A stretch of 64,000 nucleotides of DNA. It comes from an uncultured Clostridia bacterium. Its GTDB lineage: Bacteria; Bacillota; Clostridia; Christensenellales; UBA1242. The stretch lies in assembly GCA_947630405.1 (NCBI GenBank), contig CANRHL010000001.1:20822-84821 (forward strand), in the 5' to 3' direction. The notes under the pieces are model-generated. The model did not search any database. It was not told where the DNA came from and saw only the letters and a list, made by a program, of their open reading frames with translations. Positions 1 to 64,000 of this stretch are shown one piece after another. The first letter of the stretch is position 1. Each line of letters begins with the position of its first letter. Position numbers and translations under genes: made by a program.

Positions 1-1
1 G

Positions 2-10
2 TGCTATAAT
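2..10 (+). promoter_or_regulatory. extended -10 element (TGcTATAAT) likely driving the trpS leader
   Basis: tgctataat at 2-10; the -35 would lie outside the window. Confidence 0.4.
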
Positions 11-38
11 AGTTATAACTTAAATAAAAGGAGTATAT

Positions 39-71
39 ATGTTTAATTCATTTATTTGGTGGCGCTGGTAA
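39..71 (+). CDS. 10-aa Trp-rich leader peptide MFNSFIWWRW (candidate trpS attenuation peptide)
   Basis: AAGGAG at 28-33, ATG at 39, TGG codons at 57-59, 60-62 and 66-68, TAA at 69-71. Too short for the ORF track; read directly from the sequence. Confidence 0.6.
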   Translation: MFNSFIWWRW

Positions 72-91
72 TTTTACACTTGCAAAATCGT

Positions 92-125
92 GTGTTTTGT
101 GAGTGTTTTTACGCATCACAAAACA
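92..125 (+). promoter_or_regulatory. leader hairpin whose 3' arm can alternatively pair into the downstream terminator
   Basis: tgttttgtga (93-102) pairs with tcacaaaaca (116-125). acaaaaca (118-125) is also complementary to tgttttgt (174-181) inside the terminator. Confidence 0.5.
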
Positions 126-163
126 TATAAATGGATTTAAATATTTTCAAAATAAATCTTAAG

Positions 164-208
164 CCCGTTGGTATGTTTTGTAGAAAACTTAATCAACGGG
201 TATTTTTT
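164..208 (+). terminator. intrinsic terminator (attenuator) just upstream of the trpS RBS
   Basis: cccgttg (164-170) pairs with caacggg (194-200), with an inner gtttt/aaaac stem, followed by tatttttt. Confidence 0.7.
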
Positions 209-227
209 ATCAAAAAGGAGATTTATT

Positions 228-1217
228 ATGAAAAAAGTTATACTTACTGGTGTTAGACCAAGCGGAAATCTAACACTTGGAAATTATTTGGGTGCAATTA
301 AAAACTTTGTGGACAGGCAAGAGCAATACGATAGTTATATATTTATTGCCGATTTGCACGCAATAACAAGCCCGAAAGACCCACAAAAATTAAAAGAAGC
401 AGTGTATAACTGCGTTGCTATGTATCTTGCGTGTGGTGTTGATCCAAAGAAAACGATTGTTTTTAAGCAAAGCGATGTGCTTGAACATGGAACACTTGGC
501 TTTATTATGACCTTTCAAACAAAAATGGGAGAACTCAGCCGCATGACACAATTCAAGCTGAAATCTCAACAACAAACAAAAGAAGGCGTTGACACAGGAT
601 TATTTGTCTATCCTACTCTTATGGTTGCGGACATACTGCTTTACAACACAAGCATTGTGCCTGTCGGAAAAGACCAACAGCAGCATGTTGAACTTACACG
701 AGATTTGGCAGAAAGATTTAATAAAAGATATGGGCAAACTTTCACTATGCCAGATGTTTATGTTGCGCCTGTGGGCAACAAAATTTTGAATTTGCAAAAT
801 CCACTTGAAAAGATGAACAAATCGGACAGTGGCGATAACAAAGGCACAATATTCTTAATGGACGACATTGAAGTTGCCAAAAAGAAAATTATGTCGGCAA
901 AGACAGACAACCTTGCTCATGTCCATTTTGACGAGGAAAATCAGCCCGGAATTTCAAATTTAATGAGCATTTTGTCAAAAATAACTGACGAGGACTTTGA
1001 AAGCATTGAAAAACGATACGAAGGCAAAGGCTATGGCGAATTTAAGAAAGAGGTTGCCGAAGTGGTTGCAAAGACTTTGGCAGAAATTCAAGCCAAATTC
1101 AAACAATTCAACAACAAAGATATGCTTGACAAAATCCTTTCAAATGGTGCAATAGACGCACAAAAAGTGGCAAGCCAAACATTAAAACGTGCCGCCAACG
1201 CATTAGGATTAAACTAA
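228..1217 (+). CDS. trpS: tryptophan--tRNA ligase
   Basis: MKKVILTGVRPSGNLTLGNYLG (HIGH-like region) and KMNKSDS (KMSKS-like). AAGGAG lies 7 nt upstream of the ATG at 228; the ORF-track start at 168 has no RBS. Confidence 0.95.
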   Translation: MKKVILTGVRPSGNLTLGNYLGAIKNFVDRQEQYDSYIFIADLHAITSPKDPQKLKEAVYNCVAMYLACGVDPKKTIVFKQSDVLEHGTLGFIMTFQTKMGELSRMTQFKLKSQQQTKEGVDTGLFVYPTLMVADILLYNTSIVPVGKDQQQHVELTRDLAERFNKRYGQTFTMPDVYVAPVGNKILNLQNPLEKMNKSDSGDNKGTIFLMDDIEVAKKKIMSAKTDNLAHVHFDEENQPGISNLMSILSKITDEDFESIEKRYEGKGYGEFKKEVAEVVAKTLAEIQAKFKQFNNKDMLDKILSNGAIDAQKVASQTLKRAANALGLN

Positions 1218-1240
1218 AATGGAGAGCAGTTGCTCTCTTC

Positions 1241-1314
1241 GGGCGAATAGTTTAATGGTAGAACAATAGTCTCCAAAACTATTGGCGTCAGTTCGATTCT
1301 GGCTTCGCCTGCCA
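1241..1314 (+). tRNA. tRNA-Trp (anticodon CCA)
   Basis: Cloverleaf: acceptor gggcgaa/ttcgcct, anticodon stem atagt/actat with loop ctCCAaa, T-arm gtcagttcgattctggc, encoded CCA end. Confidence 0.95.
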
Positions 1315-1333
1315 ATTTTTTTGCAAAAAAGTA

Positions 1334-1361
1334 TTGACTTTAAAAAAAAATATGCTAAAAT
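1334..1361 (+). promoter_or_regulatory. sigma-70 type promoter of the ThrRS-like leader
   Basis: TTGACT (1334-1339), 16-nt spacer ending in TGc, TAAAAT (1356-1361). Confidence 0.6.
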
Positions 1362-1383
1362 GTAAGTGTTAAGGAGCAAAACT

Positions 1384-1440
1384 ATGAAAAACGCATTGGT
1401 TTTACAACTTAATATAACCACCACCACCGTATCAAAATAG
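1384..1440 (+). CDS. 18-aa leader peptide MKNALVLQLNITTTTVSK with four consecutive ACC (Thr) codons
   Basis: AAGGAG at 1371-1376, ATG at 1384, ACC x4 at 1417-1428, TAG at 1438-1440. Below the ORF-track size cutoff. Confidence 0.6.
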   Translation: MKNALVLQLNITTTTVSK

Positions 1441-1480
1441 ATATGGTGTTTTGTGTGTGCAAAAAATAAAATAATATAAG

Positions 1481-1511
1481 GCAGCAACAAAACACAAAGT
1501 TGCTGCTTTTT
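1481..1511 (+). terminator. intrinsic terminator 1 of the ThrRS-like leader
   Basis: gcagcaac (1481-1488) pairs with gttgctgc (1499-1506), followed by ttttt. Confidence 0.65.
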
Positions 1512-1527
1512 AAATATTTAGACATTG

Positions 1528-1557
1528 GGCAGCAACTATAAAGGTTGCTGCCTTTTT
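1528..1557 (+). terminator. intrinsic terminator 2 of the ThrRS-like leader (same stem sequence as terminator 1)
   Basis: ggcagcaac (1528-1536) pairs with gttgctgcc (1544-1552), followed by ttttt. Confidence 0.7.
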
Positions 1558-1675
1558 GTTTAGGAGGGATTATGATTAAATTTGTAAAACTTAAAATTAT
1601 CACCCGAAAGGGTTATACTAAAAAATAAAACTAAAAAAAAACAAAAAATAAAAACAAAATAAAAAGGAGATTATT

Positions 1676-3124
1676 ATGGAAAACAAATTATTAAATAGAG
1701 AAGATATAGTTAAAGATATAAAAAAGGACTATTTCTTACTTTTGCCAAATGGCGAAGAAATTGCGTTAGATTTATCTAACAAAGAAGAAGTTTTAAATAA
1801 ACTAAATAAATATGGGTATGAAGAACTTATAGATTATGTAAAAGCGGAAGAATTGCCTGCCGAAGTTAAACCTGAAGCACCTTCCATTAAAGAGATGAAA
1901 AGGTTGGAACTTGCCGACAATGAAAGTGCAAGTGATAGCGGCAATCATAGAATGTACCCTAATGGGCAACTTATGTTCAGTTTAATTAAAGATTGGCAAG
2001 AACGCATTGCTAAATATGATTTAGGTGCAATGGAAATTGGCTCGCCACTTTTCTACAACAAAGCAGATGAGCAAATTTTAGCACAATGTGGCTCTTTTCA
2101 CGAAAGGCATTATTCGGTAAAAGTGCCAGATGACCCCAACAAAGAATTTATTTTGCGTTTTGCTGCCGACTTTGGCTTGTTTAAAATGGTGCAGCAAGCA
2201 AAATTTAGTTATAAGCAACTGCCATTAAGATTTTTTGAATATAGCGAAAATTTTAGATATGAAAAATCTGGCGAACTCTCTGGCTTAAAACGAGATAGAT
2301 TTTTCCATATGGCGGACATACACTGCTTTTGCAAAGATGAAGAACAAGCAATAGTGGAATATAAGGACATATTTAAAAAATATGAAAATTTAAACTCCGG
2401 TATGGGCATTAAATATGCAAATGTTTTGCGAATTGTTGATGTATTTTACAATAAATATAAACAAGACATTTTGGAATTAGTTAAGTACGCCAACCGCCCA
2501 TTGTTCATTGAAAGAATGGATAAAATGAAACATTATTGGGCAATGAAATCTGAGTGGCAATCAATAGATAGTGTACACGGCAACCAACAACTCTCTACTG
2601 TCCAATTTGATGTGAAAGAGGGCAAAGTTTATAACATTGTTTATGCTGACGAGAACGATGAAAAGAAAAATTGTGTAATTGTTCACTCGTCTGTTGGTGC
2701 GGTGGAAAGGTGTATGTATGCAATATTGGAAGAAGCACTTAAACTAGAACGCCCTGTACTTCCGCTATGGCTTTCACCCGTACAATTAAGAATTTTGCCC
2801 GTAAGCAACGAAGCGCACTTGAATTTTTGCGAACAACTAGATTTTGAAGGCATAAGGTTTGACATAGATGATAGAAACGAAAAACTAGGCAAAAAACTTG
2901 TCCGCGCAAGACAAGAGTGGATACCTTATGTTGTGGTTGTTGGGGATAATGAACTAAATGGTGCTAAATTTAAGGTTAATGATAGATTAAACAACCAAGT
3001 TTTAGAGATGAGCAAGGAAGAACTAGAAAACTTTATCTGCGAGCAAATTAAGAAATATCCATATAGGCCATTAGCATTGTCTAAATATTTAAGTAAACGC
3101 CCTTCATTCTATGGTGCGCTATAA
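1676..3124 (+). CDS. class IIa aminoacyl-tRNA synthetase, ThrRS-like catalytic core plus anticodon-binding domain, without the long N-terminal TGS/editing region
   Basis: Motif 2-like FRYEKSGELSGLKRDRFFHMADIHCFC; motif 3-like GAVERCMYAILEEA. C-terminal LPLWLSPVQLRILPV...DDRNEKLGKKLVRARQEWIPYVVVVGDNE resembles the ThrRS anticodon-binding domain. Only 482 aa. Confidence 0.75.
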   Translation: MENKLLNREDIVKDIKKDYFLLLPNGEEIALDLSNKEEVLNKLNKYGYEELIDYVKAEELPAEVKPEAPSIKEMKRLELADNESASDSGNHRMYPNGQLMFSLIKDWQERIAKYDLGAMEIGSPLFYNKADEQILAQCGSFHERHYSVKVPDDPNKEFILRFAADFGLFKMVQQAKFSYKQLPLRFFEYSENFRYEKSGELSGLKRDRFFHMADIHCFCKDEEQAIVEYKDIFKKYENLNSGMGIKYANVLRIVDVFYNKYKQDILELVKYANRPLFIERMDKMKHYWAMKSEWQSIDSVHGNQQLSTVQFDVKEGKVYNIVYADENDEKKNCVIVHSSVGAVERCMYAILEEALKLERPVLPLWLSPVQLRILPVSNEAHLNFCEQLDFEGIRFDIDDRNEKLGKKLVRARQEWIPYVVVVGDNELNGAKFKVNDRLNNQVLEMSKEELENFICEQIKKYPYRPLALSKYLSKRPSFYGAL

Positions 3125-3190
3125 AAAACCCTTTTCTACCCTATTTTTTACGAAAATTGCCAAAAATTAGAAAAATGTTCGATAAATCAC

Positions 3191-3219
3191 TTGACTTTTT
3201 CGAACAAATGTTCGATAAT
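3191..3219 (+). promoter_or_regulatory. promoter of the Com-like gene
   Basis: TTGACT (3191-3196), 17-nt spacer, GATAAT (3214-3219). Confidence 0.6.
3201..3214. promoter_or_regulatory. LexA (Cheo/SOS) box CGAACAAATGTTCG inside the promoter spacer
   Basis: Perfect CGAAC-N4-GTTCG palindrome. aaatgttcgataa is repeated at 3173-3185 and 3206-3218. Confidence 0.7.
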
Positions 3220-3318
3220 ATGAGTGATGATAGATATAAATATTCTTTAAGTTAGCCCCAGATAATGTAAAAGAAAAGAAAGTATTAAATGTCATCAAAC
3301 GCAAAAAGGAGGCGAAAA

Positions 3319-3516
3319 ATGCGTAAAGAATTTCGTTGCCCTTATTGTAATAAATTGGTGGGCATAACAAAAGAAGACGGAAAATCTATTGTAAAAGTGC
3401 TGCGGCGCGCACCAAGGAACAAATCTAACAATGAAACTATTTTCGAGAACAAATGTCCAAAGTGCAATAACCTAGTATATTTGCAATTTAGATTTTTACA
3501 AAACACAGGAACTTAA
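3319..3516 (+). CDS. small zinc-ribbon protein, Mu Com-like (RCPYCNKL ... KCPKCN)
   Basis: AAGGAGG RBS then ATG at 3319. Two CxxC pairs with the RCxxCNKL / KCPKC pattern I associate with Com-family proteins. Confidence 0.6.
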   Translation: MRKEFRCPYCNKLVGITKEDGKSIVKVLRRAPRNKSNNETIFENKCPKCNNLVYLQFRFLQNTGT

Positions 3517-3555
3517 AAAAGTTCATTTAGTTTAGGGGTCAAAGAATCCCATAGA

Positions 3556-3633
3556 GGCCATAATTAGAGCCCAACTGCTGTCATAGAACGGCAAATTAAA
3601 ACTTGTTTGGGAATTATGGTCTTTTTCTTTTTT
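3556..3633 (+). terminator. long-stem intrinsic terminator downstream of the Com-like gene
   Basis: ggccataatt (3556-3565) pairs with aattatggtc (3612-3621), with inner cccaa/ttggg, followed by tttttctttttt. Confidence 0.65.
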
Positions 3634-3810
3634 ATAAGACATAATTTGGCAAGATAAGTGGAATTTCTTAACTACAACACCTAGTAAAGGTGTTGTAAAA
3701 TTTTGGTGTAAGTTGTGGTAATTTACTCTCATTGAAAGAAAAAGGGGGAATTGCTATTAGACACCAACAAGAAATCATTATCTACCAATACTTTAATCTA
3801 TTTGAAAAGA

Positions 3811-3857
3811 CCTAATTTCAAATGGGGTTTACCCCGCCTTTTGAGATTAGGTTTTTT
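3811..3857 (+). terminator. strong intrinsic terminator within the ICE leader region
   Basis: 12-bp stem cctaatttcaaa / tttgagattagg enclosing gggg-ttta-cccc, followed by tttttt. Confidence 0.7.
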
Positions 3858-3895
3858 AATTGCCATATCCTAAAAAGTTTTTAAAAAAATTTTTT

Positions 3896-3920
3896 AATTG
3901 TAACAGGCATTGTTACAATT
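3896..3920. promoter_or_regulatory. perfect 10-bp inverted repeat (candidate operator) overlapping an extended -10
   Basis: aattgtaaca-ggcat-tgttacaatt. The right arm contains TGtTACAAT, upstream of the HTH gene. Confidence 0.5.
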
Positions 3921-3967
3921 AGCCCACTAAAATGTGGACTAGAAACTGATAAAAGGAGGTGATTGTA

Positions 3968-4306
3968 GTGCGAAGCAGATTTATACAAGACGCTATTCTT
4001 TCAATTCTGCAAGATGGCAAATTGCATAAAATGAAAGATTTGTGCGATGAACTTAATATCTGTCGAATGACGTGCGTAAGGCATATCAACGATTTGTCTT
4101 TGTACTACAATATCCAAACTTTTGTCGGTGGCAGCAAAGCAGGTGTAAGGTTGCTAGATAAGAAAATAGATATTACATATTTACAAGACAATGATCTGCA
4201 ACTCATTGTCGAGCAACTTGGGCGGTTGCAGAGCCCAAATCCAAATATCTCTAAATTTATTAGAAACCTTAACCGCTTTCTAAAAGGAGAGAAAAATGGA
4301 TTATGA
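3968..4306 (+). CDS. winged-helix/HTH DNA-binding regulator
   Basis: HKMKDLCDELNICRMTCVRHINDL HTH-like segment. GTG at 3968 sits 8 nt after AGGAGG; the track start at 3959 overlaps the RBS. Confidence 0.6.
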   Translation: MRSRFIQDAILSILQDGKLHKMKDLCDELNICRMTCVRHINDLSLYYNIQTFVGGSKAGVRLLDKKIDITYLQDNDLQLIVEQLGRLQSPNPNISKFIRNLNRFLKGEKNGL

Positions 4307-4805
4307 GAATTTAAACAATGAAACTCTAAACGATGATGACGAAATTGTGCTTATTGACTATTACGATAGAATACATCAGCAAATGATACACGGATTGCCC
4401 GTTACGAAAAAAGTTGCCAGATTTATGGAAAACAATAAAAAGAAAACTAGAAGAAAACAAAACGATTATGACTACTACACTAGGCCGCTAGAAAAATTTG
4501 ATGAAGAAGACCCAGACAAAATGCAATACTTTATTGATGAAAATTCGGACATTGAAAAGAATTTAGAATTGGCGGAACGAGAAAAATTGGAAGAATTGGA
4601 TAAAGAACACAAAACAACCATAATTGAAAACGCAATGATTGCCCTAACCCCAGAGCAGCAAGAAGTTGTGATTATGGCATACTACAAAAAAATGAGTTAT
4701 AGCGAAATTGCAAAAGAGTTGGGCATTAAAAAACCCTCCGTTTATGAACGAATGCACAACGCGGTGAAAAACATACGAAAATTTGTCGAAAATGGTCAAA
4801 ATTAA
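4296..4805 (+). CDS. sigma-70 region-4 type regulator (sigma-like HTH)
   Basis: C-terminal LTPEQQEVVIMAYYKKMSYSEIAKELGIKKPSVYERMHNAVKNIRKF. Confidence 0.7.
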   Translation: MDYENLNNETLNDDDEIVLIDYYDRIHQQMIHGLPVTKKVARFMENNKKKTRRKQNDYDYYTRPLEKFDEEDPDKMQYFIDENSDIEKNLELAEREKLEELDKEHKTTIIENAMIALTPEQQEVVIMAYYKKMSYSEIAKELGIKKPSVYERMHNAVKNIRKFVENGQN

Positions 4806-4956
4806 AAAATTTTCAACTTTTTTTCAAAAATTTTCTTAAAAATACCCTAACGATTTGCAATTTTATGTCCTCATAGATATAGAGGGGTCAAACAATTTTT
4901 GAAATTCTGGTTGGTGCGCACAACCAAAACTTTCAATAAAAATTTAAGGAGAAATA

Positions 4957-5397
4957 ATGAAAGAACATTACACAGTTAGAATTTATGACAAGCAACTGTC
5001 GGACAAAGTTGAAGGCCTATATAATAAATGTAAAGATTTATATTCTAGTCAAAATCCATTTTTAGTGGATTGCATTAGCAGGGGTGCGGAACTTATAGAA
5101 CACGATTTAGTTGGCGAGAATAAGAAAAACACAATTGCTTCCTTATATGATGAAATTCATTTAACTGTTAGGAAATTGGACAATCTTTTAAAACTTTGTG
5201 AAAAGAGTGCAAAAGAAACGATTGCCAACTTGTCAATCAATCAAAAACTTTTGTCTTGCAATTACAATATGCTTTTAGGATTGTCGGAAAACAACCCAAA
5301 ACCTAAAAACTTTATTGAAAATGGTATGTTTGATGATTTGCCAGAAAGATTAGGCGAATTATTGGAAGATATACTTAAACAAATTTTAGGGAAATGA
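4957..5397 (+). CDS. hypothetical protein, possible relaxosome accessory factor (by position only)
   Basis: Good RBS; its stop overlaps the relaxase start (ATGA at 5394-5397). Confidence 0.5.
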   Translation: MKEHYTVRIYDKQLSDKVEGLYNKCKDLYSSQNPFLVDCISRGAELIEHDLVGENKKNTIASLYDEIHLTVRKLDNLLKLCEKSAKETIANLSINQKLLSCNYNMLLGLSENNPKPKNFIENGMFDDLPERLGELLEDILKQILGK

Positions 5398-6584
5398 GTG
5401 TTCCTAATGTAAACTTTTTCATTGGATATGTGGATAGTTTAAAAGGGAAAAGCAGCGCAGATGAATATGTAAAGAATAATTTTGAAGCAAGACGATTTTA
5501 CAGCTCTGGTAAAGATTATGATTATGTTAAGTATGTAGCCACAGGTAGCAAAGAAAAACTTGATTATATTGCCTATTCTGGGAACAATGAGAAAAGCCAC
5601 GGAATATTTAACCCTAATGGGTTAATGTCGGCACAAGATATAAAAGAATTACGCAATAAATTAAGGAAAACTGCTAGTCCTATATGGCACGGTGTTATTT
5701 CGTTTACGGAAGATTTTGGAAATCAATTTTGCGACAATTATGAGAAAGCTTATGAGCTTATGAGAACTGAATTCCCTAAATTTTTTAAGGCGGCAGGACT
5801 AAACCCAGACAATATTGAGTGGTTTGCAGGTTTACACGAGAACACGGACAACAAGCATATACATTTTTCTTTCTTTGAAAAGACCCCTTTAAGAAAGAAA
5901 CAAAATAGTAAAAAATTATGCTATTCAAATGGATTTATAGTGCAAAAAGCAATAAATGATTTTAAAGTTAAGGTAGAATTGCGCCTTAAAAACTACACAA
6001 ACGATATTTCAATAGCAAGAAAAAGTATAACACGGACAACTGAAAAATTATTAAACACAGGAGATTATATGGAGAAATTAAAATCTCTAATCATTATTCT
6101 ACCCCGCAAAGGTAGAATGAGTTATGATAGCAAAAATATGCAAGAATATAGACCATATATAGATAGTATTATAAACACTATAATTAAAGCAAATAAGAAC
6201 TTAAAATACAAGTTTGACAATTTCTATGACCTATTGGGCAAAAGGGACAATCAAATTATTCAGGCATACACAAAATTAAAAATAGATTACACGGACAAAC
6301 TTATGCGAGATAAATGTATTAAAGACATTTATAGGCGTTTGGGCAACCTAGTTTTGTTTATGGCAAAAGAAATTCGAGCCGAGCAAGCAAAACTTGATAC
6401 CAACACAAGAAACCGCCTTTTACAAAAACGCATAGACAAGTTAAAGAGAAAAGCACTAATTAAAAAATGTATGCAATTAAATGACCTTGTTGACCAAGAA
6501 ATTATGAACGCATTTAAGGAATATTTGGACAAACTTGATGAAGCCAACTATAACCGATTAAAGGAAGAAGGGTTAATAGATTGA
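5394..6584 (+). CDS. conjugative relaxase (MobL/MOB-P-like, histidine triad)
   Basis: WHGVISF and LHENTDNKHIHFSF (HxxxxxxHxH metal motif); Tyr-rich N-terminus DYDYVKYV / LDYIAY. Confidence 0.7.
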   Translation: MSVPNVNFFIGYVDSLKGKSSADEYVKNNFEARRFYSSGKDYDYVKYVATGSKEKLDYIAYSGNNEKSHGIFNPNGLMSAQDIKELRNKLRKTASPIWHGVISFTEDFGNQFCDNYEKAYELMRTEFPKFFKAAGLNPDNIEWFAGLHENTDNKHIHFSFFEKTPLRKKQNSKKLCYSNGFIVQKAINDFKVKVELRLKNYTNDISIARKSITRTTEKLLNTGDYMEKLKSLIIILPRKGRMSYDSKNMQEYRPYIDSIINTIIKANKNLKYKFDNFYDLLGKRDNQIIQAYTKLKIDYTDKLMRDKCIKDIYRRLGNLVLFMAKEIRAEQAKLDTNTRNRLLQKRIDKLKRKALIKKCMQLNDLVDQEIMNAFKEYLDKLDEANYNRLKEEGLID

Positions 6585-8746
6585 AATTAGGTAAAAGGAT
6601 TATCTTAATTCTTATAACCTTATTTGCTTGTTATATATGTGGTTATTTATTAAATTTATTTGTTTCTAACAATTTTGTTTTTGAATTTAAAATATCTGTG
6701 GACTTAATGTTGGCAGGCAAAACCCTACTCTACACCTTTGAATTGTTTGCGGTATTTGCGGTTATTTACTTATTCATTTGGTTTAAAGGAATTGGCAAAA
6801 ACCCTAAAAAGATTTTGCAAGCAAATGAAAAGGATAAAGACATTTTCACAGGATTAGAACAAGCACATTTTCAAACAGATAAAGAAATTCAAAACAATTT
6901 TAGAACGATAGATTACGAAAATCTACCCAACGCAAAAATTGAAGGTATTGCAATTAAGACGGAAGAAACCAACAAAGGATACAAAGTTACATTTGCTAAC
7001 CCTGCCCACACTTTGATAATAGGAACAACGGGCTCTGGTAAAACAACCACCTTTATAAACCCAACCATACAAATATTGGCAAATACCTTTAATCAACCTT
7101 CTATGATTATTTCAGACCCAAAAGGGGAATTGTATGCGCTACACTCTAAAAGTTTGATAAAACGCGGATACGATGTAAGAATATTGGATTTAAGAAACCC
7201 TTATTGCTCATTAAGGTGGAATCCGTTAGAACACCCTTATGACCTATACCAAGAAATGCTAACTTTAAATGATAAAGTTATTTTGAACGAAGAAGAAGGT
7301 TATTTCATATTTGAAGGCAAGATTTATTACAGCGAAGAAGAAAAGAACGCTGCGGTGCAGGTGCGACAACAAGAAATCTTTGATGAAGTGTACGAAGATT
7401 TAAACGATATTTGTTCGGTGCTTTGCCCTATTAAAAATAAATCCGAGCCAATATGGGAAAGTGGTAGTAAAAACTTTATTTTGGCAATAGCACTTGCTAT
7501 GTTGGAAGATAGCGAAAACCCTAGTTTGGGTATGACAAGAGAAAAATTCAATTTCTACAACATAATGAAAATTGCCACTAACACGCAAAACGATTGTGAA
7601 GATTTAATGGCGTACTTTAAAAATAGAAGCCCAATTTCTAAAAGTGTTAGTTTGTCTAAACAAGTTTTAGACGCTAGTGATAAAACGCGCGGCTCATATC
7701 TATCTACAATCTTTGATAAATTGTCAATGTTTAGTGATATGAGTATTTGTTCGCTAACAAGTGCAAACGAAATAGATTTTAGCGAATTGCCAAATAAACC
7801 AACTGCCCTATTTTTGCAAATACCAGATGAAAAAGAAACACGCCATACACTTGCTGCTATGGTTATATTGCAAGCATATAAGGCACTTGTAGCAAAGGCA
7901 AACACCTATGCCGATTTAACTTTGCCGCGTAGTGTTTACTTTTTGTTAGACGAATTTGGTAACCTACCTAAAATTCACAAACTAGAACAAATGATTACGG
8001 TTGGCAGAAGCAGAAAAATATGGTTGGCGTTAGTTGTTCAATCTTATGCACAACTTGCAAAAGTTTATGATGACAAAACTGCCGACATTATAAAATCCAA
8101 CTGCAATATTCAAGTATTTATTGGTACAACTGACCTTAAAACAATAGAAGAATTTTCTAAAAAGTGTGGAAATTACTCTATTATGCAACGAAATGTAAGC
8201 TTTTCTTCTTCTAACGATAATGTTGGAAGTTCGGTAAGCATTAAGGAAAGACCACTAATCTACCCAACCGAATTGCAACAACTAAATAGCCCAGACAATA
8301 TGGGCAATGCAATAGTTAATGTATTTGGTTATCCACCAATTAAAAGCAAATATACACCAAGTTTTAAATGCAAACACTTCAACTTGGAAAAGACCAATCA
8401 ATTACTTTCGGAGGGCAAATATTTTAACGAAAAGAAAGTTTTATACAATATGCTAGACCGAAATGAGATTATCCTTTCAAATAAAGCAGGTGTGCCAATG
8501 CCAGATTTAGCACCATTTATTGAAAGTTTAATAATTCAAATTGAAAAACTAGATTTTGAAAGTTTAGGTTGCTTTGAATTAAAAATGGAAATGCTTAATG
8601 CGGTGGAAAAGAAAGATTTTAATAGATTAAGTAATATAGCAATTAAACTAGAAACCATTGCAAAAAACAGAAATAGCGAGGACTTTGCATTTGTTAAAAA
8701 CTTATGCGTAAAAGTTCAGCAGCTAAAAAGGTTGGCACGACAATGA
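6581..8746 (+). CDS. type IV coupling protein (VirD4/TraG family)
   Basis: N-terminal TM helices; Walker A GTTGSGKTT; Walker B YFLLDEFGNL; VVQSYAQL. Confidence 0.9.
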   Translation: MKLGKRIILILITLFACYICGYLLNLFVSNNFVFEFKISVDLMLAGKTLLYTFELFAVFAVIYLFIWFKGIGKNPKKILQANEKDKDIFTGLEQAHFQTDKEIQNNFRTIDYENLPNAKIEGIAIKTEETNKGYKVTFANPAHTLIIGTTGSGKTTTFINPTIQILANTFNQPSMIISDPKGELYALHSKSLIKRGYDVRILDLRNPYCSLRWNPLEHPYDLYQEMLTLNDKVILNEEEGYFIFEGKIYYSEEEKNAAVQVRQQEIFDEVYEDLNDICSVLCPIKNKSEPIWESGSKNFILAIALAMLEDSENPSLGMTREKFNFYNIMKIATNTQNDCEDLMAYFKNRSPISKSVSLSKQVLDASDKTRGSYLSTIFDKLSMFSDMSICSLTSANEIDFSELPNKPTALFLQIPDEKETRHTLAAMVILQAYKALVAKANTYADLTLPRSVYFLLDEFGNLPKIHKLEQMITVGRSRKIWLALVVQSYAQLAKVYDDKTADIIKSNCNIQVFIGTTDLKTIEEFSKKCGNYSIMQRNVSFSSSNDNVGSSVSIKERPLIYPTELQQLNSPDNMGNAIVNVFGYPPIKSKYTPSFKCKHFNLEKTNQLLSEGKYFNEKKVLYNMLDRNEIILSNKAGVPMPDLAPFIESLIIQIEKLDFESLGCFELKMEMLNAVEKKDFNRLSNIAIKLETIAKNRNSEDFAFVKNLCVKVQQLKRLARQ

Positions 8747-11700
8747 AAAAAACAAAATCTAAAAATATTTTAACAATTTTAATATTTTCTGTTTGCTTAT
8801 TCATTTCAATAGCACTTGCTTGTAGTGGATTGGTTAGCAGTGGCGGAAAATCTAATATGGGAGTTATAAGCCCATTTGTCGATGGCACTGTAATTATCCC
8901 AGATAATTCACTTGTGCATTGGGAATCCCCAGATTATAGCAATGCGAATTTAGAGCCAGACACCCCATATTCAAATGGTGTTTTAAGGCGGTATTTGTTT
9001 CTAGGAATTTACAATCAAGTAAGAAATGAAACCGTAAGCGGATTTCACTTCCCGCAATTTGTAAGATATTTCGAAGTGGCAAGAGTTGATGGTAGATACA
9101 TTTACGATGATGATGGTATTTTAGACACCAATTCTAGTGAAGAAGTTGTAAACTACCCTTCAATGCTTTATTCAACTGAAAGCACTTTGCCCGTTAAGAA
9201 AGACGCAGGCCCATTTTGGACAGACCATCAACCAAGTTTTAAAAACGGAGATTTGGAAGTAAACTTTTACTCCAACTCGACATCTTCGACATTCTATTAT
9301 GGCGTGCCGCGCGACCCTTCAAACAATTTTCACTCAATTTGCTACATAATAGATAAAGATTGTAAACCTTATATATCCAATCCAACAAAATTCAATGTAT
9401 ATCTAAACGCCACAGGGCAATACACCAACACTTTTTGGGGGAACACAAGTGGCAGTTATGGTATGAATTTTAATATGACCTATGACATTTCTATGGCAGC
9501 AAGAGATTGGAACAACTCGTTAAAGGCAAGTACGCCAAGCGGAACATATAAAGGCAAAACAATCTATTACTCACCGAAAGAATTTACTGCTATTGCAACA
9601 AACTTGAACAATTTATTGAAAATTAACGATGTTCAAATTGACCCGCTTTATGGAACTACTGTTGTGCCATTTAAAGATGGACACCACATAACCATAACCG
9701 ATGTTGGCATTACAAAGGTTGATTTGGAAAATGGCAGCGAGAACAACTACACTACCTATTATTGTATGATAGACAATAAATTGCCAGATGTTTCTTACAA
9801 CTATTCAAACACAAATGCCCTAGATTTAAGGAAAATAAGTTCAATCACAACTGAAAGCAGTGGTGCTAAAACACAAACAATCTATGAAGGCATTTTTAAA
9901 GACCAAGTACAAGTAAATTTTGGTGCGAACGAAGATGAAAGCCCAGAAACCGCCACCTACACTTTAAATGGCGAAACACACAACTTAACAAGCGGCACTT
10001 GGTTAAAACAGGAAGGCAGTTATGTTGTTACAATTAAAGATAGCGCAGGCAACACAACCATAAGCAAGTTTGATATAGATTGCACTAACCCATTTGCAAA
10101 CCTAAACCGAGTTAAAAATGATAATAACTATAAGGTTGCTAAATGGTATTTAACAACTATACCTAACGGATATAGCGGATATGGCACTTATTCGTTTTTA
10201 GAACGAGCAGACGCTTTAAATTACGCTTGCGAAATTGAAAAGCAAAATTTAGTTACAGAATATAATTTGGAACGAGTGGAAGATTTCGCCAACACGCACT
10301 TACTTGCAAAAGGAAATAGTGTTAAAGTTGGCAAGTATTGGTATTATAAATCAATAGACAATGACCAATTTTATGTTTATTACTTTGATGAGAACTCACT
10401 TAACCAAGCAATTCAACATTATGCTGAAAAGTTTGTTTCGGTGGAACATAAATATAATATCAATTCTTCATTAACACCAAATAACTATGGCAATATACTA
10501 GATAAAAGTATATATGACAATGTTGTTTCAAAAAATGGCATAAATGCTTATATGGGCAATAACTTTGTGTTTAGAACGGATAGCAATATGGAAAGTTATA
10601 AAATATATTGCGACTATGCCGAAGATAGCACCGAAGATTATAAGGAACTACAATACAACAAAGTTTTTTCAACCCAAGTTAATGGGTATGGACTTTACAA
10701 AATAAAGGAAATAGATTTTGTTGGACACGAAAGTTATTACTATCTATTTTTAGATAATCAGGCACCAATGCTAGACATTGAAGCAAAAATTTATGGCAAA
10801 GATAAGCTTATAAACCAATCTATATCCGTAAATGATATACCTAACAATGGCGAGCTTATCTATTATTATGAGAGTTTTAAAATAGCACAAGTTATAGAAG
10901 ATGATAAATGGTGGATTATGGAGATTAAAACACCAAAAGACACCGTTTTAAGATACACCTATTTAGATGAGTTGCCAAACTTTGGCAATCTCGGTGCAGG
11001 CGAATATTCAATTACAATAGCGGATAGAAATTCAAACAAATTTAATTTCAAAATATCCCTATTAGGAAAAGCACCAGAGGCAGTATTTCAAAACATAAAT
11101 GCCAACACTCAATTAAGGATAGATATTAAATGCAGCGAAGATTACAATTCTATAACCGAAATTAAGATTTATAGAAATGGAATTTGCTTAAATGCTGAAA
11201 ATGGATATGATGAATACCCTAATTTAGAAAATGATTTAATATTTATCAACCCATCTATCAAAACCTACACTTTTAACAAAGGCGGCACATACAAAGTTGA
11301 ATTGACCGACATATTTGGAAGAAGCATAACTTATGAATATAAGTTTGAAAAGGATTTGCCTGTTGGGGATTTAATTGGTGTTAAGCACAATGGCAAAACG
11401 AATAGCGAAGTTAGATTTACTTATAACTCATCAAAATATTATGTTGTTATAGAAAAGAATAGCGGTGTTTATACACCAGAAGAAAGCGAAAGTAACTTTA
11501 TCAAAACACTTATCTTTACGCCGAACGAAAATTTACAAGATTTTTATTCAATTAAGCTTATAGATAACACCGACCCAGAGAACTACAATATTTACAACTT
11601 TACAATCAAAACCATTAAACCTATCATCAATCTATTTGGAGTTGACCCTAATGGTACAACAGGCGGAAGTGTGTACGCACTATGGGATAGTGGCGAAGAA

Positions 11701-13119
11701 ATTTATTCTGCCACCTATTCACTAAATGGCAACACACAAGAATATAGAAAAGGACAAACTTTAACAATTGAAGGCAATTACACAATTACTTTAACTGATG
11801 AATTAGGAAATTCCACAACAATACAATTTGAAATAGACAAAAGCATTAACTTTGTTATTGCAGACCTTGATGGTAAAACTTATGAAATAGAAGATTTGGA
11901 CTATATCAATTTTGATATTAAAATAGTAAATAACGAGCCACTAAATGTAACCATTACAAAAAATGGCAATCCTTATGATTATGAATTTGGTTTAATGATT
12001 AGCGAAGAAGGATATTATGAAATTGTCCTTACTGACGAGTTTAACAACTCAATTTACTTTTACTTTACAATTGACAAAACACCACCATCCGCCACACTTT
12101 ATGGCGTAGAAGAATTTGGCAAAACGAATAAATCCGCTTGGGTTGTTTCAAATGACACCAATTTAACTTGTTGGTATGTTGTCAATGAAGCTTATAGAGA
12201 TAGTTATAAGCTTGGCGAAGAACTCACTAAAAGTGGTAAATATGTTGTCTATGTTGCAGATAGAGCAAACAATTTTGTTAGCTTTGAATTTCAAATAGAC
12301 AAAGAAATTGCGTTTGATATAAACACTTATCGAGGCGGAATTTCAAATGGCGGCGTGCGAATTATTGCTTATGAGAATTTAAAAATTTATATGGCAAAAG
12401 ATGAGCAAATGATAGATTATCAATTCGAACAAATTTTAAATGATGAGGGTGAATATTCATTTACAATAACAGACGAACTAGGAAATATGTATTCTAGTTA
12501 TTTCACAATAATAAACAAAGCAAAACAAAATTTACAACACTTGTTACAGGAAGACATTTCTATTAAATCAATTTCAAAAGACAATGAAACTTATGAGTAT
12601 GAACTTTTAGAAAATTCACTTTATCTTTATGATGAAGGCAAATACCTTATTTCAATTATAGACAACAAAACCAATAACGAATATTCATTTGAAATCACAC
12701 TTGATACTACCCCACCAACACTAGAAATTTTTGGTGTTGAAAATGGCGGCAAAACAAAAAATGTTGTTGTTTTGAAAAATGTATCGGAAACACCTTACGA
12801 ACTTATAATCTATGTTGATGGAGTTAGATTTGACTACAAACTTGGAGATAAAATTGAAAAATCTGGCAAGTTTGAAATTACACTAAAAGACGAAGCAGGC
12901 AACACAACCACTTACTCTTTTGAACGAGAATACTCATTCAATGCAGCAAGCATAGCAGTGTTTGTTGGACTTGGTGTTTTAGTTATTTTATTGATTATCT
13001 TGCTAATAAAATCTAGGCATCATTACTACAAAGAAAAGATTACGGAAGAAGAAATCAAAGAAACTTTGATTGATGATGATATAGACAGCAATGATAGCGA
13101 AAATACTGAAAATCAATAG
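8743..13119 (+). CDS. large surface protein / putative mating adhesin with Ig-like repeats
   Basis: ATG at 8743 overlaps the T4CP stop (ATGA). Signal peptide ...FISIALA|CSG. About eleven repeats of G-Y-(I/V)T(L/I)-D-GN-...F-(I/L)D by my count. C-terminal TM helix plus acidic tail, no LPxTG. Confidence 0.75.
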   Translation: MKKTKSKNILTILIFSVCLFISIALACSGLVSSGGKSNMGVISPFVDGTVIIPDNSLVHWESPDYSNANLEPDTPYSNGVLRRYLFLGIYNQVRNETVSGFHFPQFVRYFEVARVDGRYIYDDDGILDTNSSEEVVNYPSMLYSTESTLPVKKDAGPFWTDHQPSFKNGDLEVNFYSNSTSSTFYYGVPRDPSNNFHSICYIIDKDCKPYISNPTKFNVYLNATGQYTNTFWGNTSGSYGMNFNMTYDISMAARDWNNSLKASTPSGTYKGKTIYYSPKEFTAIATNLNNLLKINDVQIDPLYGTTVVPFKDGHHITITDVGITKVDLENGSENNYTTYYCMIDNKLPDVSYNYSNTNALDLRKISSITTESSGAKTQTIYEGIFKDQVQVNFGANEDESPETATYTLNGETHNLTSGTWLKQEGSYVVTIKDSAGNTTISKFDIDCTNPFANLNRVKNDNNYKVAKWYLTTIPNGYSGYGTYSFLERADALNYACEIEKQNLVTEYNLERVEDFANTHLLAKGNSVKVGKYWYYKSIDNDQFYVYYFDENSLNQAIQHYAEKFVSVEHKYNINSSLTPNNYGNILDKSIYDNVVSKNGINAYMGNNFVFRTDSNMESYKIYCDYAEDSTEDYKELQYNKVFSTQVNGYGLYKIKEIDFVGHESYYYLFLDNQAPMLDIEAKIYGKDKLINQSISVNDIPNNGELIYYYESFKIAQVIEDDKWWIMEIKTPKDTVLRYTYLDELPNFGNLGAGEYSITIADRNSNKFNFKISLLGKAPEAVFQNINANTQLRIDIKCSEDYNSITEIKIYRNGICLNAENGYDEYPNLENDLIFINPSIKTYTFNKGGTYKVELTDIFGRSITYEYKFEKDLPVGDLIGVKHNGKTNSEVRFTYNSSKYYVVIEKNSGVYTPEESESNFIKTLIFTPNENLQDFYSIKLIDNTDPENYNIYNFTIKTIKPIINLFGVDPNGTTGGSVYALWDSGEEIYSATYSLNGNTQEYRKGQTLTIEGNYTITLTDELGNSTTIQFEIDKSINFVIADLDGKTYEIEDLDYINFDIKIVNNEPLNVTITKNGNPYDYEFGLMISEEGYYEIVLTDEFNNSIYFYFTIDKTPPSATLYGVEEFGKTNKSAWVVSNDTNLTCWYVVNEAYRDSYKLGEELTKSGKYVVYVADRANNFVSFEFQIDKEIAFDINTYRGGISNGGVRIIAYENLKIYMAKDEQMIDYQFEQILNDEGEYSFTITDELGNMYSSYFTIINKAKQNLQHLLQEDISIKSISKDNETYEYELLENSLYLYDEGKYLISIIDNKTNNEYSFEITLDTTPPTLEIFGVENGGKTKNVVVLKNVSETPYELIIYVDGVRFDYKLGDKIEKSGKFEITLKDEAGNTTTYSFEREYSFNAASIAVFVGLGVLVILLIILLIKSRHHYYKEKITEEEIKETLIDDDIDSNDSENTENQ

Positions 13120-13158
13120 GAATTCTATTGATATTTTTAGTAAGCAGGATAAGAGTTA

Positions 13159-13297
13159 GACACAAAATCAAAATTTGTGCCCTCAAAACGCCCTATTTTA
13201 TAGGGGTTTTGCGGTGCGCCACCACCCTATGGGCAGTGGCTCAATTTTGTGTCAGCACTCTCAACCTTAAAGCAAGTGGGAAACCCACTTCTTTTTT
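13159..13297 (+). other. GC-rich structured intergenic element (three-way junction plus terminator); ncRNA, attenuator or oriT/ssi candidate
   Basis: P1 gacacaaaat (13159-13168) pairs with attttgtgtc (13244-13253). P2 is 13184-13211. P3 is gccac (13218-13222) with gtggc (13236-13240). Terminator aagtggg-aaa-cccactt plus T-run at 13274-13297. Confidence 0.5.
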
Positions 13298-13327
13298 CTT
13301 ACAAATAAATTAAATTATGGAGGATTT

Positions 13328-13618
13328 ATGAACACATTTTTAGCAATTGATTTTAACCCAATTTTAGCACCTGTATTAGAAGTGCTTAACGCAATACTTT
13401 GGCCAGCAATTGGTTTGGTTGGCTCTATTGGAACTATTTATTGTATTATTCTAGGCGTGAAGTTGGCAAAGAGTGATGAAGCGGGCTCACGAGAAAAAGC
13501 AAAGAAAGATTTGATTGGTGCAATTATTGGCTTTGTGGTTATCTTTGTTTTAATCGTAGGTTTGAAGATTGCTATGCCAATTTTACAAGATTGGGTTAGT
13601 ACACAAATTGTTGCGTAG
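13328..13618 (+). CDS. small two-TM membrane protein, VirB2/TrbC-like by size, topology and position
   Basis: 96 aa with two hydrophobic helices flanking a KSDEAGSREKAKKD loop; first gene of the T4SS membrane block. Confidence 0.5.
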   Translation: MNTFLAIDFNPILAPVLEVLNAILWPAIGLVGSIGTIYCIILGVKLAKSDEAGSREKAKKDLIGAIIGFVVIFVLIVGLKIAMPILQDWVSTQIVA

Positions 13619-13627
13619 GTAAAATTT

Positions 13628-14146
13628 ATGAATAAAAAAGTTTTAATTATAGGCGGTGTTATAATCGCAGTTTTGGTGGTTGTTCTAATTGTTATCTTTG
13701 GCGGCGCAAGTACAACAAGCAATATGGTAACCGAAGAAGAATTGGAACATACCATTTCTAGCATAACTTGTGAAATTGATAACGAACAAGACATTGAATA
13801 TAAAACTTCAATTTTTGTAAATGATATTCAATTTGACAACGAAATACAAAATAAAGTTTATAAAAAAATTAAATTAAATCATTCAAAAGAAATAAATTCA
13901 TTGGGCGTGGCATTTATTGTTAAACCCGAACAAGATACAACCTTTACTATTGAACTTGTAAAAAATGAACAAGTGCTAACAACAAAAACTTTGACCTTAA
14001 AAAGTGGGCAAGTTGGAAATGTTGGTTTGGTATTAAAGGAAGCGGTTAACATTTTGCCAACTGATGAATATGCAATTAAATTTAGTCAAAGTGAAAATAC
14101 AAGTTTTGTCTTTGACACCACACTATTCTTTTTTGACGAGGTATAA
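13628..14146 (+). CDS. membrane-anchored T4SS-associated protein (function unknown)
   Basis: N-terminal TM helix (VLIIGGVIIAVLVVVLIVIF) followed by a soluble domain. Confidence 0.45.
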   Translation: MNKKVLIIGGVIIAVLVVVLIVIFGGASTTSNMVTEEELEHTISSITCEIDNEQDIEYKTSIFVNDIQFDNEIQNKVYKKIKLNHSKEINSLGVAFIVKPEQDTTFTIELVKNEQVLTTKTLTLKSGQVGNVGLVLKEAVNILPTDEYAIKFSQSENTSFVFDTTLFFFDEV

Positions 14147-14148
14147 AA

Positions 14149-15531
14149 ATGAATTGGCTAACAGATTGGATTTTTGAACTTTTGTATGGTTTTCAAAAGA
14201 CAATTTGTTATATCATTGATTTCATTAGAGAAATCTTTTACACTCTTGCAGGAATTAAGACAGTTAATATTGAAGGGGAACAAACTGATTTACTTTCACA
14301 CTTTGTTCTGTCCGACACGGTTAAAACAACTTTCTTTTACATTTTCTTAATAGCTATTGTTTTGCTAGTTGTATTTGTTTTGGTGGCAATTATACGAAGC
14401 GAATATGCAAATGGCGAGAATAAAAAATCCAAGACATTGATTTTGGGTAAGGCATTTCAAAGTTTTTTGATATTCTTGCTTGTGCCTTTTATTTTAATTG
14501 CCGGCATAACACTTACAAATGTTATAATGTCCGCCATAAATGCTAGTATGAATCCTTACACTCTACAAGCAGGCGGACAAGCAACAATAGGTGGACAAAT
14601 ATTGGTTACTTGCGGACAATATGCCTTTATTGGAGATGCTGGCAGCAGGGCTGAAATTGAACGAATGTTCTTAACCGGCGAATTAAGTTATTTTGATATA
14701 AATGTTGTTAGTCAATACTATAACTTGCGAAGCTTGGACTTTTTAATTGGTATTGTTGGCTCGGTTGTGATAATGGTTATGTTTGTTATGAGTGCAATAA
14801 CATTTATACAAAGAATATTTGATATTGTGCTTTTGTATATCATATCCCCTATTAGCGTAAGTACAATTCCCGTAGATGATGGTAACAGATTTAGAATTTG
14901 GCGTGATATGACAATATCAAAAGTTTTGGGTGCTTATGGCATTATTTTGTCTATGAATTTATTTTTCATCATTATGCCACAAATACAAGCAATAACTTTC
15001 TTTGATAACGCGTTTAAAAATGGAATTGTGCAAATTTTGTTCTTAATTGGTGGTGCGTTTGCGGTTACAAAAGCAAACTTGGTTATTGCACAACTAACAG
15101 GCAATCAAGCAGGCAACAACGAAACACAACAACTTATTCGCAATATTCAAACGGGCGGCAACATTGTCAAATCCACTGTGGGTGCAGGGGTTATGGCAGG
15201 TGGCGCGCTATTAGGTGGCAAAAGGTTTGTGGACACTAAAAAGACCACTCGTTCGTTTGCAAGTGGGTTTAAAAACTCATTTACTACTCCACCTAGCAAA
15301 AGTTATCTAAACAAAGAACACCCAAGTAAGATAGCACAAATTGGTGGGCTTCCTACAAGAATAGCAACAATGCCAATAGGTATGATAAAAGATTTTGCAT
15401 CTGGCGGTATTGTTGGTGTTGGTAAGAACTTTATACCACGTGCTAGAAATGTATTAAGTGGAGATAGCATTATCAACCACGCACAAGGTAAACCAACTTC
15501 AAAGGAGCATATTGATGAGAATAATTCCTAA
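14149..15531 (+). CDS. polytopic membrane protein, VirB6/TrbL-like channel component
   Basis: Multiple TM helices and a Gly-rich C-terminal tail, immediately upstream of VirB4. Confidence 0.55.
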   Translation: MNWLTDWIFELLYGFQKTICYIIDFIREIFYTLAGIKTVNIEGEQTDLLSHFVLSDTVKTTFFYIFLIAIVLLVVFVLVAIIRSEYANGENKKSKTLILGKAFQSFLIFLLVPFILIAGITLTNVIMSAINASMNPYTLQAGGQATIGGQILVTCGQYAFIGDAGSRAEIERMFLTGELSYFDINVVSQYYNLRSLDFLIGIVGSVVIMVMFVMSAITFIQRIFDIVLLYIISPISVSTIPVDDGNRFRIWRDMTISKVLGAYGIILSMNLFFIIMPQIQAITFFDNAFKNGIVQILFLIGGAFAVTKANLVIAQLTGNQAGNNETQQLIRNIQTGGNIVKSTVGAGVMAGGALLGGKRFVDTKKTTRSFASGFKNSFTTPPSKSYLNKEHPSKIAQIGGLPTRIATMPIGMIKDFASGGIVGVGKNFIPRARNVLSGDSIINHAQGKPTSKEHIDENNS

Positions 15532-18136
15532 AAATACAAAAGTTAAAATAAAATTTTATAAAGATATAGGAATATATGACATAGTTTTAGCAGGCATAGC
15601 ATTGGCATTTATTGCCCTATTTGTTTCTAGCAATTTGCCTAACAAATATATGTTTGCAATTGGTGTTTTGGCTATTGTTGCACCTATGTATATTCCTTTG
15701 GGTGATATAAAACTTTATCAAGCAGTTGGTTATGGGATTAAGTTTGGCATTGCACAAAAAACCTTTTTAAAAAAGAAAAAGGGAAACAATCATATTAGTG
15801 TTATTGTGCCTTACTCCACAATTAAAGAAAATTTAATTGTTCAAAAAGACCATACGCTTACAGGCGTGATAGAAGTTAAACCCATTGAATTTAACTTATT
15901 AAGCGAAAATAAGCAAAATCATTTGATTGATGGTGTTATTTCTTCGACACTCAAAAATGTTGGCGTGTTGCAAGAATATGACTTAATAAAGTTGGATAAA
16001 CCTATCATTTTTGATAGTTATTTGAAAAATGAACTAACGCGCATACAAAAACTTATTGCAGAAAATGAAAATAACAATTTAAAGGAAGATGAGTTTAGAA
16101 AGCGAGTTGAAATTATAGAAGATAGAATAAACTTAATAGATAGTTTAAATTCAAATGAAAAGATTTATGCTAGTGCTTATTACATAGCAATACACGATAT
16201 TGATAAAAGAAGTTTAAATAATACACTAGATATTATAGAGCAAACATTAAAGAACAATAATTTAGAGGCAAAAAGGTTAAACAACAAAGAACTAGCAATA
16301 TTTTTGAAATATTCTTATGATAAAGATTTTGACGAACGAGAGTTTGATAAAATTGAAGAAAAAGATTATATAAGGCATATATACCCTAACTCTGTTCAGT
16401 TTAAAACCCTATCCACAAAACAAAATGACAAAACTTTAACGCATTTTATAATAACTGACTATCCACTAAAAGTGGATAATGCTTGGGGACAAGATTTATT
16501 CAATATTCCTAACACAAAAGTTGTTATGAAAGCAAAACCTGTGGATAAATACAAGGCCATTAAAAGAATAGATAACGCAATAAACGAGTTAATGTCGCAA
16601 AACACATTAGGCAAAGCAAGCTCTCAAATTGACAAGCAAACACATTTGGAAAGTTTGCAAATGTTGTTAGAGGGATTGCAAAATGATAATGAGGTATTTT
16701 TTGACATTACAATGATAATAACAGCTTATGACAAAGGAAAGGAAACCACAAATAAAAAATTTGTTAGAAGAAAGTTAAGAGAAATGGGTTTTAAATTTAG
16801 CGAAATGTTTGGCAGACAAATTGAAAGTTATTTTTCTTCAAATATCAACACTTACAACAAAACAAAAATATCACGAGGGATAAATTCTTCTTCAATTGCG
16901 GCGGCGTTCCCATTTGTTAGCAATGCAATATTAGATGACAATGGTTTGTTAATAGGCGAAAACCAACTACCTACTTTTGTGGACTTTTTTAGGCGAGATG
17001 ATGAACGAGTAAATTCAAACACGGTTATTATTGGCAAATCTGGTAGTGGAAAATCTTATGCAACAAAAATGTTGTTAGCAAACTTGGCAAGTGATAACGC
17101 AAAAGTGTTTATCCTAGACCCAGAAAACGAATATGGAACTTTGGCAAGCAATTTGTGTGGAAAAGTTTTAGATGTTTCATCTTCAAAATATGGAAGAATA
17201 AACCCATTTCATATAATAATGAGTTTAGACGATGAAAACCAAGATGGCAGCAACAACTCTTTCTACTCTCACTTGCAGTTTTTGGAAGAATTTTTTAGGT
17301 TAATCCTAGAAGGCATAAATGCGGATAGTTTGGAACTTTTAAATAAAGTTATTGTAGATGTATATAACAAAAAAGGAATTACACCTAAAACAGATTTAAC
17401 CACATTAAAGGCAAAGGACTACCCTATATTCCAAGATATTGCCGAAGAAATAGACAATAGGATTACAAGAGAAAAAGATGAGTACAATTTGTCCTGCTAT
17501 AAAGTTTTAGCAAACTATATGAGCAAATTTAGGCGTGGTGGTAGAAATTCTGCCCTATGGAACGGATTTACTACTTTTAACCCAACTGAAAATTTTGTTT
17601 GTTTCAACTTTCAAAAACTATTAGCAAATAAGAACAACCTTATTGCCAACGCACAAATGCTTTTAGTTTTAAAATGGTTAGACAACGAAGTTATTAAAAA
17701 TAGAGATTACAATTTGCTTAATGGAACTGAAAGAAAAATTGTTATAGCAATAGATGAAGCGCACGTGTTCATTGATGAAAAATTCCCTATTGCGTTAGAT
17801 TTTATGTATCAACTTGCAAAACGCATAAGGAAATACAATGGTATGCAAATTGTTATTACTCAAAACATTAAAGATTTTGTTGGTAGCCCAGAGATAGCAC
17901 GCAAATCTTCCGCAATTATAAATGTAAGCCAATATTCATTTATCTTTTCGCTTTCGCCAAATGATATAACTGACCTTTGCGCTTTGTATGAAAAGGCAGG
18001 ACAAATAAACGAAAACGAAACGGACAATATTGTAAACTTGCCGCGCGGAAGTGCTTTTTTAATTACAGGCCCAGCAAATAGGACAAATATTAGAATTGTG
18101 GCAACCCCACAAATTAAACAATTATTTGAAAATTAG
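15515..18136 (+). CDS. VirB4-family conjugation ATPase with N-terminal VirB3-like TM segment
   Basis: AAGGAG then ATG at 15515. Walker A GKSGSGKSY; Walker B IAIDEAHVF. Confidence 0.9.
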   Translation: MRIIPKNTKVKIKFYKDIGIYDIVLAGIALAFIALFVSSNLPNKYMFAIGVLAIVAPMYIPLGDIKLYQAVGYGIKFGIAQKTFLKKKKGNNHISVIVPYSTIKENLIVQKDHTLTGVIEVKPIEFNLLSENKQNHLIDGVISSTLKNVGVLQEYDLIKLDKPIIFDSYLKNELTRIQKLIAENENNNLKEDEFRKRVEIIEDRINLIDSLNSNEKIYASAYYIAIHDIDKRSLNNTLDIIEQTLKNNNLEAKRLNNKELAIFLKYSYDKDFDEREFDKIEEKDYIRHIYPNSVQFKTLSTKQNDKTLTHFIITDYPLKVDNAWGQDLFNIPNTKVVMKAKPVDKYKAIKRIDNAINELMSQNTLGKASSQIDKQTHLESLQMLLEGLQNDNEVFFDITMIITAYDKGKETTNKKFVRRKLREMGFKFSEMFGRQIESYFSSNINTYNKTKISRGINSSSIAAAFPFVSNAILDDNGLLIGENQLPTFVDFFRRDDERVNSNTVIIGKSGSGKSYATKMLLANLASDNAKVFILDPENEYGTLASNLCGKVLDVSSSKYGRINPFHIIMSLDDENQDGSNNSFYSHLQFLEEFFRLILEGINADSLELLNKVIVDVYNKKGITPKTDLTTLKAKDYPIFQDIAEEIDNRITREKDEYNLSCYKVLANYMSKFRRGGRNSALWNGFTTFNPTENFVCFNFQKLLANKNNLIANAQMLLVLKWLDNEVIKNRDYNLLNGTERKIVIAIDEAHVFIDEKFPIALDFMYQLAKRIRKYNGMQIVITQNIKDFVGSPEIARKSSAIINVSQYSFIFSLSPNDITDLCALYEKAGQINENETDNIVNLPRGSAFLITGPANRTNIRIVATPQIKQLFEN

Positions 18137-18144
18137 GAGATTTT

Positions 18145-19086
18145 ATGGAAGAAAATAAGTTTACAACGCTTGATGATTTAATTGAATTATCTCACAAGAA
18201 TTATTTACAAATGTTAAAGGACAATAAATTGCCAGAACTTTTAAGGGCAATTGGATTGTTCCCAGACCAAACGATTACAAATGATGTTTTGATTTTATCT
18301 CAAAACCCTAACGCAACTTGCGTTAAGCGTATGAAAGAGTGGAATTTTTATAAAAGAGTTGTAAAGAAAAGTGAAAAAGCAATAAAAGTGGTTGCACACC
18401 ACATTGAAAACTTAAACCAAGATTACACCGATGAACGAGGCAACACCTATTCACAGGATTTGCCTAAACTTGTGTACGAAGTTGGTTTTGTTTTTGATAT
18501 AGACCAAACCGAAGGCAAAGAATATAACTATTTGAACTCTAACAAAGAAAATGTTGCAGCACATTTTGAAGCAGTCAAAAAAGCATTGGAAATGACAGCA
18601 AAAGATTTTACATTTGAATACACCAACCAAGATGAAAATTCAAAAATAGATTGGGAAAATAAGGTTGTATATATTAAAGATGGACTATCTGTTAGCGATG
18701 TTATAGATGAGCTTATTAAAGATGTTTCTAAAATTCTTTTAACAACTAGAAAAAACGAAGGATTGGAAAATATTGGGGATTTAGAACAAAATTGCGTTAT
18801 TTATGCAATCAATTCAAAGTTAGGACTAGATTTGCCTAATTATGACTTTACAATTAACAACCTAACCGAAGCAGGTATGAAAAACTTTAATTATAACTTG
18901 CAAAAAATTAGGTCAGTTACAAAGCAAATGTTATCTAATGTAGAAAGCGCTATTGAATATGCGGTTAGAAAATTGGATAGAGAAATGGAACTTGCGGAAA
19001 AGACACAACAAAACTACGAAACGGAAAAACCTAGAACAAAACGCACTAGAACAAGACAAAGTGAAAGCGAGGTGGAAAATGCTTAA
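18145..19086 (+). CDS. ArdC-N-like (ssDNA-binding / antirestriction-type) domain protein
   Basis: NDVLILSQNPNATCVKRMKEWNFYKRVVKKSEKAIKV ... FVFDIDQTEG; the same domain recurs at the N-terminus of the 1923-aa protein. Confidence 0.5.
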   Translation: MEENKFTTLDDLIELSHKNYLQMLKDNKLPELLRAIGLFPDQTITNDVLILSQNPNATCVKRMKEWNFYKRVVKKSEKAIKVVAHHIENLNQDYTDERGNTYSQDLPKLVYEVGFVFDIDQTEGKEYNYLNSNKENVAAHFEAVKKALEMTAKDFTFEYTNQDENSKIDWENKVVYIKDGLSVSDVIDELIKDVSKILLTTRKNEGLENIGDLEQNCVIYAINSKLGLDLPNYDFTINNLTEAGMKNFNYNLQKIRSVTKQMLSNVESAIEYAVRKLDREMELAEKTQQNYETEKPRTKRTRTRQSESEVENA

Positions 19087-19351
19087 TATTGGTGGCGAAC
19101 TTGCATTTACTTTGCAAGACATAGATTATTCATCTAAAAAAGATTTACTAGATAGATTGCGTGCACTCCGTGAGAGTATGCACGATTACTCAAAAGAAGA
19201 ACGAAAAATATTAAAACCAATTTTGGCAGTTGCTATCCAACAAGCATTTTATATCAACGAGTGGGAACTTATGAGATATAAAAATTTTTGCAAATATAGA
19301 AGCGAACACGGATATGACAAAGTGGTTGTTCAACAAAAATTATTAGTTTAA
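19079..19351 (+). CDS. hypothetical protein (90 aa)
   Basis: GAGGTGG RBS then ATG at 19079, overlapping the preceding stop. The longer track ORF from 18953 overlaps the upstream gene out of frame. Confidence 0.4.
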   Translation: MLNIGGELAFTLQDIDYSSKKDLLDRLRALRESMHDYSKEERKILKPILAVAIQQAFYINEWELMRYKNFCKYRSEHGYDKVVVQQKLLV

Positions 19352-19361
19352 AGGAGTTTTA

Positions 19362-20417
19362 ATGGAAGAAAATAAAAAATCAAAAGCGGCAGGCATATCA
19401 ATTGGTATTATTGTTCTTGTTGTGTTTTTAGGATTTGGATTTTTAATTGGATTTGCACAAACAAGAAGCGCACAAAACTTGGCACAAACAAATGATGAAG
19501 GCCCTTATGCCGATTTTTACTTTAATAAAAATGGCGAACTTATTTATTATGCAGGTGATGAGAGTGAAGTTGTTGTGCCAGAAACCTACTCTATCAATAC
19601 AATTGCTCAAACAAAAGAAATTGTTAGTCAAAATGTAAACGAATTGACAAATATTGCTGCTAAATTAGGGTTGGAAGATTACACAATACTTGCAACGCAA
19701 GTGCCATCTCCAACTTCTTATGGCAAAACGGTTACTGAATACACACTAAAATTTAGATTTTTTGGTGCGGTTGCAGGTAGTGATTACACCGTAACAAGAA
19801 TTGCCGAAAGGGCGTTCACTGACAACACAAAAATAACAAGAGTTGAATTGCCGCAAACGGTTACATATTTGGGCGAAACTGCGTTTGCAGGTTGCACTAA
19901 ATTAAAAGAAGTGGTTTTGCCGCCTTCGTTAGATTATATGGGACAATATCAATTTCAGAATTGTTCTAGTTTAACATCAATAACAATTCCTAAAAACCTT
20001 ACGGATATAAATTATGGCAGCTTTATGAGTTGTTCTAACTTGCAAAGTGTAGAAATGTCAGACGATATTACTTGTATTGGCTCGCAAGTATTTTATTATT
20101 GCAAAAATTTGAAATCAATTAAATTGCCTGCCAATTTGCAACGCATAGAATCAAATGCTTTTTACTATACAGGGTTGGAAGAAATTGATATTCCTGCTAG
20201 CGTGAACTACATTTCAAACAGAGCATTTTGGGGTTGCAATAACCTAACGAAAGTTGTTTTGCGTTCATCTATGGTTGTGAGTGCGGACTCTTCAATTTTT
20301 AGCACCAATAGAAAATTGAAAATTTATGTAAATGATGACTTGTATGATAGTTATAAACAAAGTTATCCTTGGAGTGAATATTCTTCAAATATTTATAAAA
20401 TAAGCGAGATGGAATAA
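19362..20417 (+). CDS. membrane-anchored BspA-type leucine-rich-repeat surface protein
   Basis: N-terminal TM helix. Repeated units such as I-AF-C-L-I-IP-V-IG of about 23 aa (AFAGCTKLKEVVLPPSLDYMG, FQNCSSLTSITIPKNLTDIN ...). Confidence 0.8.
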   Translation: MEENKKSKAAGISIGIIVLVVFLGFGFLIGFAQTRSAQNLAQTNDEGPYADFYFNKNGELIYYAGDESEVVVPETYSINTIAQTKEIVSQNVNELTNIAAKLGLEDYTILATQVPSPTSYGKTVTEYTLKFRFFGAVAGSDYTVTRIAERAFTDNTKITRVELPQTVTYLGETAFAGCTKLKEVVLPPSLDYMGQYQFQNCSSLTSITIPKNLTDINYGSFMSCSNLQSVEMSDDITCIGSQVFYYCKNLKSIKLPANLQRIESNAFYYTGLEEIDIPASVNYISNRAFWGCNNLTKVVLRSSMVVSADSSIFSTNRKLKIYVNDDLYDSYKQSYPWSEYSSNIYKISEME

Positions 20418-20419
20418 AT

Positions 20420-21310
20420 ATGAAAAAAGTACAAGTTATGTCGTGGGGAGTATTGTTTATTGTAGCAATTGCCCTATGTCTTTTTTTAATTGGATTTACA
20501 CAAAGTGTAGATTTACATAAAGATAAAATTCTACCCCTAGATGGGTACATTTTAAGTGCAGGCACGATTGTTGGTTACGAGGGCGATGACAAAGTTTTGG
20601 AAATTCCCGCAAGTTATTCTTATGGTGGCACAAAGCAAAAAGTTGGGCAAATAACCTTTAATTATGAGTGGGAAGCTTTTGAATTTTTTGAAGAAAACTA
20701 TGCCATAGGTGCGGAAGGTTATTACGATTTTTATGAAGAAATTTACACGCACGAATATCCTTGGGATTACACCTACAACATAACTCAATATATTTATGTT
20801 CAGGGTGATGATTTTAAAATAACCAATATTGCAGAAAGTGCTTTTAGAAATAACCGAAAAATTGAAAAGGTTATTTTGCCACGAGCAATAGAGAAAATAG
20901 GCAACTTTGCTTTTGAAAATTGCTCTAACCTAAAAGAAGTGGAATTTAAAGAGGGATTAAAAGTGCTTGGGGATAGTGTGTTTAGGTGGTCAGGCGTAGA
21001 AAAAATAAACTTCCCACAAAGTTTAGAAACCATTTATCCATATTGCTTTAATGGTTGCTCTTCTTTAACGGAAGTAACCGTTGGCGAAAATGTTAAAGAA
21101 ATAATGATGGGTTGTTTTAATGGCTGCGACAACTTGGAATATGTTTATCTAAATTCGCAATACGCAATAGACACCTTTTACACGGATTATTACCAAGTAT
21201 TTTCACGCTGCCCTAAACTAAAAGCAATTTATGTGCCAGAAAAACATTTGAACTACTACCAGACAACTATGCCTTGGAGTATGTGGAGTGAATTATATAT
21301 AGCAATTTAG
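20420..21310 (+). CDS. second membrane-anchored BspA-type LRR surface protein
   Basis: N-terminal TM helix; AFENCSNLKEVEFKEGLKVLG, FNGCSSLTEVTVGENVKEI repeats. Confidence 0.8.
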   Translation: MKKVQVMSWGVLFIVAIALCLFLIGFTQSVDLHKDKILPLDGYILSAGTIVGYEGDDKVLEIPASYSYGGTKQKVGQITFNYEWEAFEFFEENYAIGAEGYYDFYEEIYTHEYPWDYTYNITQYIYVQGDDFKITNIAESAFRNNRKIEKVILPRAIEKIGNFAFENCSNLKEVEFKEGLKVLGDSVFRWSGVEKINFPQSLETIYPYCFNGCSSLTEVTVGENVKEIMMGCFNGCDNLEYVYLNSQYAIDTFYTDYYQVFSRCPKLKAIYVPEKHLNYYQTTMPWSMWSELYIAI

Positions 21311-21323
21311 TATGGAGTAAATT

Positions 21324-24300
21324 ATGACAGAACAAGCAGTTGCAAATGATTTAATTGAAAACATATTGGACAACACAATTTATCTTGCTAACTTTTTTAA
21401 GTTTAGAGTAAACAATCCCGCTTTTAATTTCGCACAAGCAATGCAAATAATAACTCGCAACCCACACGCAAGCATTTGCAAATCATTTGATGAGTGGAAC
21501 GCGCTAAATAGAAGAATTATTCGAAATTCAAAAGCACTTACATTTATTGATGAAAATAACCCTAGCAAGAAACGATATGTTTTTGATATAGACCAAACTT
21601 ATGGCGTGGATTATCCGCCAAAGACCTATCCTATGGACAATCATTTAGTTGCTGAAATAGACCAAATAAATGACATAGAAAGTGAAAACACAACAAACAA
21701 TTATTACAATCTTTTAGATGTTATTAACCAATTCAATGCTGAAAATGGTTATACAAAAGAAAATAAAACTGAAAACCAATATCTAAATAGATTTATTGCA
21801 ATTTATCTAAACGCGACATTTGTAAATTCAATAAAAGTGCCAGCGGAAGTGGATTTTGAAGAACTTGACACTAATAAAAAAATAGATTTATGCGAAGAAG
21901 CGGAAGAAATTGCAAAAGAAATTACAAATTCAATTTTACAAATAAGGAGAGAAAATGAAAAATCAAAATTACAATCCAATAGAGAAAGCTCAACAATTAG
22001 ACCGATACGGTATAATGGCATTGAACTATCTAAAAACAACTCGACAGAACAAATATCTATACTTGATGATGACGGAAACTTTGTTAGATTATTTGTTGAA
22101 GATACAAACTCAATGCAACCAAATGCAACAGAGATTGTTAAGGAAATTCCGCAAGAATATGAAACCAACATTGAATTATATGGAGAGATTACACCTAGAA
22201 CAAATGAATTACGAGATAGCGGAAGAATTGATAACCCACAAGATAATTTACAATATCTAAACTATAAACTAACTGAAAAAGATTTTGAAAAAATTGGCGG
22301 CGCAAAAACTAAATATAAAGATAATGTTGCGGCAATAAAACTTGTTAGACAACTAGATGAAGAAAACCGCAATCCAACGCAAGAAGAACAGGCAATTCTA
22401 GCCAAGTATGTTGGTTGGGGTGGAATTCCGCAAGTTTTTGATGAAAATAATGAGAATTGGCAAAAAGAATATGCCGAACTCAAAGAACTTTTATCCACGA
22501 AACAATATGAACTTGCGAAAAGCTCTACCCTAACCGCCCATTTTACTAGCAAAACAATCATTGATGGAATTTACAATGCGTTATCTAATATGGGATTTAC
22601 AAAAGGCACTATTTTAGAGCCCGCAGCAGGAACAGGCAACTTTATTGGACTTGTGCCAGATAGTTTTGATAAAACAAAAATTTCTGGCGTGGAAATTGAT
22701 GAGATAACAGGCAAAATTGCAAAATATCTTTATCCACAATCTAACATACAAATTACAGGGTTTGAAAACACAAACTTTAAAGACAATCAATTTGATAGCG
22801 TTATAACCAATGTGCCTTTTGGTGCTTATAAGGTTTACGATAGAGATTATGATAAATTTAATTTCTTTATCCACGATTACTTTATTGCTAAATCAATAGA
22901 TAAAATTAAACCAAATGGAATTTGTGCGGTTATTACTTCAAAAGGGACAATGGACAAACTTTCTAGCAGTTTTAGAAAGTATGTTGCTGACCGCGCTGAA
23001 TTGCTTGGTGCTATTCGCTTGCCAAACAACGCTTTTAAAGAGAACGCAGGAACGGAAGTTACGGCGGACATTTTGTTCTTCAAAAAGCGTGGAACAATGA
23101 TAGATAGCCAAGATAGTTGGATTTATGTAGGCAAAAATGAAAATGATATACCGCTAAACGAATATTTTATTGACCACCCAGAAATGGTGCTTGGAACAAT
23201 GAAACAAGGTGCAAGTATGTATGGTGGTGCTGATGAAACTTATTGCGAAGCTGACGATAGACCACTAGACATTGCCCTATCACAAGCAATAGCGAACTTG
23301 CCAAAGGAAATATACCAAGCACAAGTTGTTGTTGAAGAAGAAAAAAACGAAGATGTTTTGCCCGCAGATTATAACATTAGAAACTATTGCTATTCAATGA
23401 AAAATGACAAAGTGTATATGCGTGTTGATGACCAAATGATTTTACAAAACATTGCCAAAACAAATATAGATAGATTTAGGCGAATGATTGAAATAAGAGA
23501 TAAGGTTAGGTTTATTTTACAAAGGCAAATAGATAATTGTAGTGATGATGAATTGTTGCACGAGCAAACGAACTTAAACACTCTTTATGACAATTTTGTT
23601 AAAAAGTATGGATACTTAAATAGTAAACATAATAGAAATTTGTTTAGGCAAGACGCGGATTACCCTTTGCTTATTTCACTAGAAAACTATGATGAACACA
23701 ACAAAACCGCAACTAAAACCGACATATTTAGTAAACGCACAATAAGAATACACGAACGAGTTAAAACCGCAAATGATGCCCAAGAAGCATTGCAAATAAG
23801 CAAAAACGAGTTGGGCAAAGTGGATTTAAGATATATTGAACAACTTACAGGGTTAGATTATGACACTGTGGTAGAAAATTTAAAGAACTCTATATTTAAA
23901 AATCCACTTGCGGAAACTTTTAACACAGAAGAAGATATTAAATATGTTGGTTGGGAAACCGCCGATGAATATTTAAGCGGAAATGTTAAGCAAAAGTTAA
24001 GAATTGCAAAAAGGGCTGCACAAGACAATCCAATGTACAATGTAAATGTTGAAGCATTGGAAGAAACGCAACCAGAAGATATCCCGGCAAGTGATATTTC
24101 GGTTAGATTGGGTGCAACTTGGATTGACAAAAAGTATTACGAGCAATTTTTAGGGGAAAAGTTTAAAGTTAATAATTATTATAGAGATGAAATAAAGGTT
24201 GAATATAATAGATTTGATGGGAGTTGGGCAATTTCTGCACCTTCGTGGATTAAATCAAACATAGAATCCACGAGTATTTATGGAACTAATAGAATGAACG

Positions 24301-27095
24301 CATATAAGATTGCGGAACATTGCTTAAATTTGCAAACAATAAACATTTATGATGAAGTTGAAGATGGGGATAAAACTAGGCGTGTTTTAAATAAGGCGGA
24401 CACTATTGCAGCGAGAGAAAAACAACGAAAATTGGAACAAGAATTTAAGAATTGGATTTTTGATGACCCCGAACGAAGAAACGATTTAGTACAAAAATAC
24501 AATGAAACCTTTAACAATACACGATTGCAAAACTATAATGGGGATTATCTAACATTCCCAGAAATGAACCCGTGTATTGAACTTAAAAAACACCAAAAAG
24601 ATGCGGTAGAAAGAATAATAACAAGTGGCAACACTTTACTTCACCACGTGGTTGGTGCAGGCAAAACCTTTGAAATTGCCGCCGCTGCTATGAAATTGCG
24701 ACAATATGGTTTAGCACACAAACCTATGATAGTTGTGCCTAATCACTTGGTTATGCAATGGACACGAGAATTTAAGCACTTATACCCTAATGCTAATGTT
24801 TTAATGGCAACTAAAAAGGATTTAGAGAAAAACAATAGATTAAAGTTTGTTAGCCGAGTTGCCACAGGAGATTGGGATGCGGTGGTTATAGCTTCTAGCA
24901 GTTTTGAAAAAATACCTTTATCCAAAGAAAGGCAAGAAAAGAAAATAAATGAAGAACTTTTAGCAATTGAAACTGCTTTGTTAGAGGCAAAGGAAGAAAA
25001 CAACCGATTATCCATTAAAAATTTAGAACGTTCAAAGAAAAATAAAGAAGCGGTTTTAAAGAAACTGACCGATGGTAGCACAAAAGATAGTTTAATTAAG
25101 TTTGAAGATTTAGGTGTAGATTATTTGTTTGTTGATGAAGCACACAAATATAAGAACAAGTTTATATTCACAAAAATGAATAATGTGGCAGGCATTTCAA
25201 AGGCAATGTCATTAAGGGCAACCGACCTAGATATGAAATGTGAATATATAAACGATGTGCACCACTCCAACAAAGGTGTAGTGTTCGCCACAGGTACACC
25301 AATCTCAAACTCTATGGTGGAAATGTTTACAATGCAATCATATATGCAACGCCACGAATTGGAAGAAGCAGGCCTTAACTATTTTGACGCTTGGGCAGCA
25401 GCGTTTGGGGAAACTCAAACCGCACTTGAACTTGCACCAAGTGGCAATGGTTATAGAACTAAAACGAGATTTGCAAAGTTTACAAATTTGCCAGAACTTA
25501 TGAAAATGTATAGAAGCTTTGCTGATGTTAAAACAGCGGATATGTTGCATTTGCCAACACCGAAAGCAAACAAGATTGTTATAACCGCGAAACCATCACA
25601 AGACATTTTAAGGTTAAACGAAGTTATACAAGAACGCGCAGAAAAAATAAATGATGGAAATGTTTCGCCTAAAGAGGACAATATGCTAAAAATTACAAGT
25701 GATGGCAAAAAATTAGCACTAGACCCGCGCTGTTTTGATGAAACAAGCGAAGATGAAGAAGAAAATAAAGTTAACTTGTGTGTAAACAATGTTTTTAATA
25801 TATGGGAAAAGACCAAAGACAAACGCAGTACACAAGTTATTTTTTGTGATATGTCCACACCAAAATATGCTTTTAAAGATTATGTCCCAAAAGAGAATTT
25901 TGATATTTACAACGATATTAAAAGCAAATTGGTTGCAAAAGGCATACCAGAAAATGAAATTCGCTTTATACACGAAGCGAAAACTGACCTACAAAAACAA
26001 AATTTATTTGATGAAGTTTCTAACGGAAATGTTCGTGTTATTATTGGCTCTACTGAAAAATGCGGTGCAGGAACAAACATACAGGGCAAACTTATTGCCC
26101 TACACCATTTAGACACGCCTTATAGACCAAGTGATTTGCAACAACGAGAAGGCAGAATTGTAAGGCAAGGCAACTCTAATGATGAAGTGTATATTTACAC
26201 CTATGTAACCGAAAGAACATTTGATAGTTATTCTTATCAAATATTGGAAAACAAGCAAAAGTTTATTGCTCAAATTGACAATGGGGATTTAACCGTAAGG
26301 GAAGCAAGTGATATTGACGAAACAACACTCTCTTATGCCGAGATTAAAGCAATTACAACTGCCAATCCGAAGATTAAGCAAAAAATGGAATTGGAACAAG
26401 AATTGCAAAGATTGCACACCCTAGAAGCACAATATAGGAACAATAAATATACTTTGCAAGATAAGATTACAAAATTTTTGCCACAACGAATAGCAATTAC
26501 AAAGAACAACATTGAAAACTTAACTGCGGATATACCTTTGCGAAATGCAAATAAAAAAGCAGATTTTTTTATGCAACTAGGCAATAAAACTTATGATGAA
26601 CGAAAGGCAGCAGGCGAAATGCTTGTTAACGCAGTTAATTCTAACAAATACAACAATGTTGCAATAGGCAAAATTTGCGGATTTGAAATTGTCCCTTTGC
26701 CACGAGGGGCGCTTGTGGACAATAGACAAGTACAATTGGTTGGAAAAGGCAAATACACGGTGGATATTTCTACAAGTGATGTTGGTAGCATAACAAGAAT
26801 TGAAAACTTTTTATCTGGTATGGAAGATAAATTGAAAGATTATAAAGAACTAGAAATTGATTTGAACAACCAATTAAATTCTGCCAAGATAGAAGTTGAA
26901 AAACCTTTTGAATATGCCGAACAAATTAGTCAAATGACAAATGAACTTGCCGAACTAGACGCCGAGTTGGACTTAAATAAAAAGGAAGAGCCAATTGTTA
27001 CCGATGATGAAGAACTACAAAAAGAAAAAGAGCCAGAAATAGTGGAAGATGAAAACGAAGATTATGATGAAGAAACTGACGATATGGAGATGTAA
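21324..27095 (+). CDS. polyvalent protein: ArdC-N-like domain + N6-adenine DNA methyltransferase + SNF2/DEAD-box helicase
   Basis: ILEPAAGTGNF (SAM motif I), ITNVPFG (motif IV), VVGAGKTF (Walker A), FVDEAHKYKN (DEAH), QQREGRIVRQGN (helicase motif VI). Confidence 0.9.
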   Translation: MTEQAVANDLIENILDNTIYLANFFKFRVNNPAFNFAQAMQIITRNPHASICKSFDEWNALNRRIIRNSKALTFIDENNPSKKRYVFDIDQTYGVDYPPKTYPMDNHLVAEIDQINDIESENTTNNYYNLLDVINQFNAENGYTKENKTENQYLNRFIAIYLNATFVNSIKVPAEVDFEELDTNKKIDLCEEAEEIAKEITNSILQIRRENEKSKLQSNRESSTIRPIRYNGIELSKNNSTEQISILDDDGNFVRLFVEDTNSMQPNATEIVKEIPQEYETNIELYGEITPRTNELRDSGRIDNPQDNLQYLNYKLTEKDFEKIGGAKTKYKDNVAAIKLVRQLDEENRNPTQEEQAILAKYVGWGGIPQVFDENNENWQKEYAELKELLSTKQYELAKSSTLTAHFTSKTIIDGIYNALSNMGFTKGTILEPAAGTGNFIGLVPDSFDKTKISGVEIDEITGKIAKYLYPQSNIQITGFENTNFKDNQFDSVITNVPFGAYKVYDRDYDKFNFFIHDYFIAKSIDKIKPNGICAVITSKGTMDKLSSSFRKYVADRAELLGAIRLPNNAFKENAGTEVTADILFFKKRGTMIDSQDSWIYVGKNENDIPLNEYFIDHPEMVLGTMKQGASMYGGADETYCEADDRPLDIALSQAIANLPKEIYQAQVVVEEEKNEDVLPADYNIRNYCYSMKNDKVYMRVDDQMILQNIAKTNIDRFRRMIEIRDKVRFILQRQIDNCSDDELLHEQTNLNTLYDNFVKKYGYLNSKHNRNLFRQDADYPLLISLENYDEHNKTATKTDIFSKRTIRIHERVKTANDAQEALQISKNELGKVDLRYIEQLTGLDYDTVVENLKNSIFKNPLAETFNTEEDIKYVGWETADEYLSGNVKQKLRIAKRAAQDNPMYNVNVEALEETQPEDIPASDISVRLGATWIDKKYYEQFLGEKFKVNNYYRDEIKVEYNRFDGSWAISAPSWIKSNIESTSIYGTNRMNAYKIAEHCLNLQTINIYDEVEDGDKTRRVLNKADTIAAREKQRKLEQEFKNWIFDDPERRNDLVQKYNETFNNTRLQNYNGDYLTFPEMNPCIELKKHQKDAVERIITSGNTLLHHVVGAGKTFEIAAAAMKLRQYGLAHKPMIVVPNHLVMQWTREFKHLYPNANVLMATKKDLEKNNRLKFVSRVATGDWDAVVIASSSFEKIPLSKERQEKKINEELLAIETALLEAKEENNRLSIKNLERSKKNKEAVLKKLTDGSTKDSLIKFEDLGVDYLFVDEAHKYKNKFIFTKMNNVAGISKAMSLRATDLDMKCEYINDVHHSNKGVVFATGTPISNSMVEMFTMQSYMQRHELEEAGLNYFDAWAAAFGETQTALELAPSGNGYRTKTRFAKFTNLPELMKMYRSFADVKTADMLHLPTPKANKIVITAKPSQDILRLNEVIQERAEKINDGNVSPKEDNMLKITSDGKKLALDPRCFDETSEDEEENKVNLCVNNVFNIWEKTKDKRSTQVIFCDMSTPKYAFKDYVPKENFDIYNDIKSKLVAKGIPENEIRFIHEAKTDLQKQNLFDEVSNGNVRVIIGSTEKCGAGTNIQGKLIALHHLDTPYRPSDLQQREGRIVRQGNSNDEVYIYTYVTERTFDSYSYQILENKQKFIAQIDNGDLTVREASDIDETTLSYAEIKAITTANPKIKQKMELEQELQRLHTLEAQYRNNKYTLQDKITKFLPQRIAITKNNIENLTADIPLRNANKKADFFMQLGNKTYDERKAAGEMLVNAVNSNKYNNVAIGKICGFEIVPLPRGALVDNRQVQLVGKGKYTVDISTSDVGSITRIENFLSGMEDKLKDYKELEIDLNNQLNSAKIEVEKPFEYAEQISQMTNELAELDAELDLNKKEEPIVTDDEELQKEKEPEIVEDENEDYDEETDDMEM

Positions 27096-27098
27096 AAA

Positions 27099-27428
27099 AT
27101 GAATTATGACGAATACGAAAACCTTGTAAATGTGGTTGACCAAGAAGTTTTAGAGTATAGAAGAAATATGGTGCAGCATAGTGGACTTTATGTTTTTGAC
27201 CAAGCCAAGATTATTTATGCTTTTAACTTTATTGCGGATTGTTTAAGGGATTTTGACATTGCCGAGAAAATAGACAAGAAATTGCTACCTAGAAGAAATA
27301 TAGTTGCAAACCTAACCGATTTTTACCTTTTAAACCACACTGAAATTAGCGAAACTGATTTTGTGGATATGTTTGACTATCAAAAGGAAGATTTGTTAGA
27401 CATTTTTAGCGAGCATACCGAAATGTGA
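27099..27428 (+). CDS. hypothetical protein (109 aa)
   Basis: Coupled to neighbours; no family recognised with confidence. Confidence 0.45.
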   Translation: MNYDEYENLVNVVDQEVLEYRRNMVQHSGLYVFDQAKIIYAFNFIADCLRDFDIAEKIDKKLLPRRNIVANLTDFYLLNHTEISETDFVDMFDYQKEDLLDIFSEHTEM

Positions 27429-27435
27429 GGGTTAT

Positions 27436-28404
27436 GTGGAACAATACGAAATTGATAATCTCTTAACCAATTTACAAAATTATTTAGAAAAACGCGGATA
27501 TGATACAAGCAGGTTTATGAATTGCATAAACCCCAACCATACCGACAACAAACCATCAATGAAATATTTTAAAGATAATAAAGTTTATTGTTTTGGTTGT
27601 GGTGCAAGTTATGACTTGTTTGATTGCATTTCTATTTTAGAAAATGTAAACAACAAAGAAGCATTCAAACGAGCAATAGAATATTATGGTGGCAGTGCCA
27701 CGAAATTAAAACCAATTACACAACAAACAAAAAGGAAGGAAGATTATGTTCAAAAAACTGAAAGAAGCTATGAAAAAGCTTTTCAAATTTGGAAAGAAAA
27801 CCTCAAAAGACAACAACGAGCCAGACAATACTTAACTGATAGAGGCATTACATTAAAAACCATACAAAAATTTAATCTAGGTTTTAACACTTTTAACTTT
27901 AAAGATTATTCATTTAGCGGAATAATCATACCAATAAATTCTAGTTGCTTTACTGCCCGCAACATAGATAAAACTAGCGAAAACCGATATTACAAAACAA
28001 AAGGCAGCCATATAGAAATTTTTAATGCCAACGCACTAACTAATGACCTACCCTATTGTGTTATAACAGAAGGCGAATTTGATTGTTTAAGTTTTGATAG
28101 TGTTGGCGTTAATTCTATTGCTCTTTGTAGTGTTAGCAATACAAATAAGTTTATAAATTGTGGAAAATCTAAAACAAAAACTTACATATTGGCACTAGAC
28201 AATGATGAGGCAGGACAAAAAGCAACTTCTACCCTAATTGATTATTTTAAAGAAAACAATATCAATTATTGCGTGTTTGATAATTGCGGATACAAAGATG
28301 CTAACCAAGCACTTGTAGAAGATAAGGAATTATTTAGTAAATCCATAAAAGACATAGTTAAAGGCATAGAAAAGGAAAAAGAAAAACAAAACTTTGAAAT
28401 GTAA
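27436..28404 (+). CDS. DNA primase (CHC2 zinc finger + Toprim)
   Basis: CINPNHTDNKPSMKYF...CFGCG zinc finger; ITEGEFDCLS and ALDNDEAGQKA Toprim motifs. Confidence 0.85.
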   Translation: MEQYEIDNLLTNLQNYLEKRGYDTSRFMNCINPNHTDNKPSMKYFKDNKVYCFGCGASYDLFDCISILENVNNKEAFKRAIEYYGGSATKLKPITQQTKRKEDYVQKTERSYEKAFQIWKENLKRQQRARQYLTDRGITLKTIQKFNLGFNTFNFKDYSFSGIIIPINSSCFTARNIDKTSENRYYKTKGSHIEIFNANALTNDLPYCVITEGEFDCLSFDSVGVNSIALCSVSNTNKFINCGKSKTKTYILALDNDEAGQKATSTLIDYFKENNINYCVFDNCGYKDANQALVEDKELFSKSIKDIVKGIEKEKEKQNFEM

Positions 28405-28413
28405 GGAGAACAA

Positions 28414-28806
28414 ATGGATTTTATTGATGAATATTTAGACCACGAATTTGCTTCTAGTGTTGGAAGAACACCAGAATATGCAACATTTGAAAGGAAATAC
28501 AAGAACTATCTTAAAACACACTTGCCAAGTGGATATTCAATCCACGAATTTATTAAAAGCCATTTTGAATTTAGTTGTGTTATTAAATCCGATGACAATA
28601 AATTCTTTTATTTAAGCATACCAGATGTTAGATATGTTGTAAATGGGTGGAAAGAAAAGGTGCTTATTAGAACTATGGCGCACGATAAAGATTGGACAGG
28701 CGGACAAAATTATTTTATTGATATTACAAACTTAAAAGAAAGTTTGCAGGCACTTCACGCAAAAGGCCATATTTCTTTTAGGCGAGAATATGAAAGCGAG
28801 ATGTAA
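28414..28806 (+). CDS. hypothetical protein (130 aa)
   Basis: AAGGAG RBS; no family recognised. Confidence 0.45.
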   Translation: MDFIDEYLDHEFASSVGRTPEYATFERKYKNYLKTHLPSGYSIHEFIKSHFEFSCVIKSDDNKFFYLSIPDVRYVVNGWKEKVLIRTMAHDKDWTGGQNYFIDITNLKESLQALHAKGHISFRREYESEM

Positions 28807-28812
28807 GAATTT

Positions 28813-29925
28813 ATGCAACAACTATCAATTTTTGATGAGTTGGGGGATGAATTTAAAGAATATAAAGCAATAAAAAGCAACGATTGGTTATGGAGTTTTA
28901 AAGATTATCCACAAAAAAATGGATTAAAAGTGTTTAGTTGTTTTGCAGGTGGTGGTGGCTCTACTATGGGATATAAACTTGCAGGTTATGATGTTATAGG
29001 TTGTTTAGAGATAGACAAAAGAATGAATAACATTTACAAGTTAAACCACAATCCAAAATACAATTTTCTTATGGATATACGAGAATTTAACAATACACCT
29101 AACAACGAATTGCCAAAAGAATTGTTTGACTTGGATATTTTAGATGGCAGCCCACCCTGCACAACATTTTCAATTTGCGGAAAACGAGAAGCAACTTGGG
29201 GAAAATTGAAAAAGTTTAAAGAGGGACAAAAAGAACAAACACTTGATGACCTACCCTTCATTTTCATTGAAACGGTAGACAAATTAAAACCTAAATTTGT
29301 TGTTATGGAAAATGTGGAAGGATTAACACAGGGCAATGCTTGGAGATATGTTCAAAGAATTTATGCTAGTTTTAAAAAAATTGGATATAAAGTTAAGCAT
29401 TGGTTGTTAAAGGGCGAATTTATGGGCATACCACAAGCACGCCATAGAATATTCTTCATAGCAACAAAATTAGATATTGATTTAGACAAAATCAATATGG
29501 CATTTAACTATAAACCAATCTTATTTAAAGAGATAAAAAGTAAAAAAGGACTACCCTTACCCAAATGGGTTGAAAAACTTGCAGAGAACGCTAAATATGG
29601 CGAGAGAAATTTAGAAAATGCAAGTTTAAGATTGCGAGGCAAGGCGTCTTTTTTTAATTATTGCTTTGTGTATGATGACAAAATTTCGCCAACTCTCACA
29701 GCAAGAGCAAATTTAATTAGGTGGGACACTAAAAACTTTTTATCCAAGCAAGATATGTTAAGCGTTTCGACATTCCCACAAGATTTTAAATTTATAAATG
29801 AAGCACCAGACCAAATGGGATTTGTTTGTGGAATGAGTGTTCCGCCAATAATGATAAAGCGAATTGCGGAAAGATTATACCCATATTTAATAGACAACGA
29901 ATTAAGGAGTGAAAATGGACAATAG
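28813..29925 (+). CDS. DNA (cytosine-5)-methyltransferase, orphan (no adjacent endonuclease seen)
   Basis: FSCFAGGGGS (motif I), GSPPCTTFS (motif IV), ENVEGL (VI), QARHRIFF (VIII), GMSVPP (X). Confidence 0.9.
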   Translation: MQQLSIFDELGDEFKEYKAIKSNDWLWSFKDYPQKNGLKVFSCFAGGGGSTMGYKLAGYDVIGCLEIDKRMNNIYKLNHNPKYNFLMDIREFNNTPNNELPKELFDLDILDGSPPCTTFSICGKREATWGKLKKFKEGQKEQTLDDLPFIFIETVDKLKPKFVVMENVEGLTQGNAWRYVQRIYASFKKIGYKVKHWLLKGEFMGIPQARHRIFFIATKLDIDLDKINMAFNYKPILFKEIKSKKGLPLPKWVEKLAENAKYGERNLENASLRLRGKASFFNYCFVYDDKISPTLTARANLIRWDTKNFLSKQDMLSVSTFPQDFKFINEAPDQMGFVCGMSVPPIMIKRIAERLYPYLIDNELRSENGQ

Positions 29926-30562
29926 AACATTAACTGCAAAAGAAATAAAGAAATTTTTTGAAAATTGTAAAGGCCATAAATTTGAATGTTTTTATAAAAT
30001 GGTGTTTGCTTATAGATTGTCGCGCTATGAAATGTTAAATTTGCAATGGGAAGATATAAATTTTGACAATGATACAATTACAATCTACCCCGTTAAGTAT
30101 GTTATAGACCACAAGCGAGCAAAGAACTATTGGCAAAAATATAAAAATACTGAATTTGGTAGAACTTACCCTTTGTTGCCAGATATTAGAAATTTGCTTA
30201 TCAAACGAATGGAAAAGCAAATGGAAAATTCTAAAAATGAAAATTTCAATGCGGACAACACAAAATATGTTTGTATAGATAAAAATGGCAAACTTATCAA
30301 TGCGAACACTTTAAGCAGAAATTTAAAATACATAACCAAGAAAGCAAAACTACCAACTATTTTAATTTCGGACTTGAAACATAGTGCGGAAGATTTTTTC
30401 TTTAAGAAAACAACAAGCATTGACTTTTATAGGTGTTGGACACGCGCCGACATTTTGCAAAGACAAGAAAATGTTTATGGCGATTTTAATTTATTAAGAG
30501 GCAAAAGATTTGTTAAAGAGTTAGACAATTTAATTTCAAACGAGAGAGAACTCGAAATGTGA
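29915..30562 (+). CDS. tyrosine-recombinase catalytic-domain paralog with degenerate active site and no N-terminal DNA-binding domains
   Basis: Aligns by eye to the C-terminal half of the adjacent integrase. Arg I (YRLSRYE) and a Tyr (NVYGDF) are kept, but HDLRHS is replaced by SDLKHS. Confidence 0.55.
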   Translation: MDNRTLTAKEIKKFFENCKGHKFECFYKMVFAYRLSRYEMLNLQWEDINFDNDTITIYPVKYVIDHKRAKNYWQKYKNTEFGRTYPLLPDIRNLLIKRMEKQMENSKNENFNADNTKYVCIDKNGKLINANTLSRNLKYITKKAKLPTILISDLKHSAEDFFFKKTTSIDFYRCWTRADILQRQENVYGDFNLLRGKRFVKELDNLISNERELEM

Positions 30563-30569
30563 GGTTGCT

Positions 30570-30779
30570 ATGAAAAGTTATGAATTATGCAAATGTATGT
30601 TTACTGAATATCCAGATTGCGTTGGTGTGCAAGAACTTATGCAAATGTTGGGTATAAAGAAAACAAAAACTTATGAATTGCTACAAAGTGGAGAAATAAA
30701 AGCAAAAAAGATTGGAAAAGATTATAAAATTTCAAAAGTAAATGTTATTGCCTACATAATTGGAGAAGAACAATTATGA
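30570..30779 (+). CDS. xis: excisionase-family HTH DNA-binding protein
   Basis: 69 aa, VGVQELMQMLGIKKTKTYELLQSGEIKAKKIG; its stop overlaps the int start (ATGA). Confidence 0.75.
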   Translation: MKSYELCKCMFTEYPDCVGVQELMQMLGIKKTKTYELLQSGEIKAKKIGKDYKISKVNVIAYIIGEEQL

Positions 30780-32035
30780 CAGGTAGATTGGCATTAAAAA
30801 ATGGTTTATGGTATGCAGTTTTAAGTTATAAAGATGAAAACAACCAATTTAAGCAAAAATGGATAAATACTCATTTAAAAGAACGCGGAAATAAAAAAGA
30901 AGCTCAAAAGATTTTAAATGAACAACTGCAAACATTTAATCCACACGAAGAAAAACCAAAACAAAATGAAACTAAAACCGAAGATATACTTTTAGTTGAC
31001 TATGTCGAAAAAGTTTTTAATGAAAAAAGCAGCAGTTTAAGCCCTATAACAGCTAGTGCTTATGAATCAATAATTAAAATTATCAAATTATATTTCAAAG
31101 ATGATTTGCTAAAAGATATAACCTATAAAGATATTGAAAGGTTTTATGATTATTTAAGATATGAACGCAAAGTTGGCAACACCACTGTAAAACATTACGC
31201 CAATGTTCTATCCCCTGCTTTTAGACAAGCATATAGAGATGATTTAATCCCTAAAAACCCTTTTGAATTTCTACCTAAAATTAAAAGAGATAAGCGGAGT
31301 ATTGAATTTTACAATAAAAATGAATTGGAAAAACTTTTTCAATATACCGACAACACTGATATTGGTTTGATAGTTAGAATAGCAGCATATTATGGATTTA
31401 GGCGAAGTGAAGCACTTGGACTTAAATGGAAAGCAATAGATTTTGACGCAAAAACCATAAAGGTTGAACACAAAGTTGTAAAAGTTAAGAAAATATTATA
31501 TAGGCAAAATAAACTTAAAACGGAAGCGAGCTCACGAACTTTGCCTTTAATACCAGAAATTGAACAATTATTACTCCAACGAAAGAAAGAAATTGAAAAA
31601 AACAAGACATTGTATGGAAAATCTTACAACGATAAATACAATGAATATATTTTTGTAAATGATATTGGTGATTTGATGTTGCCAGACCACATTACGCAAA
31701 AATTTAACAGAATATTAAAGCAAAACAAGTTAAAACATATTCGTTTTCACGATTTAAGACATAGTTGTGCGAGTTTACTTGTTGCGAACAATGTTCCTAT
31801 GAAAAACATACAAGAGTGGTTAGGACACGCAAATTTCAATACAACCGCCGATGTATATTCACATTTGGACTTTTCTGGGAAAGTTAAATCTGCTAATATT
31901 ATAGAAGCTCAATTGTCGGTGGGTGTTGAAGATGAAAAAGAGTTAGAAAGGGAAATTGAAGAACTAAAAAAGAAAATTCGTGAGAAAGAACAATTAAAAA
32001 AAGCTTTAAAACTTAAAGACAATGAAATGAACTAG
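30776..32035 (+). CDS. int: site-specific tyrosine integrase
   Basis: N-terminal arm-binding type domain (LWYAVLSYKDENNQFKQKWI); YGFRRSEALGLKW, KTEASSRTLPL, FHDLRHSCAS, LGHANFNTTADVYSH. Confidence 0.95.
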   Translation: MTGRLALKNGLWYAVLSYKDENNQFKQKWINTHLKERGNKKEAQKILNEQLQTFNPHEEKPKQNETKTEDILLVDYVEKVFNEKSSSLSPITASAYESIIKIIKLYFKDDLLKDITYKDIERFYDYLRYERKVGNTTVKHYANVLSPAFRQAYRDDLIPKNPFEFLPKIKRDKRSIEFYNKNELEKLFQYTDNTDIGLIVRIAAYYGFRRSEALGLKWKAIDFDAKTIKVEHKVVKVKKILYRQNKLKTEASSRTLPLIPEIEQLLLQRKKEIEKNKTLYGKSYNDKYNEYIFVNDIGDLMLPDHITQKFNRILKQNKLKHIRFHDLRHSCASLLVANNVPMKNIQEWLGHANFNTTADVYSHLDFSGKVKSANIIEAQLSVGVEDEKELEREIEELKKKIREKEQLKKALKLKDNEMN

Positions 32036-32077
32036 GCACTAATCTGCTTGGTTTTTTTATTATACGATACAAAACGG

Positions 32078-32106
32078 TTGCAAAAAACAAACCACGATGC
32101 TATACT
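32078..32106 (+). promoter_or_regulatory. outward-facing promoter near the ICE right end
   Basis: TTGCAA (32078-32083), 17-nt spacer ending in TGc, TATACT (32101-32106). Confidence 0.45.
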
Positions 32107-32119
32107 GATTTTTGCAAGA

Positions 32120-32152
32120 ATTTGTTGTGAATTTGTGAAAAATTTGTGAAAA
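32120..32152 (+). repeat. three tandem 11-nt repeats (atttgttgtga / atttgtgaaaa / atttgtgaaaa), candidate recombinase arm-type sites
   Basis: Direct reading; one-helical-turn phasing, about 90 bp beyond the int stop. Confidence 0.45.
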
Positions 32153-32266
32153 AGCACATTTTTCGGCCATTTGGGGGTTAAATTTTGTTCATTTTTTAAA
32201 GCAAAAACTCAAACCCCCAATCAACATAGAATTGATACGCACAATGGCAACTGTTTGTGGTGGAGA

Positions 32267-32299
32267 ACAAAAAAAGTTTCAGCAATAATTTGCTGAAAC
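32267..32299 (-). terminator. intrinsic terminator downstream of tRNA-Arg
   Basis: gtttcagca / tgctgaaac stem, with an A-run on the plus strand (T-run on the minus strand). Confidence 0.65.
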
Positions 32300-32320
32300 C
32301 CCCTATAAAATAGGTGTTTT

Positions 32321-32397
32321 TGGTGCACCCAGAGGGATTCGAACCCCCGGCCTCCGCGTCCGTAGCGCGGCGCTCTATCCAGCTGGGCTATGAGTGC
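32321..32397 (-). tRNA. tRNA-Arg (anticodon ACG)
   Basis: Reverse complement GCACTCA TA GCCCAGCTGGATAGAGC G CCGCG CTACGGA CGCGG AGGCC GGGGGTTCGAATCCCTC TGGGTGC A CCA. Confidence 0.95.
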
Positions 32398-32426
32398 ATA
32401 TTAAGATAATTGTGATATTTTTTTAA

Positions 32427-32494
32427 GGGGAAATATCAAACCCCTGCTCACAAGTTCCGTAGACCAACGCTCTATCCAGCTGAGCTATGAACGC
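32427..32494 (-). pseudogene. 5' two-thirds of a second tRNA-Arg(ACG)-like gene lacking a 3' acceptor strand
   Basis: GCGTTCA TA GCTCAGCTGGATAGAGC ... CTACGGA ... AGGGG-10 nt loop-CCCCT, then TAAAAAA where TGAACGC would be needed. Confidence 0.45.
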
Positions 32495-32607
32495 GCGTCA
32501 TAAATTTGTTCTTTTCTTATTTGCGATTGTATTGTAGCACAATTTGTTTGGTTTGTAAAGTTATTTTAAAAAAATTTTGAGATAAACTCAAAATTTCTTT
32601 TTTATTG

Positions 32608-33153
32608 CTATTCAAATTTTTTGCCGCAGTTAGAGCAAAATTTTGCGCTTTTTGGATTTTTTGTTCCGCATTCTTGGCAATATTTAACATTGTTATTTTG
32701 ATTTGCTCCAGTAGCAGATTTTGCTTTAACAACGCCTTCTGCAACGCCGCTGCTTACCGCACCAACAACTTTTTCTATTGCTGGGGAAGTTTCGTCTGCC
32801 AAATAGTTTATTGTTTCTCCGGCAACAGGGGCAACCGTGCTTGCTCCAAATGCCAAAATTTCACGCTGATGAGCAACCACAAGCATTGATATAGCGATAA
32901 CTCCCGGAATTAATGCTACACCAATTAAAGCCGCACCGCTAAATATGGCCTGATTTCTGTCAGACTCGGCTTCAAACCAACCATCTTGCAACATATCCGG
33001 AACGGGTTTATTAACACCATTAACGATAACAATAATGCCTGCAATAATAAGAGTGAGTGCGATTAACCCGGCAATTAACGCTGCCTTTTTAAAAAACTTT
33101 TTGCCTTTTTGATGAGTTTGTTCGTTAACATATTTTCCGTTCATTTCTGCCAT
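32608..33153 (-). CDS. membrane protein with C-terminal zinc-ribbon
   Basis: Two TM helices; C-terminal YCQECGTKNPKSAKFCSNCG. Confidence 0.6.
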   Translation of the reverse strand: MAEMNGKYVNEQTHQKGKKFFKKAALIAGLIALTLIIAGIIVIVNGVNKPVPDMLQDGWFEAESDRNQAIFSGAALIGVALIPGVIAISMLVVAHQREILAFGASTVAPVAGETINYLADETSPAIEKVVGAVSSGVAEGVVKAKSATGANQNNNVKYCQECGTKNPKSAKFCSNCGKKFE

Positions 33154-33294
33154 AAAATTCTCCTTTATGTTCTTAATTTAACACAAATGTTTTAATTTGT
33201 AAAGACATTTTTTAAACTTTTTAAAAAAGTTAATAAATCCGTTTGACTAAAACAAAAGTAAGTGATAAAATTTTGTTTATTCAAAGGAGAAATT

Positions 33295-34314
33295 ATGAAT
33301 TGGAATAACATTTGGAATAGCATAACAACCTTCTTCCACGATCGCGTTTGGAATATTGTAATTTTCTTTGCAATATTGGTTGTTGGCATAATTGTAATTA
33401 AAATTGTAATGGCGGCGCTTAAGAAAATTTTAAGCAAAACCAAAATGGAAAAAATTGCGCAACAATTCCTATGCACAATAGTAAAATTCGTGTTGTGGTT
33501 AGTGTTGGTGCTAATTTTGTTGAACCGCATTGGCGTGGATATCACCGGGCTATTAACGGCCTTTAGTGCGGTTATACTTGCCGTTGGTATGGCACTTCAA
33601 AATGCAATTGCAAACGTGGCAAACGGAATAATCATCATTTCAAGCCACATGTTCAAGAAAGGCGACTATATTGTTGTTGGCGGCGTTGAAGGCAACATAA
33701 CCGACATAAATTTTATGTTCACCACGCTAATAACTGTAGATAACAAGCGCATAACCCTACCTAACTCAAGCATCATCAATAGTAATGTAACAAATTTGGG
33801 CGCATATCCAAAGCGCAGGGTAGATTTCACTTTTTCAGTTGCCTACGAAAGTGATGTTGACCTTGTTAAGAAAATTGTAACCGATGTAATGGCAAGTGAT
33901 GGCAGAATTTATTTGGACCCAGCACCATTTTGCCGCCTAAAAACTTTGGGTGCAAGCAGCATAGATTTCTTTTCAAATTGCTGGTGCGATAATTCTGATT
34001 ATTGGGACGTTTACTATTATGTTATGGAGAACGTTTATAACGAGTTCAAGCGCAACAACATTTCCGTGCCTTATAACCAAGTTGAAATGCGTGAAAGGAA
34101 GGATGTTGTTAAAATGCCTGTTAGTGGCAAAGGCCTACCAAAGCGCGTTGAAAAGGTGAGAGAAGAGCACGAGCACACTTTAAAAGAGGCAATTGTAAAC
34201 ACCTTTAACAAGGTTGGCAAAGAAAAGAAGAATAAAGAAAAAATAAAAAAAGAAAAGGCAAGTACAGAAAAAACAAATAAGGAAAATTCTAAAAAGGAAA
34301 AGAATAAAAAATAA
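33295..34314 (+). CDS. mscS: small-conductance mechanosensitive channel (MscS family) with Lys/Glu-rich tail
   Basis: GDYIVVGGVEGNITDINFMFTTLITVDNKRITLPNSSI; AAAGGAG RBS then ATG at 33295. Confidence 0.85.
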   Translation: MNWNNIWNSITTFFHDRVWNIVIFFAILVVGIIVIKIVMAALKKILSKTKMEKIAQQFLCTIVKFVLWLVLVLILLNRIGVDITGLLTAFSAVILAVGMALQNAIANVANGIIIISSHMFKKGDYIVVGGVEGNITDINFMFTTLITVDNKRITLPNSSIINSNVTNLGAYPKRRVDFTFSVAYESDVDLVKKIVTDVMASDGRIYLDPAPFCRLKTLGASSIDFFSNCWCDNSDYWDVYYYVMENVYNEFKRNNISVPYNQVEMRERKDVVKMPVSGKGLPKRVEKVREEHEHTLKEAIVNTFNKVGKEKKNKEKIKKEKASTEKTNKENSKKEKNKK

Positions 34315-34431
34315 GATTAAAGGTTGCAACACGTGTTGCAATTTTTGTTTTTAGCGAGCATTTTATTGACTATATTCCAACAATTTTCTATAATAGTAAC
34401 GTTTAAATTAAAAAATAAATAAAAGGGTATT

Positions 34432-37062
34432 ATGAAAAGTTTTTACAATCAAAAGACAGATGAAGTTTTTAAAGATTTATCCACCAACGAAAACGGCCTA
34501 ACTCAAGCCGATGCGGCAGAGAGGCTAACAAAATATGGCGAAAACAAGTTGAAGGAAGGCAAAAAGAAATCCGTTATTGCGCGCTTTTTTGCACAGTTTA
34601 AAGATGTTATGATAATTCTTTTGCTCGTTTCGGCAGTCATCTCGCTTGTGTTTTCGTTCATTGGCGATGGCAAAAGCGAACTTATTGATGCAATCATCAT
34701 TTTTGTAATTGTCATTTTAAATGCCACACTTGGCGTGGTGCAAGAGATGAAGGCGGAAAACGCGATGGACAGTTTAAAAAAGATGAGCCAACCATATTCT
34801 AAAGTGGTGCGCGATGGCAAACAAATTTTTGTTAAAACATCTGAACTTGTGCCGGGCGATATTGTGCTACTTGAGGCGGGCGATGTTGTGCCAGCCGATT
34901 TGCGCCTTGTTGAGTGTTCAAGTTTAAAGTGTGACGAATCTGCCTTAACGGGGGAAAGCAACGCCGTGCTTAAAGATGCAACTTTGGTGTTGCCAGAAAA
35001 AACTGCGCTAGGCGATAGGAAAAACATGTGCTTTTCTTCAAGCGTGGTGGTTTATGGCAGGGGAACAGGCGTGGTTATTGCCACCGGGCAGACGGCAGAA
35101 ATTGGCAAGATTGCCAGCATGCTTAACGAGGAGGAAAAGGAAACCACAACTCTTGAGCGCAGCCTTAATAAACTTGGCAAAATTCTAACCATAATTGTGC
35201 TTGCCATTGCCGTTGTGATTTTCTTTGTAGATATATTTGTAACCAAACTTAAATGGACCGAATCTCTAATGACGGCGGTTGCCATTGCCGTTGCCGCCAT
35301 ACCGGAAAGTTTGATGGTGGTGGTAACAATAATTCTTTCAATTGGCGTAACCAAACTTGCCAAGAAAAATGTTATAATCCGCAAACTTCACGCGGTGGAA
35401 ACGCTTGGTTGTTGCGAAATAATTTGTTCAGATAAAACCGGCACAATCACTCAAAACAAAATGACAGTTCGCGAGGTGTTTGCCGACAATAAAACGCTGG
35501 ATATAACCGCAAAAAATGATAGCCTTGCTTACAATCATTTGGTAAACAACATGGTGCTTTGTAACGATACTAAGGTGCAAGATAATGCGCTACTTGGCGA
35601 CCCAACCGAAACCGCACTTGTTTACTATGCACAAAATATTGGCATACAAAAACCAAACTTAGATAAAGCCATGAAGCGCGTTAACGAAATTCCGTTTGAT
35701 AGCGAACGCAAACTGATGAGCACGTTAAATAAATTTAATTCTAATTTAATTCAGCACACAAAAGGTGCAATTGATGAGTTGCTTGAAAGGTGCAAATACA
35801 TAATTGTTGACGATAAAAAACGCAAACTCACGGCTGACGATATTGAAACAATAACCGCCGCCAACGAAAAGTTCTGCGCTAAGGCATTAAGGGTTTTGGG
35901 CTTTGCTATTAAGGAATGTAAAACTGAAGCGGACTTTTCGGAAAAGGACCTTACCTTTGTTGGCCTGGTTGGCATGATTGACCCACCAAGAGAAGAAGTT
36001 TACGAGGCACTTAAAAAGTGCGAAAGAGCGGGCATGCGCGCCATTATGATTACGGGCGACCACAAAAACACCGCTTACGCAATAGCAAAAGAGTTGCATA
36101 TTGTGGAGAGCATGAAAGAGGTAACCGATGGTTCATATCTCGACAATTTCACAGACGAGCAACTTAAAACTGAAATTTGGAAGTTTAGAGTTTTCACCCG
36201 CGTTAGCCCAGAACACAAAGTGCGCATAGTTAAGGCGTTTAGGGCAAACGGCAAAGTGGTTGCCATGACGGGCGATGGCGTGAACGATGCGCCAAGCATA
36301 AAGTCGGCAAACATAGGCATTGGCATGGGCAAAACGGGCACCGAAGTCACAAAAGAGGTGGCAGATATGGTGCTAACAGATGACAACTTTGCAACCATTG
36401 TGGTGGCGGTTGAAGAGGGCAGAAAAATTTACACCAACATTCAAAAAACAATTCAATTCTTAATAGGCTGCAACATTGCCGAAGTGCTTGCAATTTTCAT
36501 CTTAACCTTGTTGTTCCCAAATTTAACATTCTTAACTGCGGTGCAAATTCTGTTCATAAATTTAGTAACCGATAGCCTGCCGGCAATTGCGCTTGGTATG
36601 GAAAGAGTGGAACGCGATGTTATGGCGCACAGGCCAAGAAAAGCAAACGAAAACATTATTGGCGGGCGAATTGGCTTTAACATTTTCTATCAAGGCATAA
36701 TTCAGGCAACCGCAGTAATTTGCATTTTCATTTTAGGTAAATACTTGTTTGGCGATGCAGTGGCTGCCACAATGGGCTTTTTAACCTTGAACTTAATTCA
36801 GCTTGTGCAAATGTACATTGTTAGAACAAATCACTCGGTGTTCACAACAAATCCATTTAACAACAAAATGATGAACATTGCTTTGCTTGTTGGCGTTGCG
36901 CTATTGCTTTTAATTTCACTAATTCCGCCTGTTGCAGCAGTTTTCCATTTGGCAAGTTTAACGGTTGGTCAGTGGTTTATTGTGTTAGGTTTCTCGCTAA
37001 TTCCGTTGCCAATTGTGGAGATTGTAAAACTTGTTCAAAACAAAGCAATAAAAGAAAAATAA
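34432..37062 (+). CDS. P-type cation-transporting ATPase, Ca2+-ATPase-like (type IIA)
   Basis: CSDKTGTITQN phosphorylation site, MITGDH, MTGDGVNDAPS, ten-TM layout. Confidence 0.9.
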   Translation: MKSFYNQKTDEVFKDLSTNENGLTQADAAERLTKYGENKLKEGKKKSVIARFFAQFKDVMIILLLVSAVISLVFSFIGDGKSELIDAIIIFVIVILNATLGVVQEMKAENAMDSLKKMSQPYSKVVRDGKQIFVKTSELVPGDIVLLEAGDVVPADLRLVECSSLKCDESALTGESNAVLKDATLVLPEKTALGDRKNMCFSSSVVVYGRGTGVVIATGQTAEIGKIASMLNEEEKETTTLERSLNKLGKILTIIVLAIAVVIFFVDIFVTKLKWTESLMTAVAIAVAAIPESLMVVVTIILSIGVTKLAKKNVIIRKLHAVETLGCCEIICSDKTGTITQNKMTVREVFADNKTLDITAKNDSLAYNHLVNNMVLCNDTKVQDNALLGDPTETALVYYAQNIGIQKPNLDKAMKRVNEIPFDSERKLMSTLNKFNSNLIQHTKGAIDELLERCKYIIVDDKKRKLTADDIETITAANEKFCAKALRVLGFAIKECKTEADFSEKDLTFVGLVGMIDPPREEVYEALKKCERAGMRAIMITGDHKNTAYAIAKELHIVESMKEVTDGSYLDNFTDEQLKTEIWKFRVFTRVSPEHKVRIVKAFRANGKVVAMTGDGVNDAPSIKSANIGIGMGKTGTEVTKEVADMVLTDDNFATIVVAVEEGRKIYTNIQKTIQFLIGCNIAEVLAIFILTLLFPNLTFLTAVQILFINLVTDSLPAIALGMERVERDVMAHRPRKANENIIGGRIGFNIFYQGIIQATAVICIFILGKYLFGDAVAATMGFLTLNLIQLVQMYIVRTNHSVFTTNPFNNKMMNIALLVGVALLLLISLIPPVAAVFHLASLTVGQWFIVLGFSLIPLPIVEIVKLVQNKAIKEK

Positions 37063-37133
37063 AATTAAAAATTTTAACTTACTAAAATTTTTACAATTTA
37101 TAAAATTTTGATAGCAAATAAATTAATTAACTC

Positions 37134-37163
37134 ACAACCAAACGTCATGTTTGGTTGTTTTTT
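37134..37163 (+). terminator. intrinsic terminator of the ATPase gene
   Basis: acaaccaaac-gtcat-gtttggttgt followed by ttttt. Confidence 0.75.
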
Positions 37164-37164
37164 A

Positions 37165-37193
37165 TTGACAAATTTTCTTTAATTGTCTATAAT
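37165..37193 (+). promoter_or_regulatory. consensus promoter of recF, placed for a leaderless transcript
   Basis: TTGACA, 17 nt, TATAAT; the -10 ends 7 nt before the recF ATG and there is no SD. Confidence 0.7.
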
Positions 37194-37200
37194 ATAAAAA

Positions 37201-38280
37201 ATGAAAATAACATCAGTTGAACTTAAAAATTTTAGAAATTATTCGGGGTCTAAAATCGAATTTAGTGATGGTTTAAATTTTATTGTTGGTGCAAACGCGC
37301 AGGGCAAAACTAATTTGCTTGAAAGCATTTATCTAACTAGCGTTGGCAAAAGCCCAAAGCACGTTAAAGATAAACAAATTATAAAATTTAACGAAACTGC
37401 TGGCAAAATAGACCTTAATTTTTTAACCAATTCGGGTAGCAAAAACATAAAAATTTATTTGGATAAACTCAACAAAAAATCCATTAAAGTTAACAACCTT
37501 AATGTGCTTAAATTAACTGAACTTGTTGGCACACTTTCAGTTGTTTATTTTAGCCCAGACGAACTAAAATTAATTAAGGAAGTGCCAGAAGATAGACGCA
37601 CATTTTTAGATATTTCAATTAGCCAATTCGACAAAAATTACCTTTATAATTTGCTAAAATACGACAAAATTTTGCGTCAGCGCAACACTCTACTTAAAAG
37701 TGCAGATAGCATTGTGTCGAAAAAAGAACAACTAAATTTGTTCACTCCACAACTCATTGAAACGGCGGAAAAAATAATTTTAAAACGGCTTGAATTTGTC
37801 GAAAAACTGAAAGCCGAAGCCACAAAAATTCACAGCATTATAACCGAAAATGAAATGCTTAACATTGAATATAGTTATAAAAAAACTGACCTTTCAATTA
37901 AAGAAGATTTACAAAATCAGTTTAATAAAAATTTGGATAAAGAGCTTGAACTTGGCTTTACGCTTATTGGCCCACACAGAGATGATTTGGAGTTTTCAAT
38001 AAATAACACCGATGCCAAACTTTATGCAAGCCAGGGCCAGCAGCGAACTATTGCGCTTGTTGTTAAACTTTCGCTTATGGAGGTTATTAAAAAAGAAATT
38101 GGCGAATATCCGGTGCTGCTATTAGATGACGTTTTAAGTGAACTAGATAATTCAAGGCAAAATAAATTAATAGAGTTTGTAAATAAATTTCAAACTTTAA
38201 TAACCTGCACGCAAATTCCAAACATAAATTTGCCATATAACACAATTAAAATTGAAAACGGTAGTGTAAAAACATGCTAA
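37201..38280 (+). CDS. recF: DNA replication and repair protein RecF
   Basis: MKITSVELKNFRNY...GANAQGKTNLLESIY (Walker A), SQGQQRT signature, LLLDDV. Confidence 0.9.
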   Translation: MKITSVELKNFRNYSGSKIEFSDGLNFIVGANAQGKTNLLESIYLTSVGKSPKHVKDKQIIKFNETAGKIDLNFLTNSGSKNIKIYLDKLNKKSIKVNNLNVLKLTELVGTLSVVYFSPDELKLIKEVPEDRRTFLDISISQFDKNYLYNLLKYDKILRQRNTLLKSADSIVSKKEQLNLFTPQLIETAEKIILKRLEFVEKLKAEATKIHSIITENEMLNIEYSYKKTDLSIKEDLQNQFNKNLDKELELGFTLIGPHRDDLEFSINNTDAKLYASQGQQRTIALVVKLSLMEVIKKEIGEYPVLLLDDVLSELDNSRQNKLIEFVNKFQTLITCTQIPNINLPYNTIKIENGSVKTC

Positions 38281-38330
38281 ATTTAATTTACTAAACATAA
38301 AAATTTTGTATAATAAAAATAGGAGGAATT

Positions 38331-39359
38331 ATGAGTGTTTTATTAACCGGCGGGCTTGGTTACATTGGCTCGCACACCGCAGTTGAACTTTTAAACGCTA
38401 ATGAGGATGTGGTTATTATTGATAACCTTTCAAATAGCGATTTATCTGTTAAAGAAAAAATTAAAAAAATTGTTTCCGCCACCCGCGAGATAAACGAAAT
38501 CAACTTTAAAGTTTATGTTGGAGATGTTAGGGACTATAAATTTTTAAACCAAGTTTTTAGCGAAAATAAAATTGATTCGGTAATTCATTTTGCCGGGCTA
38601 AAAGCGGTTGGTGAATCGGTAGCAAAACCTCTAGCCTATTATGATAACAACCTAATTTCCACCATCAATTTGTTGGAAGTTATGAAAGCGCATGGCGTTA
38701 AGAATTTTGTGTTCAGTTCAAGCGCAACGGTTTATGGCGCGGCAAAATCCATGCCAATTTATGAGGATTTTCCAACTGGGGCAACCAACCCTTATGGCAG
38801 AACAAAATTGTTTATTGAGGAAATTTTAAAGGACGTTTACGCAAGCGATAATTCATTTAACTTTATCATCCTTCGCTATTTCAACCCAATTGGTGCGCAC
38901 GATAGCGGCCTTATTGGTGAAAATCCTAACGGAATTCCTAACAATTTAATGCCTTACATTTCACGCGTGGCAACCGGCAAGTTAGATTGCCTTAGCGTTT
39001 TTGGTAACGACTATAACACCAAGGATGGCACTGGCGTTAGAGATTACATTCACGTGGTGGATTTAGCGTTAGGCCATGTTTGTGCAATTAAAAAATTAAA
39101 GTCTAAATGCGGGCTTAAAATTTACAATTTAGGCACGGGCGTTGGCTATTCAGTGTTGGATATTGTTAATGCCTACAACAAGGTGTGCGGCAACAAGGTT
39201 AAGTATAAAATTGTTGCTCGCCGTCCGGGCGATGTTGACGTTTGCTACGCCAATGCAGATAAAGCCTATAAAGAACTTCATTGGAAGGCAGAGCGCGATT
39301 TAGAAAATATGTGCAAAACCAGTTATAATTTTGAAAAGCAACAAAAAAGTGGCAACTAG
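38331..39359 (+). CDS. galE: UDP-glucose 4-epimerase
   Basis: TGGLGYIGSHT Rossmann motif, YGRTK catalytic motif, length 342 aa. Confidence 0.9.
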   Translation: MSVLLTGGLGYIGSHTAVELLNANEDVVIIDNLSNSDLSVKEKIKKIVSATREINEINFKVYVGDVRDYKFLNQVFSENKIDSVIHFAGLKAVGESVAKPLAYYDNNLISTINLLEVMKAHGVKNFVFSSSATVYGAAKSMPIYEDFPTGATNPYGRTKLFIEEILKDVYASDNSFNFIILRYFNPIGAHDSGLIGENPNGIPNNLMPYISRVATGKLDCLSVFGNDYNTKDGTGVRDYIHVVDLALGHVCAIKKLKSKCGLKIYNLGTGVGYSVLDIVNAYNKVCGNKVKYKIVARRPGDVDVCYANADKAYKELHWKAERDLENMCKTSYNFEKQQKSGN

Positions 39360-39365
39360 CCACTT

Positions 39366-40712
39366 TTAATTTTTTAATAAGCGCGACTTTAAATCGTTCA
39401 CCAACATTTTAACATGGGGGTTGGTTTTTATTTGGTTTGAAATTTTATCCCTTGCATGCATAATTGTGGTGTGGTCCCGCCCGCCAAACATTGTGCCAAT
39501 GGCAGTTAGCGGAACGTTGAGCATATCATTAATTAAATATATACACATTTGCCTTGGCTCAACAATTTCTTTGTTGCGTTTGCTTGAAATTAAATCCTCT
39601 TTTGTAACCTTAAAGAACTCGCAAATTGTGTTAATAATTTTGTTTGCGTCCAAGTCCACGCGCTCAGTTTCGGCGTAATCTTTAAGCGCTTCTTTGGCAT
39701 CTTCAAGCGAAGTGTGAGTTTTGTTAAGCAAACTTGAGTAGAACACCACTTTACTTAAAATGCCTTCCATATCACGCACGTTTGTGCCAGATTTTTGAGC
39801 AATTAAATCGATAACATCATCGTCAACCAAATAACCTTCTTGGCTGCATTTTTTCTTTAAAATGGCAACTTTGGTTTCGTAATCTGGCTCTTGAATATCT
39901 TGAATTAGTCCACTAGAAAATCTGCTCCTAAGCCTTTCTTCAAGTGCGCTCATCTCGTTAGGCGAGCGGTCAGACGCAATGATGATTTGCTTGTTGTTTT
40001 GGTATAAATCGTTAAAAGTGTGGAAGAACTCCTCCTGCGTGCCCATCTTCTTTGAAATGAACTGGATATCGTCCACCATCAACACGTCAACATTTCTATA
40101 TTTTTCTCTAAAATCGTTGCTCGATTTTTTACTGTTTCGTATGCTTTCAACATAATCGTTTGTAAATTTTTCGCAAGTGACATATAACACATTAAGGTCT
40201 TTATTATGTTCCTCTAAATAGTTGCCCACGGCGTGAAGTAAGTGTGTTTTGCCAAGCCCAACTCCGCCATAAATGAATAGTGGATTAAATTTTTCTCCCG
40301 GGTGCTCTGCCACGTTTTGCATTGCTGCACAAACAACTTGGTTGGATTTGCCCACAACAAAATTTTCAAACGTATATTTTTTGTTAAACTTGCTTTTGGT
40401 TGGTGTTTCCTTAGTTTCAACTTCTTCCGCTTGTTCGTTGGTTTGCCTTAGGCTTTCTTCATACTCGTGTGCCTCAACAATGCTAACAAAGGTGTAAGGT
40501 GTGAACTCAGAGCGCACACATTTTGTAATTTTTTCAAAAATTCCGGGCTGATTTACTTGCGTTTTTGCCGTGATGCTTGGCGCTAACAAAATGAGCTCAT
40601 CGTTTTGATACCTTGCTGGGGTTAGCGTGTTTATCCACAAATCATAAGTTACTGCGGTAACTTCATTTTCTAGTTTTTTTAAAACTTCCTTCCACTGTTC
40701 TTGCAACAACAT
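39366..40712 (-). CDS. dnaA: chromosomal replication initiator DnaA
   Basis: GGVGLGKTHLLHA, MVDDIQF, C-terminal DNA-binding domain GGRDHTTIMHA. Confidence 0.97.
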   Translation of the reverse strand: MLLQEQWKEVLKKLENEVTAVTYDLWINTLTPARYQNDELILLAPSITAKTQVNQPGIFEKITKCVRSEFTPYTFVSIVEAHEYEESLRQTNEQAEEVETKETPTKSKFNKKYTFENFVVGKSNQVVCAAMQNVAEHPGEKFNPLFIYGGVGLGKTHLLHAVGNYLEEHNKDLNVLYVTCEKFTNDYVESIRNSKKSSNDFREKYRNVDVLMVDDIQFISKKMGTQEEFFHTFNDLYQNNKQIIIASDRSPNEMSALEERLRSRFSSGLIQDIQEPDYETKVAILKKKCSQEGYLVDDDVIDLIAQKSGTNVRDMEGILSKVVFYSSLLNKTHTSLEDAKEALKDYAETERVDLDANKIINTICEFFKVTKEDLISSKRNKEIVEPRQMCIYLINDMLNVPLTAIGTMFGGRDHTTIMHARDKISNQIKTNPHVKMLVNDLKSRLLKN

Positions 40713-41170
40713 AGCATTCTCCTAATGTTTATTATAGTAAAAAATTTTTAATTGTCAAACTAATCTACAATTTTTTTATAATAATCTCGCCCGTTTTAAT
40801 TTTAATAATGCCGGCGGTCATAAAAAAAGTTATGCACCCATATTTTTTAGTTAACAACAGTTTTAACGGATTTATTAACATCTTAATCACAACTAATGTG
40901 CATAAGTTTTGTTGTGAATATGCCAATTTTTGCCAATATATAGTGCTATTTTGGCGGGGTAAAAAAGTTATCCACTTTTCCACACTCTTTAATAAAAAAA
41001 TCATTATCAAAAAAATAAAAAATAAATTAATAAATAAATTCGCGCGAAAATCGATGAAAATACTATTTTATAGTATTTTTGGCCTATTTTTTGAAAATTA
41101 TAAATATAAAATATTTATAGCATAAAAAGTTGAAAAAAATTTTGCAAATTTTTACAAAATATTTTAATTT
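40713..41170. other. probable oriC: DnaA-box cluster plus AT-rich unwinding region between divergent dnaA and dnaN
   Basis: TTATGCACC (40830-40838), tgtgcataa (40897-40905, reverse TTATGCACA), tgtgaatat (40913-40921), TTATCCACT (40968-40976), TTTTCCACA (40976-40984), then a very AT-rich 40990-41160. Confidence 0.6.
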
Positions 41171-41173
41171 TGT

Positions 41174-41202
41174 TTGACATATACGGGCGCTTTTGCTAAT
41201 AT
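41174..41202 (+). promoter_or_regulatory. dnaN promoter
   Basis: TTGACA, 17 nt, TAATAT. Confidence 0.6.
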
Positions 41203-41245
41203 GTTGTTGTATCATAGATACGTTAGGGGTTTAAAAGGACAAACG

Positions 41246-42343
41246 ATGAAATTTAAATGCGATGGATTGGAAATTAGCGAGGCAATTGCAGTTGTTAGCA
41301 AGGCTATCAGTGGCAAAACCACTTCTCAAATTTTGGAAGGCATAAAAATGGTGTGTGGGGACGATAAAATTGTTTTAACCGCCACAGACCTTGAAATGAC
41401 AGTGGAAAAAACCATTAGGGCAGAAGTTGAAAGTGCTGGTGAAACAGTTGTTCCAGGCAGATTGTTCGGCGAGTATATTAAAAAACTAACCGGCGAACAA
41501 ATCGAGTGTGAACTTAACGAAAAAAACCAACTAAAAATTTCCTATACCGATAGCGAAGGCACAATACAATGCATGGAAGTTAGTGAATTTCCTACAATCA
41601 AAGAAGTTGAAAAAACCGATTATTTTGAAATTTCAAAAGAGAATTTTAAATCACTAATTAACAATGTATTTTATGCAGTTGCGCAGGACGATAGCCGCCC
41701 AATTTTAAAAGGAATTTTACTTGAAACCGCCAAAAACGAAATTAAGGCAGTTGCAGTTGATGGTTGCAGATTAAGCATATCTAACAAGCCATTAGTTATG
41801 TCAACAAGCGACTTTAAAATTATTGTTCCGGGCAGAAACCTTAACGAAATTGTTAAAGTGCTTGATAACGAAGGCAACATTAAAGTTTACATTCACTCTA
41901 ACAACATTATGGTGGATTTAGGCGACACAATAATTATAAACAGGCTTATCGATGGCCAGTTTATTAACTACCGCCAAATTTTGCCAAAAGATTTTGCAAC
42001 AATAGTTACCATTAATCGTGAGCAACTTGAGGACGCAATTGATAGGGCAAGCGTGCTTTCTAAAATAGACAAAAACAACCTTGTTAAATTCGATATTAAG
42101 GAAAAGAATTTAATGCTCACTTCAAACAGTGAACTTGGCAACACGCGTGAAAACATCACGGTTGGGGTTAAGGGTAGCGATTTAAACATTTCGTTCAATA
42201 GTAAATATTTTAGCGATTGTTTGCGCGTTATTGATAACCCTTATGTTAAAATGAATTTCAATAGCCAAATTCAACCATGCGTTATAACACCAAGCGAAGG
42301 GGACGAATTTATTTTCTTAATTTTACCTGTTAAATCAAGATAA
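41246..42343 (+). CDS. dnaN: DNA polymerase III beta sliding clamp
   Basis: MKFKCDGLEISEAIAVVSKA... three-domain length (365 aa). ATG at 41246 is preceded by AAAGGA; the track start at 41174 is the -35 hexamer. Confidence 0.95.
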   Translation: MKFKCDGLEISEAIAVVSKAISGKTTSQILEGIKMVCGDDKIVLTATDLEMTVEKTIRAEVESAGETVVPGRLFGEYIKKLTGEQIECELNEKNQLKISYTDSEGTIQCMEVSEFPTIKEVEKTDYFEISKENFKSLINNVFYAVAQDDSRPILKGILLETAKNEIKAVAVDGCRLSISNKPLVMSTSDFKIIVPGRNLNEIVKVLDNEGNIKVYIHSNNIMVDLGDTIIINRLIDGQFINYRQILPKDFATIVTINREQLEDAIDRASVLSKIDKNNLVKFDIKEKNLMLTSNSELGNTRENITVGVKGSDLNISFNSKYFSDCLRVIDNPYVKMNFNSQIQPCVITPSEGDEFIFLILPVKSR

Positions 42344-42428
42344 AAAAATTGAATATGGCGCAAATAAAATTTAGATAAACTAATTGATTTCTAAACTAAA
42401 TTTTAGTTAAATACAATAAAAAATAAAA

Positions 42429-42454
42429 AGCGGAATTTTACGTTCCGTTTTTTA
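42429..42454 (+). terminator. dnaN terminator
   Basis: cggaa-ttttacg-ttccg followed by tttttt. Confidence 0.6.
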
Positions 42455-42506
42455 ATTGTTTTTATTGTGCTTAATTTTTATCAATAAAAAAAGCGGGGTT
42501 AACCGC

Positions 42507-43082
42507 TTAAAAAGTTTTATCATCAGTGTTTGAAAGTTTTTCTTCCAAGTCTTCAAAAAGTTGCTCTGTTTCTTTCTGCCTTTGATAGAACGACCATTCT
42601 GCAATGGCACGGAATAATTCTAACACTCCAGGGCTGTCAATATCATTTTGTTCAGCTTTCATAAATGATAAAGGATTTTCATAGGCTTTGTCTAAGTCCT
42701 CTGCAACTTCCTTACTATAATCTAAAGTAATGATATCTGATTGTATGAAAGGAACAACAATAGTTTTTGAGCCGTCCTCAAACGACACAACAAAATAGCC
42801 ATTTTTAAATTCTGAAATTTTGGCGGTTTTGTTTAAATCAATGCATCGCCAAATAGTTTTTTTCTCTGTGCTACCAACAAAGAATAAACTAACAAAATCT
42901 GGATGCTCTTCTTCATAGGTATCTGTTCTAAACACATACAAACCGTTATCAAAATCAGCATCTGTTAAATTTTTGTCTAGCCATCGCCTTATTTCAAAAT
43001 AAGAGCGACATTCGGTTAATTGTTCAACAGCAGCGGGTTTAACATATTTTAAATCCATAATTTTTTTATTATTTTCTTTCAT
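42507..43082 (-). CDS. hypothetical protein (191 aa)
   Basis: AAGGAG RBS before the ATG at 43082; no family recognised. Confidence 0.5.
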   Translation of the reverse strand: MKENNKKIMDLKYVKPAAVEQLTECRSYFEIRRWLDKNLTDADFDNGLYVFRTDTYEEEHPDFVSLFFVGSTEKKTIWRCIDLNKTAKISEFKNGYFVVSFEDGSKTIVVPFIQSDIITLDYSKEVAEDLDKAYENPLSFMKAEQNDIDSPGVLELFRAIAEWSFYQRQKETEQLFEDLEEKLSNTDDKTF

Positions 43083-43181
43083 AAAATTCTCCTTTTGTTT
43101 TTTTATTATAGCACAGGGGGGGGTTGTCAATACCTTTTTAAAAATTTTTTGAAAAATTTTGTTGGAACGCAATTTGCGATG

Positions 43182-43961
43182 CTAAGTGCCTGTGCTTTGA
43201 TATTTCTTTATGCACCAATTAAAGAATAGCACGCACGGGATTATAAATAGTGAGCCAACTAGCGGCGAAATTGCGTAAATCACTTGTGGCAAACTGCCGT
43301 AACCCATTAGGTAAGAGATTGGCAGATAATTAAAGCAAGCAAACGGCAAAATGAAAGTGAAAATGCGGGCAAGCCATTTGTTGTAAACGTTAATTGGGTA
43401 AAACGAAAGTTCTTTTCCGCCGTTAGTTATAATGTTAATAAACTCCAAATTTTCAACAGTGAAAACGCTAACGCCTGCGCCAATCATAAATATGCCGGTT
43501 ATAACCACCACGCCGCAAATGTAAACCGAAATTAGCACCAGCACTTTATAAATTGTCCAACTAATTGCCAAATGCATAAGCGCGATTATTGAAACCACAA
43601 TTCCAAGCACAACGCGCCCGAGTTTTGAAAATTCAATGTTGTTTGCAAAAATTTGGAAGTGCAAATTTACCGGGCGGATGAGCATTCTATCAAGCGTGCC
43701 GGTGCGAATCAATTTTGCAAATTCATCGTAGCCACGCGCAAAACATTCGGCAAACGAAAACACGGTTGTTATTATGCCAAACATTAATAGTGTTTCGTAA
43801 AATCCCCAATATCCAACCGATTTAAATTGCTTAAACATAATCCACACTGTTGCCAATTCGCCAAGCGAGATAACCACCTGAGTTATGGCAATTAAAAGCG
43901 TGTTTAAGCGGTATTGCATTGACGATTTTACGTGCATGTTAAAATATTTGTTATATAGCAT
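43182..43961 (-). CDS. ABC-2 type transporter permease
   Basis: Six predicted TM helices, in an operon with an ABC ATPase. Confidence 0.7.
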   Translation of the reverse strand: MLYNKYFNMHVKSSMQYRLNTLLIAITQVVISLGELATVWIMFKQFKSVGYWGFYETLLMFGIITTVFSFAECFARGYDEFAKLIRTGTLDRMLIRPVNLHFQIFANNIEFSKLGRVVLGIVVSIIALMHLAISWTIYKVLVLISVYICGVVVITGIFMIGAGVSVFTVENLEFINIITNGGKELSFYPINVYNKWLARIFTFILPFACFNYLPISYLMGYGSLPQVIYAISPLVGSLFIIPCVLFFNWCIKKYQSTGT

Positions 43962-43962
43962 T

Positions 43963-44757
43963 TTAACCCCCTTGAATAACCGTCTTTTTAAGCGAGGATT
44001 TTAATAGCAATTTTCCAATTATTATTAATGCAATGAGCCAAGCGAGTGAAATTAAAATTTGAACAAGTGCCGTTTTAATGTCCATATTGCCAATGTAAAT
44101 TCTAAACGGCAAATCGCTTATACACCTAAACGGCATATAATTTAACACATTTTGTAACGCTTGTGGCAGCATTGGAAGTGGCAAATATACGCCACCAAGT
44201 AGGCCAACCACAACATTAACAATTCCGGTTGAGCCGCGCGTTGAAAGTGTTATAAATGTTAAATAAACTGCAAACATTGAAATTGCGCCATTAATTAACA
44301 TACCAATAATTAACGCGATTAAGAACAACAAAAATGCGGGCAAACTAACGGGCAGTGATAGGCGCATGCTGGCTGGCAAAATTGATGCAACCACAATTAT
44401 TGGAATAAAGCGGAGCAAGGTGCTTGCAAGCGTTGAGCCAATGTAACTAAAATACCACTGATTGTATAAATTGAGCGGGCGAACAAAATTATAACAGATG
44501 TCGCCATTTTCAATTTGCGTGCAAACATTTTTTGGCACGTTCACAAAGCGCATTGCAAAGAAGGCTTGGCCAAGCCAAACATATGTTACCATTTGCGCGG
44601 TGGAAAAACCTTCTATTCCCCTGCCCATAAAGGCGGAATAGAGATAGATGTACATAACGCCCCAAAAAAACTGCGTTAATGCACCCGAAATTGCTTTGGC
44701 GCGATATTGAATTTCGCCCTTAAAGTGCATTTTAAAAAGACCAAAATAAGAACCCAC
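43963..44757 (-). CDS. ABC-2 type transporter permease
   Basis: Polytopic membrane protein, paralogous layout to the neighbour. Confidence 0.7.
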   Translation of the reverse strand: MGSYFGLFKMHFKGEIQYRAKAISGALTQFFWGVMYIYLYSAFMGRGIEGFSTAQMVTYVWLGQAFFAMRFVNVPKNVCTQIENGDICYNFVRPLNLYNQWYFSYIGSTLASTLLRFIPIIVVASILPASMRLSLPVSLPAFLLFLIALIIGMLINGAISMFAVYLTFITLSTRGSTGIVNVVVGLLGGVYLPLPMLPQALQNVLNYMPFRCISDLPFRIYIGNMDIKTALVQILISLAWLIALIIIGKLLLKSSLKKTVIQGG

Positions 44758-44765
44758 TTTTCCTC

Positions 44766-45752
44766 CTATATATCATATTCGGTGTAAAGTTTTGCCAAAA
44801 TTTCGTCCACGCTCACCATGTCCACAGAAAAATCTACCAACTCATATTTTTCGCTTATGTGGTTGATAAAATCTCGTGTGTTAAATTCTTTATTATCTGT
44901 TTTAAAAACGGCGGTGTTTTTGTTGTGCGAAACAACTTCGTAGCCTTCAAGTTCCACTTGCGGATACTCTTTTGCAAACTCAACGGTTATGGTTTTTGCC
45001 GTGCCATATTTGTGCTTAATTTCTGCAAAACTGCCGTTATATAAAATTTGACCCTTGCCAATTAAAATGATTTTGTTGGTTAGCGCGTCAACGTCACTCA
45101 TGTCGTGCGTGGTTAAAATAATTGTGGTGTGCCAAGTGCGATTTATGTATTTAATAAAATCTCTAACCGCAAGTTTTGTTACCGCATCAAGGCCGATTGT
45201 TGGTTCATCTAAAAACAAAATTTTAGGTTTGTGAAGTAGCGCACCTGCAAGTTCGCATTTCATTTTTTGCCCAAGTGAAAGTTGCCTTAGCGGACAATCT
45301 AATAGGTCAGTTAAATTAAGCACTTTGGTGAGCAGTGCTAATGTTTCATTAAACTCTTCAGTTGGAATTTTATAAATATCTTTTAAAAGTAAAAAACTAT
45401 CTTTTATTGGCACGTCCCACCACAACTGCGAACGCTGACCGAACACAACCCCTATGTTTTTAACATATTTTTTTCTGTTCTTCCACGGGGTGAAGCCGTC
45501 AATTTTGCAATCGCCCGAAGTTGGCGTTAAAATGCCACTCATAATTTTAATTGTGGTGCTTTTGCCCGCGCCGTTTGGCCCAATGTAGCCAACAATATCG
45601 CCCTCTTCAATTGAAAACGAAACGTCTTTTAACGCGTGAATTATTTTGTGCTGGCGCTTAAATAGGCTTTTAACACCGCCCCAAAATCCTTTGCTTTTAA
45701 GTGGGATTTTGAAATCTTTACAAATGCCGGAAAACTCAATAATTTTTGTCAT
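44766..45752 (-). CDS. ABC transporter ATP-binding protein
   Basis: GPNGAGKST, LSLGQKMKCELAGAL, LFLDEPTIGLD; AAGGAG RBS before the ATG at 45752. Confidence 0.9.
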   Translation of the reverse strand: MTKIIEFSGICKDFKIPLKSKGFWGGVKSLFKRQHKIIHALKDVSFSIEEGDIVGYIGPNGAGKSTTIKIMSGILTPTSGDCKIDGFTPWKNRKKYVKNIGVVFGQRSQLWWDVPIKDSFLLLKDIYKIPTEEFNETLALLTKVLNLTDLLDCPLRQLSLGQKMKCELAGALLHKPKILFLDEPTIGLDAVTKLAVRDFIKYINRTWHTTIILTTHDMSDVDALTNKIILIGKGQILYNGSFAEIKHKYGTAKTITVEFAKEYPQVELEGYEVVSHNKNTAVFKTDNKEFNTRDFINHISEKYELVDFSVDMVSVDEILAKLYTEYDI

Positions 45753-45959
45753 ATGTGCTCCTTTGACAATATAATAAAAATTAATTAAGCCGAAACTAAA
45801 CTTATTTAGTTTACCACAAAATTTTGTTATATGCAACACTTTTTCGCAAAAAAATCAAAAATTTTTCCTAAAATTATCAAAAATCCGCCCAAACCGACCG
45901 AAAAAACAGCACAATTTTAACAAAATTGACTATTGCCAATCTAACATAATCGTATTTTA

Positions 45960-46592
45960 TTAATATTTATTTCGCAACTTATTGTATTTTTCTAAAACTT
46001 GCAAGCCAAAGTCTTTTCCAAACTCTTCATCATCTTCATCGTCAAGTAAATAAATGAAATCACTCATAGGTTTTCCAACTCTTGCATCACCAAAGTCCAA
46101 AATTCCGCAAGGCAAATTGTTTTCATTAAACAACACATGATTTAAACTAAAATCTCCATGCAAAAGCACAAAATCTTTTCTTTTTATTGGCAATATCTGT
46201 TTTTGATTGTGTAGGTCAAACAAAAATTTTGCAATAATATTAGCACATTTTTCTTTATTGCTTTTGCTTAACTTTAAAAATTCTTCTCGACTTAACTTTT
46301 TGCCATTAAGTTTTTTAGAAACCGAATATACAAATTCTTCTTTGCCTGTTTTGAACTTCCCTTTAAATGTCACGTTTGGTATTCCTAAATTTAGTTTGTT
46401 TTGCAATCCTTCCAAAATATTCATTTCCACTTGCAAACAATCACTTGCTTTCTTGTGCTTAGGTAATTTTATAACCAAATTATTATTTATGCAAAATGCT
46501 TCACAATGATTGCCAGCACCTAAAAATTCTACACTTTTAATTTTTAATTTATTTTTAACTATTCTCTTAACATCTTCAATAGTATATTTCAA
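45960..46592 (-). CDS. aminoglycoside phosphotransferase, APH(2'')-like, short form
   Basis: LHGDFSLNHVLF...GILDFGDARVG...DFIYLLDDEDDEEFG closely parallels the APH(2'')-Ia segment HNDFSCNHLLL...GIIDFGDSGI...DFIYLLEDSEEEIG as I recall it. Confidence 0.7.
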   Translation of the reverse strand: MKYTIEDVKRIVKNKLKIKSVEFLGAGNHCEAFCINNNLVIKLPKHKKASDCLQVEMNILEGLQNKLNLGIPNVTFKGKFKTGKEEFVYSVSKKLNGKKLSREEFLKLSKSNKEKCANIIAKFLFDLHNQKQILPIKRKDFVLLHGDFSLNHVLFNENNLPCGILDFGDARVGKPMSDFIYLLDDEDDEEFGKDFGLQVLEKYNKLRNKY

Positions 46593-46637
46593 AATTCACT
46601 CCTAAGTTTGCAAATAAAATTTTATGTTTAATTTATT

Positions 46638-46723
46638 TGGTGCGGTTAAAGGGACTTGAACCCTTACGGTGATGCCACCACTAGAACCTGAATCTAGCGC
46701 GTCTGCCATTTCGCCATAACCGC
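46638..46723 (-). tRNA. tRNA-Leu (anticodon CAG), class II with long variable arm
   Basis: Reverse complement GCGGTTA...CTAGA TTCAGGT TCTAG TGGTGGCATCACCGT AAGGGTTCAAGTCCCTT TAACCGC A CCA. Confidence 0.95.
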
Positions 46724-46866
46724 ACGTCGCAACTCTCACCTTTGCTAGTTTGTTTCGTTACACTACACAAACATAAGCCTAGGGTTCGGTTGCTCCTTAT
46801 CCCCATTAAAAAGCAAGTTTTTAACGGGGACTCCTTTTTTACTTGTAATTTGTTTGCACCGCCATC

Positions 46867-46898
46867 CCCCACTGCAACATTCGTTTTGTGGGGACCCC
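46867..46898 (+). repeat. dispersed hairpin repeat, copy 1 (ccccac-N15-gtgggg-acccc)
   Basis: 31 of 32 nt identical to 50368-50399; related in reverse orientation to 62198-62230. Confidence 0.6.
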
Positions 46899-46973
46899 GT
46901 GTTTTTAAAGAATAAGCCTTTTTTCTATAGCTTGTCGTTAACTCTTTAAAAGTTTTTATTTTATTAGATTGTG

Positions 46974-47555
46974 TTATTTTTGTGTGCGCAATCTATTTAG
47001 GTAGCAGTTGTAGCACATGCCTTCGTAACTTTCGTCTGCGCCGATTTGCACTTCTGCGCCCGTGGTTACAATTTTTCCGTCAACAAGGCGCGCATTAACT
47101 GTTGCTTTGCGCCCGCATTTGCAAACCGATTTAATTTCGCTTAGCGAGTCCGCAATTTCAACTAGCCGTTTGCTGCCTTCAAAAAGTTCGGTTTTAAAAT
47201 TGGTAAGCAGGCCATAGCACAACACCGGGATTTTTTGCGAAATAATTTTTAGTTCGTTAACTTGTTTGGTGGAAAGAAATTGGCATTCGTCAACAATAAA
47301 AACGCTGTTTATAGTTTTAACATAATGCTTGTAAAGGTCAATGAAACTTTCGTTTTTATCAAACTCAATGCACTCCTGCTTTAGCCCGATGCGCGAACTG
47401 ACCATTGGTTTGCCGTCCACCACGCAGCGAGTGTCGGTTTTGGGTTTAAACAAAAACACTTCAAAACCCTTTGTTATGTAGTTAAAGCGGCACATTAAGG
47501 CTTGCGCCGTTTTGCTGCTGCCCATTGCACCATATTTAAAATATAATTTGCTCAT
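46974..47555 (-). CDS. tdk: thymidine kinase
   Basis: GAMGSSKTA P-loop; C-terminal CxxC...CxxC zinc site (CKCGRKA ... CYNC). Confidence 0.9.
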   Translation of the reverse strand: MSKLYFKYGAMGSSKTAQALMCRFNYITKGFEVFLFKPKTDTRCVVDGKPMVSSRIGLKQECIEFDKNESFIDLYKHYVKTINSVFIVDECQFLSTKQVNELKIISQKIPVLCYGLLTNFKTELFEGSKRLVEIADSLSEIKSVCKCGRKATVNARLVDGKIVTTGAEVQIGADESYEGMCYNCYLNRLRTQK

Positions 47556-47670
47556 TTTTTAGCCCTTTATTATTGTAAAATAAAAGCAAAAAAATGTCAA
47601 TGAAAAATGAGATTTTTATTTGTTTGCAACAACAAAACATTTTGAATTTTTTATTTGAGTTTACAATTTT

Positions 47671-48525
47671 TTATTTCTTAAAATTTTCGTTAAAGTGGTG
47701 GAGTTTGTTGCGTTTATCTTTATAAGAAATTAGCGTGTTTAAATTTACGTTTTCAACGCTTTTAAAAATGTTGGCTTCAATCATTGGGTCGGATTGCTTG
47801 AGTTTCGCAATAAGGTCCTTTGTCTGTTTGCGTTTACCTAGTTCGCCGTGCGCGTTTTCGTTTGTGCGCTCGGTAAATTTGCAGGCGCATTGCAAGAAGG
47901 TTAGTTCGTTATATTTTGCAAAATGTTTTATGTCGTCCTCGCGGATTAAATAGAGCGGGCGGATGAGTTGCATGCCCTTAAAATGTGCGCTTTTAATTTT
48001 TGGCATCATGGTTTGGAATTGCCCGCTATAAAGTATGCTCATTAAAATGGTTTCAATAACATCATCATAATGATGGCCGAGCGCAATTTTGTTGCAACCT
48101 AACTCCTTGGCTTTGGCGTAAAGGTGGCCGCGGCGCATGCGCGCGCAAATGTAGCATGGCGATTTTTCAATGTTAATTACATTTTCAAAAATGTTGGTTT
48201 CAAAAATTGTGAGCGGAATTTCAAGTATCTCAGCATTTTTTTCAATCAGCGCGCGATTTTTTTTGTTGTAGCCCGGGTCCATGCACAAAAACACAAGTTC
48301 AAACGGAATTTTGTTGTGGCGCTTTAATTCTTGAAAGAGTTTCGCCATTAAAAAACTATCTTTTCCGCCCGAAATGCACACCGCAATTTTATCGTTTGGT
48401 GCAATTAAATCATAGTCGTTTATGGCGCGGCAAAATTTGGAAAACAGTTCTTTTTTAAACCTTTTTCGTATGCTCTCTTCAACTTGAAAGGCTTTTGTTG
48501 TGCCTTGCTTTTCAATTTTTCTCAT
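47671..48525 (-). CDS. ttcA: PP-loop ATPase, tRNA 2-thiocytidine synthetase TtcA-like
   Basis: CISGGKDS PP-loop; SPCYICARMRRG; start at 48525 taken as a leaderless ATG 6 nt after TGtTATAAT. Confidence 0.8.
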   Translation of the reverse strand: MRKIEKQGTTKAFQVEESIRKRFKKELFSKFCRAINDYDLIAPNDKIAVCISGGKDSFLMAKLFQELKRHNKIPFELVFLCMDPGYNKKNRALIEKNAEILEIPLTIFETNIFENVINIEKSPCYICARMRRGHLYAKAKELGCNKIALGHHYDDVIETILMSILYSGQFQTMMPKIKSAHFKGMQLIRPLYLIREDDIKHFAKYNELTFLQCACKFTERTNENAHGELGKRKQTKDLIAKLKQSDPMIEANIFKSVENVNLNTLISYKDKRNKLHHFNENFKK

Positions 48526-48569
48526 ACAATCATTATAACACAAAAATTAAATTAAAAGCGTTATTTAAT

Positions 48570-48598
48570 TTGAAATAAATATTATTTTATGCTAAAAT
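48570..48598 (+). promoter_or_regulatory. promoter placed for a leaderless transcript of the amidotransferase-like gene
   Basis: TTGAAA (48570-48575), 17 nt ending in TGc, TAAAAT (48593-48598), 7 nt, ATG at 48606. Confidence 0.6.
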
Positions 48599-48605
48599 TT
48601 AACTT

Positions 48606-49316
48606 ATGAAAGAAAAGGTAATAATAGGAATTGTGGCAAAGCACGAACAGACGCGCAGACTTCGTGAAAACACCGTGCTTAGAGATGAAATTAAAGATGC
48701 GATTTTTGCAAATGGCGGAGTGGCGATTGGCATTTTGCCATCCACACGAGATTTGACAATGGTTGATATTGTTAATGAAAATGTAATTTGCAAAAATATT
48801 AACAAATTGCTTAGCACAAAAGAAAAAGAAAATTTAATTGCACAAATTAACCTTTGTGACGGCATAATTTTGGGTGGCGGCAACGGCAGCGATTTTTATG
48901 AAGTGTGGATTGCACTTTATTGTTATAAACACGACATCCCACTTCTTGCAATCTGCGCCGGGCAGAATAATATGATTAGGGCAATTGGCGGCTCTATTAA
49001 AGAGATTAAAGATAAGACGAAACACCATGATATGTATAGTGATTATGTGCACGATATATTTATTAAACCGAACACAAAATTTTACGAAATGGTTAAAACG
49101 ACAAAAATGAAAGTTAATTCTCGCCACAATCGCACAATAGATAACCCAAACAAACTGCAAGTTTCCGCCTACGATGATGATGGCAACATTGAAGTGGTGG
49201 AAGATGCAACAAAAAAGTGTTTTATAGGGTTGCGCTTTCATCCAGAGTCGTTATATTATAAAGATGATTTACATAACAAAATCTTTAAAAAATTTATAGA
49301 GTGGTGCAAAAAATGA
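48606..49316 (+). CDS. class I glutamine amidotransferase-like / peptidase C26 (gamma-glutamyl hydrolase family)
   Basis: LLAICAGQN (nucleophile Cys), GLRFHPES. Confidence 0.8.
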   Translation: MKEKVIIGIVAKHEQTRRLRENTVLRDEIKDAIFANGGVAIGILPSTRDLTMVDIVNENVICKNINKLLSTKEKENLIAQINLCDGIILGGGNGSDFYEVWIALYCYKHDIPLLAICAGQNNMIRAIGGSIKEIKDKTKHHDMYSDYVHDIFIKPNTKFYEMVKTTKMKVNSRHNRTIDNPNKLQVSAYDDDGNIEVVEDATKKCFIGLRFHPESLYYKDDLHNKIFKKFIEWCKK

Positions 49317-50017
49317 AAAAGTTAGAGTTTAATTCAAAATTTTTAAATGAAATTTTTAATGGCAATATTGTTGAGAATTTCGCGTTTGAAAAATCAGGCG
49401 AAAATTATTCCTCTATTATGAGAGCGGTGGAGAAGGCTGGTCAAAAGCAATTTGAATTAAAAACGCTTGTTGAAACGATGAAAAATTCGCGCCTTTTCCC
49501 GTTGTTTAATAAGACAATTAACTCAATCAAATTAGATGTTATTTACAAAAGCCACACGCATGGTATTTGCCATATTGAGCGTACCACATTTTGGGCATTT
49601 TGCCTTTCGGTTTTGTTGAAATTGAACAAAAGAAATTGCTATTTGGCGCTGATTTTGGCAATGTATCACGACACGGGCAGAATTAATGACAAAGAGGATA
49701 GAACGCACGGAAAACGCAGTGCAGAAAAATTAAAAAATTTCGGTTTAAAACTCTCGAAAAGGGAATTAAATATTTTGCAGTGCATTATTGAGGCGCACTC
49801 AATTAACGATAACGAATTTGGCGATTTGTTGGCGCAATATGGCATTAAAGAAAACAAAAAAATTCGCACACTATTTAACATTTTAAAGGATAGCGACGGG
49901 CTGGATAGAGTTAGATTAACCCCGCTTGATATCGACCCTAAATTTTTGCGCACACAATTTTCTAAACAAATTATCCTTTCTGCCTTTACATTAAAACAAA
50001 TTTATGATATAATATAA
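49313..50017 (+). CDS. HD-domain phosphohydrolase
   Basis: HTHGICH ... MYHDTGR HD motif. Confidence 0.7.
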   Translation: MKKLEFNSKFLNEIFNGNIVENFAFEKSGENYSSIMRAVEKAGQKQFELKTLVETMKNSRLFPLFNKTINSIKLDVIYKSHTHGICHIERTTFWAFCLSVLLKLNKRNCYLALILAMYHDTGRINDKEDRTHGKRSAEKLKNFGLKLSKRELNILQCIIEAHSINDNEFGDLLAQYGIKENKKIRTLFNILKDSDGLDRVRLTPLDIDPKFLRTQFSKQIILSAFTLKQIYDII

Positions 50018-50029
50018 AAGTTGCGACGT

Positions 50030-50117
50030 GGAAAGTTGTCAGAGAGGTCGAATGTGCCGCTCTCGAAAAGCGGTAAGGTGAAAGCCTTCGGCGGTTCGAA
50101 TCCGCCACTTTCCGCCA
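50030..50117 (+). tRNA. tRNA-Ser (anticodon CGA), class II
   Basis: GGAAAGT...CCGCT CTCGAAA AGCGG, long variable arm, GGCGGTTCGAATCCGCC ACTTTCC G CCA. Confidence 0.95.
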
Positions 50118-50135
50118 AGAATTAAAATCAACTTG

Positions 50136-50196
50136 TTAGGTGGCGGATTGTGCACCTTGTGCACTCCGCAAAAATTGCGGCGAACCGCCGGGCGTG
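50136..50196 (+). repeat. 61-63 nt structured repeat, copy 1 (ggcgg ... gtgcac-ctt-gtgcac ... ccgcaa-aaa-ttgcgg ... ccgcc)
   Basis: Near-identical to 50441-50503 (three small differences). Confidence 0.6.
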
Positions 50197-50270
50197 TCGG
50201 TCGCAAGTAGGCAAAGCATAGTAAGAATTTTGCTCCCGACAATTGACGCTGCACTTCGTTTGCTTGAATA

Positions 50271-50291
50271 CGAATCCGCCACTTTCCGCCA
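50271..50291 (+). repeat. 21-nt perfect direct repeat of the tRNA-Ser 3' end (att-like scar)
   Basis: cgaatccgccactttccgcca at 50097-50117 (inside the tRNA) and again at 50271-50291. Confidence 0.8.
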
Positions 50292-50367
50292 TGCTCGTGG
50301 TACGCCTTTAAATTGAATTGTTGCGCCACGGCTTACAATTACAATCTTTATGCGACCACTGCGCTTA

Positions 50368-50399
50368 CCCCACTGCAACATTCGTCTTGTGGGGACCCC
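50368..50399 (+). repeat. dispersed hairpin repeat, copy 2
   Basis: ccccactgcaacattcgtcttgtggggacccc, followed at 50422-50436 by taactctttaaaagt, which also follows copy 1 at 46939-46953. Confidence 0.6.
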
Positions 50400-50440
50400 T
50401 TTGCTTATAAAGAGCACTGCGTAACTCTTTAAAAGTCAAA

Positions 50441-50503
50441 TTAAGGTGGCGGATTGTGCACTTTGTGCACTCCGCAATAAATTGCGGCGAACCGCCTGGC
50501 GTG
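50441..50503 (+). repeat. 61-63 nt structured repeat, copy 2
   Basis: ttaaggtggcggattgtgcactttgtgcactccgcaataaattgcggcgaaccgcctggcgtg. Confidence 0.6.
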
Positions 50504-50509
50504 CACTCG

Positions 50510-51298
50510 TTATTTTAAATATTTTTTGTAATTTTTTATTGTAATTTCGTTGGGTTTAATTTTGTTTAGGTCTGCCCAAGCAATGGGGAAAGAGATTGGT
50601 GCGTTATCGCGGGCGCGCAGTGAATATGGTGCAACGCAAGTTGCTCCTTTTTTGTTGCGTAAAAAATCGATAAATATTTTATTTTTTCGGTTTATTTTTT
50701 TTATGTTTGTTGTGAATAAATCCGGATATTTTTCTTCTAAATAAATTGCAATCTGTTTTGAAAATTCACTAAAATTTTTCCAATTTAAATTTTTTATTGG
50801 CACTAATATGTGATAACCTTTGCCGCCGCTTGTTTTTAAATAGGATTTTAAGTTTAAATTATCTAAAACTTGTTTTAATAATTTAACACCCTCTCTAAGT
50901 TTTTTAATTGGCAAATTTTCATCTGGGTCAAGGTCAAAAACCATTAAATTTGGTTTATTTATTTCGGGGGCTGTGCAACCCCAGAAATGAAATTCAATTG
51001 TGCCCATTTGCGCTTCGTAAATAATTTCTTTTTTTGTTGATAAATAAAAATATTCGGCCTTGTTAATTTTAATTTTGTGGGTTATACTTTCATTTTCAGG
51101 GTGTTTTTTAAAAAAACAACTTTTGTTATTTGCACTATGGCAGCGAATAACTGAAATTGGTCTATTTTTAATGTGCTTTAATAAATAATTAGAAATATCA
51201 TTATAATAATTAATCACATCTAATTTTGTTATTTTATTTTTAAAAATAATTTTTTCGGGCGAACTTATTTTTATGCCATTTATTTTAATTTCTTTCAT
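50510..51298 (-). CDS. ligD: NHEJ polymerase/primase (LigD Pol domain, stand-alone)
   Basis: MVFDLDPDE, YLKTSGGKGYHILVPI. Confidence 0.85.
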   Translation of the reverse strand: MKEIKINGIKISSPEKIIFKNKITKLDVINYYNDISNYLLKHIKNRPISVIRCHSANNKSCFFKKHPENESITHKIKINKAEYFYLSTKKEIIYEAQMGTIEFHFWGCTAPEINKPNLMVFDLDPDENLPIKKLREGVKLLKQVLDNLNLKSYLKTSGGKGYHILVPIKNLNWKNFSEFSKQIAIYLEEKYPDLFTTNIKKINRKNKIFIDFLRNKKGATCVAPYSLRARDNAPISFPIAWADLNKIKPNEITIKNYKKYLK

Positions 51299-51299
51299 A

Positions 51300-52817
51300 T
51301 TATTTTCCTATTTCTAAATTAATTGTTTTTGCATCTTTATCTTCACGCAAGCCAACAAAACTTGGCTGACGCAAAATGCTATCTTTAGTAAGTTCTGCAA
51401 ACTTAATTTCGGCAACATATTTAGGTTTAACCCAATTTGCTTTTATTTTTTTATTTGGTAAAAAATCGACTTTGCAATCAGATTTAATTTTATTTAATTT
51501 ATTATTTAATTCTTTTTTTAATTTTTCATTAAAACCCGTTCCAACTTTTCCAACATAATATAATTTTTTATTTTTATAATATCCCACTAAAATTGCACTT
51601 AAAAGCGGATTTTTTTCAGTTGTTAAAAAGCCAATAATTACAAATTCTTGCCGCATGTAACATTTAATTTTTAGCCAATCTTCATTGCGTTTGCCTGCGT
51701 AAACTGAATTAATATTTTTTGCAACAATTCCTTCCAAATTATTCTTTTTTGCAAAATTGAAACATTGCTTTCCTTTGCCGATAATATGTTCACTAAAAAT
51801 TAAATTTTTAGAACTTTTTATTAAAATATTTTTTAACATTTCTTTTCGCTTAATTAATGGTATGGTGCGAAGGTCTTTTCCATTTAGTGCAAGCAAATCA
51901 AAAACAACATATTCTAGTTCATTTGGCGCAGTTTTTAATTTTTCTTGTAATAGCGAAAAATCAGATTTTCCTAAATTATCAAATGCCACAACTTCGCCGT
52001 CTAAAATACAATTAAATTTTAATTTTTTTATGCCCTCAACGATTGATGGAAATCTTTTTGTGTAGTCCTTATTATTCCGCGTTAAACATTTCACATTTTC
52101 GTCTTCTTTATAAGTTACAACGCGGTAACCATCGTATTTTATTTCAAATACCCAGTCTTTCCCGGTGGGAATTTTGTTAGTTAATGTGCACAACTGCACG
52201 GAACAATTTTTAAATGGATTTTTATTTGAATTTTTTATTTCTTTATTTTTAATTTTTTGCGCGCTTTCACATTTTATAAACCAAAGGTTATTTTCTTTTG
52301 TGTTTTTAAATTTTTTATTTTCTGTTTTATTTATTTTTTCAACATTTATTTTTTTATTTTCTTTATTTTTATTTTCATTTTTGTTGCCGGCGTTTTTCAT
52401 TTTAATAAGAGAATATTCACCGTTAAATTTTTTGCCGTTTAATTTAATTTTTATGTGTCCTTTTTTTATGCCGAAATCCAAATCATAGCTTGGTGTGAAT
52501 GTGCCAAAATCAAAAATTTCAACTGAGCCCGCACCATAATTACCCGCGGGAATTACGCCTTCAAATTTTGCATATTCAAGTGGGTGGTCCTCAACTTGCA
52601 CGGCAAGGCGTTTGTCGTTAGGATTGTTGGACAATCCCTTTGGAACCGCCCAACTTAAAAGCACGCCGTTATGTTCAAGCCGAAAATCGTAATGCTCGCG
52701 TCGCGCAAAATGGTGTTGAATAACAAAAATGCCGCCCGCACTTTTTGCTTGCGGCCTGCCTTGTGGCTCGCTTGTTGCACTGAAATTGCGCTTTTTATTG
52801 TAGGTTGTTAATTTCAT
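51300..52817 (-). CDS. ligD: ATP-dependent DNA ligase LigD (3'-phosphoesterase + ligase domains)
   Basis: FVIQHHFARREHYDFRLE...SWAVPKG (PE domain); FEIKYDGYR (KxDG adenylation motif). Start moved to the ATG at 52817, because the track N-terminus runs into a repeat. Confidence 0.85.
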   Translation of the reverse strand: MKLTTYNKKRNFSATSEPQGRPQAKSAGGIFVIQHHFARREHYDFRLEHNGVLLSWAVPKGLSNNPNDKRLAVQVEDHPLEYAKFEGVIPAGNYGAGSVEIFDFGTFTPSYDLDFGIKKGHIKIKLNGKKFNGEYSLIKMKNAGNKNENKNKENKKINVEKINKTENKKFKNTKENNLWFIKCESAQKIKNKEIKNSNKNPFKNCSVQLCTLTNKIPTGKDWVFEIKYDGYRVVTYKEDENVKCLTRNNKDYTKRFPSIVEGIKKLKFNCILDGEVVAFDNLGKSDFSLLQEKLKTAPNELEYVVFDLLALNGKDLRTIPLIKRKEMLKNILIKSSKNLIFSEHIIGKGKQCFNFAKKNNLEGIVAKNINSVYAGKRNEDWLKIKCYMRQEFVIIGFLTTEKNPLLSAILVGYYKNKKLYYVGKVGTGFNEKLKKELNNKLNKIKSDCKVDFLPNKKIKANWVKPKYVAEIKFAELTKDSILRQPSFVGLREDKDAKTINLEIGK

Positions 52818-52849
52818 ATTTTTTCCTTTTATAAAAAATTTGCAATTGA

Positions 52850-53025
52850 GATTCTTCGCTCGCTTACTCGCCCAGAACGACACGGGAGATAGTTCCTTCG
52901 GCTGCGCTCAGAATGACACGCAAGATAGATGATTCACTTCGTTCAGCATAACATAGAAGGTTGGGTGTTTTGTGAATTTTCTTTTTTAAATAGATGCTTT
53001 ACTCCGATCGGCATGACATGGAAAG
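52850..53025. repeat. degenerate tandem repeats (about 36-43 nt units) between ku and ligD
   Basis: gattcttcgctcgcttactcgcccagaacgacacgggagatag / ttccttcggctgcgctcagaatgacacgcaagatag / atgattcacttcgttcagcataacatagaagg ... ctttactccgatcggcatgacatgg. Confidence 0.5.
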
Positions 53026-53865
53026 TTATTTTGCAAGTTTTAATTTTTTCGATGCCCGCTTTTCGACATTTTTAGGTGCTTGTTTTTCGGCTTTTTTTGC
53101 TTTAGGTTTTTGCTTTTTTGTGGCGGTTAAACTCTTTTTAAGTGCGTCCATAATGTTGATAACGCGCGCAGATGATTTCTTTTCTTTTGGCGCAACAATT
53201 TGCCCGCCCGAAATTTTCTTTTTTATTGCCGCTTTAACGCGTTCGGTGTAATCGTCCTTAAAAGCGGAAATGTTAAATTCGCTTGTTAATTGATTAATTA
53301 AAGTTTCGGCAAGTTCAACTTCTTTTTTATCTAACTTTGCGGGCTTAATTTCGGGCGTCGATACAATTTCCTCAGCAAAAAACATGGTGTTTAATAACAT
53401 TTTATTTTCACTGACGCGCAACAAAATTAAGGTATCTTTGCTGCCTAAAACTGTTTTTGCGATGCCCGCCTTATTTTGCTTTTTCATGGCCTCCATTAGC
53501 AAATTAAACGCCTTGTCCGCACCGTTGGGGCTGACGTAATAGGATTTATCAAAATAGATTGGGTCAACCTCGCCTAAATCCACAAACTGCTCAATAGAAA
53601 TGGTTTTATCTTTTTCAGTTTTCAATTTTTCAAAATCCTTATCGGTGAAAATAACATATTTATCTTTTTCGTACTGATAGCCGCGCACAATATCTTCATT
53701 TTTAACTTCTTTTTCGTTGCAGTCCACACAAGTTTTTTTGTATTTAATTCGGCTCATTGTGTTTTTGTCAATCATGTTAAAACCGATGTCGTTATTTTTA
53801 ACCGCCGCGCTCAAACTCACTGGGATATACACCAAGCCAAACGAAATTGCTAATTTAATTGCCAT
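53026..53865 (-). CDS. ku: Ku DNA end-binding protein
   Basis: MAIKLAISFGLVYIPVSL...RGYQYEKDKYVIFTDKDF; Lys-rich C-terminal tail. Confidence 0.9.
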   Translation of the reverse strand: MAIKLAISFGLVYIPVSLSAAVKNNDIGFNMIDKNTMSRIKYKKTCVDCNEKEVKNEDIVRGYQYEKDKYVIFTDKDFEKLKTEKDKTISIEQFVDLGEVDPIYFDKSYYVSPNGADKAFNLLMEAMKKQNKAGIAKTVLGSKDTLILLRVSENKMLLNTMFFAEEIVSTPEIKPAKLDKKEVELAETLINQLTSEFNISAFKDDYTERVKAAIKKKISGGQIVAPKEKKSSARVINIMDALKKSLTATKKQKPKAKKAEKQAPKNVEKRASKKLKLAK

Positions 53866-53960
53866 AATTTCTCCTTATAATTAAGATGGACAAATGTGAA
53901 AATATTATTTATTTTTATTAAATGTTTTGAACAGGGCGAATTTTGTGATATAATGTGAAT

Positions 53961-54575
53961 ATGAAATTAGATGATTTAATTAAGGAAAGGCACTCGTGCC
54001 GAAGTTATTTGCCAACCGCAATTAGCGATGCAAAAATTAAACAAATTGTGGAGGCCGCTCGGCTTGCTCCATCAAGCAAAAATGCGCAACAGTGGAAATT
54101 TGTTTGCATAAAAGCAAAAGAAGAAAGTCACGACATTGCCAACATTTTGGAAAATTATTACATTAAAAATAAAAATAATAAAGAAAAAATGTTGGGCGCA
54201 AGCAGCGTTTTTGCCACGGGCAAAATTTTGGAAAGTTGCCCTGCCATAATTTTGGTGTTTGCCGACACCGAAAACATAACGCGCACCAAGGTGGAAGATA
54301 TTTCCGCACTTTTAAGCATTGGCGGCGCGGTGGAACATATGATGTTAAAAGCAACCGACATGGGCCTTGGCTGCCTTTGGATTTGCGACACATATTTTGT
54401 GCATAACGAACTTGCCGACTACATTTTGAAAAAATTAAAAGGCACGGAAAAGGAAAATTTTATTTCAAAGAAAAATCGCTTGGTGTGTGCCATGGCGGTG
54501 GGCGTAATGGCTGAGCCAAAATACCCTAAAAACCGAAAAACCCTTGATGAAATTTTGTGCATAATTAACAACTAA
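53961..54575 (+). CDS. nitroreductase family protein
   Basis: RHSCRSY...APSSKNAQQWKF; ATG at 53961 lies 6 nt after TGaTATAAT. Confidence 0.85.
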   Translation: MKLDDLIKERHSCRSYLPTAISDAKIKQIVEAARLAPSSKNAQQWKFVCIKAKEESHDIANILENYYIKNKNNKEKMLGASSVFATGKILESCPAIILVFADTENITRTKVEDISALLSIGGAVEHMMLKATDMGLGCLWICDTYFVHNELADYILKKLKGTEKENFISKKNRLVCAMAVGVMAEPKYPKNRKTLDEILCIINN

Positions 54576-54578
54576 ATT

Positions 54579-54605
54579 GCGCCTGCAAAAAGCGGGCGCT
54601 TTTTT
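54579..54605 (+). terminator. intrinsic terminator
   Basis: gcgcctgc-aaaaa-gcgggcgc followed by tttttt. Confidence 0.7.
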
Positions 54606-54845
54606 CATACAATGTATTAGCCAAGTTTGGCAAAAATTTAATAAAAATTTGTAAAAACATGATAAAAACGCAATAAATTTAATAAAAAACAATAAAAAAT
54701 AATTAAAAAACAAATAAAAAATTAATTTATTTTTAAATTTTTAATTAATAAAAGGTTAAATTAAAAAATATTTTTACTAAAAAATAAATAAAAATTTTAT
54801 TTAAAAATTTTTGCCAAATTTTGGCAGGTTTTAGAGGAGATAAAA

Positions 54846-55142
54846 ATGTTATCAGTTATAATAAGCAGTGTTTGCAGCATCATTTCTGGTATGGTGCTTT
54901 TCTTGCTGCAGCACTATATAAAACAAAGGCATAATTCGGACACTGTTAAAGATAAAGAAAATCACAAAAAAGACATTTTAATTTTAAAAAGCCTTAACGC
55001 ACTTGGCAAACTTGCCATGAGCAATTCAACAGTAATTAACAGTGCAGAAAAAAATTCCGATGCCAAAGAAGCGCTTACCGAATATAACAAAGTTAATAGC
55101 GAAATGGTTAACTTTTTAATTGAAAATTCGAGCAAAGAATAA
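54846..55142 (+). CDS. small membrane-anchored protein (98 aa)
   Basis: N-terminal TM helix, GGAG RBS, coiled-coil-like tail. Confidence 0.5.
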   Translation: MLSVIISSVCSIISGMVLFLLQHYIKQRHNSDTVKDKENHKKDILILKSLNALGKLAMSNSTVINSAEKNSDAKEALTEYNKVNSEMVNFLIENSSKE

Positions 55143-55153
55143 AGGAGAAAAAA

Positions 55154-55531
55154 ATGGAAATTATTTGTGTTCCAATTATTGTTGCGGTGGTGTATGGTCT
55201 AATTGAAGTTTACAAAACCATTGCGCGAGCAAACGAAAAAATGCTTAATTTTATTCCAATTATTGGTTTAATTTTAGGTGTTACTTTTGGCGTGTTGTTT
55301 TATTACTTTTTGCCAAGCCTAATTGTTGCCAACAATTTGTTTAGTGCAATTTTGGTGGGTGCGGCAAGCGGACTTTCGGCAACAGGATGCAACCAAATTT
55401 TTAAACAACTTAAAAAATATGGCGTAACTGTTAAAGAATCCGCCGCTGAGCCGAACGCGACGAGCAAAACCGAAATAAATGAAACTAAAACAAAAGAAAA
55501 TAATGAAACAGGCGAAACAAATAATAATTAA
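55154..55531 (+). CDS. small three-TM membrane protein, holin-like (tentative)
   Basis: Three hydrophobic helices followed by ...AASGLSATGCNQIFKQLKKYG and a charged tail. Confidence 0.45.
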   Translation: MEIICVPIIVAVVYGLIEVYKTIARANEKMLNFIPIIGLILGVTFGVLFYYFLPSLIVANNLFSAILVGAASGLSATGCNQIFKQLKKYGVTVKESAAEPNATSKTEINETKTKENNETGETNNN

Positions 55532-55721
55532 ATTTAATTTAATTAAAAAATAAAAAAATTGACAGACGAAAACAAAAATAGCAAATAAAATAATAAACTG
55601 AAAATTACGAAACAAAAACCGCTTTTATTTGGCGGTTTTTTATTTAAAATGTTAAAACCTTTAATTTTTAGTTGCCTTTTAATTTTTTTTGATTTACAAT
55701 TAAATTATTAAAGGAGAAATT

Positions 55722-56300
55722 ATGAAAAAGTTTTTTAAAGAATTTAAAGATTTTATTGCTCGTGGCAATGTGCTAGACTTGGCCGTTGGCGTTATTATCG
55801 GCGGCGCGTTTTCGGCAATTATAACCGCGCTTACAAACGGCATTTTAATGCCGCTCATTAATGCCTTGCTTGCTAAATGCGGCGGCGGATGGGAAAGTGC
55901 TTACACATTTTTAATTCGCGCTTACGAAGCAGATGGCGTAACGCTTGATTTGGCAAAATCAATTTACATCGATTGGGGTGCATTCATAACCGCCATTATC
56001 AATTTCTTGTTAATTGCGTTTGTGTTGTTCTTAATTGTAAAAATTATGATGAACGCACGCAATGCCGTTACAAACAGTGCAAAAAAATGGCCTAATAGGG
56101 AGGAACTTAAAACTCTTAAAGCCGAAGGCGTTAACATTAAGGATAGGAAAGCCGTTATTGCAGCAACTGCCGAACTAAGGGAACGCAACAAACCAGCACC
56201 AGAACCTGCAAAGCCAACGCAAGAAGAACTTTTAACCGACATTTTGGTTGAACTTAAAAAACAAAATGCCACAAAAGAAAAATCAACAAAAACAAAATAA
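55722..56300 (+). CDS. mscL: large-conductance mechanosensitive channel with extended C-terminus
   Basis: FKDFIARGNVLDLAVGVIIGGAFSAIITAL. Confidence 0.9.
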   Translation: MKKFFKEFKDFIARGNVLDLAVGVIIGGAFSAIITALTNGILMPLINALLAKCGGGWESAYTFLIRAYEADGVTLDLAKSIYIDWGAFITAIINFLLIAFVLFLIVKIMMNARNAVTNSAKKWPNREELKTLKAEGVNIKDRKAVIAATAELRERNKPAPEPAKPTQEELLTDILVELKKQNATKEKSTKTK

Positions 56301-56380
56301 AGGCTAGGCGTAATGCCTAGTTTTTTCTTTAACTTTAAGCGGTGGTTTTTCATATTATGGTTAAACGAAGGAGAATTTTT

Positions 56381-57784
56381 ATGGCTATATGTCATTGTTT
56401 TAATAAATGCAATCCGTGTGCAAAACCGGGCAAAAAGCCGCCCCAAAATGTCGGGTACACTACACTAATTCCGGGGCCAACCGGACCACAAGGCATGCCC
56501 GGGCAGGCAGATAAAATTGCAATTTCTGGCATTGAAATTGTTGAGCCAAGTGCACCAGCGCAACTTATTGATAATTTTGAAAATTCCACCCACAATTTGT
56601 TTTTTAAAATCCCGTGCGGAGCAACCGGGCCAAACGGCGAAGCAGATAAAATTCAAGTGGCGGCGGTTGAAACTGTGGACGCTGACTCTCCCGCTGAAGT
56701 GGTGGATAGTTACGACCAAAACACGCATTTTTTAGATTTTAAAATTCCGCGTGGTGCGCAGGGCTTGCCGGGCGAACGTGGAGCGCAAGGCGAGAAAGGC
56801 GAAAGGGGAGAAAAGGGCGAGCCTGGGGAGAAAGGAGAGCCGGGAGAAAAAGGAGAACAAGGCTTACAAGGAGAAAGAGGAGAACGCGGCTTACAGGGCG
56901 AAAGGGGCGAGCCGGGCCCGCAAGGGTTACAAGGTCCGCCTGGTGCAGATGGCGAGAAGGGAGAGCGCGGAGAGCAGGGTGACCCTGGTCAACCCGGACC
57001 TGCCGGCCCAACCGGAGAAATGGGTAAAAGCCTAATTTATGGCAATTATTCCACCACCTTTTATCCTAATACGGCCGCGCTGGTTGATGTTAACGCCACC
57101 AACTTCCCCTATGGCTATCAAGAGATAAAAAAGGGAGATACCGTGCTTTCAAACAACGGAGTTTTGGGTGCGGTTTTAAATGTGGACGAAAACACAAACA
57201 AGGCAACTGTCCGCTCGCTGGCAAGTTTTATGGGCCCAAAGGGGGATAAAGGCGAAAAAGGCGATCCAGGTCAGCCCGGGCCCGAACTTATTAAAACTGC
57301 GCTAGTGCTAGGATATAATGACGATACGCGGAACTTCCCGGCAGAGGGCAAAGAAATTGCATCCGGTGGGCGCATACCATTTAACCGCATTGAAACGAAT
57401 TTGGGCAACATAATCTCGCTTGAAACGGACAACACCATCAAGTTTGAATTAACCGGCACATACATTATTAATTTTGTTGTTTCCGCCTACTGTAAAGCGC
57501 AAAGCGGGCAATATAACCCGGCGGACGATTTTATGTGCATCGGGTTTAGGGAGGTGGATAGCGATAAAATTTTTGCAGCCACAAACGGCTGGAATAATAG
57601 CGAATTTGCAACATCACTTTCCGGTCAAGGCGTGTTTGTTATAGACGATGTTGGCAAGAAATATGAACTTGTTAATTTAAACAAAAAACCGGTTTTCGTT
57701 AATGCCGTGAACATCGAAAAAACTATAACAACCTCTTATTTTGCAAGTGTGCTGGCCACAATGGTGTTTGTTAAGGTGTATTAG
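56381..57784 (+). CDS. collagen-like triple-helix repeat protein with BclA/C1q-like C-terminal domain
   Basis: Long G-X-Y tract (GLPGERGAQGEKGERGEKGEPGEKGEPGEKGEQG...) and a second short G-X-Y tract. AAGGAG RBS then ATG at 56381. Locally GC-rich. Confidence 0.85.
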   Translation: MAICHCFNKCNPCAKPGKKPPQNVGYTTLIPGPTGPQGMPGQADKIAISGIEIVEPSAPAQLIDNFENSTHNLFFKIPCGATGPNGEADKIQVAAVETVDADSPAEVVDSYDQNTHFLDFKIPRGAQGLPGERGAQGEKGERGEKGEPGEKGEPGEKGEQGLQGERGERGLQGERGEPGPQGLQGPPGADGEKGERGEQGDPGQPGPAGPTGEMGKSLIYGNYSTTFYPNTAALVDVNATNFPYGYQEIKKGDTVLSNNGVLGAVLNVDENTNKATVRSLASFMGPKGDKGEKGDPGQPGPELIKTALVLGYNDDTRNFPAEGKEIASGGRIPFNRIETNLGNIISLETDNTIKFELTGTYIINFVVSAYCKAQSGQYNPADDFMCIGFREVDSDKIFAATNGWNNSEFATSLSGQGVFVIDDVGKKYELVNLNKKPVFVNAVNIEKTITTSYFASVLATMVFVKVY

Positions 57785-57863
57785 AAATTTTAAAAATTTT
57801 AAAATAACTATTGCAAATTAGTTTTATATGTGTTATAATACAAAAAAGATAAGGAAGGTGCAT

Positions 57864-58571
57864 ATGATAAAAAATGTTATTTTCGACTTGGAAGGTGTTA
57901 TAACCGACGTTAAAAATGTTACGGTTGAAAGTGTTTTGCCCGCCGAACTTAAAAAACAATATAAAGGCAAATATAACAAGGTGCTTTTAAAGGATTATTG
58001 GGCAAATGTCGCACACAATTTTGCCGTTAACACAACCCTAAACAAACAAAAAATTAAAACCAAAGCCCTTGTTGATGACTATAACAAAGGCAAACTTACT
58101 GAGGAAGAGTTTATGGCACTGCTTGTTAAGGCAAGTGAAGAGCCTAAAGCCGTGCTTGAAGCCGTTTACACAAAACTTAAATTGAAATCTAACAACAAGT
58201 TGATTGCTTCCACCATCAACACCATCAAAAAACTTAAAGACGATGGCCACAAAGTTTTCGTGCTTGCCAATGTTGGCGAGGGAATGGTGGATACAATGCA
58301 CTATATGTTAGACGATGCTTTGTTTGATGGCGTTATGCTTTCTTGCGAAGTTAAAAAGTTAATTCCTGAGGAAAGCACTTATCAATACGCTCTTAAAAAA
58401 TGGAAAATTAAAGCAGAGGAAACTTTGCTTGTGGATAACAGTGAAAAGAACATTGCTCCATTCTTAAAAATGTTTGGCTACACTGTGCTTTTCAACACTG
58501 CAAATTCAAGCGAGGAAAATAAACGCGTTTACGACTATGTTTATAAAATTAACAAGGTTGCAAACAAATAA
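57864..58571 (+). CDS. HAD-superfamily hydrolase
   Basis: N-terminal VIFDLEGVIT motif I; AAGGAAGG RBS. Confidence 0.75.
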   Translation: MIKNVIFDLEGVITDVKNVTVESVLPAELKKQYKGKYNKVLLKDYWANVAHNFAVNTTLNKQKIKTKALVDDYNKGKLTEEEFMALLVKASEEPKAVLEAVYTKLKLKSNNKLIASTINTIKKLKDDGHKVFVLANVGEGMVDTMHYMLDDALFDGVMLSCEVKKLIPEESTYQYALKKWKIKAEETLLVDNSEKNIAPFLKMFGYTVLFNTANSSEENKRVYDYVYKINKVANK

Positions 58572-58597
58572 AGTTACTAATAAATTGAGATATAAAA

Positions 58598-58621
58598 ATC
58601 CGCCTGATGCGGATTTTTTTG
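58598..58621 (+). terminator. intrinsic terminator
   Basis: atccgc-ctgat-gcggat followed by a T-run. Confidence 0.75.
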
Positions 58622-58803
58622 TGCCTTTTAAACGTGTGAAGGATTTAGTAAATTAATGAAACAAACTAGCAAAAGTGAATTTTGCGACGTTTTTACTTTA
58701 CTTTTTTAAAATTTTTTTGCATAATTTAATTGTAAAGTTAAAATTTTTAATTTTGCGCAATCAAAAATAGTTCGCCACACCGTGTGGCTTTAAAGGATGT
58801 TAT

Positions 58804-59070
58804 ATGATAGAATTTAGATACGATACTCAACTTTTAATTGAGGGCAAAAATTTAAGCGAAGATAAAATTAGAGATTATTTTTTAAACAATTTTAAAGGCG
58901 ATTGCCTTATTGCCGTTGGAGATGGCTTGGGCGATAACAGTGAAACCATTAAAATTCATTTCCACACCAATGAGCCTTGGGACGTGCTTAAATATTGCGC
59001 CACACTTGGCGAAATTTGCGACATCGTCGTCGAAGACATGGACCGTCAATCCAGAGGATTGAAGGGGTAA
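58804..59070 (+). pseudogene. C-terminal fragment of a DAK2-domain fusion protein (YloV-like)
   Basis: 88 aa ...IKIHFHTNEPWDVLKYCATLGEICDIVVEDMDRQ resembles only the extreme C-terminus of roughly 550-aa YloV proteins. Confidence 0.5.
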
Positions 59071-59187
59071 TAATTTTTTGTTTTCTTATTGACAAATTGG
59101 TTTTTTGTGCTATAATGATAGGAATAATCTTTTTTTGGTTTATGTAAAAAATTTTGAGGACCAAATAAGTAAAAGGTGGGCGCGCCT

Positions 59188-59877
59188 ATGAGTTTAATTG
59201 ATAAAATTTTGCTCAAATTAAAGCGTAAACAGGACAAGGTGGCGGCGTTAGACTACGATAGAGTTCTAAAATTTGCCAAGAAAAAGCACAAAGGTCAATT
59301 TAGAAAAGACGGAGTTACGCCTTACATTACTCATCCAATACGCGTGGCAAAAATTGTGGAAAAGTTTGTTACCGAGTATGGCAGACCGGAAGATAAAGAG
59401 GTTCTGCCCGAACTTGTTGCGGCCGCTTTGCTGCACGACACGGTTGAAGATACTAAAATTTCTTACCGCCACGAGTTAACCGACCGTTTTGGCGAGTTGG
59501 TGGCGGGGCTGGTGATGGAAGTTACCACCATCGACCACGAAAAAAACGAAAAAGGCAAAGATAGATACCTTGCCGAACGCATGTCAATTATGTCCGAATA
59601 TGCGCTGGTTATTAAATTTTCGGATAGGCTAGATAATGTTAGCGATTGCTCAATTTTAAGCCTGGAAGATAAATTCAAATTGCGCCGCGGCACAGAAAAT
59701 ATTTTGAAATATGTTGAAGATAAGCGCTGGCACTATTTTAGCGAAATCCATAAGGCATTATTAGATACCCTTTGGGAAGCACTAAATGATAATATACCAT
59801 ATAAAATTTTTGAAGGCACCGAATTTGAAGCTCTGGTGTTCGACAACATCTCTTATCACAATCCAAACTACGCATAA
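59188..59877 (+). CDS. HD-domain (p)ppGpp hydrolase-like protein (small alarmone hydrolase type)
   Basis: HKGQFRKDGVTPYITHPIRVA ... AALLHDTVEDT. Confidence 0.75.
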   Translation: MSLIDKILLKLKRKQDKVAALDYDRVLKFAKKKHKGQFRKDGVTPYITHPIRVAKIVEKFVTEYGRPEDKEVLPELVAAALLHDTVEDTKISYRHELTDRFGELVAGLVMEVTTIDHEKNEKGKDRYLAERMSIMSEYALVIKFSDRLDNVSDCSILSLEDKFKLRRGTENILKYVEDKRWHYFSEIHKALLDTLWEALNDNIPYKIFEGTEFEALVFDNISYHNPNYA

Positions 59878-59883
59878 AATAAA

Positions 59884-59908
59884 AACTCCGCGCTATGCGG
59901 AGTTTTTT
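59884..59908 (+). terminator. intrinsic terminator
   Basis: aactccgc-gctatg-gcggagtt followed by tttt. Confidence 0.75.
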
Positions 59909-60004
59909 GTGTCGGGCCACAACACGTGTCCAAGTTTACTCTCTTTTCGGGAGTGAACTTCGGTCCCCCAGATTTCCTCGCTTGAACATACTAATATTAT
60001 ACTG

Positions 60005-60045
60005 CCTCGATTGAGTCATGTCAAATATTTTTGACTCATTTGAGG
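60005..60045. promoter_or_regulatory. imperfect 14-bp inverted repeat, candidate operator of the XRE regulator
   Basis: cctcgattgagtca (60005-60018) versus tgactcatttgagg (60032-60045). Confidence 0.45.
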
Positions 60046-60057
60046 CATATTTTTTAT

Positions 60058-60285
60058 ATGGAATTAATTGAAAAGTTATCGCGTATGTTTGCAAAGCGCT
60101 TAAAAGAACTTATGAAAGAAAGGCAATTGAGCGTTTCTGGATTATCGCGCGAAACGGGTTTGCCTAGAACAAGCATATCCAATTGGCTAAATTTAAAAAG
60201 AACACCAATGATTGATGCGCTTTATGTTTTGTCGAACTATTTTGAAGTTTCAATTGATTATCTTTTAGGGAGAGTTGATTTATAA
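60058..60285 (+). CDS. XRE-family HTH transcriptional regulator
   Basis: FAKRLKELMKERQLSVSGLSRETGLPRTSISNWLN. Confidence 0.75.
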   Translation: MELIEKLSRMFAKRLKELMKERQLSVSGLSRETGLPRTSISNWLNLKRTPMIDALYVLSNYFEVSIDYLLGRVDL

Positions 60286-60376
60286 GAAAAAATTTGTCGA
60301 AAGCAATTTTTTTGATTTATTTATTGACAACCTTCCTTTTTTTTGTTAAAATATTTTCGTTTAAAAGGAGCAGAAC

Positions 60377-60511
60377 ATGAAACAAACTTATCAGCCTAAG
60401 AAAAAACAACGCAGTAAAGTTCACGGCTTTAGGGCCAGAATGAAAACTTTATCTGGCAGAAAAGTTTTAAAAAGGCGCAGAAACAAGGGCAAACAAGAAT
60501 TAACTAAATAG
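60377..60511 (+). CDS. rpmH: 50S ribosomal protein L34
   Basis: [44 protein letters not shown] read directly (44 aa, below the track cutoff); AAGGAG RBS. Confidence 0.95.
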
Positions 60512-60524
60512 GAGAACGCGGCCA

Positions 60525-60872
60525 ATGCTTTCTAGCAAAAATCGTTTAAAAAAACGCAAAGAATTTAATTATATCTATAAAAAAGGCACAGTTATTCACG
60601 CACCGGATTTTAGTGTACATTTCGTGCGCGCCTATAAAAAATATCCGCAAATCGGCATTTCGGTTAGCAAACAGGTGGGCAACAGTGTGGTTAGGAGCCG
60701 CGTTAAGCGCATAATTAGCGAGGCGTGCAGGCTAAACATTGCGCACTTTGATGTTAAAAATTATGTGTTCACGGCAAAACCTTCTATTGTTAACAAAAAG
60801 TCCACAGACATTGAAACGCAACTTGTTAACATGCTTAAAAAGAACAAACTTTATGTGGATTTAGAGAGTTAA
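60525..60872 (+). CDS. rnpA: ribonuclease P protein component
   Basis: Follows rpmH; LKKRKEFNYIYKKG ... VSKQVGNSVVRSRVKRI. Confidence 0.9.
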   Translation: MLSSKNRLKKRKEFNYIYKKGTVIHAPDFSVHFVRAYKKYPQIGISVSKQVGNSVVRSRVKRIISEACRLNIAHFDVKNYVFTAKPSIVNKKSTDIETQLVNMLKKNKLYVDLES

Positions 60873-60873
60873 A

Positions 60874-61152
60874 ATGTGGTTTAGAATTTATTATGTTTTA
60901 ACCTATCCGCTCACGCTCATTGCACTTGCGCTTTTGTGGATTTATAGGAAGGTGCTTACCTTTTCAAAGGGGAAGTCGTGCCGATTCACTCCAACTTGCA
61001 GCCAATATGCGTGGGCTAGTGTGCTTGAATTTGGCGCGATTTGGGGTGGTGTGCTTACGGCAAGGCGGCTAGTTAAATGCAGGCCGAATCACCCTGCCGG
61101 AATAGATATGCCAAAATTAAACTTATATGGGAATTATAAATGGAAATGTTAA
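60874..61152 (+). CDS. yidD: membrane protein insertion efficiency factor YidD
   Basis: CRFTPTCSQYAWASVLEFG. Confidence 0.9.
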   Translation: MWFRIYYVLTYPLTLIALALLWIYRKVLTFSKGKSCRFTPTCSQYAWASVLEFGAIWGGVLTARRLVKCRPNHPAGIDMPKLNLYGNYKWKC

Positions 61153-62174
61153 ACGCAGTTAGCACAATGCTTGCAGCCGATTTATGGGTTAACCTCATTA
61201 ACCTATTTGCAAAATGGGTGGTGAATTTCGGCTGGGCAATTATTTTATTTACGGTTGTTTTAAAACTAGTGATTAGTCCACTAGATATTTTGCAACGCGT
61301 GGCAAGCAACAAGCAAACGCGAGTTATGAGCGTTATGCAGCCGCAACTTAACGCTTTGCAAGAAAAATATGGCAACAACAAAGAAAAACTTAACCAAGAA
61401 ACTAACAAACTTTATAAAAAATACAACACTGGGCTAGGTGGCATGTGCATTATTATGCTGGTAACCATGGTGCTAAACATCGTTATTGTGTTCACGCTTT
61501 ATAACACGGTTAGAAATTATGGTAACGACATTTTGTATGATAACTATTATCAACTAGATGCCGTTTATAAGGATGCAGAAACATCGGCTTCAAGCGATTT
61601 AGATGCAGATGGCGTTAAAAATTATGCAATTGAAATGACGCAAGAAAAGTATGACGAACTTGCAAAACAAAATAGTTGGCTTTGGGTTAAAAATGTTTGG
61701 AAAGGCGACATTAACACTAGCCAATACGTTGGGTTTGATGACTTTGCAAATCACTTTAATTTGCAGGGTGCCGAACGCGATGCTGCCAAAGCAAGATACG
61801 ATGTTATAACGGCAGAAGTGGGTGGCGGCAGCGCTGCAAACGGAAATTATGTACTGATAATTTTAGCGGCGGTGGTTAGTTTTGTAACGCAACTAATTTC
61901 AATGCTGCTACTAAAACCAAAAGGTCAAAAACTGCCAATGATGAACAAAATTATGATGGCAATTATTCCAATCACCATGATTATATTGGCATCAACGTCA
62001 AACGTAATTTACACACTGTATGTTATCGTCAACTCGCTTGTAACGGCATTAATTTCAACCTTAATTTCGCTGATTATGAACAAGATAAACAAAAAATATG
62101 AAGGCAACGAAGACCTTCTTTTGAAAAAGAAAAAAGTTGAAGTTGTTGAATATTCCCGCAATTACAAGAAATAA
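61140..62174 (+). CDS. yidC: membrane protein insertase YidC/OxaA
   Basis: PLDILQRVASNKQTRVMSVMQPQLNALQEKYG..., multiple TM helices, synteny. Confidence 0.9.
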   Translation: MEMLNAVSTMLAADLWVNLINLFAKWVVNFGWAIILFTVVLKLVISPLDILQRVASNKQTRVMSVMQPQLNALQEKYGNNKEKLNQETNKLYKKYNTGLGGMCIIMLVTMVLNIVIVFTLYNTVRNYGNDILYDNYYQLDAVYKDAETSASSDLDADGVKNYAIEMTQEKYDELAKQNSWLWVKNVWKGDINTSQYVGFDDFANHFNLQGAERDAAKARYDVITAEVGGGSAANGNYVLIILAAVVSFVTQLISMLLLKPKGQKLPMMNKIMMAIIPITMIILASTSNVIYTLYVIVNSLVTALISTLISLIMNKINKKYEGNEDLLLKKKKVEVVEYSRNYKK

Positions 62175-62197
62175 TACCTTGTCACCCTGAGCGTATC

Positions 62198-62230
62198 GGG
62201 GTCCCCGTAAGAACTTTGTTCGCAACGGGG
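62198..62230 (-). repeat. dispersed hairpin repeat, copy 3 (inverted orientation, compensatory stem changes), nested in gtcaccctgagcg ... gtcgaagggtc
   Basis: Reverse complement ccccgt-tgcgaacaaagttctt-acgggg-acccc versus ccccac-tgcaacattcgtttt-gtgggg-acccc. Confidence 0.55.
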
Positions 62231-62399
62231 AGAAAGTCGAAGGGTCTAATAATTAAAAGGGCAAGAAAAATTTTTAAAGCAAAAGCGAGAGTTGCGAAAA
62301 AGTCTTGCCTTTTTTCTTTTAATATGATATAATATATTTTGAAATTAATATATTTTTAGTTTTTAATTTTTAATTTTGTAATTTTAAAAGGAGAATATT

Positions 62400-63131
62400 A
62401 TGCAAATAGAAGCAACAGGCAAAAGCGTGGAGTTGGCAATTCAAAATGGTCTTTTGGAGTGCGGCAAAAAACGCGAAGAAGTTGAAATTAAAGTGATTGA
62501 TAATGGTGGGCTTTTTAAAAAGGCAAAAGTGGTTTTATCTTGGGGAGAGCAACAGGCGGAGCCCGAAGTTGAAAGTGGAGCAACTGAGCCAAGCGAGGAA
62601 AAGGCGGAAGTGGTTGCCGAAGAGCAAGCAAGCGAACAACCAGCAGAAAAAGAAAAGCCAAAACGCGTTGTGGATACCACCCGTTTGCAAGAAAGAGGCA
62701 AAGAATTTTTACTTGGCCTTGCGCATTTTGTTGACGAATCCGCCACGGTTGAAGTGACTGCTGGCGAAAACGAAGTTAGTTTTGCCGTTAAGGGCGAAAA
62801 CATGGGCAAATTGATTGGTTATCACGGCGAAAATATTCAAGCAATCCAAGTTTTGTTAAGCGGCTTAAAGTTAAGGAGTGAAGGTCCAGTTAGATTATAT
62901 TTGGATATAGACGGATATAAATCCAACCGCAATCAATCGATTGTCGATTTGGCAAATAAGGTGGCAGAACAAGCCATTAAAATTGAACGCAACATTCATC
63001 TAGACCCTATGAACGCATACGATAGACGCATCGTGCACATAACCTTGCAAGATAGGGACGATGTTACAACCGAATCCACCGGCGAAGGCGAAAAACGCCA
63101 CGTGGTTATTAAACCTATCTTTAGAAAATAA
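62400..63131 (+). CDS. jag: Jag/KhpB RNA-binding protein (Jag-N, KH, R3H)
   Basis: C-terminal LDPMNAYDRRIVHITLQ R3H motif; synteny after yidC. Confidence 0.9.
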   Translation: MQIEATGKSVELAIQNGLLECGKKREEVEIKVIDNGGLFKKAKVVLSWGEQQAEPEVESGATEPSEEKAEVVAEEQASEQPAEKEKPKRVVDTTRLQERGKEFLLGLAHFVDESATVEVTAGENEVSFAVKGENMGKLIGYHGENIQAIQVLLSGLKLRSEGPVRLYLDIDGYKSNRNQSIVDLANKVAEQAIKIERNIHLDPMNAYDRRIVHITLQDRDDVTTESTGEGEKRHVVIKPIFRK

Positions 63132-63175
63132 ATGGCGCGCAGCAAACTAAATAAAAAGTGGCATGTGCCACTTTT

Positions 63176-63430
63176 TTATTTTAAATTGGGTTTTATGCGG
63201 GCAATTTCTTTTTTAATTTCGTTTATTACAACCTCAATTTTTGTTAGGCTCATTAAAGCGTTATAATTTTTCATGCGCTCAAAATCGTTAGTGCCGGCAA
63301 CAAACATATCGCAATCCTTTTTTAAACTGCGCCGCTCCAAACAATGCCCACACGAAACTTTATAAAGACCGTCCCTTTTATCAAACCCATAATGTTGAAT
63401 ATAAAATTTGCAATTTTCACAATTACTCAT
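63176..63430 (-). CDS. small Cys-rich (zinc-binding?) protein, 84 aa
   Basis: CENC ... CGHC pairs; GGAGAG RBS. Confidence 0.5.
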   Translation of the reverse strand: MSNCENCKFYIQHYGFDKRDGLYKVSCGHCLERRSLKKDCDMFVAGTNDFERMKNYNALMSLTKIEVVINEIKKEIARIKPNLK

Positions 63431-63640
63431 TTTTCTCTCCTTTTAAGATTTTGATATATTACAAAATATTTTTATAAAATGTATAAAATTTTCAAAAAAA
63501 ATTTCAATGGATACTTTTTGTATCAAAATTTTGGAATTTGGATACTTTTAGTATACATTTTAACAATTTTATTTGACTTATTTGTTGGTGTTTTGATATA
63601 CTATACTAGAATTTTTTATAAAAATTTTAAGGAGAAAATT

Positions 63641-64000
63641 ATGGAGAACAACGATTTACTAAACGAATTTGAAATTAAAGTTGATAAGGTTAAAAGGCTT
63701 GAAGCTTCGGGCGAAAAAGCGTATAAAGCAAAATTTAACAAAACGCACGAAATTCACGACCTTGAAAAATATGAATTAGGCACGCACGTTTCTATTGCTG
63801 GGCGCATGACTTTTAAACGCACTTTTGGCAAACTTATTTTTGCTCGCCTTTATTCAATTGGCGATAATTTTGATTATGATTTATCCAAGCCTATTCGCAC
63901 AAGTGTGCAGATAAGTTTAAGCCAAAATATTGTGGGCGAGGAAAGGTTAAAATATTTTAAAGAGTTTTGCGACATTGCCGACCATATTGGCGTAACCGGC
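63641..64000 (+). CDS. lysS: lysine--tRNA ligase, N-terminal part (runs off the window)
   Basis: AAGGAG RBS, ATG at 63641. OB-fold anticodon-binding region VSIAGRMTFKRTFGKLIFARL; open to the window end. Confidence 0.8.
   Translation, partial: MENNDLLNEFEIKVDKVKRLEASGEKAYKAKFNKTHEIHDLEKYELGTHVSIAGRMTFKRTFGKLIFARLYSIGDNFDYDLSKPIRTSVQISLSQNIVGEERLKYFKEFCDIADHIGVTG

Follow-up and report, generated by a model that had tools for sequence, protein, structure and literature searches.

The first 32,462 positions of the window (+ strand; the window is the whole 64,000-nucleotide stretch analysed here), together with the 14.6 kb that precede it on contig C1, most probably constitute one integrative conjugative element (ICE) of 47,076 bp, a reading to which we assign a probability of about 85%. 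The host is a gut Clostridia MAG of ~1 Mb that is Candidatus Onthoplasma-like. Its native tRNA-Arg(ACG) gene is cut in the anticodon loop, with one half at either end of the element, and the element itself carries a complete tRNA-Arg(ACG).

The split tRNA gene and the ends of the element

The 5' half of the native gene lies at 32454-32494 of the window (C1:53275-53315) and the 3' half at C1:6163-6207, 14.6 kb upstream of the window. A BLAST search with an intact congeneric tRNA-Arg(ACG) recovers them as 41 nt of the 5' part and 45 nt of the 3' part, both on one strand and with CTACGGAAC in common. Identity between the junctions is confined to the 9 bp GTTCCGTAG, with the sequence diverging on either side, and in the first 60 kb of C1 this 9-mer occurs only at the two junction cores; the 7-mer TCCGTAG has one extra copy in the same interval, within the element's own tRNA. 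The element starts at C1:6208, directly after the attL core and 14,613 bp upstream of the first base of the window, and since the 9-bp repeat is present in both halves of the native gene, the insert measures 47,076 bp. The following features mark its ends.

C1:6199-6207 (outside the window): attL core GTTCCGTAG, the shared 9-mer
1..32462, + strand: in-window part of the 47,076-bp ICE, delimited by the split native tRNA-Arg halves with their common 9-mer
32130..32152, + strand: tandem AATTTGTGAAA repeats, candidate arm-type integrase sites; one inverted copy is adjacent to the attL core
32271..32304, - strand: terminator of the element-borne tRNA-Arg (sequence feature)
32321..32397, - strand: element-borne complete tRNA-Arg(ACG) (Rfam, 59.3 bits)
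32398..32453, - strand: element spacer with a T-arm-like hairpin, GGGG-N10-CCCC, which completes no tRNA
32454..32462, no strand: attR core GTTCCGTAG, the shared 9-mer, which covers the anticodon loop of tRNA-Arg(ACG) and two bases of its stem
32463..32494, - strand: remainder of the orphaned native tRNA-Arg(ACG) 5' half (match to the intact congeneric gene)
32531..32559, - strand: promoter-like site of the host, TTTACA-17-TACAAT, TG-extended, upstream of the native tRNA (a consensus match only)

When the flanks are joined in silico, ARAGORN calls a tRNA-Arg(ACG) that is identical at 77 of 77 positions to the intact genes of G058 and of the MAG contig L113. The junctions have lost the anticodon stem and the acceptor stem and rebuild no functional tRNA, and neither ARAGORN nor Rfam calls a tRNA at 32446-32497 (attR) or at attL. 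Nor does the island sequence restore the split gene in line, as Islander-type islands do.

The preliminary description envisaged an element of ~29 kb beside an intact host tRNA-Arg, with its right end between the int stop (32035) and the terminator of that tRNA, its left end at 3125 to ~3950, and perhaps an AT-rich or structural target instead of the tRNA. The integrase gene does adjoin a complete tRNA-Arg, which is the usual picture for tRNA-targeting elements. However, that complete tRNA is unlike the genus-type gene, and immediately past it comes a genus-type gene that is broken, with its other half 47 kb away. The junction is 57 bp past the complete tRNA-Arg, inside this second, broken one; the real right end is at 32454-32462 and the real left end at C1:6199-6207. 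The complete tRNA-Arg at 32321-32397 is element DNA and not a host gene: its sequence differs from that of the native gene in both halves, and its 3' flank, with the terminator and a CCYTAAAATARGG hairpin, shows conservation among elements but not among host loci. No repeat joins the two boundary zones that had been proposed, and 3125-3950 holds no att core, arm motif or fragment of a tRNA. The statement that no att repeat could be seen by eye was borne out, in that a search of 32036-32520 against the remaining window, 1300-4000 included, gave none that was convincing. The target is the anticodon loop of the tRNA itself, and the split gene refutes the 29-kb layout, to which we attach a negligible likelihood.

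Under the 47-kb reading, integration would proceed through recombination by the tyrosine integrase between the 9-bp attP core GTTCCGTAG and the identical anticodon-loop sequence of tRNA-Arg(ACG), as we infer from the junctions. The host tRNA gene would not be rebuilt because just 9 bp are common to attP and the target, and its 3' half would be left at attL and its 5' half at attR. The element tRNA-Arg(ACG), which shares the orientation of the native gene, is 57 bp inward of attR, with the orphaned 5' half on one side and its own terminator on the other; as it adjoins the attP core, integration would set it behind the host tRNA promoter. Facing this promoter, it can replace the lost gene, its expression and function being judged from gene structure. 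It is the sole ACG copy found in the assembly, which, being ~92% complete with 23 tRNA genes found, makes this statement valid for the assembly and not necessarily for the cell. Precise excision by Int and Xis would restore the host tRNA gene.

A site without the element is seen in L113, a related MAG, where a homologue of the left flank (C1:5345-5885) directly precedes a homologue of the right-flank Zn-ribbon gene (C1:53389-54023) and an intact tRNA-Arg(ACG). L113 represents another species, and its tRNA and Zn-ribbon segment is inverted relative to this genome; no empty site of the same species was found in metagenome scans or look-ups of flank proteins. Among assemblies from three other ENA samples, L090 reproduces attR, L121 reproduces attL, and L089 stops inside the element tRNA-Arg.

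Transfer and recombination genes

The conjugation genes of the element are intact and are arranged as follows.

3959..4805, + strand: two regulators, a 115-aa protein and a 169-aa sigma-70 region-4 protein (sigma-r4/HTH)
4957..6584, + strand: 146-aa accessory protein and MobL/MobP-type relaxase of 396 aa (PF18555, 111.6 bits)
6581..8746, + strand: type IV coupling protein, VirD4-like, CD1115 family (profile matches)
8743..13119, + strand: large surface, adhesin-like protein of 1458 aa (weak Ig-like matches; signal-peptide-like N-terminus)
13328..18136, + strand: T4SS core (profile matches)
18145..21310, + strand: 313-aa protein without assignment and two BspA-type LRR proteins
21324..27095, + strand: 1923-aa methyltransferase / SNF2-helicase protein
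27436..29925, + strand: Toprim/CHC2 primase, 130-aa protein and m5C DNA methyltransferase
29909..30562, + strand: integrase paralogue, truncated to the catalytic half and conserved in related elements
30570..30779, + strand: excisionase (HTH_17)
30776..32035, + strand: tyrosine integrase of 419 aa, catalytic residues all conserved

This gene content supports the earlier proposal of an ICE with transfer, maintenance and recombination modules, and the regulators, relaxase, T4CP, surface protein, T4SS core, primase, m5C methyltransferase and Xis-Int were recognised as had been claimed. Co-orientation also holds, every large ORF from 3289 to 32035 being on the + strand, and all four reported start/stop overlaps are present (ATGA at 5394, 8743 and 30776, TTGA at 6581). 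The relaxase matches MobP2/P3 NCBIfam models in addition to MobL, and is 39% identical to the relaxase of a mobilizable element in genome G118, whose counterpart of the truncated integrase paralogue is 41% identical to the one found here. The coupling protein matches T4SS-DNA_transf at 177.9 bits and conju_CD1115 at 286.9 bits (cut-off 250). The T4SS core is made up of an Mbov_0395-type pilin-like protein, a 172-aa protein, an Mbov_0396/MMCAP2_0566 VirB6-like transmembrane protein and an Mbov_0397-type VirB4 ATPase; the VirB4_plasma score of 580 bits is slightly below its cut-off of 590, and the Mbov_0395 and Mbov_0396/MMCAP2_0566 family matches exceed theirs. Transfer would probably employ the MobL relaxase, the T4CP and this Mollicutes-ICE-type T4SS. 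The integrase has an intact active site (R210, K, H325-x-x-R328, H351 and Y361), and the ends of the element at its chromosomal target are defined by the 9-bp repeats in the split tRNA-Arg, with the empty site in L113.

It is unlikely that the 47-kb limits are right and that the element is nevertheless a fixed, non-excising remnant, kept for its working tRNA-Arg(ACG). Near-identical integrase genes were seen on short contigs only, among them L090, which extends to the same attR junction, and this exact ICE was found in no second host species. Against this, the transfer and recombination genes are all intact and translationally coupled, the two cores are identical, and VirB4 genes of the ICE type, at 62-83% identity, are present in 11 genomes from other genera, a distribution suggestive of an active lineage.

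Cargo between attL and the regulators

Everything from attL to the regulators is cargo. The preliminary description had left this status open for the Com-like and ThrRS-like genes; because of their position these two genes, the tRNA-Trp, the TrpRS and a further 14.6 kb of accessory genes are inside the element. The in-window part comprises the features listed here.

39..71, + strand: leader peptide MFNSFIWWRW with three Trp codons and hairpins downstream, ahead of TrpRS
228..1217, + strand: cargo TrpRS of 329 aa with no Trp residues (TIGR00233, 349 bits)
1241..1314, + strand: cargo tRNA-Trp(CCA), a second copy, the native one being on contig C25
1384..1440, + strand: leader peptide MKNALVLQLNITTTTVSK with four Thr codons, then twin hairpins
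1676..3124, + strand: cargo ThrRS-like synthetase of 482 aa with one Thr, without the N-terminal editing region
3201..3214, no strand: LexA-type box CGAACAAATGTTCG, between -35 and -10 of the Com-like gene promoter
3319..3516, + strand: Com-like zinc-ribbon protein of 65 aa (weak zinc-ribbon matches only)

Both synthetase genes are second copies, with the native trpS on contig C16 and the native thrS on contig C24, and these extra copies, like that of tRNA-Trp, are absent from congeners. The cargo TrpRS shares 43-49% identity with genus-type TrpRS (49% with the C16 copy), and the only close homologue in 60 congeners is a 77% fragment in G054. Both genes are predicted to be under leader-peptide attenuators. 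In Streptomyces coelicolor, trpRS1 is reportedly an auxiliary, attenuator-controlled synthetase gene, and like it the TrpRS gene described here is a second copy behind a Trp-codon-rich leader peptide and terminator hairpins; unlike it, the present gene belongs to the cargo of an ICE, where a tRNA-Trp and a ThrRS with a Thr-codon leader accompany it. Control by the SOS response is suggested by the LexA box ahead of the regulatory region, and the host genome has lexA.

The cargo bears on whether the element is a single unit. A ~29-kb ICE running from regulators to int might have come to adjoin an older, unrelated island of ~18 kb at the same tRNA, with the internal att since lost, which we regard as very unlikely. 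This left part is an accessory-gene mosaic (KilA-N, four GNAT acetyltransferases, an APH-like kinase, an ABC exporter, HIT, TrpRS, tRNA-Trp, ThrRS and other genes). The ThrRS cassette (1325-3128) occurs alone in another genome, G023, where it is 93% identical and in another chromosomal context; since it moves alone, part of the 47 kb may postdate ICE formation as mosaic cargo. Small elements, 11-16 kb long, also occur with this type of integrase, and stacked 5' halves in G088, G127 and G058 indicate serial integration at the tRNA-Arg target. However, the stretch between the two ends contains neither a third copy of the core nor any tRNA fragment or arm motif, and there is a single functional integrase. 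The left arm by attL has the conserved motifs of the family together with the inverted form of the int-proximal repeat, and related IMEs likewise hold their cargo between attL and relaxase, which favours one element of 47 kb.

Related elements and the proposed tRNA replacement

At least seven related elements (G093, G190, G088, G153, G215, G118 and G152), with integrases 51-61% identical, have the same layout, in which int is followed by a complete tRNA-Arg, a spacer of 35-100 nt, the core and the host 5' half; that of G127 (integrase 54%) is alike, except that 1.85 kb separate the tRNA from int. Conservation across the elements extends to both arms, and displaced 3' halves were located at 16 kb in G118, 12.4 kb in G088 and 11.3 kb in G127. 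Without exception the tRNA on the element has the anticodon of its target, ACG going with GTTCCGTAG and TCG with GTTCCGAAG. In three distant elements, with integrases 37-41% identical, the same strategy is found at tRNA-Lys(CTT) and tRNA-Ser(TGA). This co-variation of anticodon and target, with the 9-bp identity, the absence of a rebuilt tRNA and the tRNA-Arg(ACG) on the element, points to tRNA-dependent integration.

Judged by analogy, the closest known parallel is the tRNA-dependent lysogeny of actinobacteriophages, which has been described for Fionnbharth K4, Cluster L and others, the Lactobacillus johnsonii prophage Lj965 being named as a likely case (Guerrero-Bustamante & Hatfull, mBio 2024, PMC10865867). 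Both systems use a tyrosine integrase on a host tRNA gene and leave that gene unrestored at the junction, and in both the common core has putative arm-type sites on its two sides and is short, ~10 bp in the phages (PMC10865867) and 9 bp here. Unlike the phages, this element is conjugative (relaxase, T4CP and T4SS), its relatives are mobilizable elements, its host belongs to a reduced-genome gut Clostridia lineage, and its replacement tRNA adjoins the attP core and hence would fall behind the host tRNA promoter. Islander-type islands, which carry the 3' part of the tRNA in line, restore the gene and have an identity block of 30-45 bp (PMC4383910), resemble this ICE in the tyrosine integrase, the insertion in the anticodon loop, the displaced tRNA fragment at the far end and the position of int at one end; the ICE, with an identity of 9 bp, instead leaves the gene broken and brings an entire, separate tRNA gene. 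The pilin-like protein, polytopic transmembrane protein and VirB4 match the Mbov_0395/0396/0397 and MMCAP2_0565/0566 models, as in Mycoplasma ICEs. Unlike those, the element has a MobL relaxase and a site-specific tyrosine recombinase with Xis, and in its host TGA is a stop codon, the ORFs being intact under table 11; no DDE transposase, a trait of Mycoplasma ICEs, was found among the annotated ORFs, and insertion is not of low specificity.

The breaking of a tRNA gene by an element that brings its own replacement has so far been shown experimentally for some mycobacterial phages only, and no description of tRNA-dependent integration by an ICE was found in the literature searched. Tentatively, an integrase clade (37-62% identical) in a family of ~1-Mb gut Clostridia might break tRNA genes and bring its own, for Arg(ACG), Arg(TCG), Lys(CTT) and Ser(TGA), so that ICEs and IMEs would steadily swap the single-copy tRNA genes of their hosts for mobile-element-borne ones, with the present ICE adding a translation kit. 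If this is so, the stacked 5' halves would be scars of tRNA replacement, and the elements could cross genus boundaries because a short, anticodon-only core needs no match to the remaining tRNA. The kit itself, consisting of a TrpRS without Trp, a ThrRS with one Thr, a tRNA-Trp and leader-peptide switches, may then sustain translation under synthetase inhibition or tRNA attack.

Element ends and the split tRNA-Arg gene

The ends of the integrative conjugative element (ICE) are resolved to the base and both lie elsewhere than in the preliminary description, which gave an element of about 29 kb with its left boundary at 3125-3950 and its right boundary between the integrase stop codon and the terminator of the tRNA-Arg gene. 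That description saw no convincing att direct repeat by eye, nor did short-word BLAST bring one to light when 32036-32520 was searched exhaustively against the entire window: the matches were AT-rich, 10-15 bp long and due to chance, and none was linked to 1300-4000. A second, partial tRNA-like stretch is present at 32446-32497, just past the tRNA-Arg gene, and the 5' 41 nt of the intact tRNA-Arg(ACG) of a congener (G054) match it at 40 of 41 positions. With this intact gene as query, BLAST against the whole assembly located the native host tRNA-Arg(ACG) in two pieces on contig CANRHL010000001.1 (C1), on either side of the element and its own complete gene:

C1:6163-6207, same strand as the 5' half: 3' half of the native tRNA-Arg(ACG), at the left end (attL), 14.6 kb upstream of the window
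window 32321-32397, minus strand: complete tRNA-Arg(ACG), carried by the element
window 32454-32494 (C1:53275-53315): 5' half of the native tRNA-Arg(ACG), at the right end (attR)

The two native pieces overlap in CTACGGAAC, and the att repeat, GTTCCGTAG on the plus strand, has just two occurrences in the first 60 kb of C1, one at each end; the 7-mer TCCGTAG is found once more, where the complete tRNA-Arg has its anticodon loop. Joining the flanks in silico produces a tRNA-Arg(ACG) that is recognised by ARAGORN and is identical at 77/77 positions to the intact genes of a Candidatus Onthoplasma MAG (G058) and of a related contig, L113. The insert measures 47,076 bp, 60% larger than proposed, with attR past the complete tRNA-Arg at the orphaned native 5' half and attL outside the window. 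We put the probability that the architecture of the element is as described here at roughly 0.85.

The preliminary description had also suggested that related genomes be compared for an empty site, and L113 provides one: there the homologue of the left flank (C1:5345-5885) directly adjoins that of the right-flank Zn-ribbon gene (C1:53389-54023), past which lies the intact tRNA, and the element is absent. The tRNA and Zn-ribbon segment, about 0.9 kb, is inverted in L113 (4783-5807) relative to the source genome (window 32454-33153). The left-flank gene, of 455 aa, belongs to the core set, being present in 57 of 61 congeners, several of which have a tRNA-Arg nearby; how the tRNA is oriented with respect to this gene varies, being as in the source genome in G068 and opposite in G058 and L113. 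The anticodon-spanning 47-mer of the native-type gene occurs exactly in 29 species representatives, L113 among them, all of them MAGs labelled as uncultured gut Clostridia, Candidatus Onthoplasma or Christensenellaceae. Assemblies from three other ENA samples cover the ends, of which L090 reproduces attR, L121 reproduces attL and L089 ends within the element's tRNA-Arg. An empty site in the same species was found neither by metagenome scan (0 matches) nor by look-up of the flank proteins, and the scan for the left junction also gave 0 matches; exact-sequence look-ups of both flank proteins and of the KilA-N protein were without match. Synteny based on MscS (G010, G059, G023) was not conserved beside the tRNA and yielded no empty site. 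The adjacency of a TrpRS fragment and tRNA-Arg in G054 was rejected as an empty site, the tRNA there having an element-type 3' flank and lying at a different chromosomal locus.

Probable replacement of the native gene

Past the core, attR consists of element sequence, so that the anticodon stem is destroyed and the acceptor strand is absent, and neither ARAGORN nor Rfam calls a tRNA at this junction. The complete tRNA-Arg(ACG) departs from the native sequence in each of its halves and is the sole ACG copy found in the assembly; the latter statement is confined to the assembled sequence, at about 92% completeness and with 23 tRNA genes found. The gene is located 57 bp inward of attR, points the same way as the broken gene and has a terminator of its own behind it, while a promoter-like site with TG, TTTACA-17-TACAAT, stands upstream of the orphaned 5' half. 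By its position and orientation, therefore, integration puts the element tRNA behind the host tRNA promoter, and the replacement gene is presumably expressed, to judge from its sequence context. We infer that the element is mobile and that its tRNA is functional. Upon excision attB would read ...CCTTTG-GTTCCGTAG-ACCAACGC..., and attP in the circular form would read ...CTGCTCACAA-GTTCCGTAG-TTTTCACAAAAAACG....

An outward promoter-like site, TTGTAA-17-TATAAT, is found on the minus strand at C1:6343-6371 (locus L029, 4522-4550), about 135 bp inside attL, and points across it; its -10 region, TGTATAAT, is conserved in the related elements of G118 and G088. One could speculate that in the circular form this site would read across attP toward the replacement tRNA. 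The two tRNAs were the only RNA families that Rfam detected in the element; a T-box was not among its matches. The sequence CCCCTATAAAATAGG adjoins the 3' end of the element tRNA (window 32300-32314) and has an inverted copy at 13192-13206, upstream of the pilin-like gene, and the related CCTATTTTATAG lies at C1:6223-6234, 16 bp from the attL core. These may represent a shared protein-binding site, or may be chance.

Probably one conjugative element with accreted cargo

The plus-strand gene block recognised in the preliminary description does belong to a real conjugative element, and its two proposed ends have to give way to the split tRNA-Arg halves. All large ORFs from 3289 to 32035 are on the plus strand, the four start/stop overlaps (ATGA at 5394, 8743 and 30776, TTGA at 6581) are present, and profile searches bear out the modules:

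regulator with sigma-70 region 4 (profile search)
MobL relaxase (profile search)
VirD4-type coupling protein, CD1115 family, score above cut-off (profile search)
surface protein, 1458 aa
pilin-like protein, polytopic membrane protein and VirB4 ATPase, matching the Mycoplasma-ICE NCBIfam families Mbov_0395, 0396 and 0397
two BspA-type LRR proteins (profile search)
methyltransferase/SNF2 protein, 1923 aa (profile search)
Toprim primase and m5C methyltransferase (profile search)
truncated integrase paralogue, excisionase and 419-aa tyrosine integrase (profile search)

These modules, together with the catalytic residues of the tyrosine integrase, which are invariant across ten homologues, establish the presence of a conjugative element. 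A VirB4 homologue 44-49% identical to that of the ICE (window 15458-18136) is present in 241 of 251 genomes of the family, which comprises bacteria of about 1 Mb, so a T4SS-like ATPase seems to belong to the core genes of this lineage. The source genome has such a second copy besides that of the ICE; copies of the ICE type (62-83% identical) occur in 11 genomes only.

Whether the Com-like and ThrRS-like genes are cargo had been left open, and is settled in the affirmative by their position inside the element. The Com-like gene carries an exact Gram-positive-type LexA box, CGAACAAATGTTCG (window 3201-3214), between its -35 and -10, and host lexA is encoded on contig C25 (204.5 bits). A tRNA-Trp and a TrpRS are also inside the element, as is the following cargo in the 14.6 kb upstream of the window, where resistance-type matches are all far below family cut-offs:

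TfoX_N-like, KilA-N, HIT and YpsA proteins, a phosphodiesterase and four GNAT acetyltransferases
methyltransferase, RNAP-alpha-CTD-like protein, ABC exporter and APH(2'')-like kinase

The 47 kb is best read as one element with accreted cargo. That it consists instead of two elements is improbable, because the interval between the ends contains neither a third core nor a tRNA fragment or arm motif, the element holds a single functional integrase, and its mobilizable relatives (IMEs) likewise place cargo between attL and the relaxase.

The TrpRS, ThrRS-like gene and tRNA-Trp of the single element are second copies, native trpS, thrS and tRNA-Trp being on contigs C16, C24 and C25, respectively. 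Each synthetase gene is preceded by hairpins and a leader peptide rich in its cognate codon or residue: MFNSFIWWRW (39-71) with Trp codons ahead of TrpRS (228-1217), and the Thr-rich (TTTT) MKNALVLQLNITTTTVSK (1384-1440) ahead of the ThrRS-like gene (1676-3124). The cargo TrpRS has 0 Trp in 329 residues and the checked part of the native gene 2 Trp in 329 aa; Thr accounts for 1 of the 482 residues of the ThrRS-like protein, for 5.9% in the other ICE proteins and for 11 of 330 aa in the native ThrRS fragment. The set could plausibly serve as a translation kit, either as a back-up or as one resistant to inhibitors. Of 60 congeners, only G023 has the ThrRS-like gene and only G054 the cargo TrpRS type, as a fragment. 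The latter, 77% identical to that of the ICE (L031, G054:C13, 9402-10003; the contig ends within the gene), adjoins a tRNA-Arg(ACG) with the element-type terminator and CCCTAAAATA-type hairpin in its 3' flank. In G023 the ThrRS cassette with its leader (1325-3128) is 93% identical (L030, G023:C15, 4109-5911) and, apart from a 175-aa ORF, stands alone; the two core genes on either side of it adjoin each other on C18 of the source genome. It follows that the cargo is a mosaic.

Related elements and known systems

About a dozen genomes from other genera of the same family contain homologues of the integrase, 54-62% identical. Seven related elements with sufficient flank and a tRNA-Arg close behind int were compared (G093, G190, G088, G153, G215, G118 and G152; integrases 51-61% identical), and all seven have the same layout: int, some 300 bp bearing tandem AATTCGTGACA-type repeats, a terminator, a short CCYTAAAATARGG hairpin, the complete tRNA-Arg, a spacer of 35-100 nt, the core, and then a different 5' half. 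An eighth, G127 (integrase 54%), is made up of the same parts, but its tRNA stands 1.85 kb away from int. In all these tRNA-Arg elements the carried anticodon matches the broken target, ACG with GTTCCGTAG and TCG with GTTCCGAAG. Displaced 3' halves are present at the far end in G118 (16 kb), G088 (12.4 kb) and G127 (11.3 kb). Motifs of the ICE's left end recur in the left arms, and the int-proximal repeat TTTGTGAAAA has an inverted copy directly beside the attL core. The small related elements are mobilizable; their MobL relaxase (39% identical), truncated integrase paralogue (41%) and int are orthologous to those of the ICE. That of G118 carries defence-type cargo (L062, G118:C5:16001-32000, 510-8044), namely a HipA kinase, an OLD-family TOPRIM nuclease with UvrD helicase (a Gabija-like pair), a GmrSD/HNH nuclease and an EcoRI-type methylase, and a second integrase is also located there.

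More distant integrases (37-41% identical) adjoin a complete tRNA-Lys(CTT) or tRNA-Ser(TGA) in loci L048 (G201), L054 (G142) and L053 (G292), with matching orphaned 5' halves 36-208 nt past the complete tRNA, which is the same split-and-replace layout; in G142 an ICE-type VirB4, 83% identical, is on the same contig as the integrase. Two stacked tRNA-Arg 5' halves follow the complete gene in L038 (G088, 760-1000) and L066 (G127, 1180-1430), and in G058 (L087, 1290-1330) an extra 5' half precedes the intact gene. The stacked halves indicate scars of earlier integrations and repeated use of the same anticodon-loop core.

In tRNA-dependent lysogeny, demonstrated experimentally in actinobacteriophages, the core is about 10 bp, no tRNA is rebuilt and a phage tRNA makes up the loss; a wider occurrence among phages has been suggested, with prophage Lj965 named (PMC10865867). 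Integration of the ICE matches this mechanism, but the element is conjugative and its host belongs to the uncultured gut Clostridia. A title and abstract search, including related terms, found no description of such integration in a conjugative element among the matches listed. The integration mode is a variant of the already known tRNA-dependent type. The ICE is not a classical tRNA-restoring island, since its target gene is left unrestored, nor is it a Mycoplasma ICE: its T4SS is of the same type, but it uses a tyrosine integrase and has no DDE transposase among the annotated ORFs.

Tools that seek a 30-45-bp block of tRNA identity, as standard island finders do, would miss or mis-delimit such elements, as happened by eye in the preliminary description. 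Annotation is corrected: the host-looking tRNA-Arg belongs to mobile DNA, and the cargo includes two aminoacyl-tRNA synthetases as well as a tRNA-Trp. Integration of the tRNA-dependent kind, known experimentally only in actinobacteriophages, is extended to a conjugative element and its mobilizable relatives, among which split-and-replace is a family habit involving at least four tRNA identities. In hosts with genomes of about 1 Mb and few tRNA genes, decoding of CGN codons may now rely on mobile DNA.

Follow-up and report, generated by a model that had tools for sequence, protein, structure and literature searches.

A probable origin of transfer with an RP4-type nick sequence in a MobL-bearing integrative and conjugative element of an uncultured gut Clostridia bacterium

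Gene context and architecture of the element

The whole stretch of DNA analyzed here (the window; 64,000 nt) corresponds to positions 20822 to 84821 of contig C1 in a genome of 0.95 Mb with 35% G+C. The element under study is located in an integrative and conjugative element (ICE), where it fills a gap of 208 nt between the gene of a 1471-aa surface protein upstream and that of a VirB2-like pilin downstream. The relevant genes and features are the following:

5394-6584, plus strand: MobL-family relaxase, 396 aa (Pfam PF18555 MobL, 5.8e-32)
6581-8746, plus strand: type IV coupling protein (Pfam T4SS-DNA_transf, 4.4e-52)
8704-13119, plus strand: adhesin-like surface protein, 1471 aa, with its stop codon just 5' of the element
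13142-13153, minus strand: invariant block with the predicted nick (plus strand AAGCAGGATAAG; minus strand CTTATCCTGCTT)
13152-13168: nick-proximal arm of a long inverted repeat, AGAGT-ta-GACACAAAAT (from folds, duplex predictions in 19 homologues, and covariation)
13169-13243: repeat interior, 75 nt, holding hairpin 1 (13184-13211) and hairpin 2 (13218-13240)
13244-13261: distal arm of the inverted repeat, ATTTTGTGTC-agc-ACTCT (from folds, duplex predictions, and covariation)
13274-13297, plus strand: conserved hairpin AAGTGGG-aaa-CCCACTT with the T-run CTTTTTTCTT (from terminator scan and conservation)
13328-13618, plus strand: VirB2-like pilin of the type IV secretion system (T4SS), first gene after the element (Pfam T4SS_pilin, 4.8e-08)
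15458-18136: VirB4-like ATPase of the same ICE
30776-32035: tyrosine integrase, beside a tRNA-Arg gene (32321-32397)

In addition to its MobL match, the relaxase shows a weak match to PF03432 (MobA/VirD2 nuclease domain) and contains the 3H-type (three-histidine) motif LHENTDNKHIH; it is presumed to be the enzyme acting on the element. A homologue of the 1471-aa surface protein also precedes the copy of the element at locus L013. Both in the window (29909-30562) and at L013 (4597-5283), a short phage-integrase-family protein of 217 to 228 aa is followed by xis and then by a full integrase; at L013, this module comes directly after the copy, with no T4SS genes in between.

The original prediction for this gap had described a GC-rich island folding into a three-way junction with a terminator behind it, and this anatomy was recovered. 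The G+C content of the island is 0.38 to 0.43, compared with approximately 0.30 in the surroundings. The closing helix pairs gacacaaaat (13159-13168) with attttgtgtc (13244-13253), the two interior hairpins are found at 13184-13211 and 13218-13240 (the latter being gccac..ccc-tat-ggg..gtggc), and the local alternative pairing of cacaaa with tttgtg exists in the sequence. The terminator, composed of a hairpin at 13274-13290 and a T-run up to 13297, was evident from both the sequence and a terminator scan, and the three-way junction is the RNA minimum-free-energy fold of 13155-13300. The closing helix extends further outward, with AGAGT (13152-13156) pairing with ACTCT (13257-13261), which brings the total to 15 pairs; the resulting long inverted repeat is imperfect and contains a bulge. 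Homology with related loci starts 5' of the region boxed originally, at approximately 13105-13140. Hairpin 1 of the interior is made up of an A-run, a stem, and a T-run. A 61-aa open reading frame, which had been predicted over the element, is not conserved in the homologues; an ATG-initiated frame of 27 codons is present in the relative G022 and absent from the window. An ARAGORN scan for tRNA and tmRNA genes found none in the element.

Folded as RNA, the segment 13155-13300 reaches -54.5 kcal/mol, compared with -31.7 ± 3.5 kcal/mol for shuffled sequences (z = -6.5; 0 of 200 shuffles as good). The minus strand folded as RNA is on par with the plus strand (z = -6.4), and the single-stranded DNA fold of the minus strand has an energy of -39.9 kcal/mol (z = -8.1). 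Since both strands and also the DNA fold well, the fold itself discriminates neither between the strands nor between RNA and DNA.

Conservation, covariation, and linkage to MobL relaxases

Same-genus whole-genome searches yielded full-length relatives with 71 to 79% identity in two genomes (G022 and G024), whereas elsewhere separate pieces of the element matched. Scanning collections of genomes and metagenomes for exact patterns yielded loci L010 and L013 to L015, and searches of the order and of a sister genus by pattern and BLAST added genomes G258, G180, G315, G480, G469, G493, G203, G487, G292, and G443. Three further genomes (G018, G027, and G002), first found via the terminator alone, proved to hold complete copies. 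A blastn search of PLSDB plasmids with the element gave no match.

The aligned copies have in common the invariant block, the covarying helix, an interior, a short spacer, and a hairpin of the form NNGGG-loop-CCCNN. The block AAGCAGGATAAG is identical in approximately 20 homologues, including those retrieved through other parts of the element. The interior has a length of 72 to 75 nt in 18 of 19 copies, and its sequences fall into several unrelated classes. Covariation in related loci, by which the original prediction had proposed to judge the fold, was found in the repeat arms across approximately 20 homologues. In a 12-sequence alignment, 93% of the arm cells are paired and 6 of the 15 pairs have changed on both sides; the covariation score was reached by none of 500 shuffles, and the signal was lost when the partner strand was slid. 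Compensatory variants of the arms include GACAC/GTGTC, GACTC/GAGTC, GATTC/GAATC, and GCATC/GATGC, those of the outer helix AGAGT/ACTCT, GGAGT/ACTCC, GGAAT/ATTCC, and GGAGC/GCTCC. The conserved hairpin sits 15 to 20 nt past the distal arm in all homologues, and its stem covaries as well (AAGTGGG/CCCACTT, AAACGGG/CCCGTTT, AAATGGG/CCCATTT). Genuine wobble (G-T) pairs amount to two cases on the plus strand versus four on the minus strand and thus give no sign of an RNA-specific strand.

These data bear on an alternative account of the gap, namely, that ordinary tandem terminators behind the adhesin gene are accompanied by a long-range helix arising by chance. Two terminator-like hairpins are indeed present, but the helix is kept by compensatory changes at approximately 20 loci, the whole module recurs intact in contexts unrelated to one another, and the fold z-scores are -6 to -8; we consider this account scarcely credible.

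On the minus strand, positions 13151 to 13144 within the invariant block read TATCCTGC. The 8-mer matches both the nick core ATCCTG, which MOBP relaxases such as RP4 TraI and Agrobacterium VirD2 require, and the MOBP nick consensus (C/T)ATCCTG(C/T); the nick sequence of RP4 and Tfs4 is TATCCTGC (PMC3772185). By this comparison, the predicted cut falls in the minus strand after G (13145) and before C (13144). Within the ICE, YATCCTGY has a single match; a second one in the 64 kb is located far outside of it. The rough chance of finding this 8-mer on either strand of an arbitrary invariant 12-mer is approximately 1.5e-4. On the cut strand, the distance from the end of the inverted-repeat arm to the predicted nick is 7 nt in the window and 8 nt in most homologues. 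MOBP origins, too, have an inverted repeat directly 5' of their nick region, and their nick regions are highly conserved with the adjoining repeat being more variable (PMC3772185). The conservation observed here, with a fixed block next to a repeat that is kept in structure and variable in sequence, is the pattern typically expected of an origin of transfer (oriT).

Linkage of the element to relaxase genes was assessed among 81 genomes of the sister genus, in which relaxases 54 to 66% identical to that of the window are present at seven loci. In six of six assessable ICEs (G438, G486, G477, G494, G258:C5, and G338:C2), a copy is located on the same contig and the same strand approximately 6.6 kb past the relaxase end, as in the window, and the pilin gene (MSMLAAIDFNP...) directly follows it. 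At the seventh locus, in G446, the copy is on a different contig from the relaxase. Two compact elements (G036:C6 and G032:C2) encode relaxases 38 to 39% identical to that of the window and have the site directly after the relaxase gene, in the order RHH gene, relaxase, site, xis, int, tRNA-Thr. Their sites consist of AACAGGATAAGCGGAAGAAAC, a repeat, and a hairpin; TTATCCTG is kept on the template strand, next to arms that are entirely different. A third compact element (G032:C10) has the variant TTATGCTC. A relaxase clade with 43 to 45% identity (G043, G026, and several sister-genus genomes) has no recognizable copy near the relaxase. A presumably cognate HUH relaxase is encoded in the same element as the site, and in relatives, site and relaxase are inherited together.

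On the basis of the MOBP-type nick sequence beside an inverted repeat and the linkage in cis to MobL relaxases in related elements, we interpret the module at approximately 13140-13300 as the probable oriT of the ICE, with a probability of roughly 0.8. Among the roles named in the original prediction, the oriT option is the one supported by the nick sequence and the relaxase linkage; the attenuator, riboswitch, and sRNA options find no support. Several points count against an oriT: the site is 6.6 kb from the relaxase gene and not adjoining it in the window family, the relaxase clade with 43 to 45% identity has no recognizable copy nearby, the same-genus genomes with orphan copies have no relaxase homologue, the one mapped MOBL nick (in pLS20) is unlike ATCCTG, and the plus-strand terminator and the hairpin with A-run and T-run are RNA-type features that an oriT need not have.

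The anatomy of the sequence, its conservation and covariation, and the linkage to relaxase genes are observed, whereas we infer nicking, transfer polarity, and mobilization from what has been established for MOBP, MOBQ, and MOBL relaxases. The MobL relaxase would recognize the minus (template) strand, comprising the repeat arms 13261-13244 and 13168-13152 and, 7 to 8 nt further on, TATCCTG/C (the slash denoting the nick). It would bind the nick-proximal arm and the single-stranded TATCCTG, cut after the G (minus strand 13145/13144), and stay on the 5' end. The coupling protein would then hand the relaxase to the T4SS, and the minus strand would exit in the 5'-to-3' direction, such that entry into the recipient begins with the side of the adhesin, coupling-protein, and relaxase genes and ends with the T4SS genes and the repeat. 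On the transferred strand, the repeat would refold as a hairpin and present the second nick site for the final cleavage and re-ligation. Together with the hairpin 13274-13290, the inner hairpins are part of the same conserved module, and they may bind accessory proteins.

A stable DNA fold on the strand predicted to be transferred would also suit a single-strand origin or priming site (sso/ssi), whose hairpins recruit RNA polymerase or primase in the recipient, instead of or alongside an oriT function. The single-stranded DNA fold is very stable, selection in the arms acts on structure and not on sequence, and the location fits. An sso/ssi leaves unexplained, however, why TATCCTGC is invariant beside the repeat and why distant relaxases retain it with other arms. 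ssoA-type origins carry the CS-6 hexamer TAGCGT/A in a terminal loop and the RSB at the foot. TAGCGW does not occur within 13140-13300, the one TAGCGA upstream is located inside the adhesin gene, and no primase gene was identified; this reading appears very unlikely, although a single-strand initiation site is conceivable as a second function.

Known transfer origins show both parallels to the module and differences from it. RP4/IncP-type (MOBP) oriT, the T-DNA borders of Ti plasmids, and the Helicobacter pylori tfs4 oriT share the 8-nt nick sequence TATCCTGC, and RP4-type origins resemble the present module in having the inverted repeat immediately 5' on the cut strand, with a conserved nick and a variable repeat (PMC3772185). 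In contrast to the RP4 type, the relaxase belongs to the MobL family rather than MOBP, the repeat comprises 15 pairs and a bulge around a structured interior of 72 to 75 nt instead of a short loop, and the element is integrative and resides in a Gram-positive-type gut Clostridia metagenome-assembled genome. MOBL is the family closest to MOBP, and its prototype, the oriT of pLS20, likewise has a relaxase of the Pfam MobL family, a nick in the template strand, a position far from the relaxase gene, and T4SS genes downstream of the oriT (PMC5313138); its polarity is the one predicted here. Unlike here, the pLS20 nick lies in a stretch with 73% G+C beside GGCTTTTTGC..GCAAAAAGCC that lacks ATCCTG (PMC5313138). 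The relaxase of the window is only distantly related to that of pLS20, and the oriT lies downstream of the relaxase gene in the window and far upstream in pLS20. Very few origins of transfer have, to our knowledge, been mapped in Gram-positive and uncultured-gut elements, and in the MOBL family we know of pLS20 as the only mapped site. Because this sole mapped MOBL nick is unlike ATCCTG, a MOBP-type nick sequence for the MobL clade of the window is one that we infer. The interest of the locus lies in the scarcity of mapped MOBL origins, in the RP4-type nick sequence, and in the family of oriT-only islands that is revealed. If the oriT interpretation is correct, TATCCTG/C would serve as a simple searchable signature by which the transfer origins of an entire family of ICEs and integrative mobilizable elements (IMEs) in gut Clostridia could be found. 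It would also flag oriT-only islands that depend on helpers, a possible route for defense cargo among small-genome bacteria.

Around the module, ATAGAA(A) motifs are repeated in many copies, e.g., after the hairpin at L065 to L073 and at L012 4838-4850 (examples being CATAGAACG, GCATAGAAAGG, and AATAGAAAATT); they could be binding sites of an accessory or regulatory protein.

RNA-type features and likenesses to recombination sites

Another view is that the junction between the adhesin operon and the T4SS genes functions as a cis-acting RNA, i.e., an attenuator, a riboswitch-like gate, or an sRNA, and controls read-through from the former to the latter at 13274-13297. This view is in line with the strong three-way-junction fold, with the plus-strand terminator and T-run kept in all homologues, with the A- and U-runs flanking hairpin 1, and with the ability of the 5' arm, in the window and in L015, to pair alternatively with a copy close by. 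Furthermore, the pilin start codon of the window follows the terminator at a distance of only approximately 30 nt, and the T4SS genes therefore need some read-through or an unrecognized promoter. On the other hand, the Rfam scan that the original prediction had suggested matched no known RNA family: with 4227 families of Rfam 15 and a threshold as permissive as E <= 10, the region 12500-14000 gave chance-level matches, none of which was on the element or overlapped 13120-13300. The interior, which would form the ligand pocket, is unrelated between homologue groups; the sole invariant block is outside the fold, on its 5' side, and is identical to a relaxase nick sequence; the fold of the minus strand is as good as that of the plus strand, with wobble pairs showing no strand bias; and no anti-terminator pairing conserved across groups was found. 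Moreover, copies are located behind divergently oriented genes (L054 and L057) and, in compact IMEs, directly after relaxase genes. Taken together, a regulatory RNA seems quite unlikely, and the three-way junction should not be listed as a new one without transcript evidence, which removes a false lead.

The segment 13274-13290 followed by CTTTTTTCTT has the features of a Rho-independent terminator and probably ends transcription of the upstream operon on the plus strand. The T-run after the conserved hairpin is good in the window family and poorer in compact IMEs. The hairpin 13274-13297 may be a site for an accessory protein and at the same time terminate the upstream operon, and it could have an additional RNA-level role. 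A promoter scan of the plus strand found no promoter. In some copies, the 5' block looks like a promoter (TTTACA-17-TAGACT); this reading was rejected, since L006 and L008 have CGGATT or CGGACT in place of the -10 hexamer and the variable positions covary with the distal arm.

A further view is that the element represents a relic or an active site of site-specific recombination, i.e., an att arm or a module junction of a serine or tyrosine recombinase. In line with this, the element sits where different gene modules meet, its interior resembles the ICE's own tRNA-proximal att flank, and AGACTCAAAATC, present in many arms, equals the anticodon stem-loop of tRNA-Leu(CAA). A complete serine-recombinase island, in L015 and in G258, bears the element at the distal end. 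At G180:C1, a 57-nt tRNA-Leu(caa) copy, extending from the anticodon loop to CCA, is joined to the nick block and the proximal arm. The fusion point is exactly at CTCAAAATC (L034 and L044 correspond to G180:C1:140784-140855, L045 to 139147-139232), and a distance of 1.6 kb separates the tRNA duplicate from the intact tRNA and from a large serine recombinase that is truncated. Yet such a junction was seen only once, in G180, and it looks like the product of a deletion at a 9-nt microhomology between the oriT arm and the anticodon loop. Arms vary freely with compensation (GATTC, GCATC, GACAC), and the likeness to tRNA-Leu is therefore not a family feature. Genome G000 has no serine recombinase, and the window contains no direct repeat of the tRNA-Arg end. 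A recombination site, active or relict, is thus a remote prospect. An invertible segment was also rejected, because the 75 bp between the inverted sites are too short for inversion.

The element also resembles integron attC sites, with which it shares an imperfect palindrome with a conserved foot and a variable center, a conserved extrahelical base, a near-constant length, and a location at boundaries between cargo genes. The attC core sites R''/R' have the sequences RYYYAAC/GTTRRRY. The arms GACACAAAAT/ATTTTGTGTC lack R''/R' boxes, and there is no integron integrase, so that an attC was rejected; the recombinases near the copies are phage-type integrases with xis or large serine recombinases. 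In contrast to attC, the invariant sequence is located outside the palindrome, and there is one copy per ICE at a fixed place beside the transfer genes. None of the rival readings explains that the nick sequence stays invariant while the adjoining repeat is replaced.

The likeness of the interior to the att flank deserves a description of its own. Hairpin 1 and its flank (window 13176-13210) are identical to the reverse complement of approximately 32292-32325 at 29 of 34 positions. The corresponding identity between hairpin 1 and the tRNA flank at the integrase end is 25 of 28 in G438 and 20 of 21 in G022, and in each of the three cases none of 300 shuffles was as good. The paired sites are 13184-13211 and 32293-32320 in the window, 4914-4934 and 6855-6875 at L012, and L065 and L077 4102-4124. 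The variant differs by lineage, with CCCTATnnnATAGGG at both places in the window and CCCCTAAAATAAAGGG at both in G438; in compact IMEs, the likeness is weak. The G022 interior resembles the tRNA-Arg(tct) 3' end and terminator as present on G000:C21. It is conceivable that the oriT exceeds a nick site with a hairpin, in that its fixed-length loop copies the att flank of its own ICE, with a stretch resembling a tRNA 3' end and the terminator hairpin that lies next to the tRNA at the ICE end, and changes together with it between ICE lineages, but we hold this tentative extension to be rather doubtful. Like hairpins are native tRNA terminators in the genus, and hence the likeness of hairpin 1 may reflect a shared terminator "dialect" and not a functional link. 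Recurrence of the hairpin at both places of the ICE could stem from a site for a shared protein, from a duplication, or from a genus-typical terminator. If the extension holds and both sites are read by one protein (Int, Xis, or an accessory factor), excision would be physically linked to nicking.

At G000:C21:13548-13721 (L002), a second, direct copy of the 16-nt tRNA-Arg(tct) 3' end (TGGTGCGTCAAGAGGG) lies at a distance of 158 nt from the gene, and the two copies enclose a structured insert; the arrangement resembles a scar or a mini-insert at an att site.

Copies on islands without a relaxase gene

The pattern RCAGGATAAG-N7-10-CAAAAT gave 36 matches in 26 of the 81 genomes, and the reversed pattern used as a control gave 0. 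Approximately 30 of the 36 matches are located away from any close relaxase. One of these, in G476, was rejected as a true copy: it lacks the repeat and is a chance match. The orphan copies sit on integrative islands with xis-int, with a large serine recombinase, or with defense-like cargo. Specifically, 2.4-kb xis-int mini-elements at tRNA-Lys (G022, G024, and L010) and serine-recombinase islands at tRNA-Leu bear copies, and cargo stretches with copies include an HNH protein and a pair of a cyclase and a membrane protein resembling a defense system. The six same-genus genomes with orphan copies contain no relaxase homologue at E <= 1e-10, and any helper would therefore have to come from outside. 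The distribution of the copies suggests that relaxase-less islands hitch rides on conjugative elements such as the ICE of the window, and possession of the module would permit their mobilization in trans.

Integrative islands with an oriT only, in which defense genes are concentrated near the oriT, have been described (bioRxiv 10.64898/2026.01.13.699239). These iOriTs resemble the orphan copies in that the module occurs without relaxase and T4SS, is often located beside defense-like cargo, and outnumbers the copies on ICEs (bioRxiv 10.64898/2026.01.13.699239). They were studied in six nosocomial species, whereas the copies reported here are present in uncultured gut Clostridia of approximately 1 Mb, with mobilization being presumed. 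If the extended reading of the oriT outlined above holds, the many relaxase-less copies would make up an extensive network, so far undescribed, of islands with an oriT only in tiny-genome gut Clostridia, serine-recombinase and defense islands among them.

Several further features of the islands were observed. At L015 (1546-4216) and L033 (G258:C30), a 2.7-kb unit has tRNA-Leu(cag) at one end and an oriT-like copy at the other; it encodes a large serine recombinase of 514 aa, the 3' end of which overlaps tRNA-Leu(cag), followed by a transglutaminase-like gene, a 130-aa gene, and the copy. In many orphan copies, the conserved hairpin is followed by a strong extended -10 promoter (TGTTATAAT/TGTTATACT), a palindrome (ATGGACT..AGTCCAT), and a conserved gene for a protein of 79 to 84 aa without Pfam match, as exemplified by L053 1560-3080, L014 800-1063, and L015 4440-4805. 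At L053, a cyclase-like gene and a gene for a membrane protein come after these features and resemble a defense pair. The xis-int mini-elements contain two 80-nt direct repeats 5' of the copy (L012 4519-4716 and L010 1-230), and integrase arm-type repeats TTTATTAGACAA are located at L012 6705-6836, with an inverted copy at 4615-4627.
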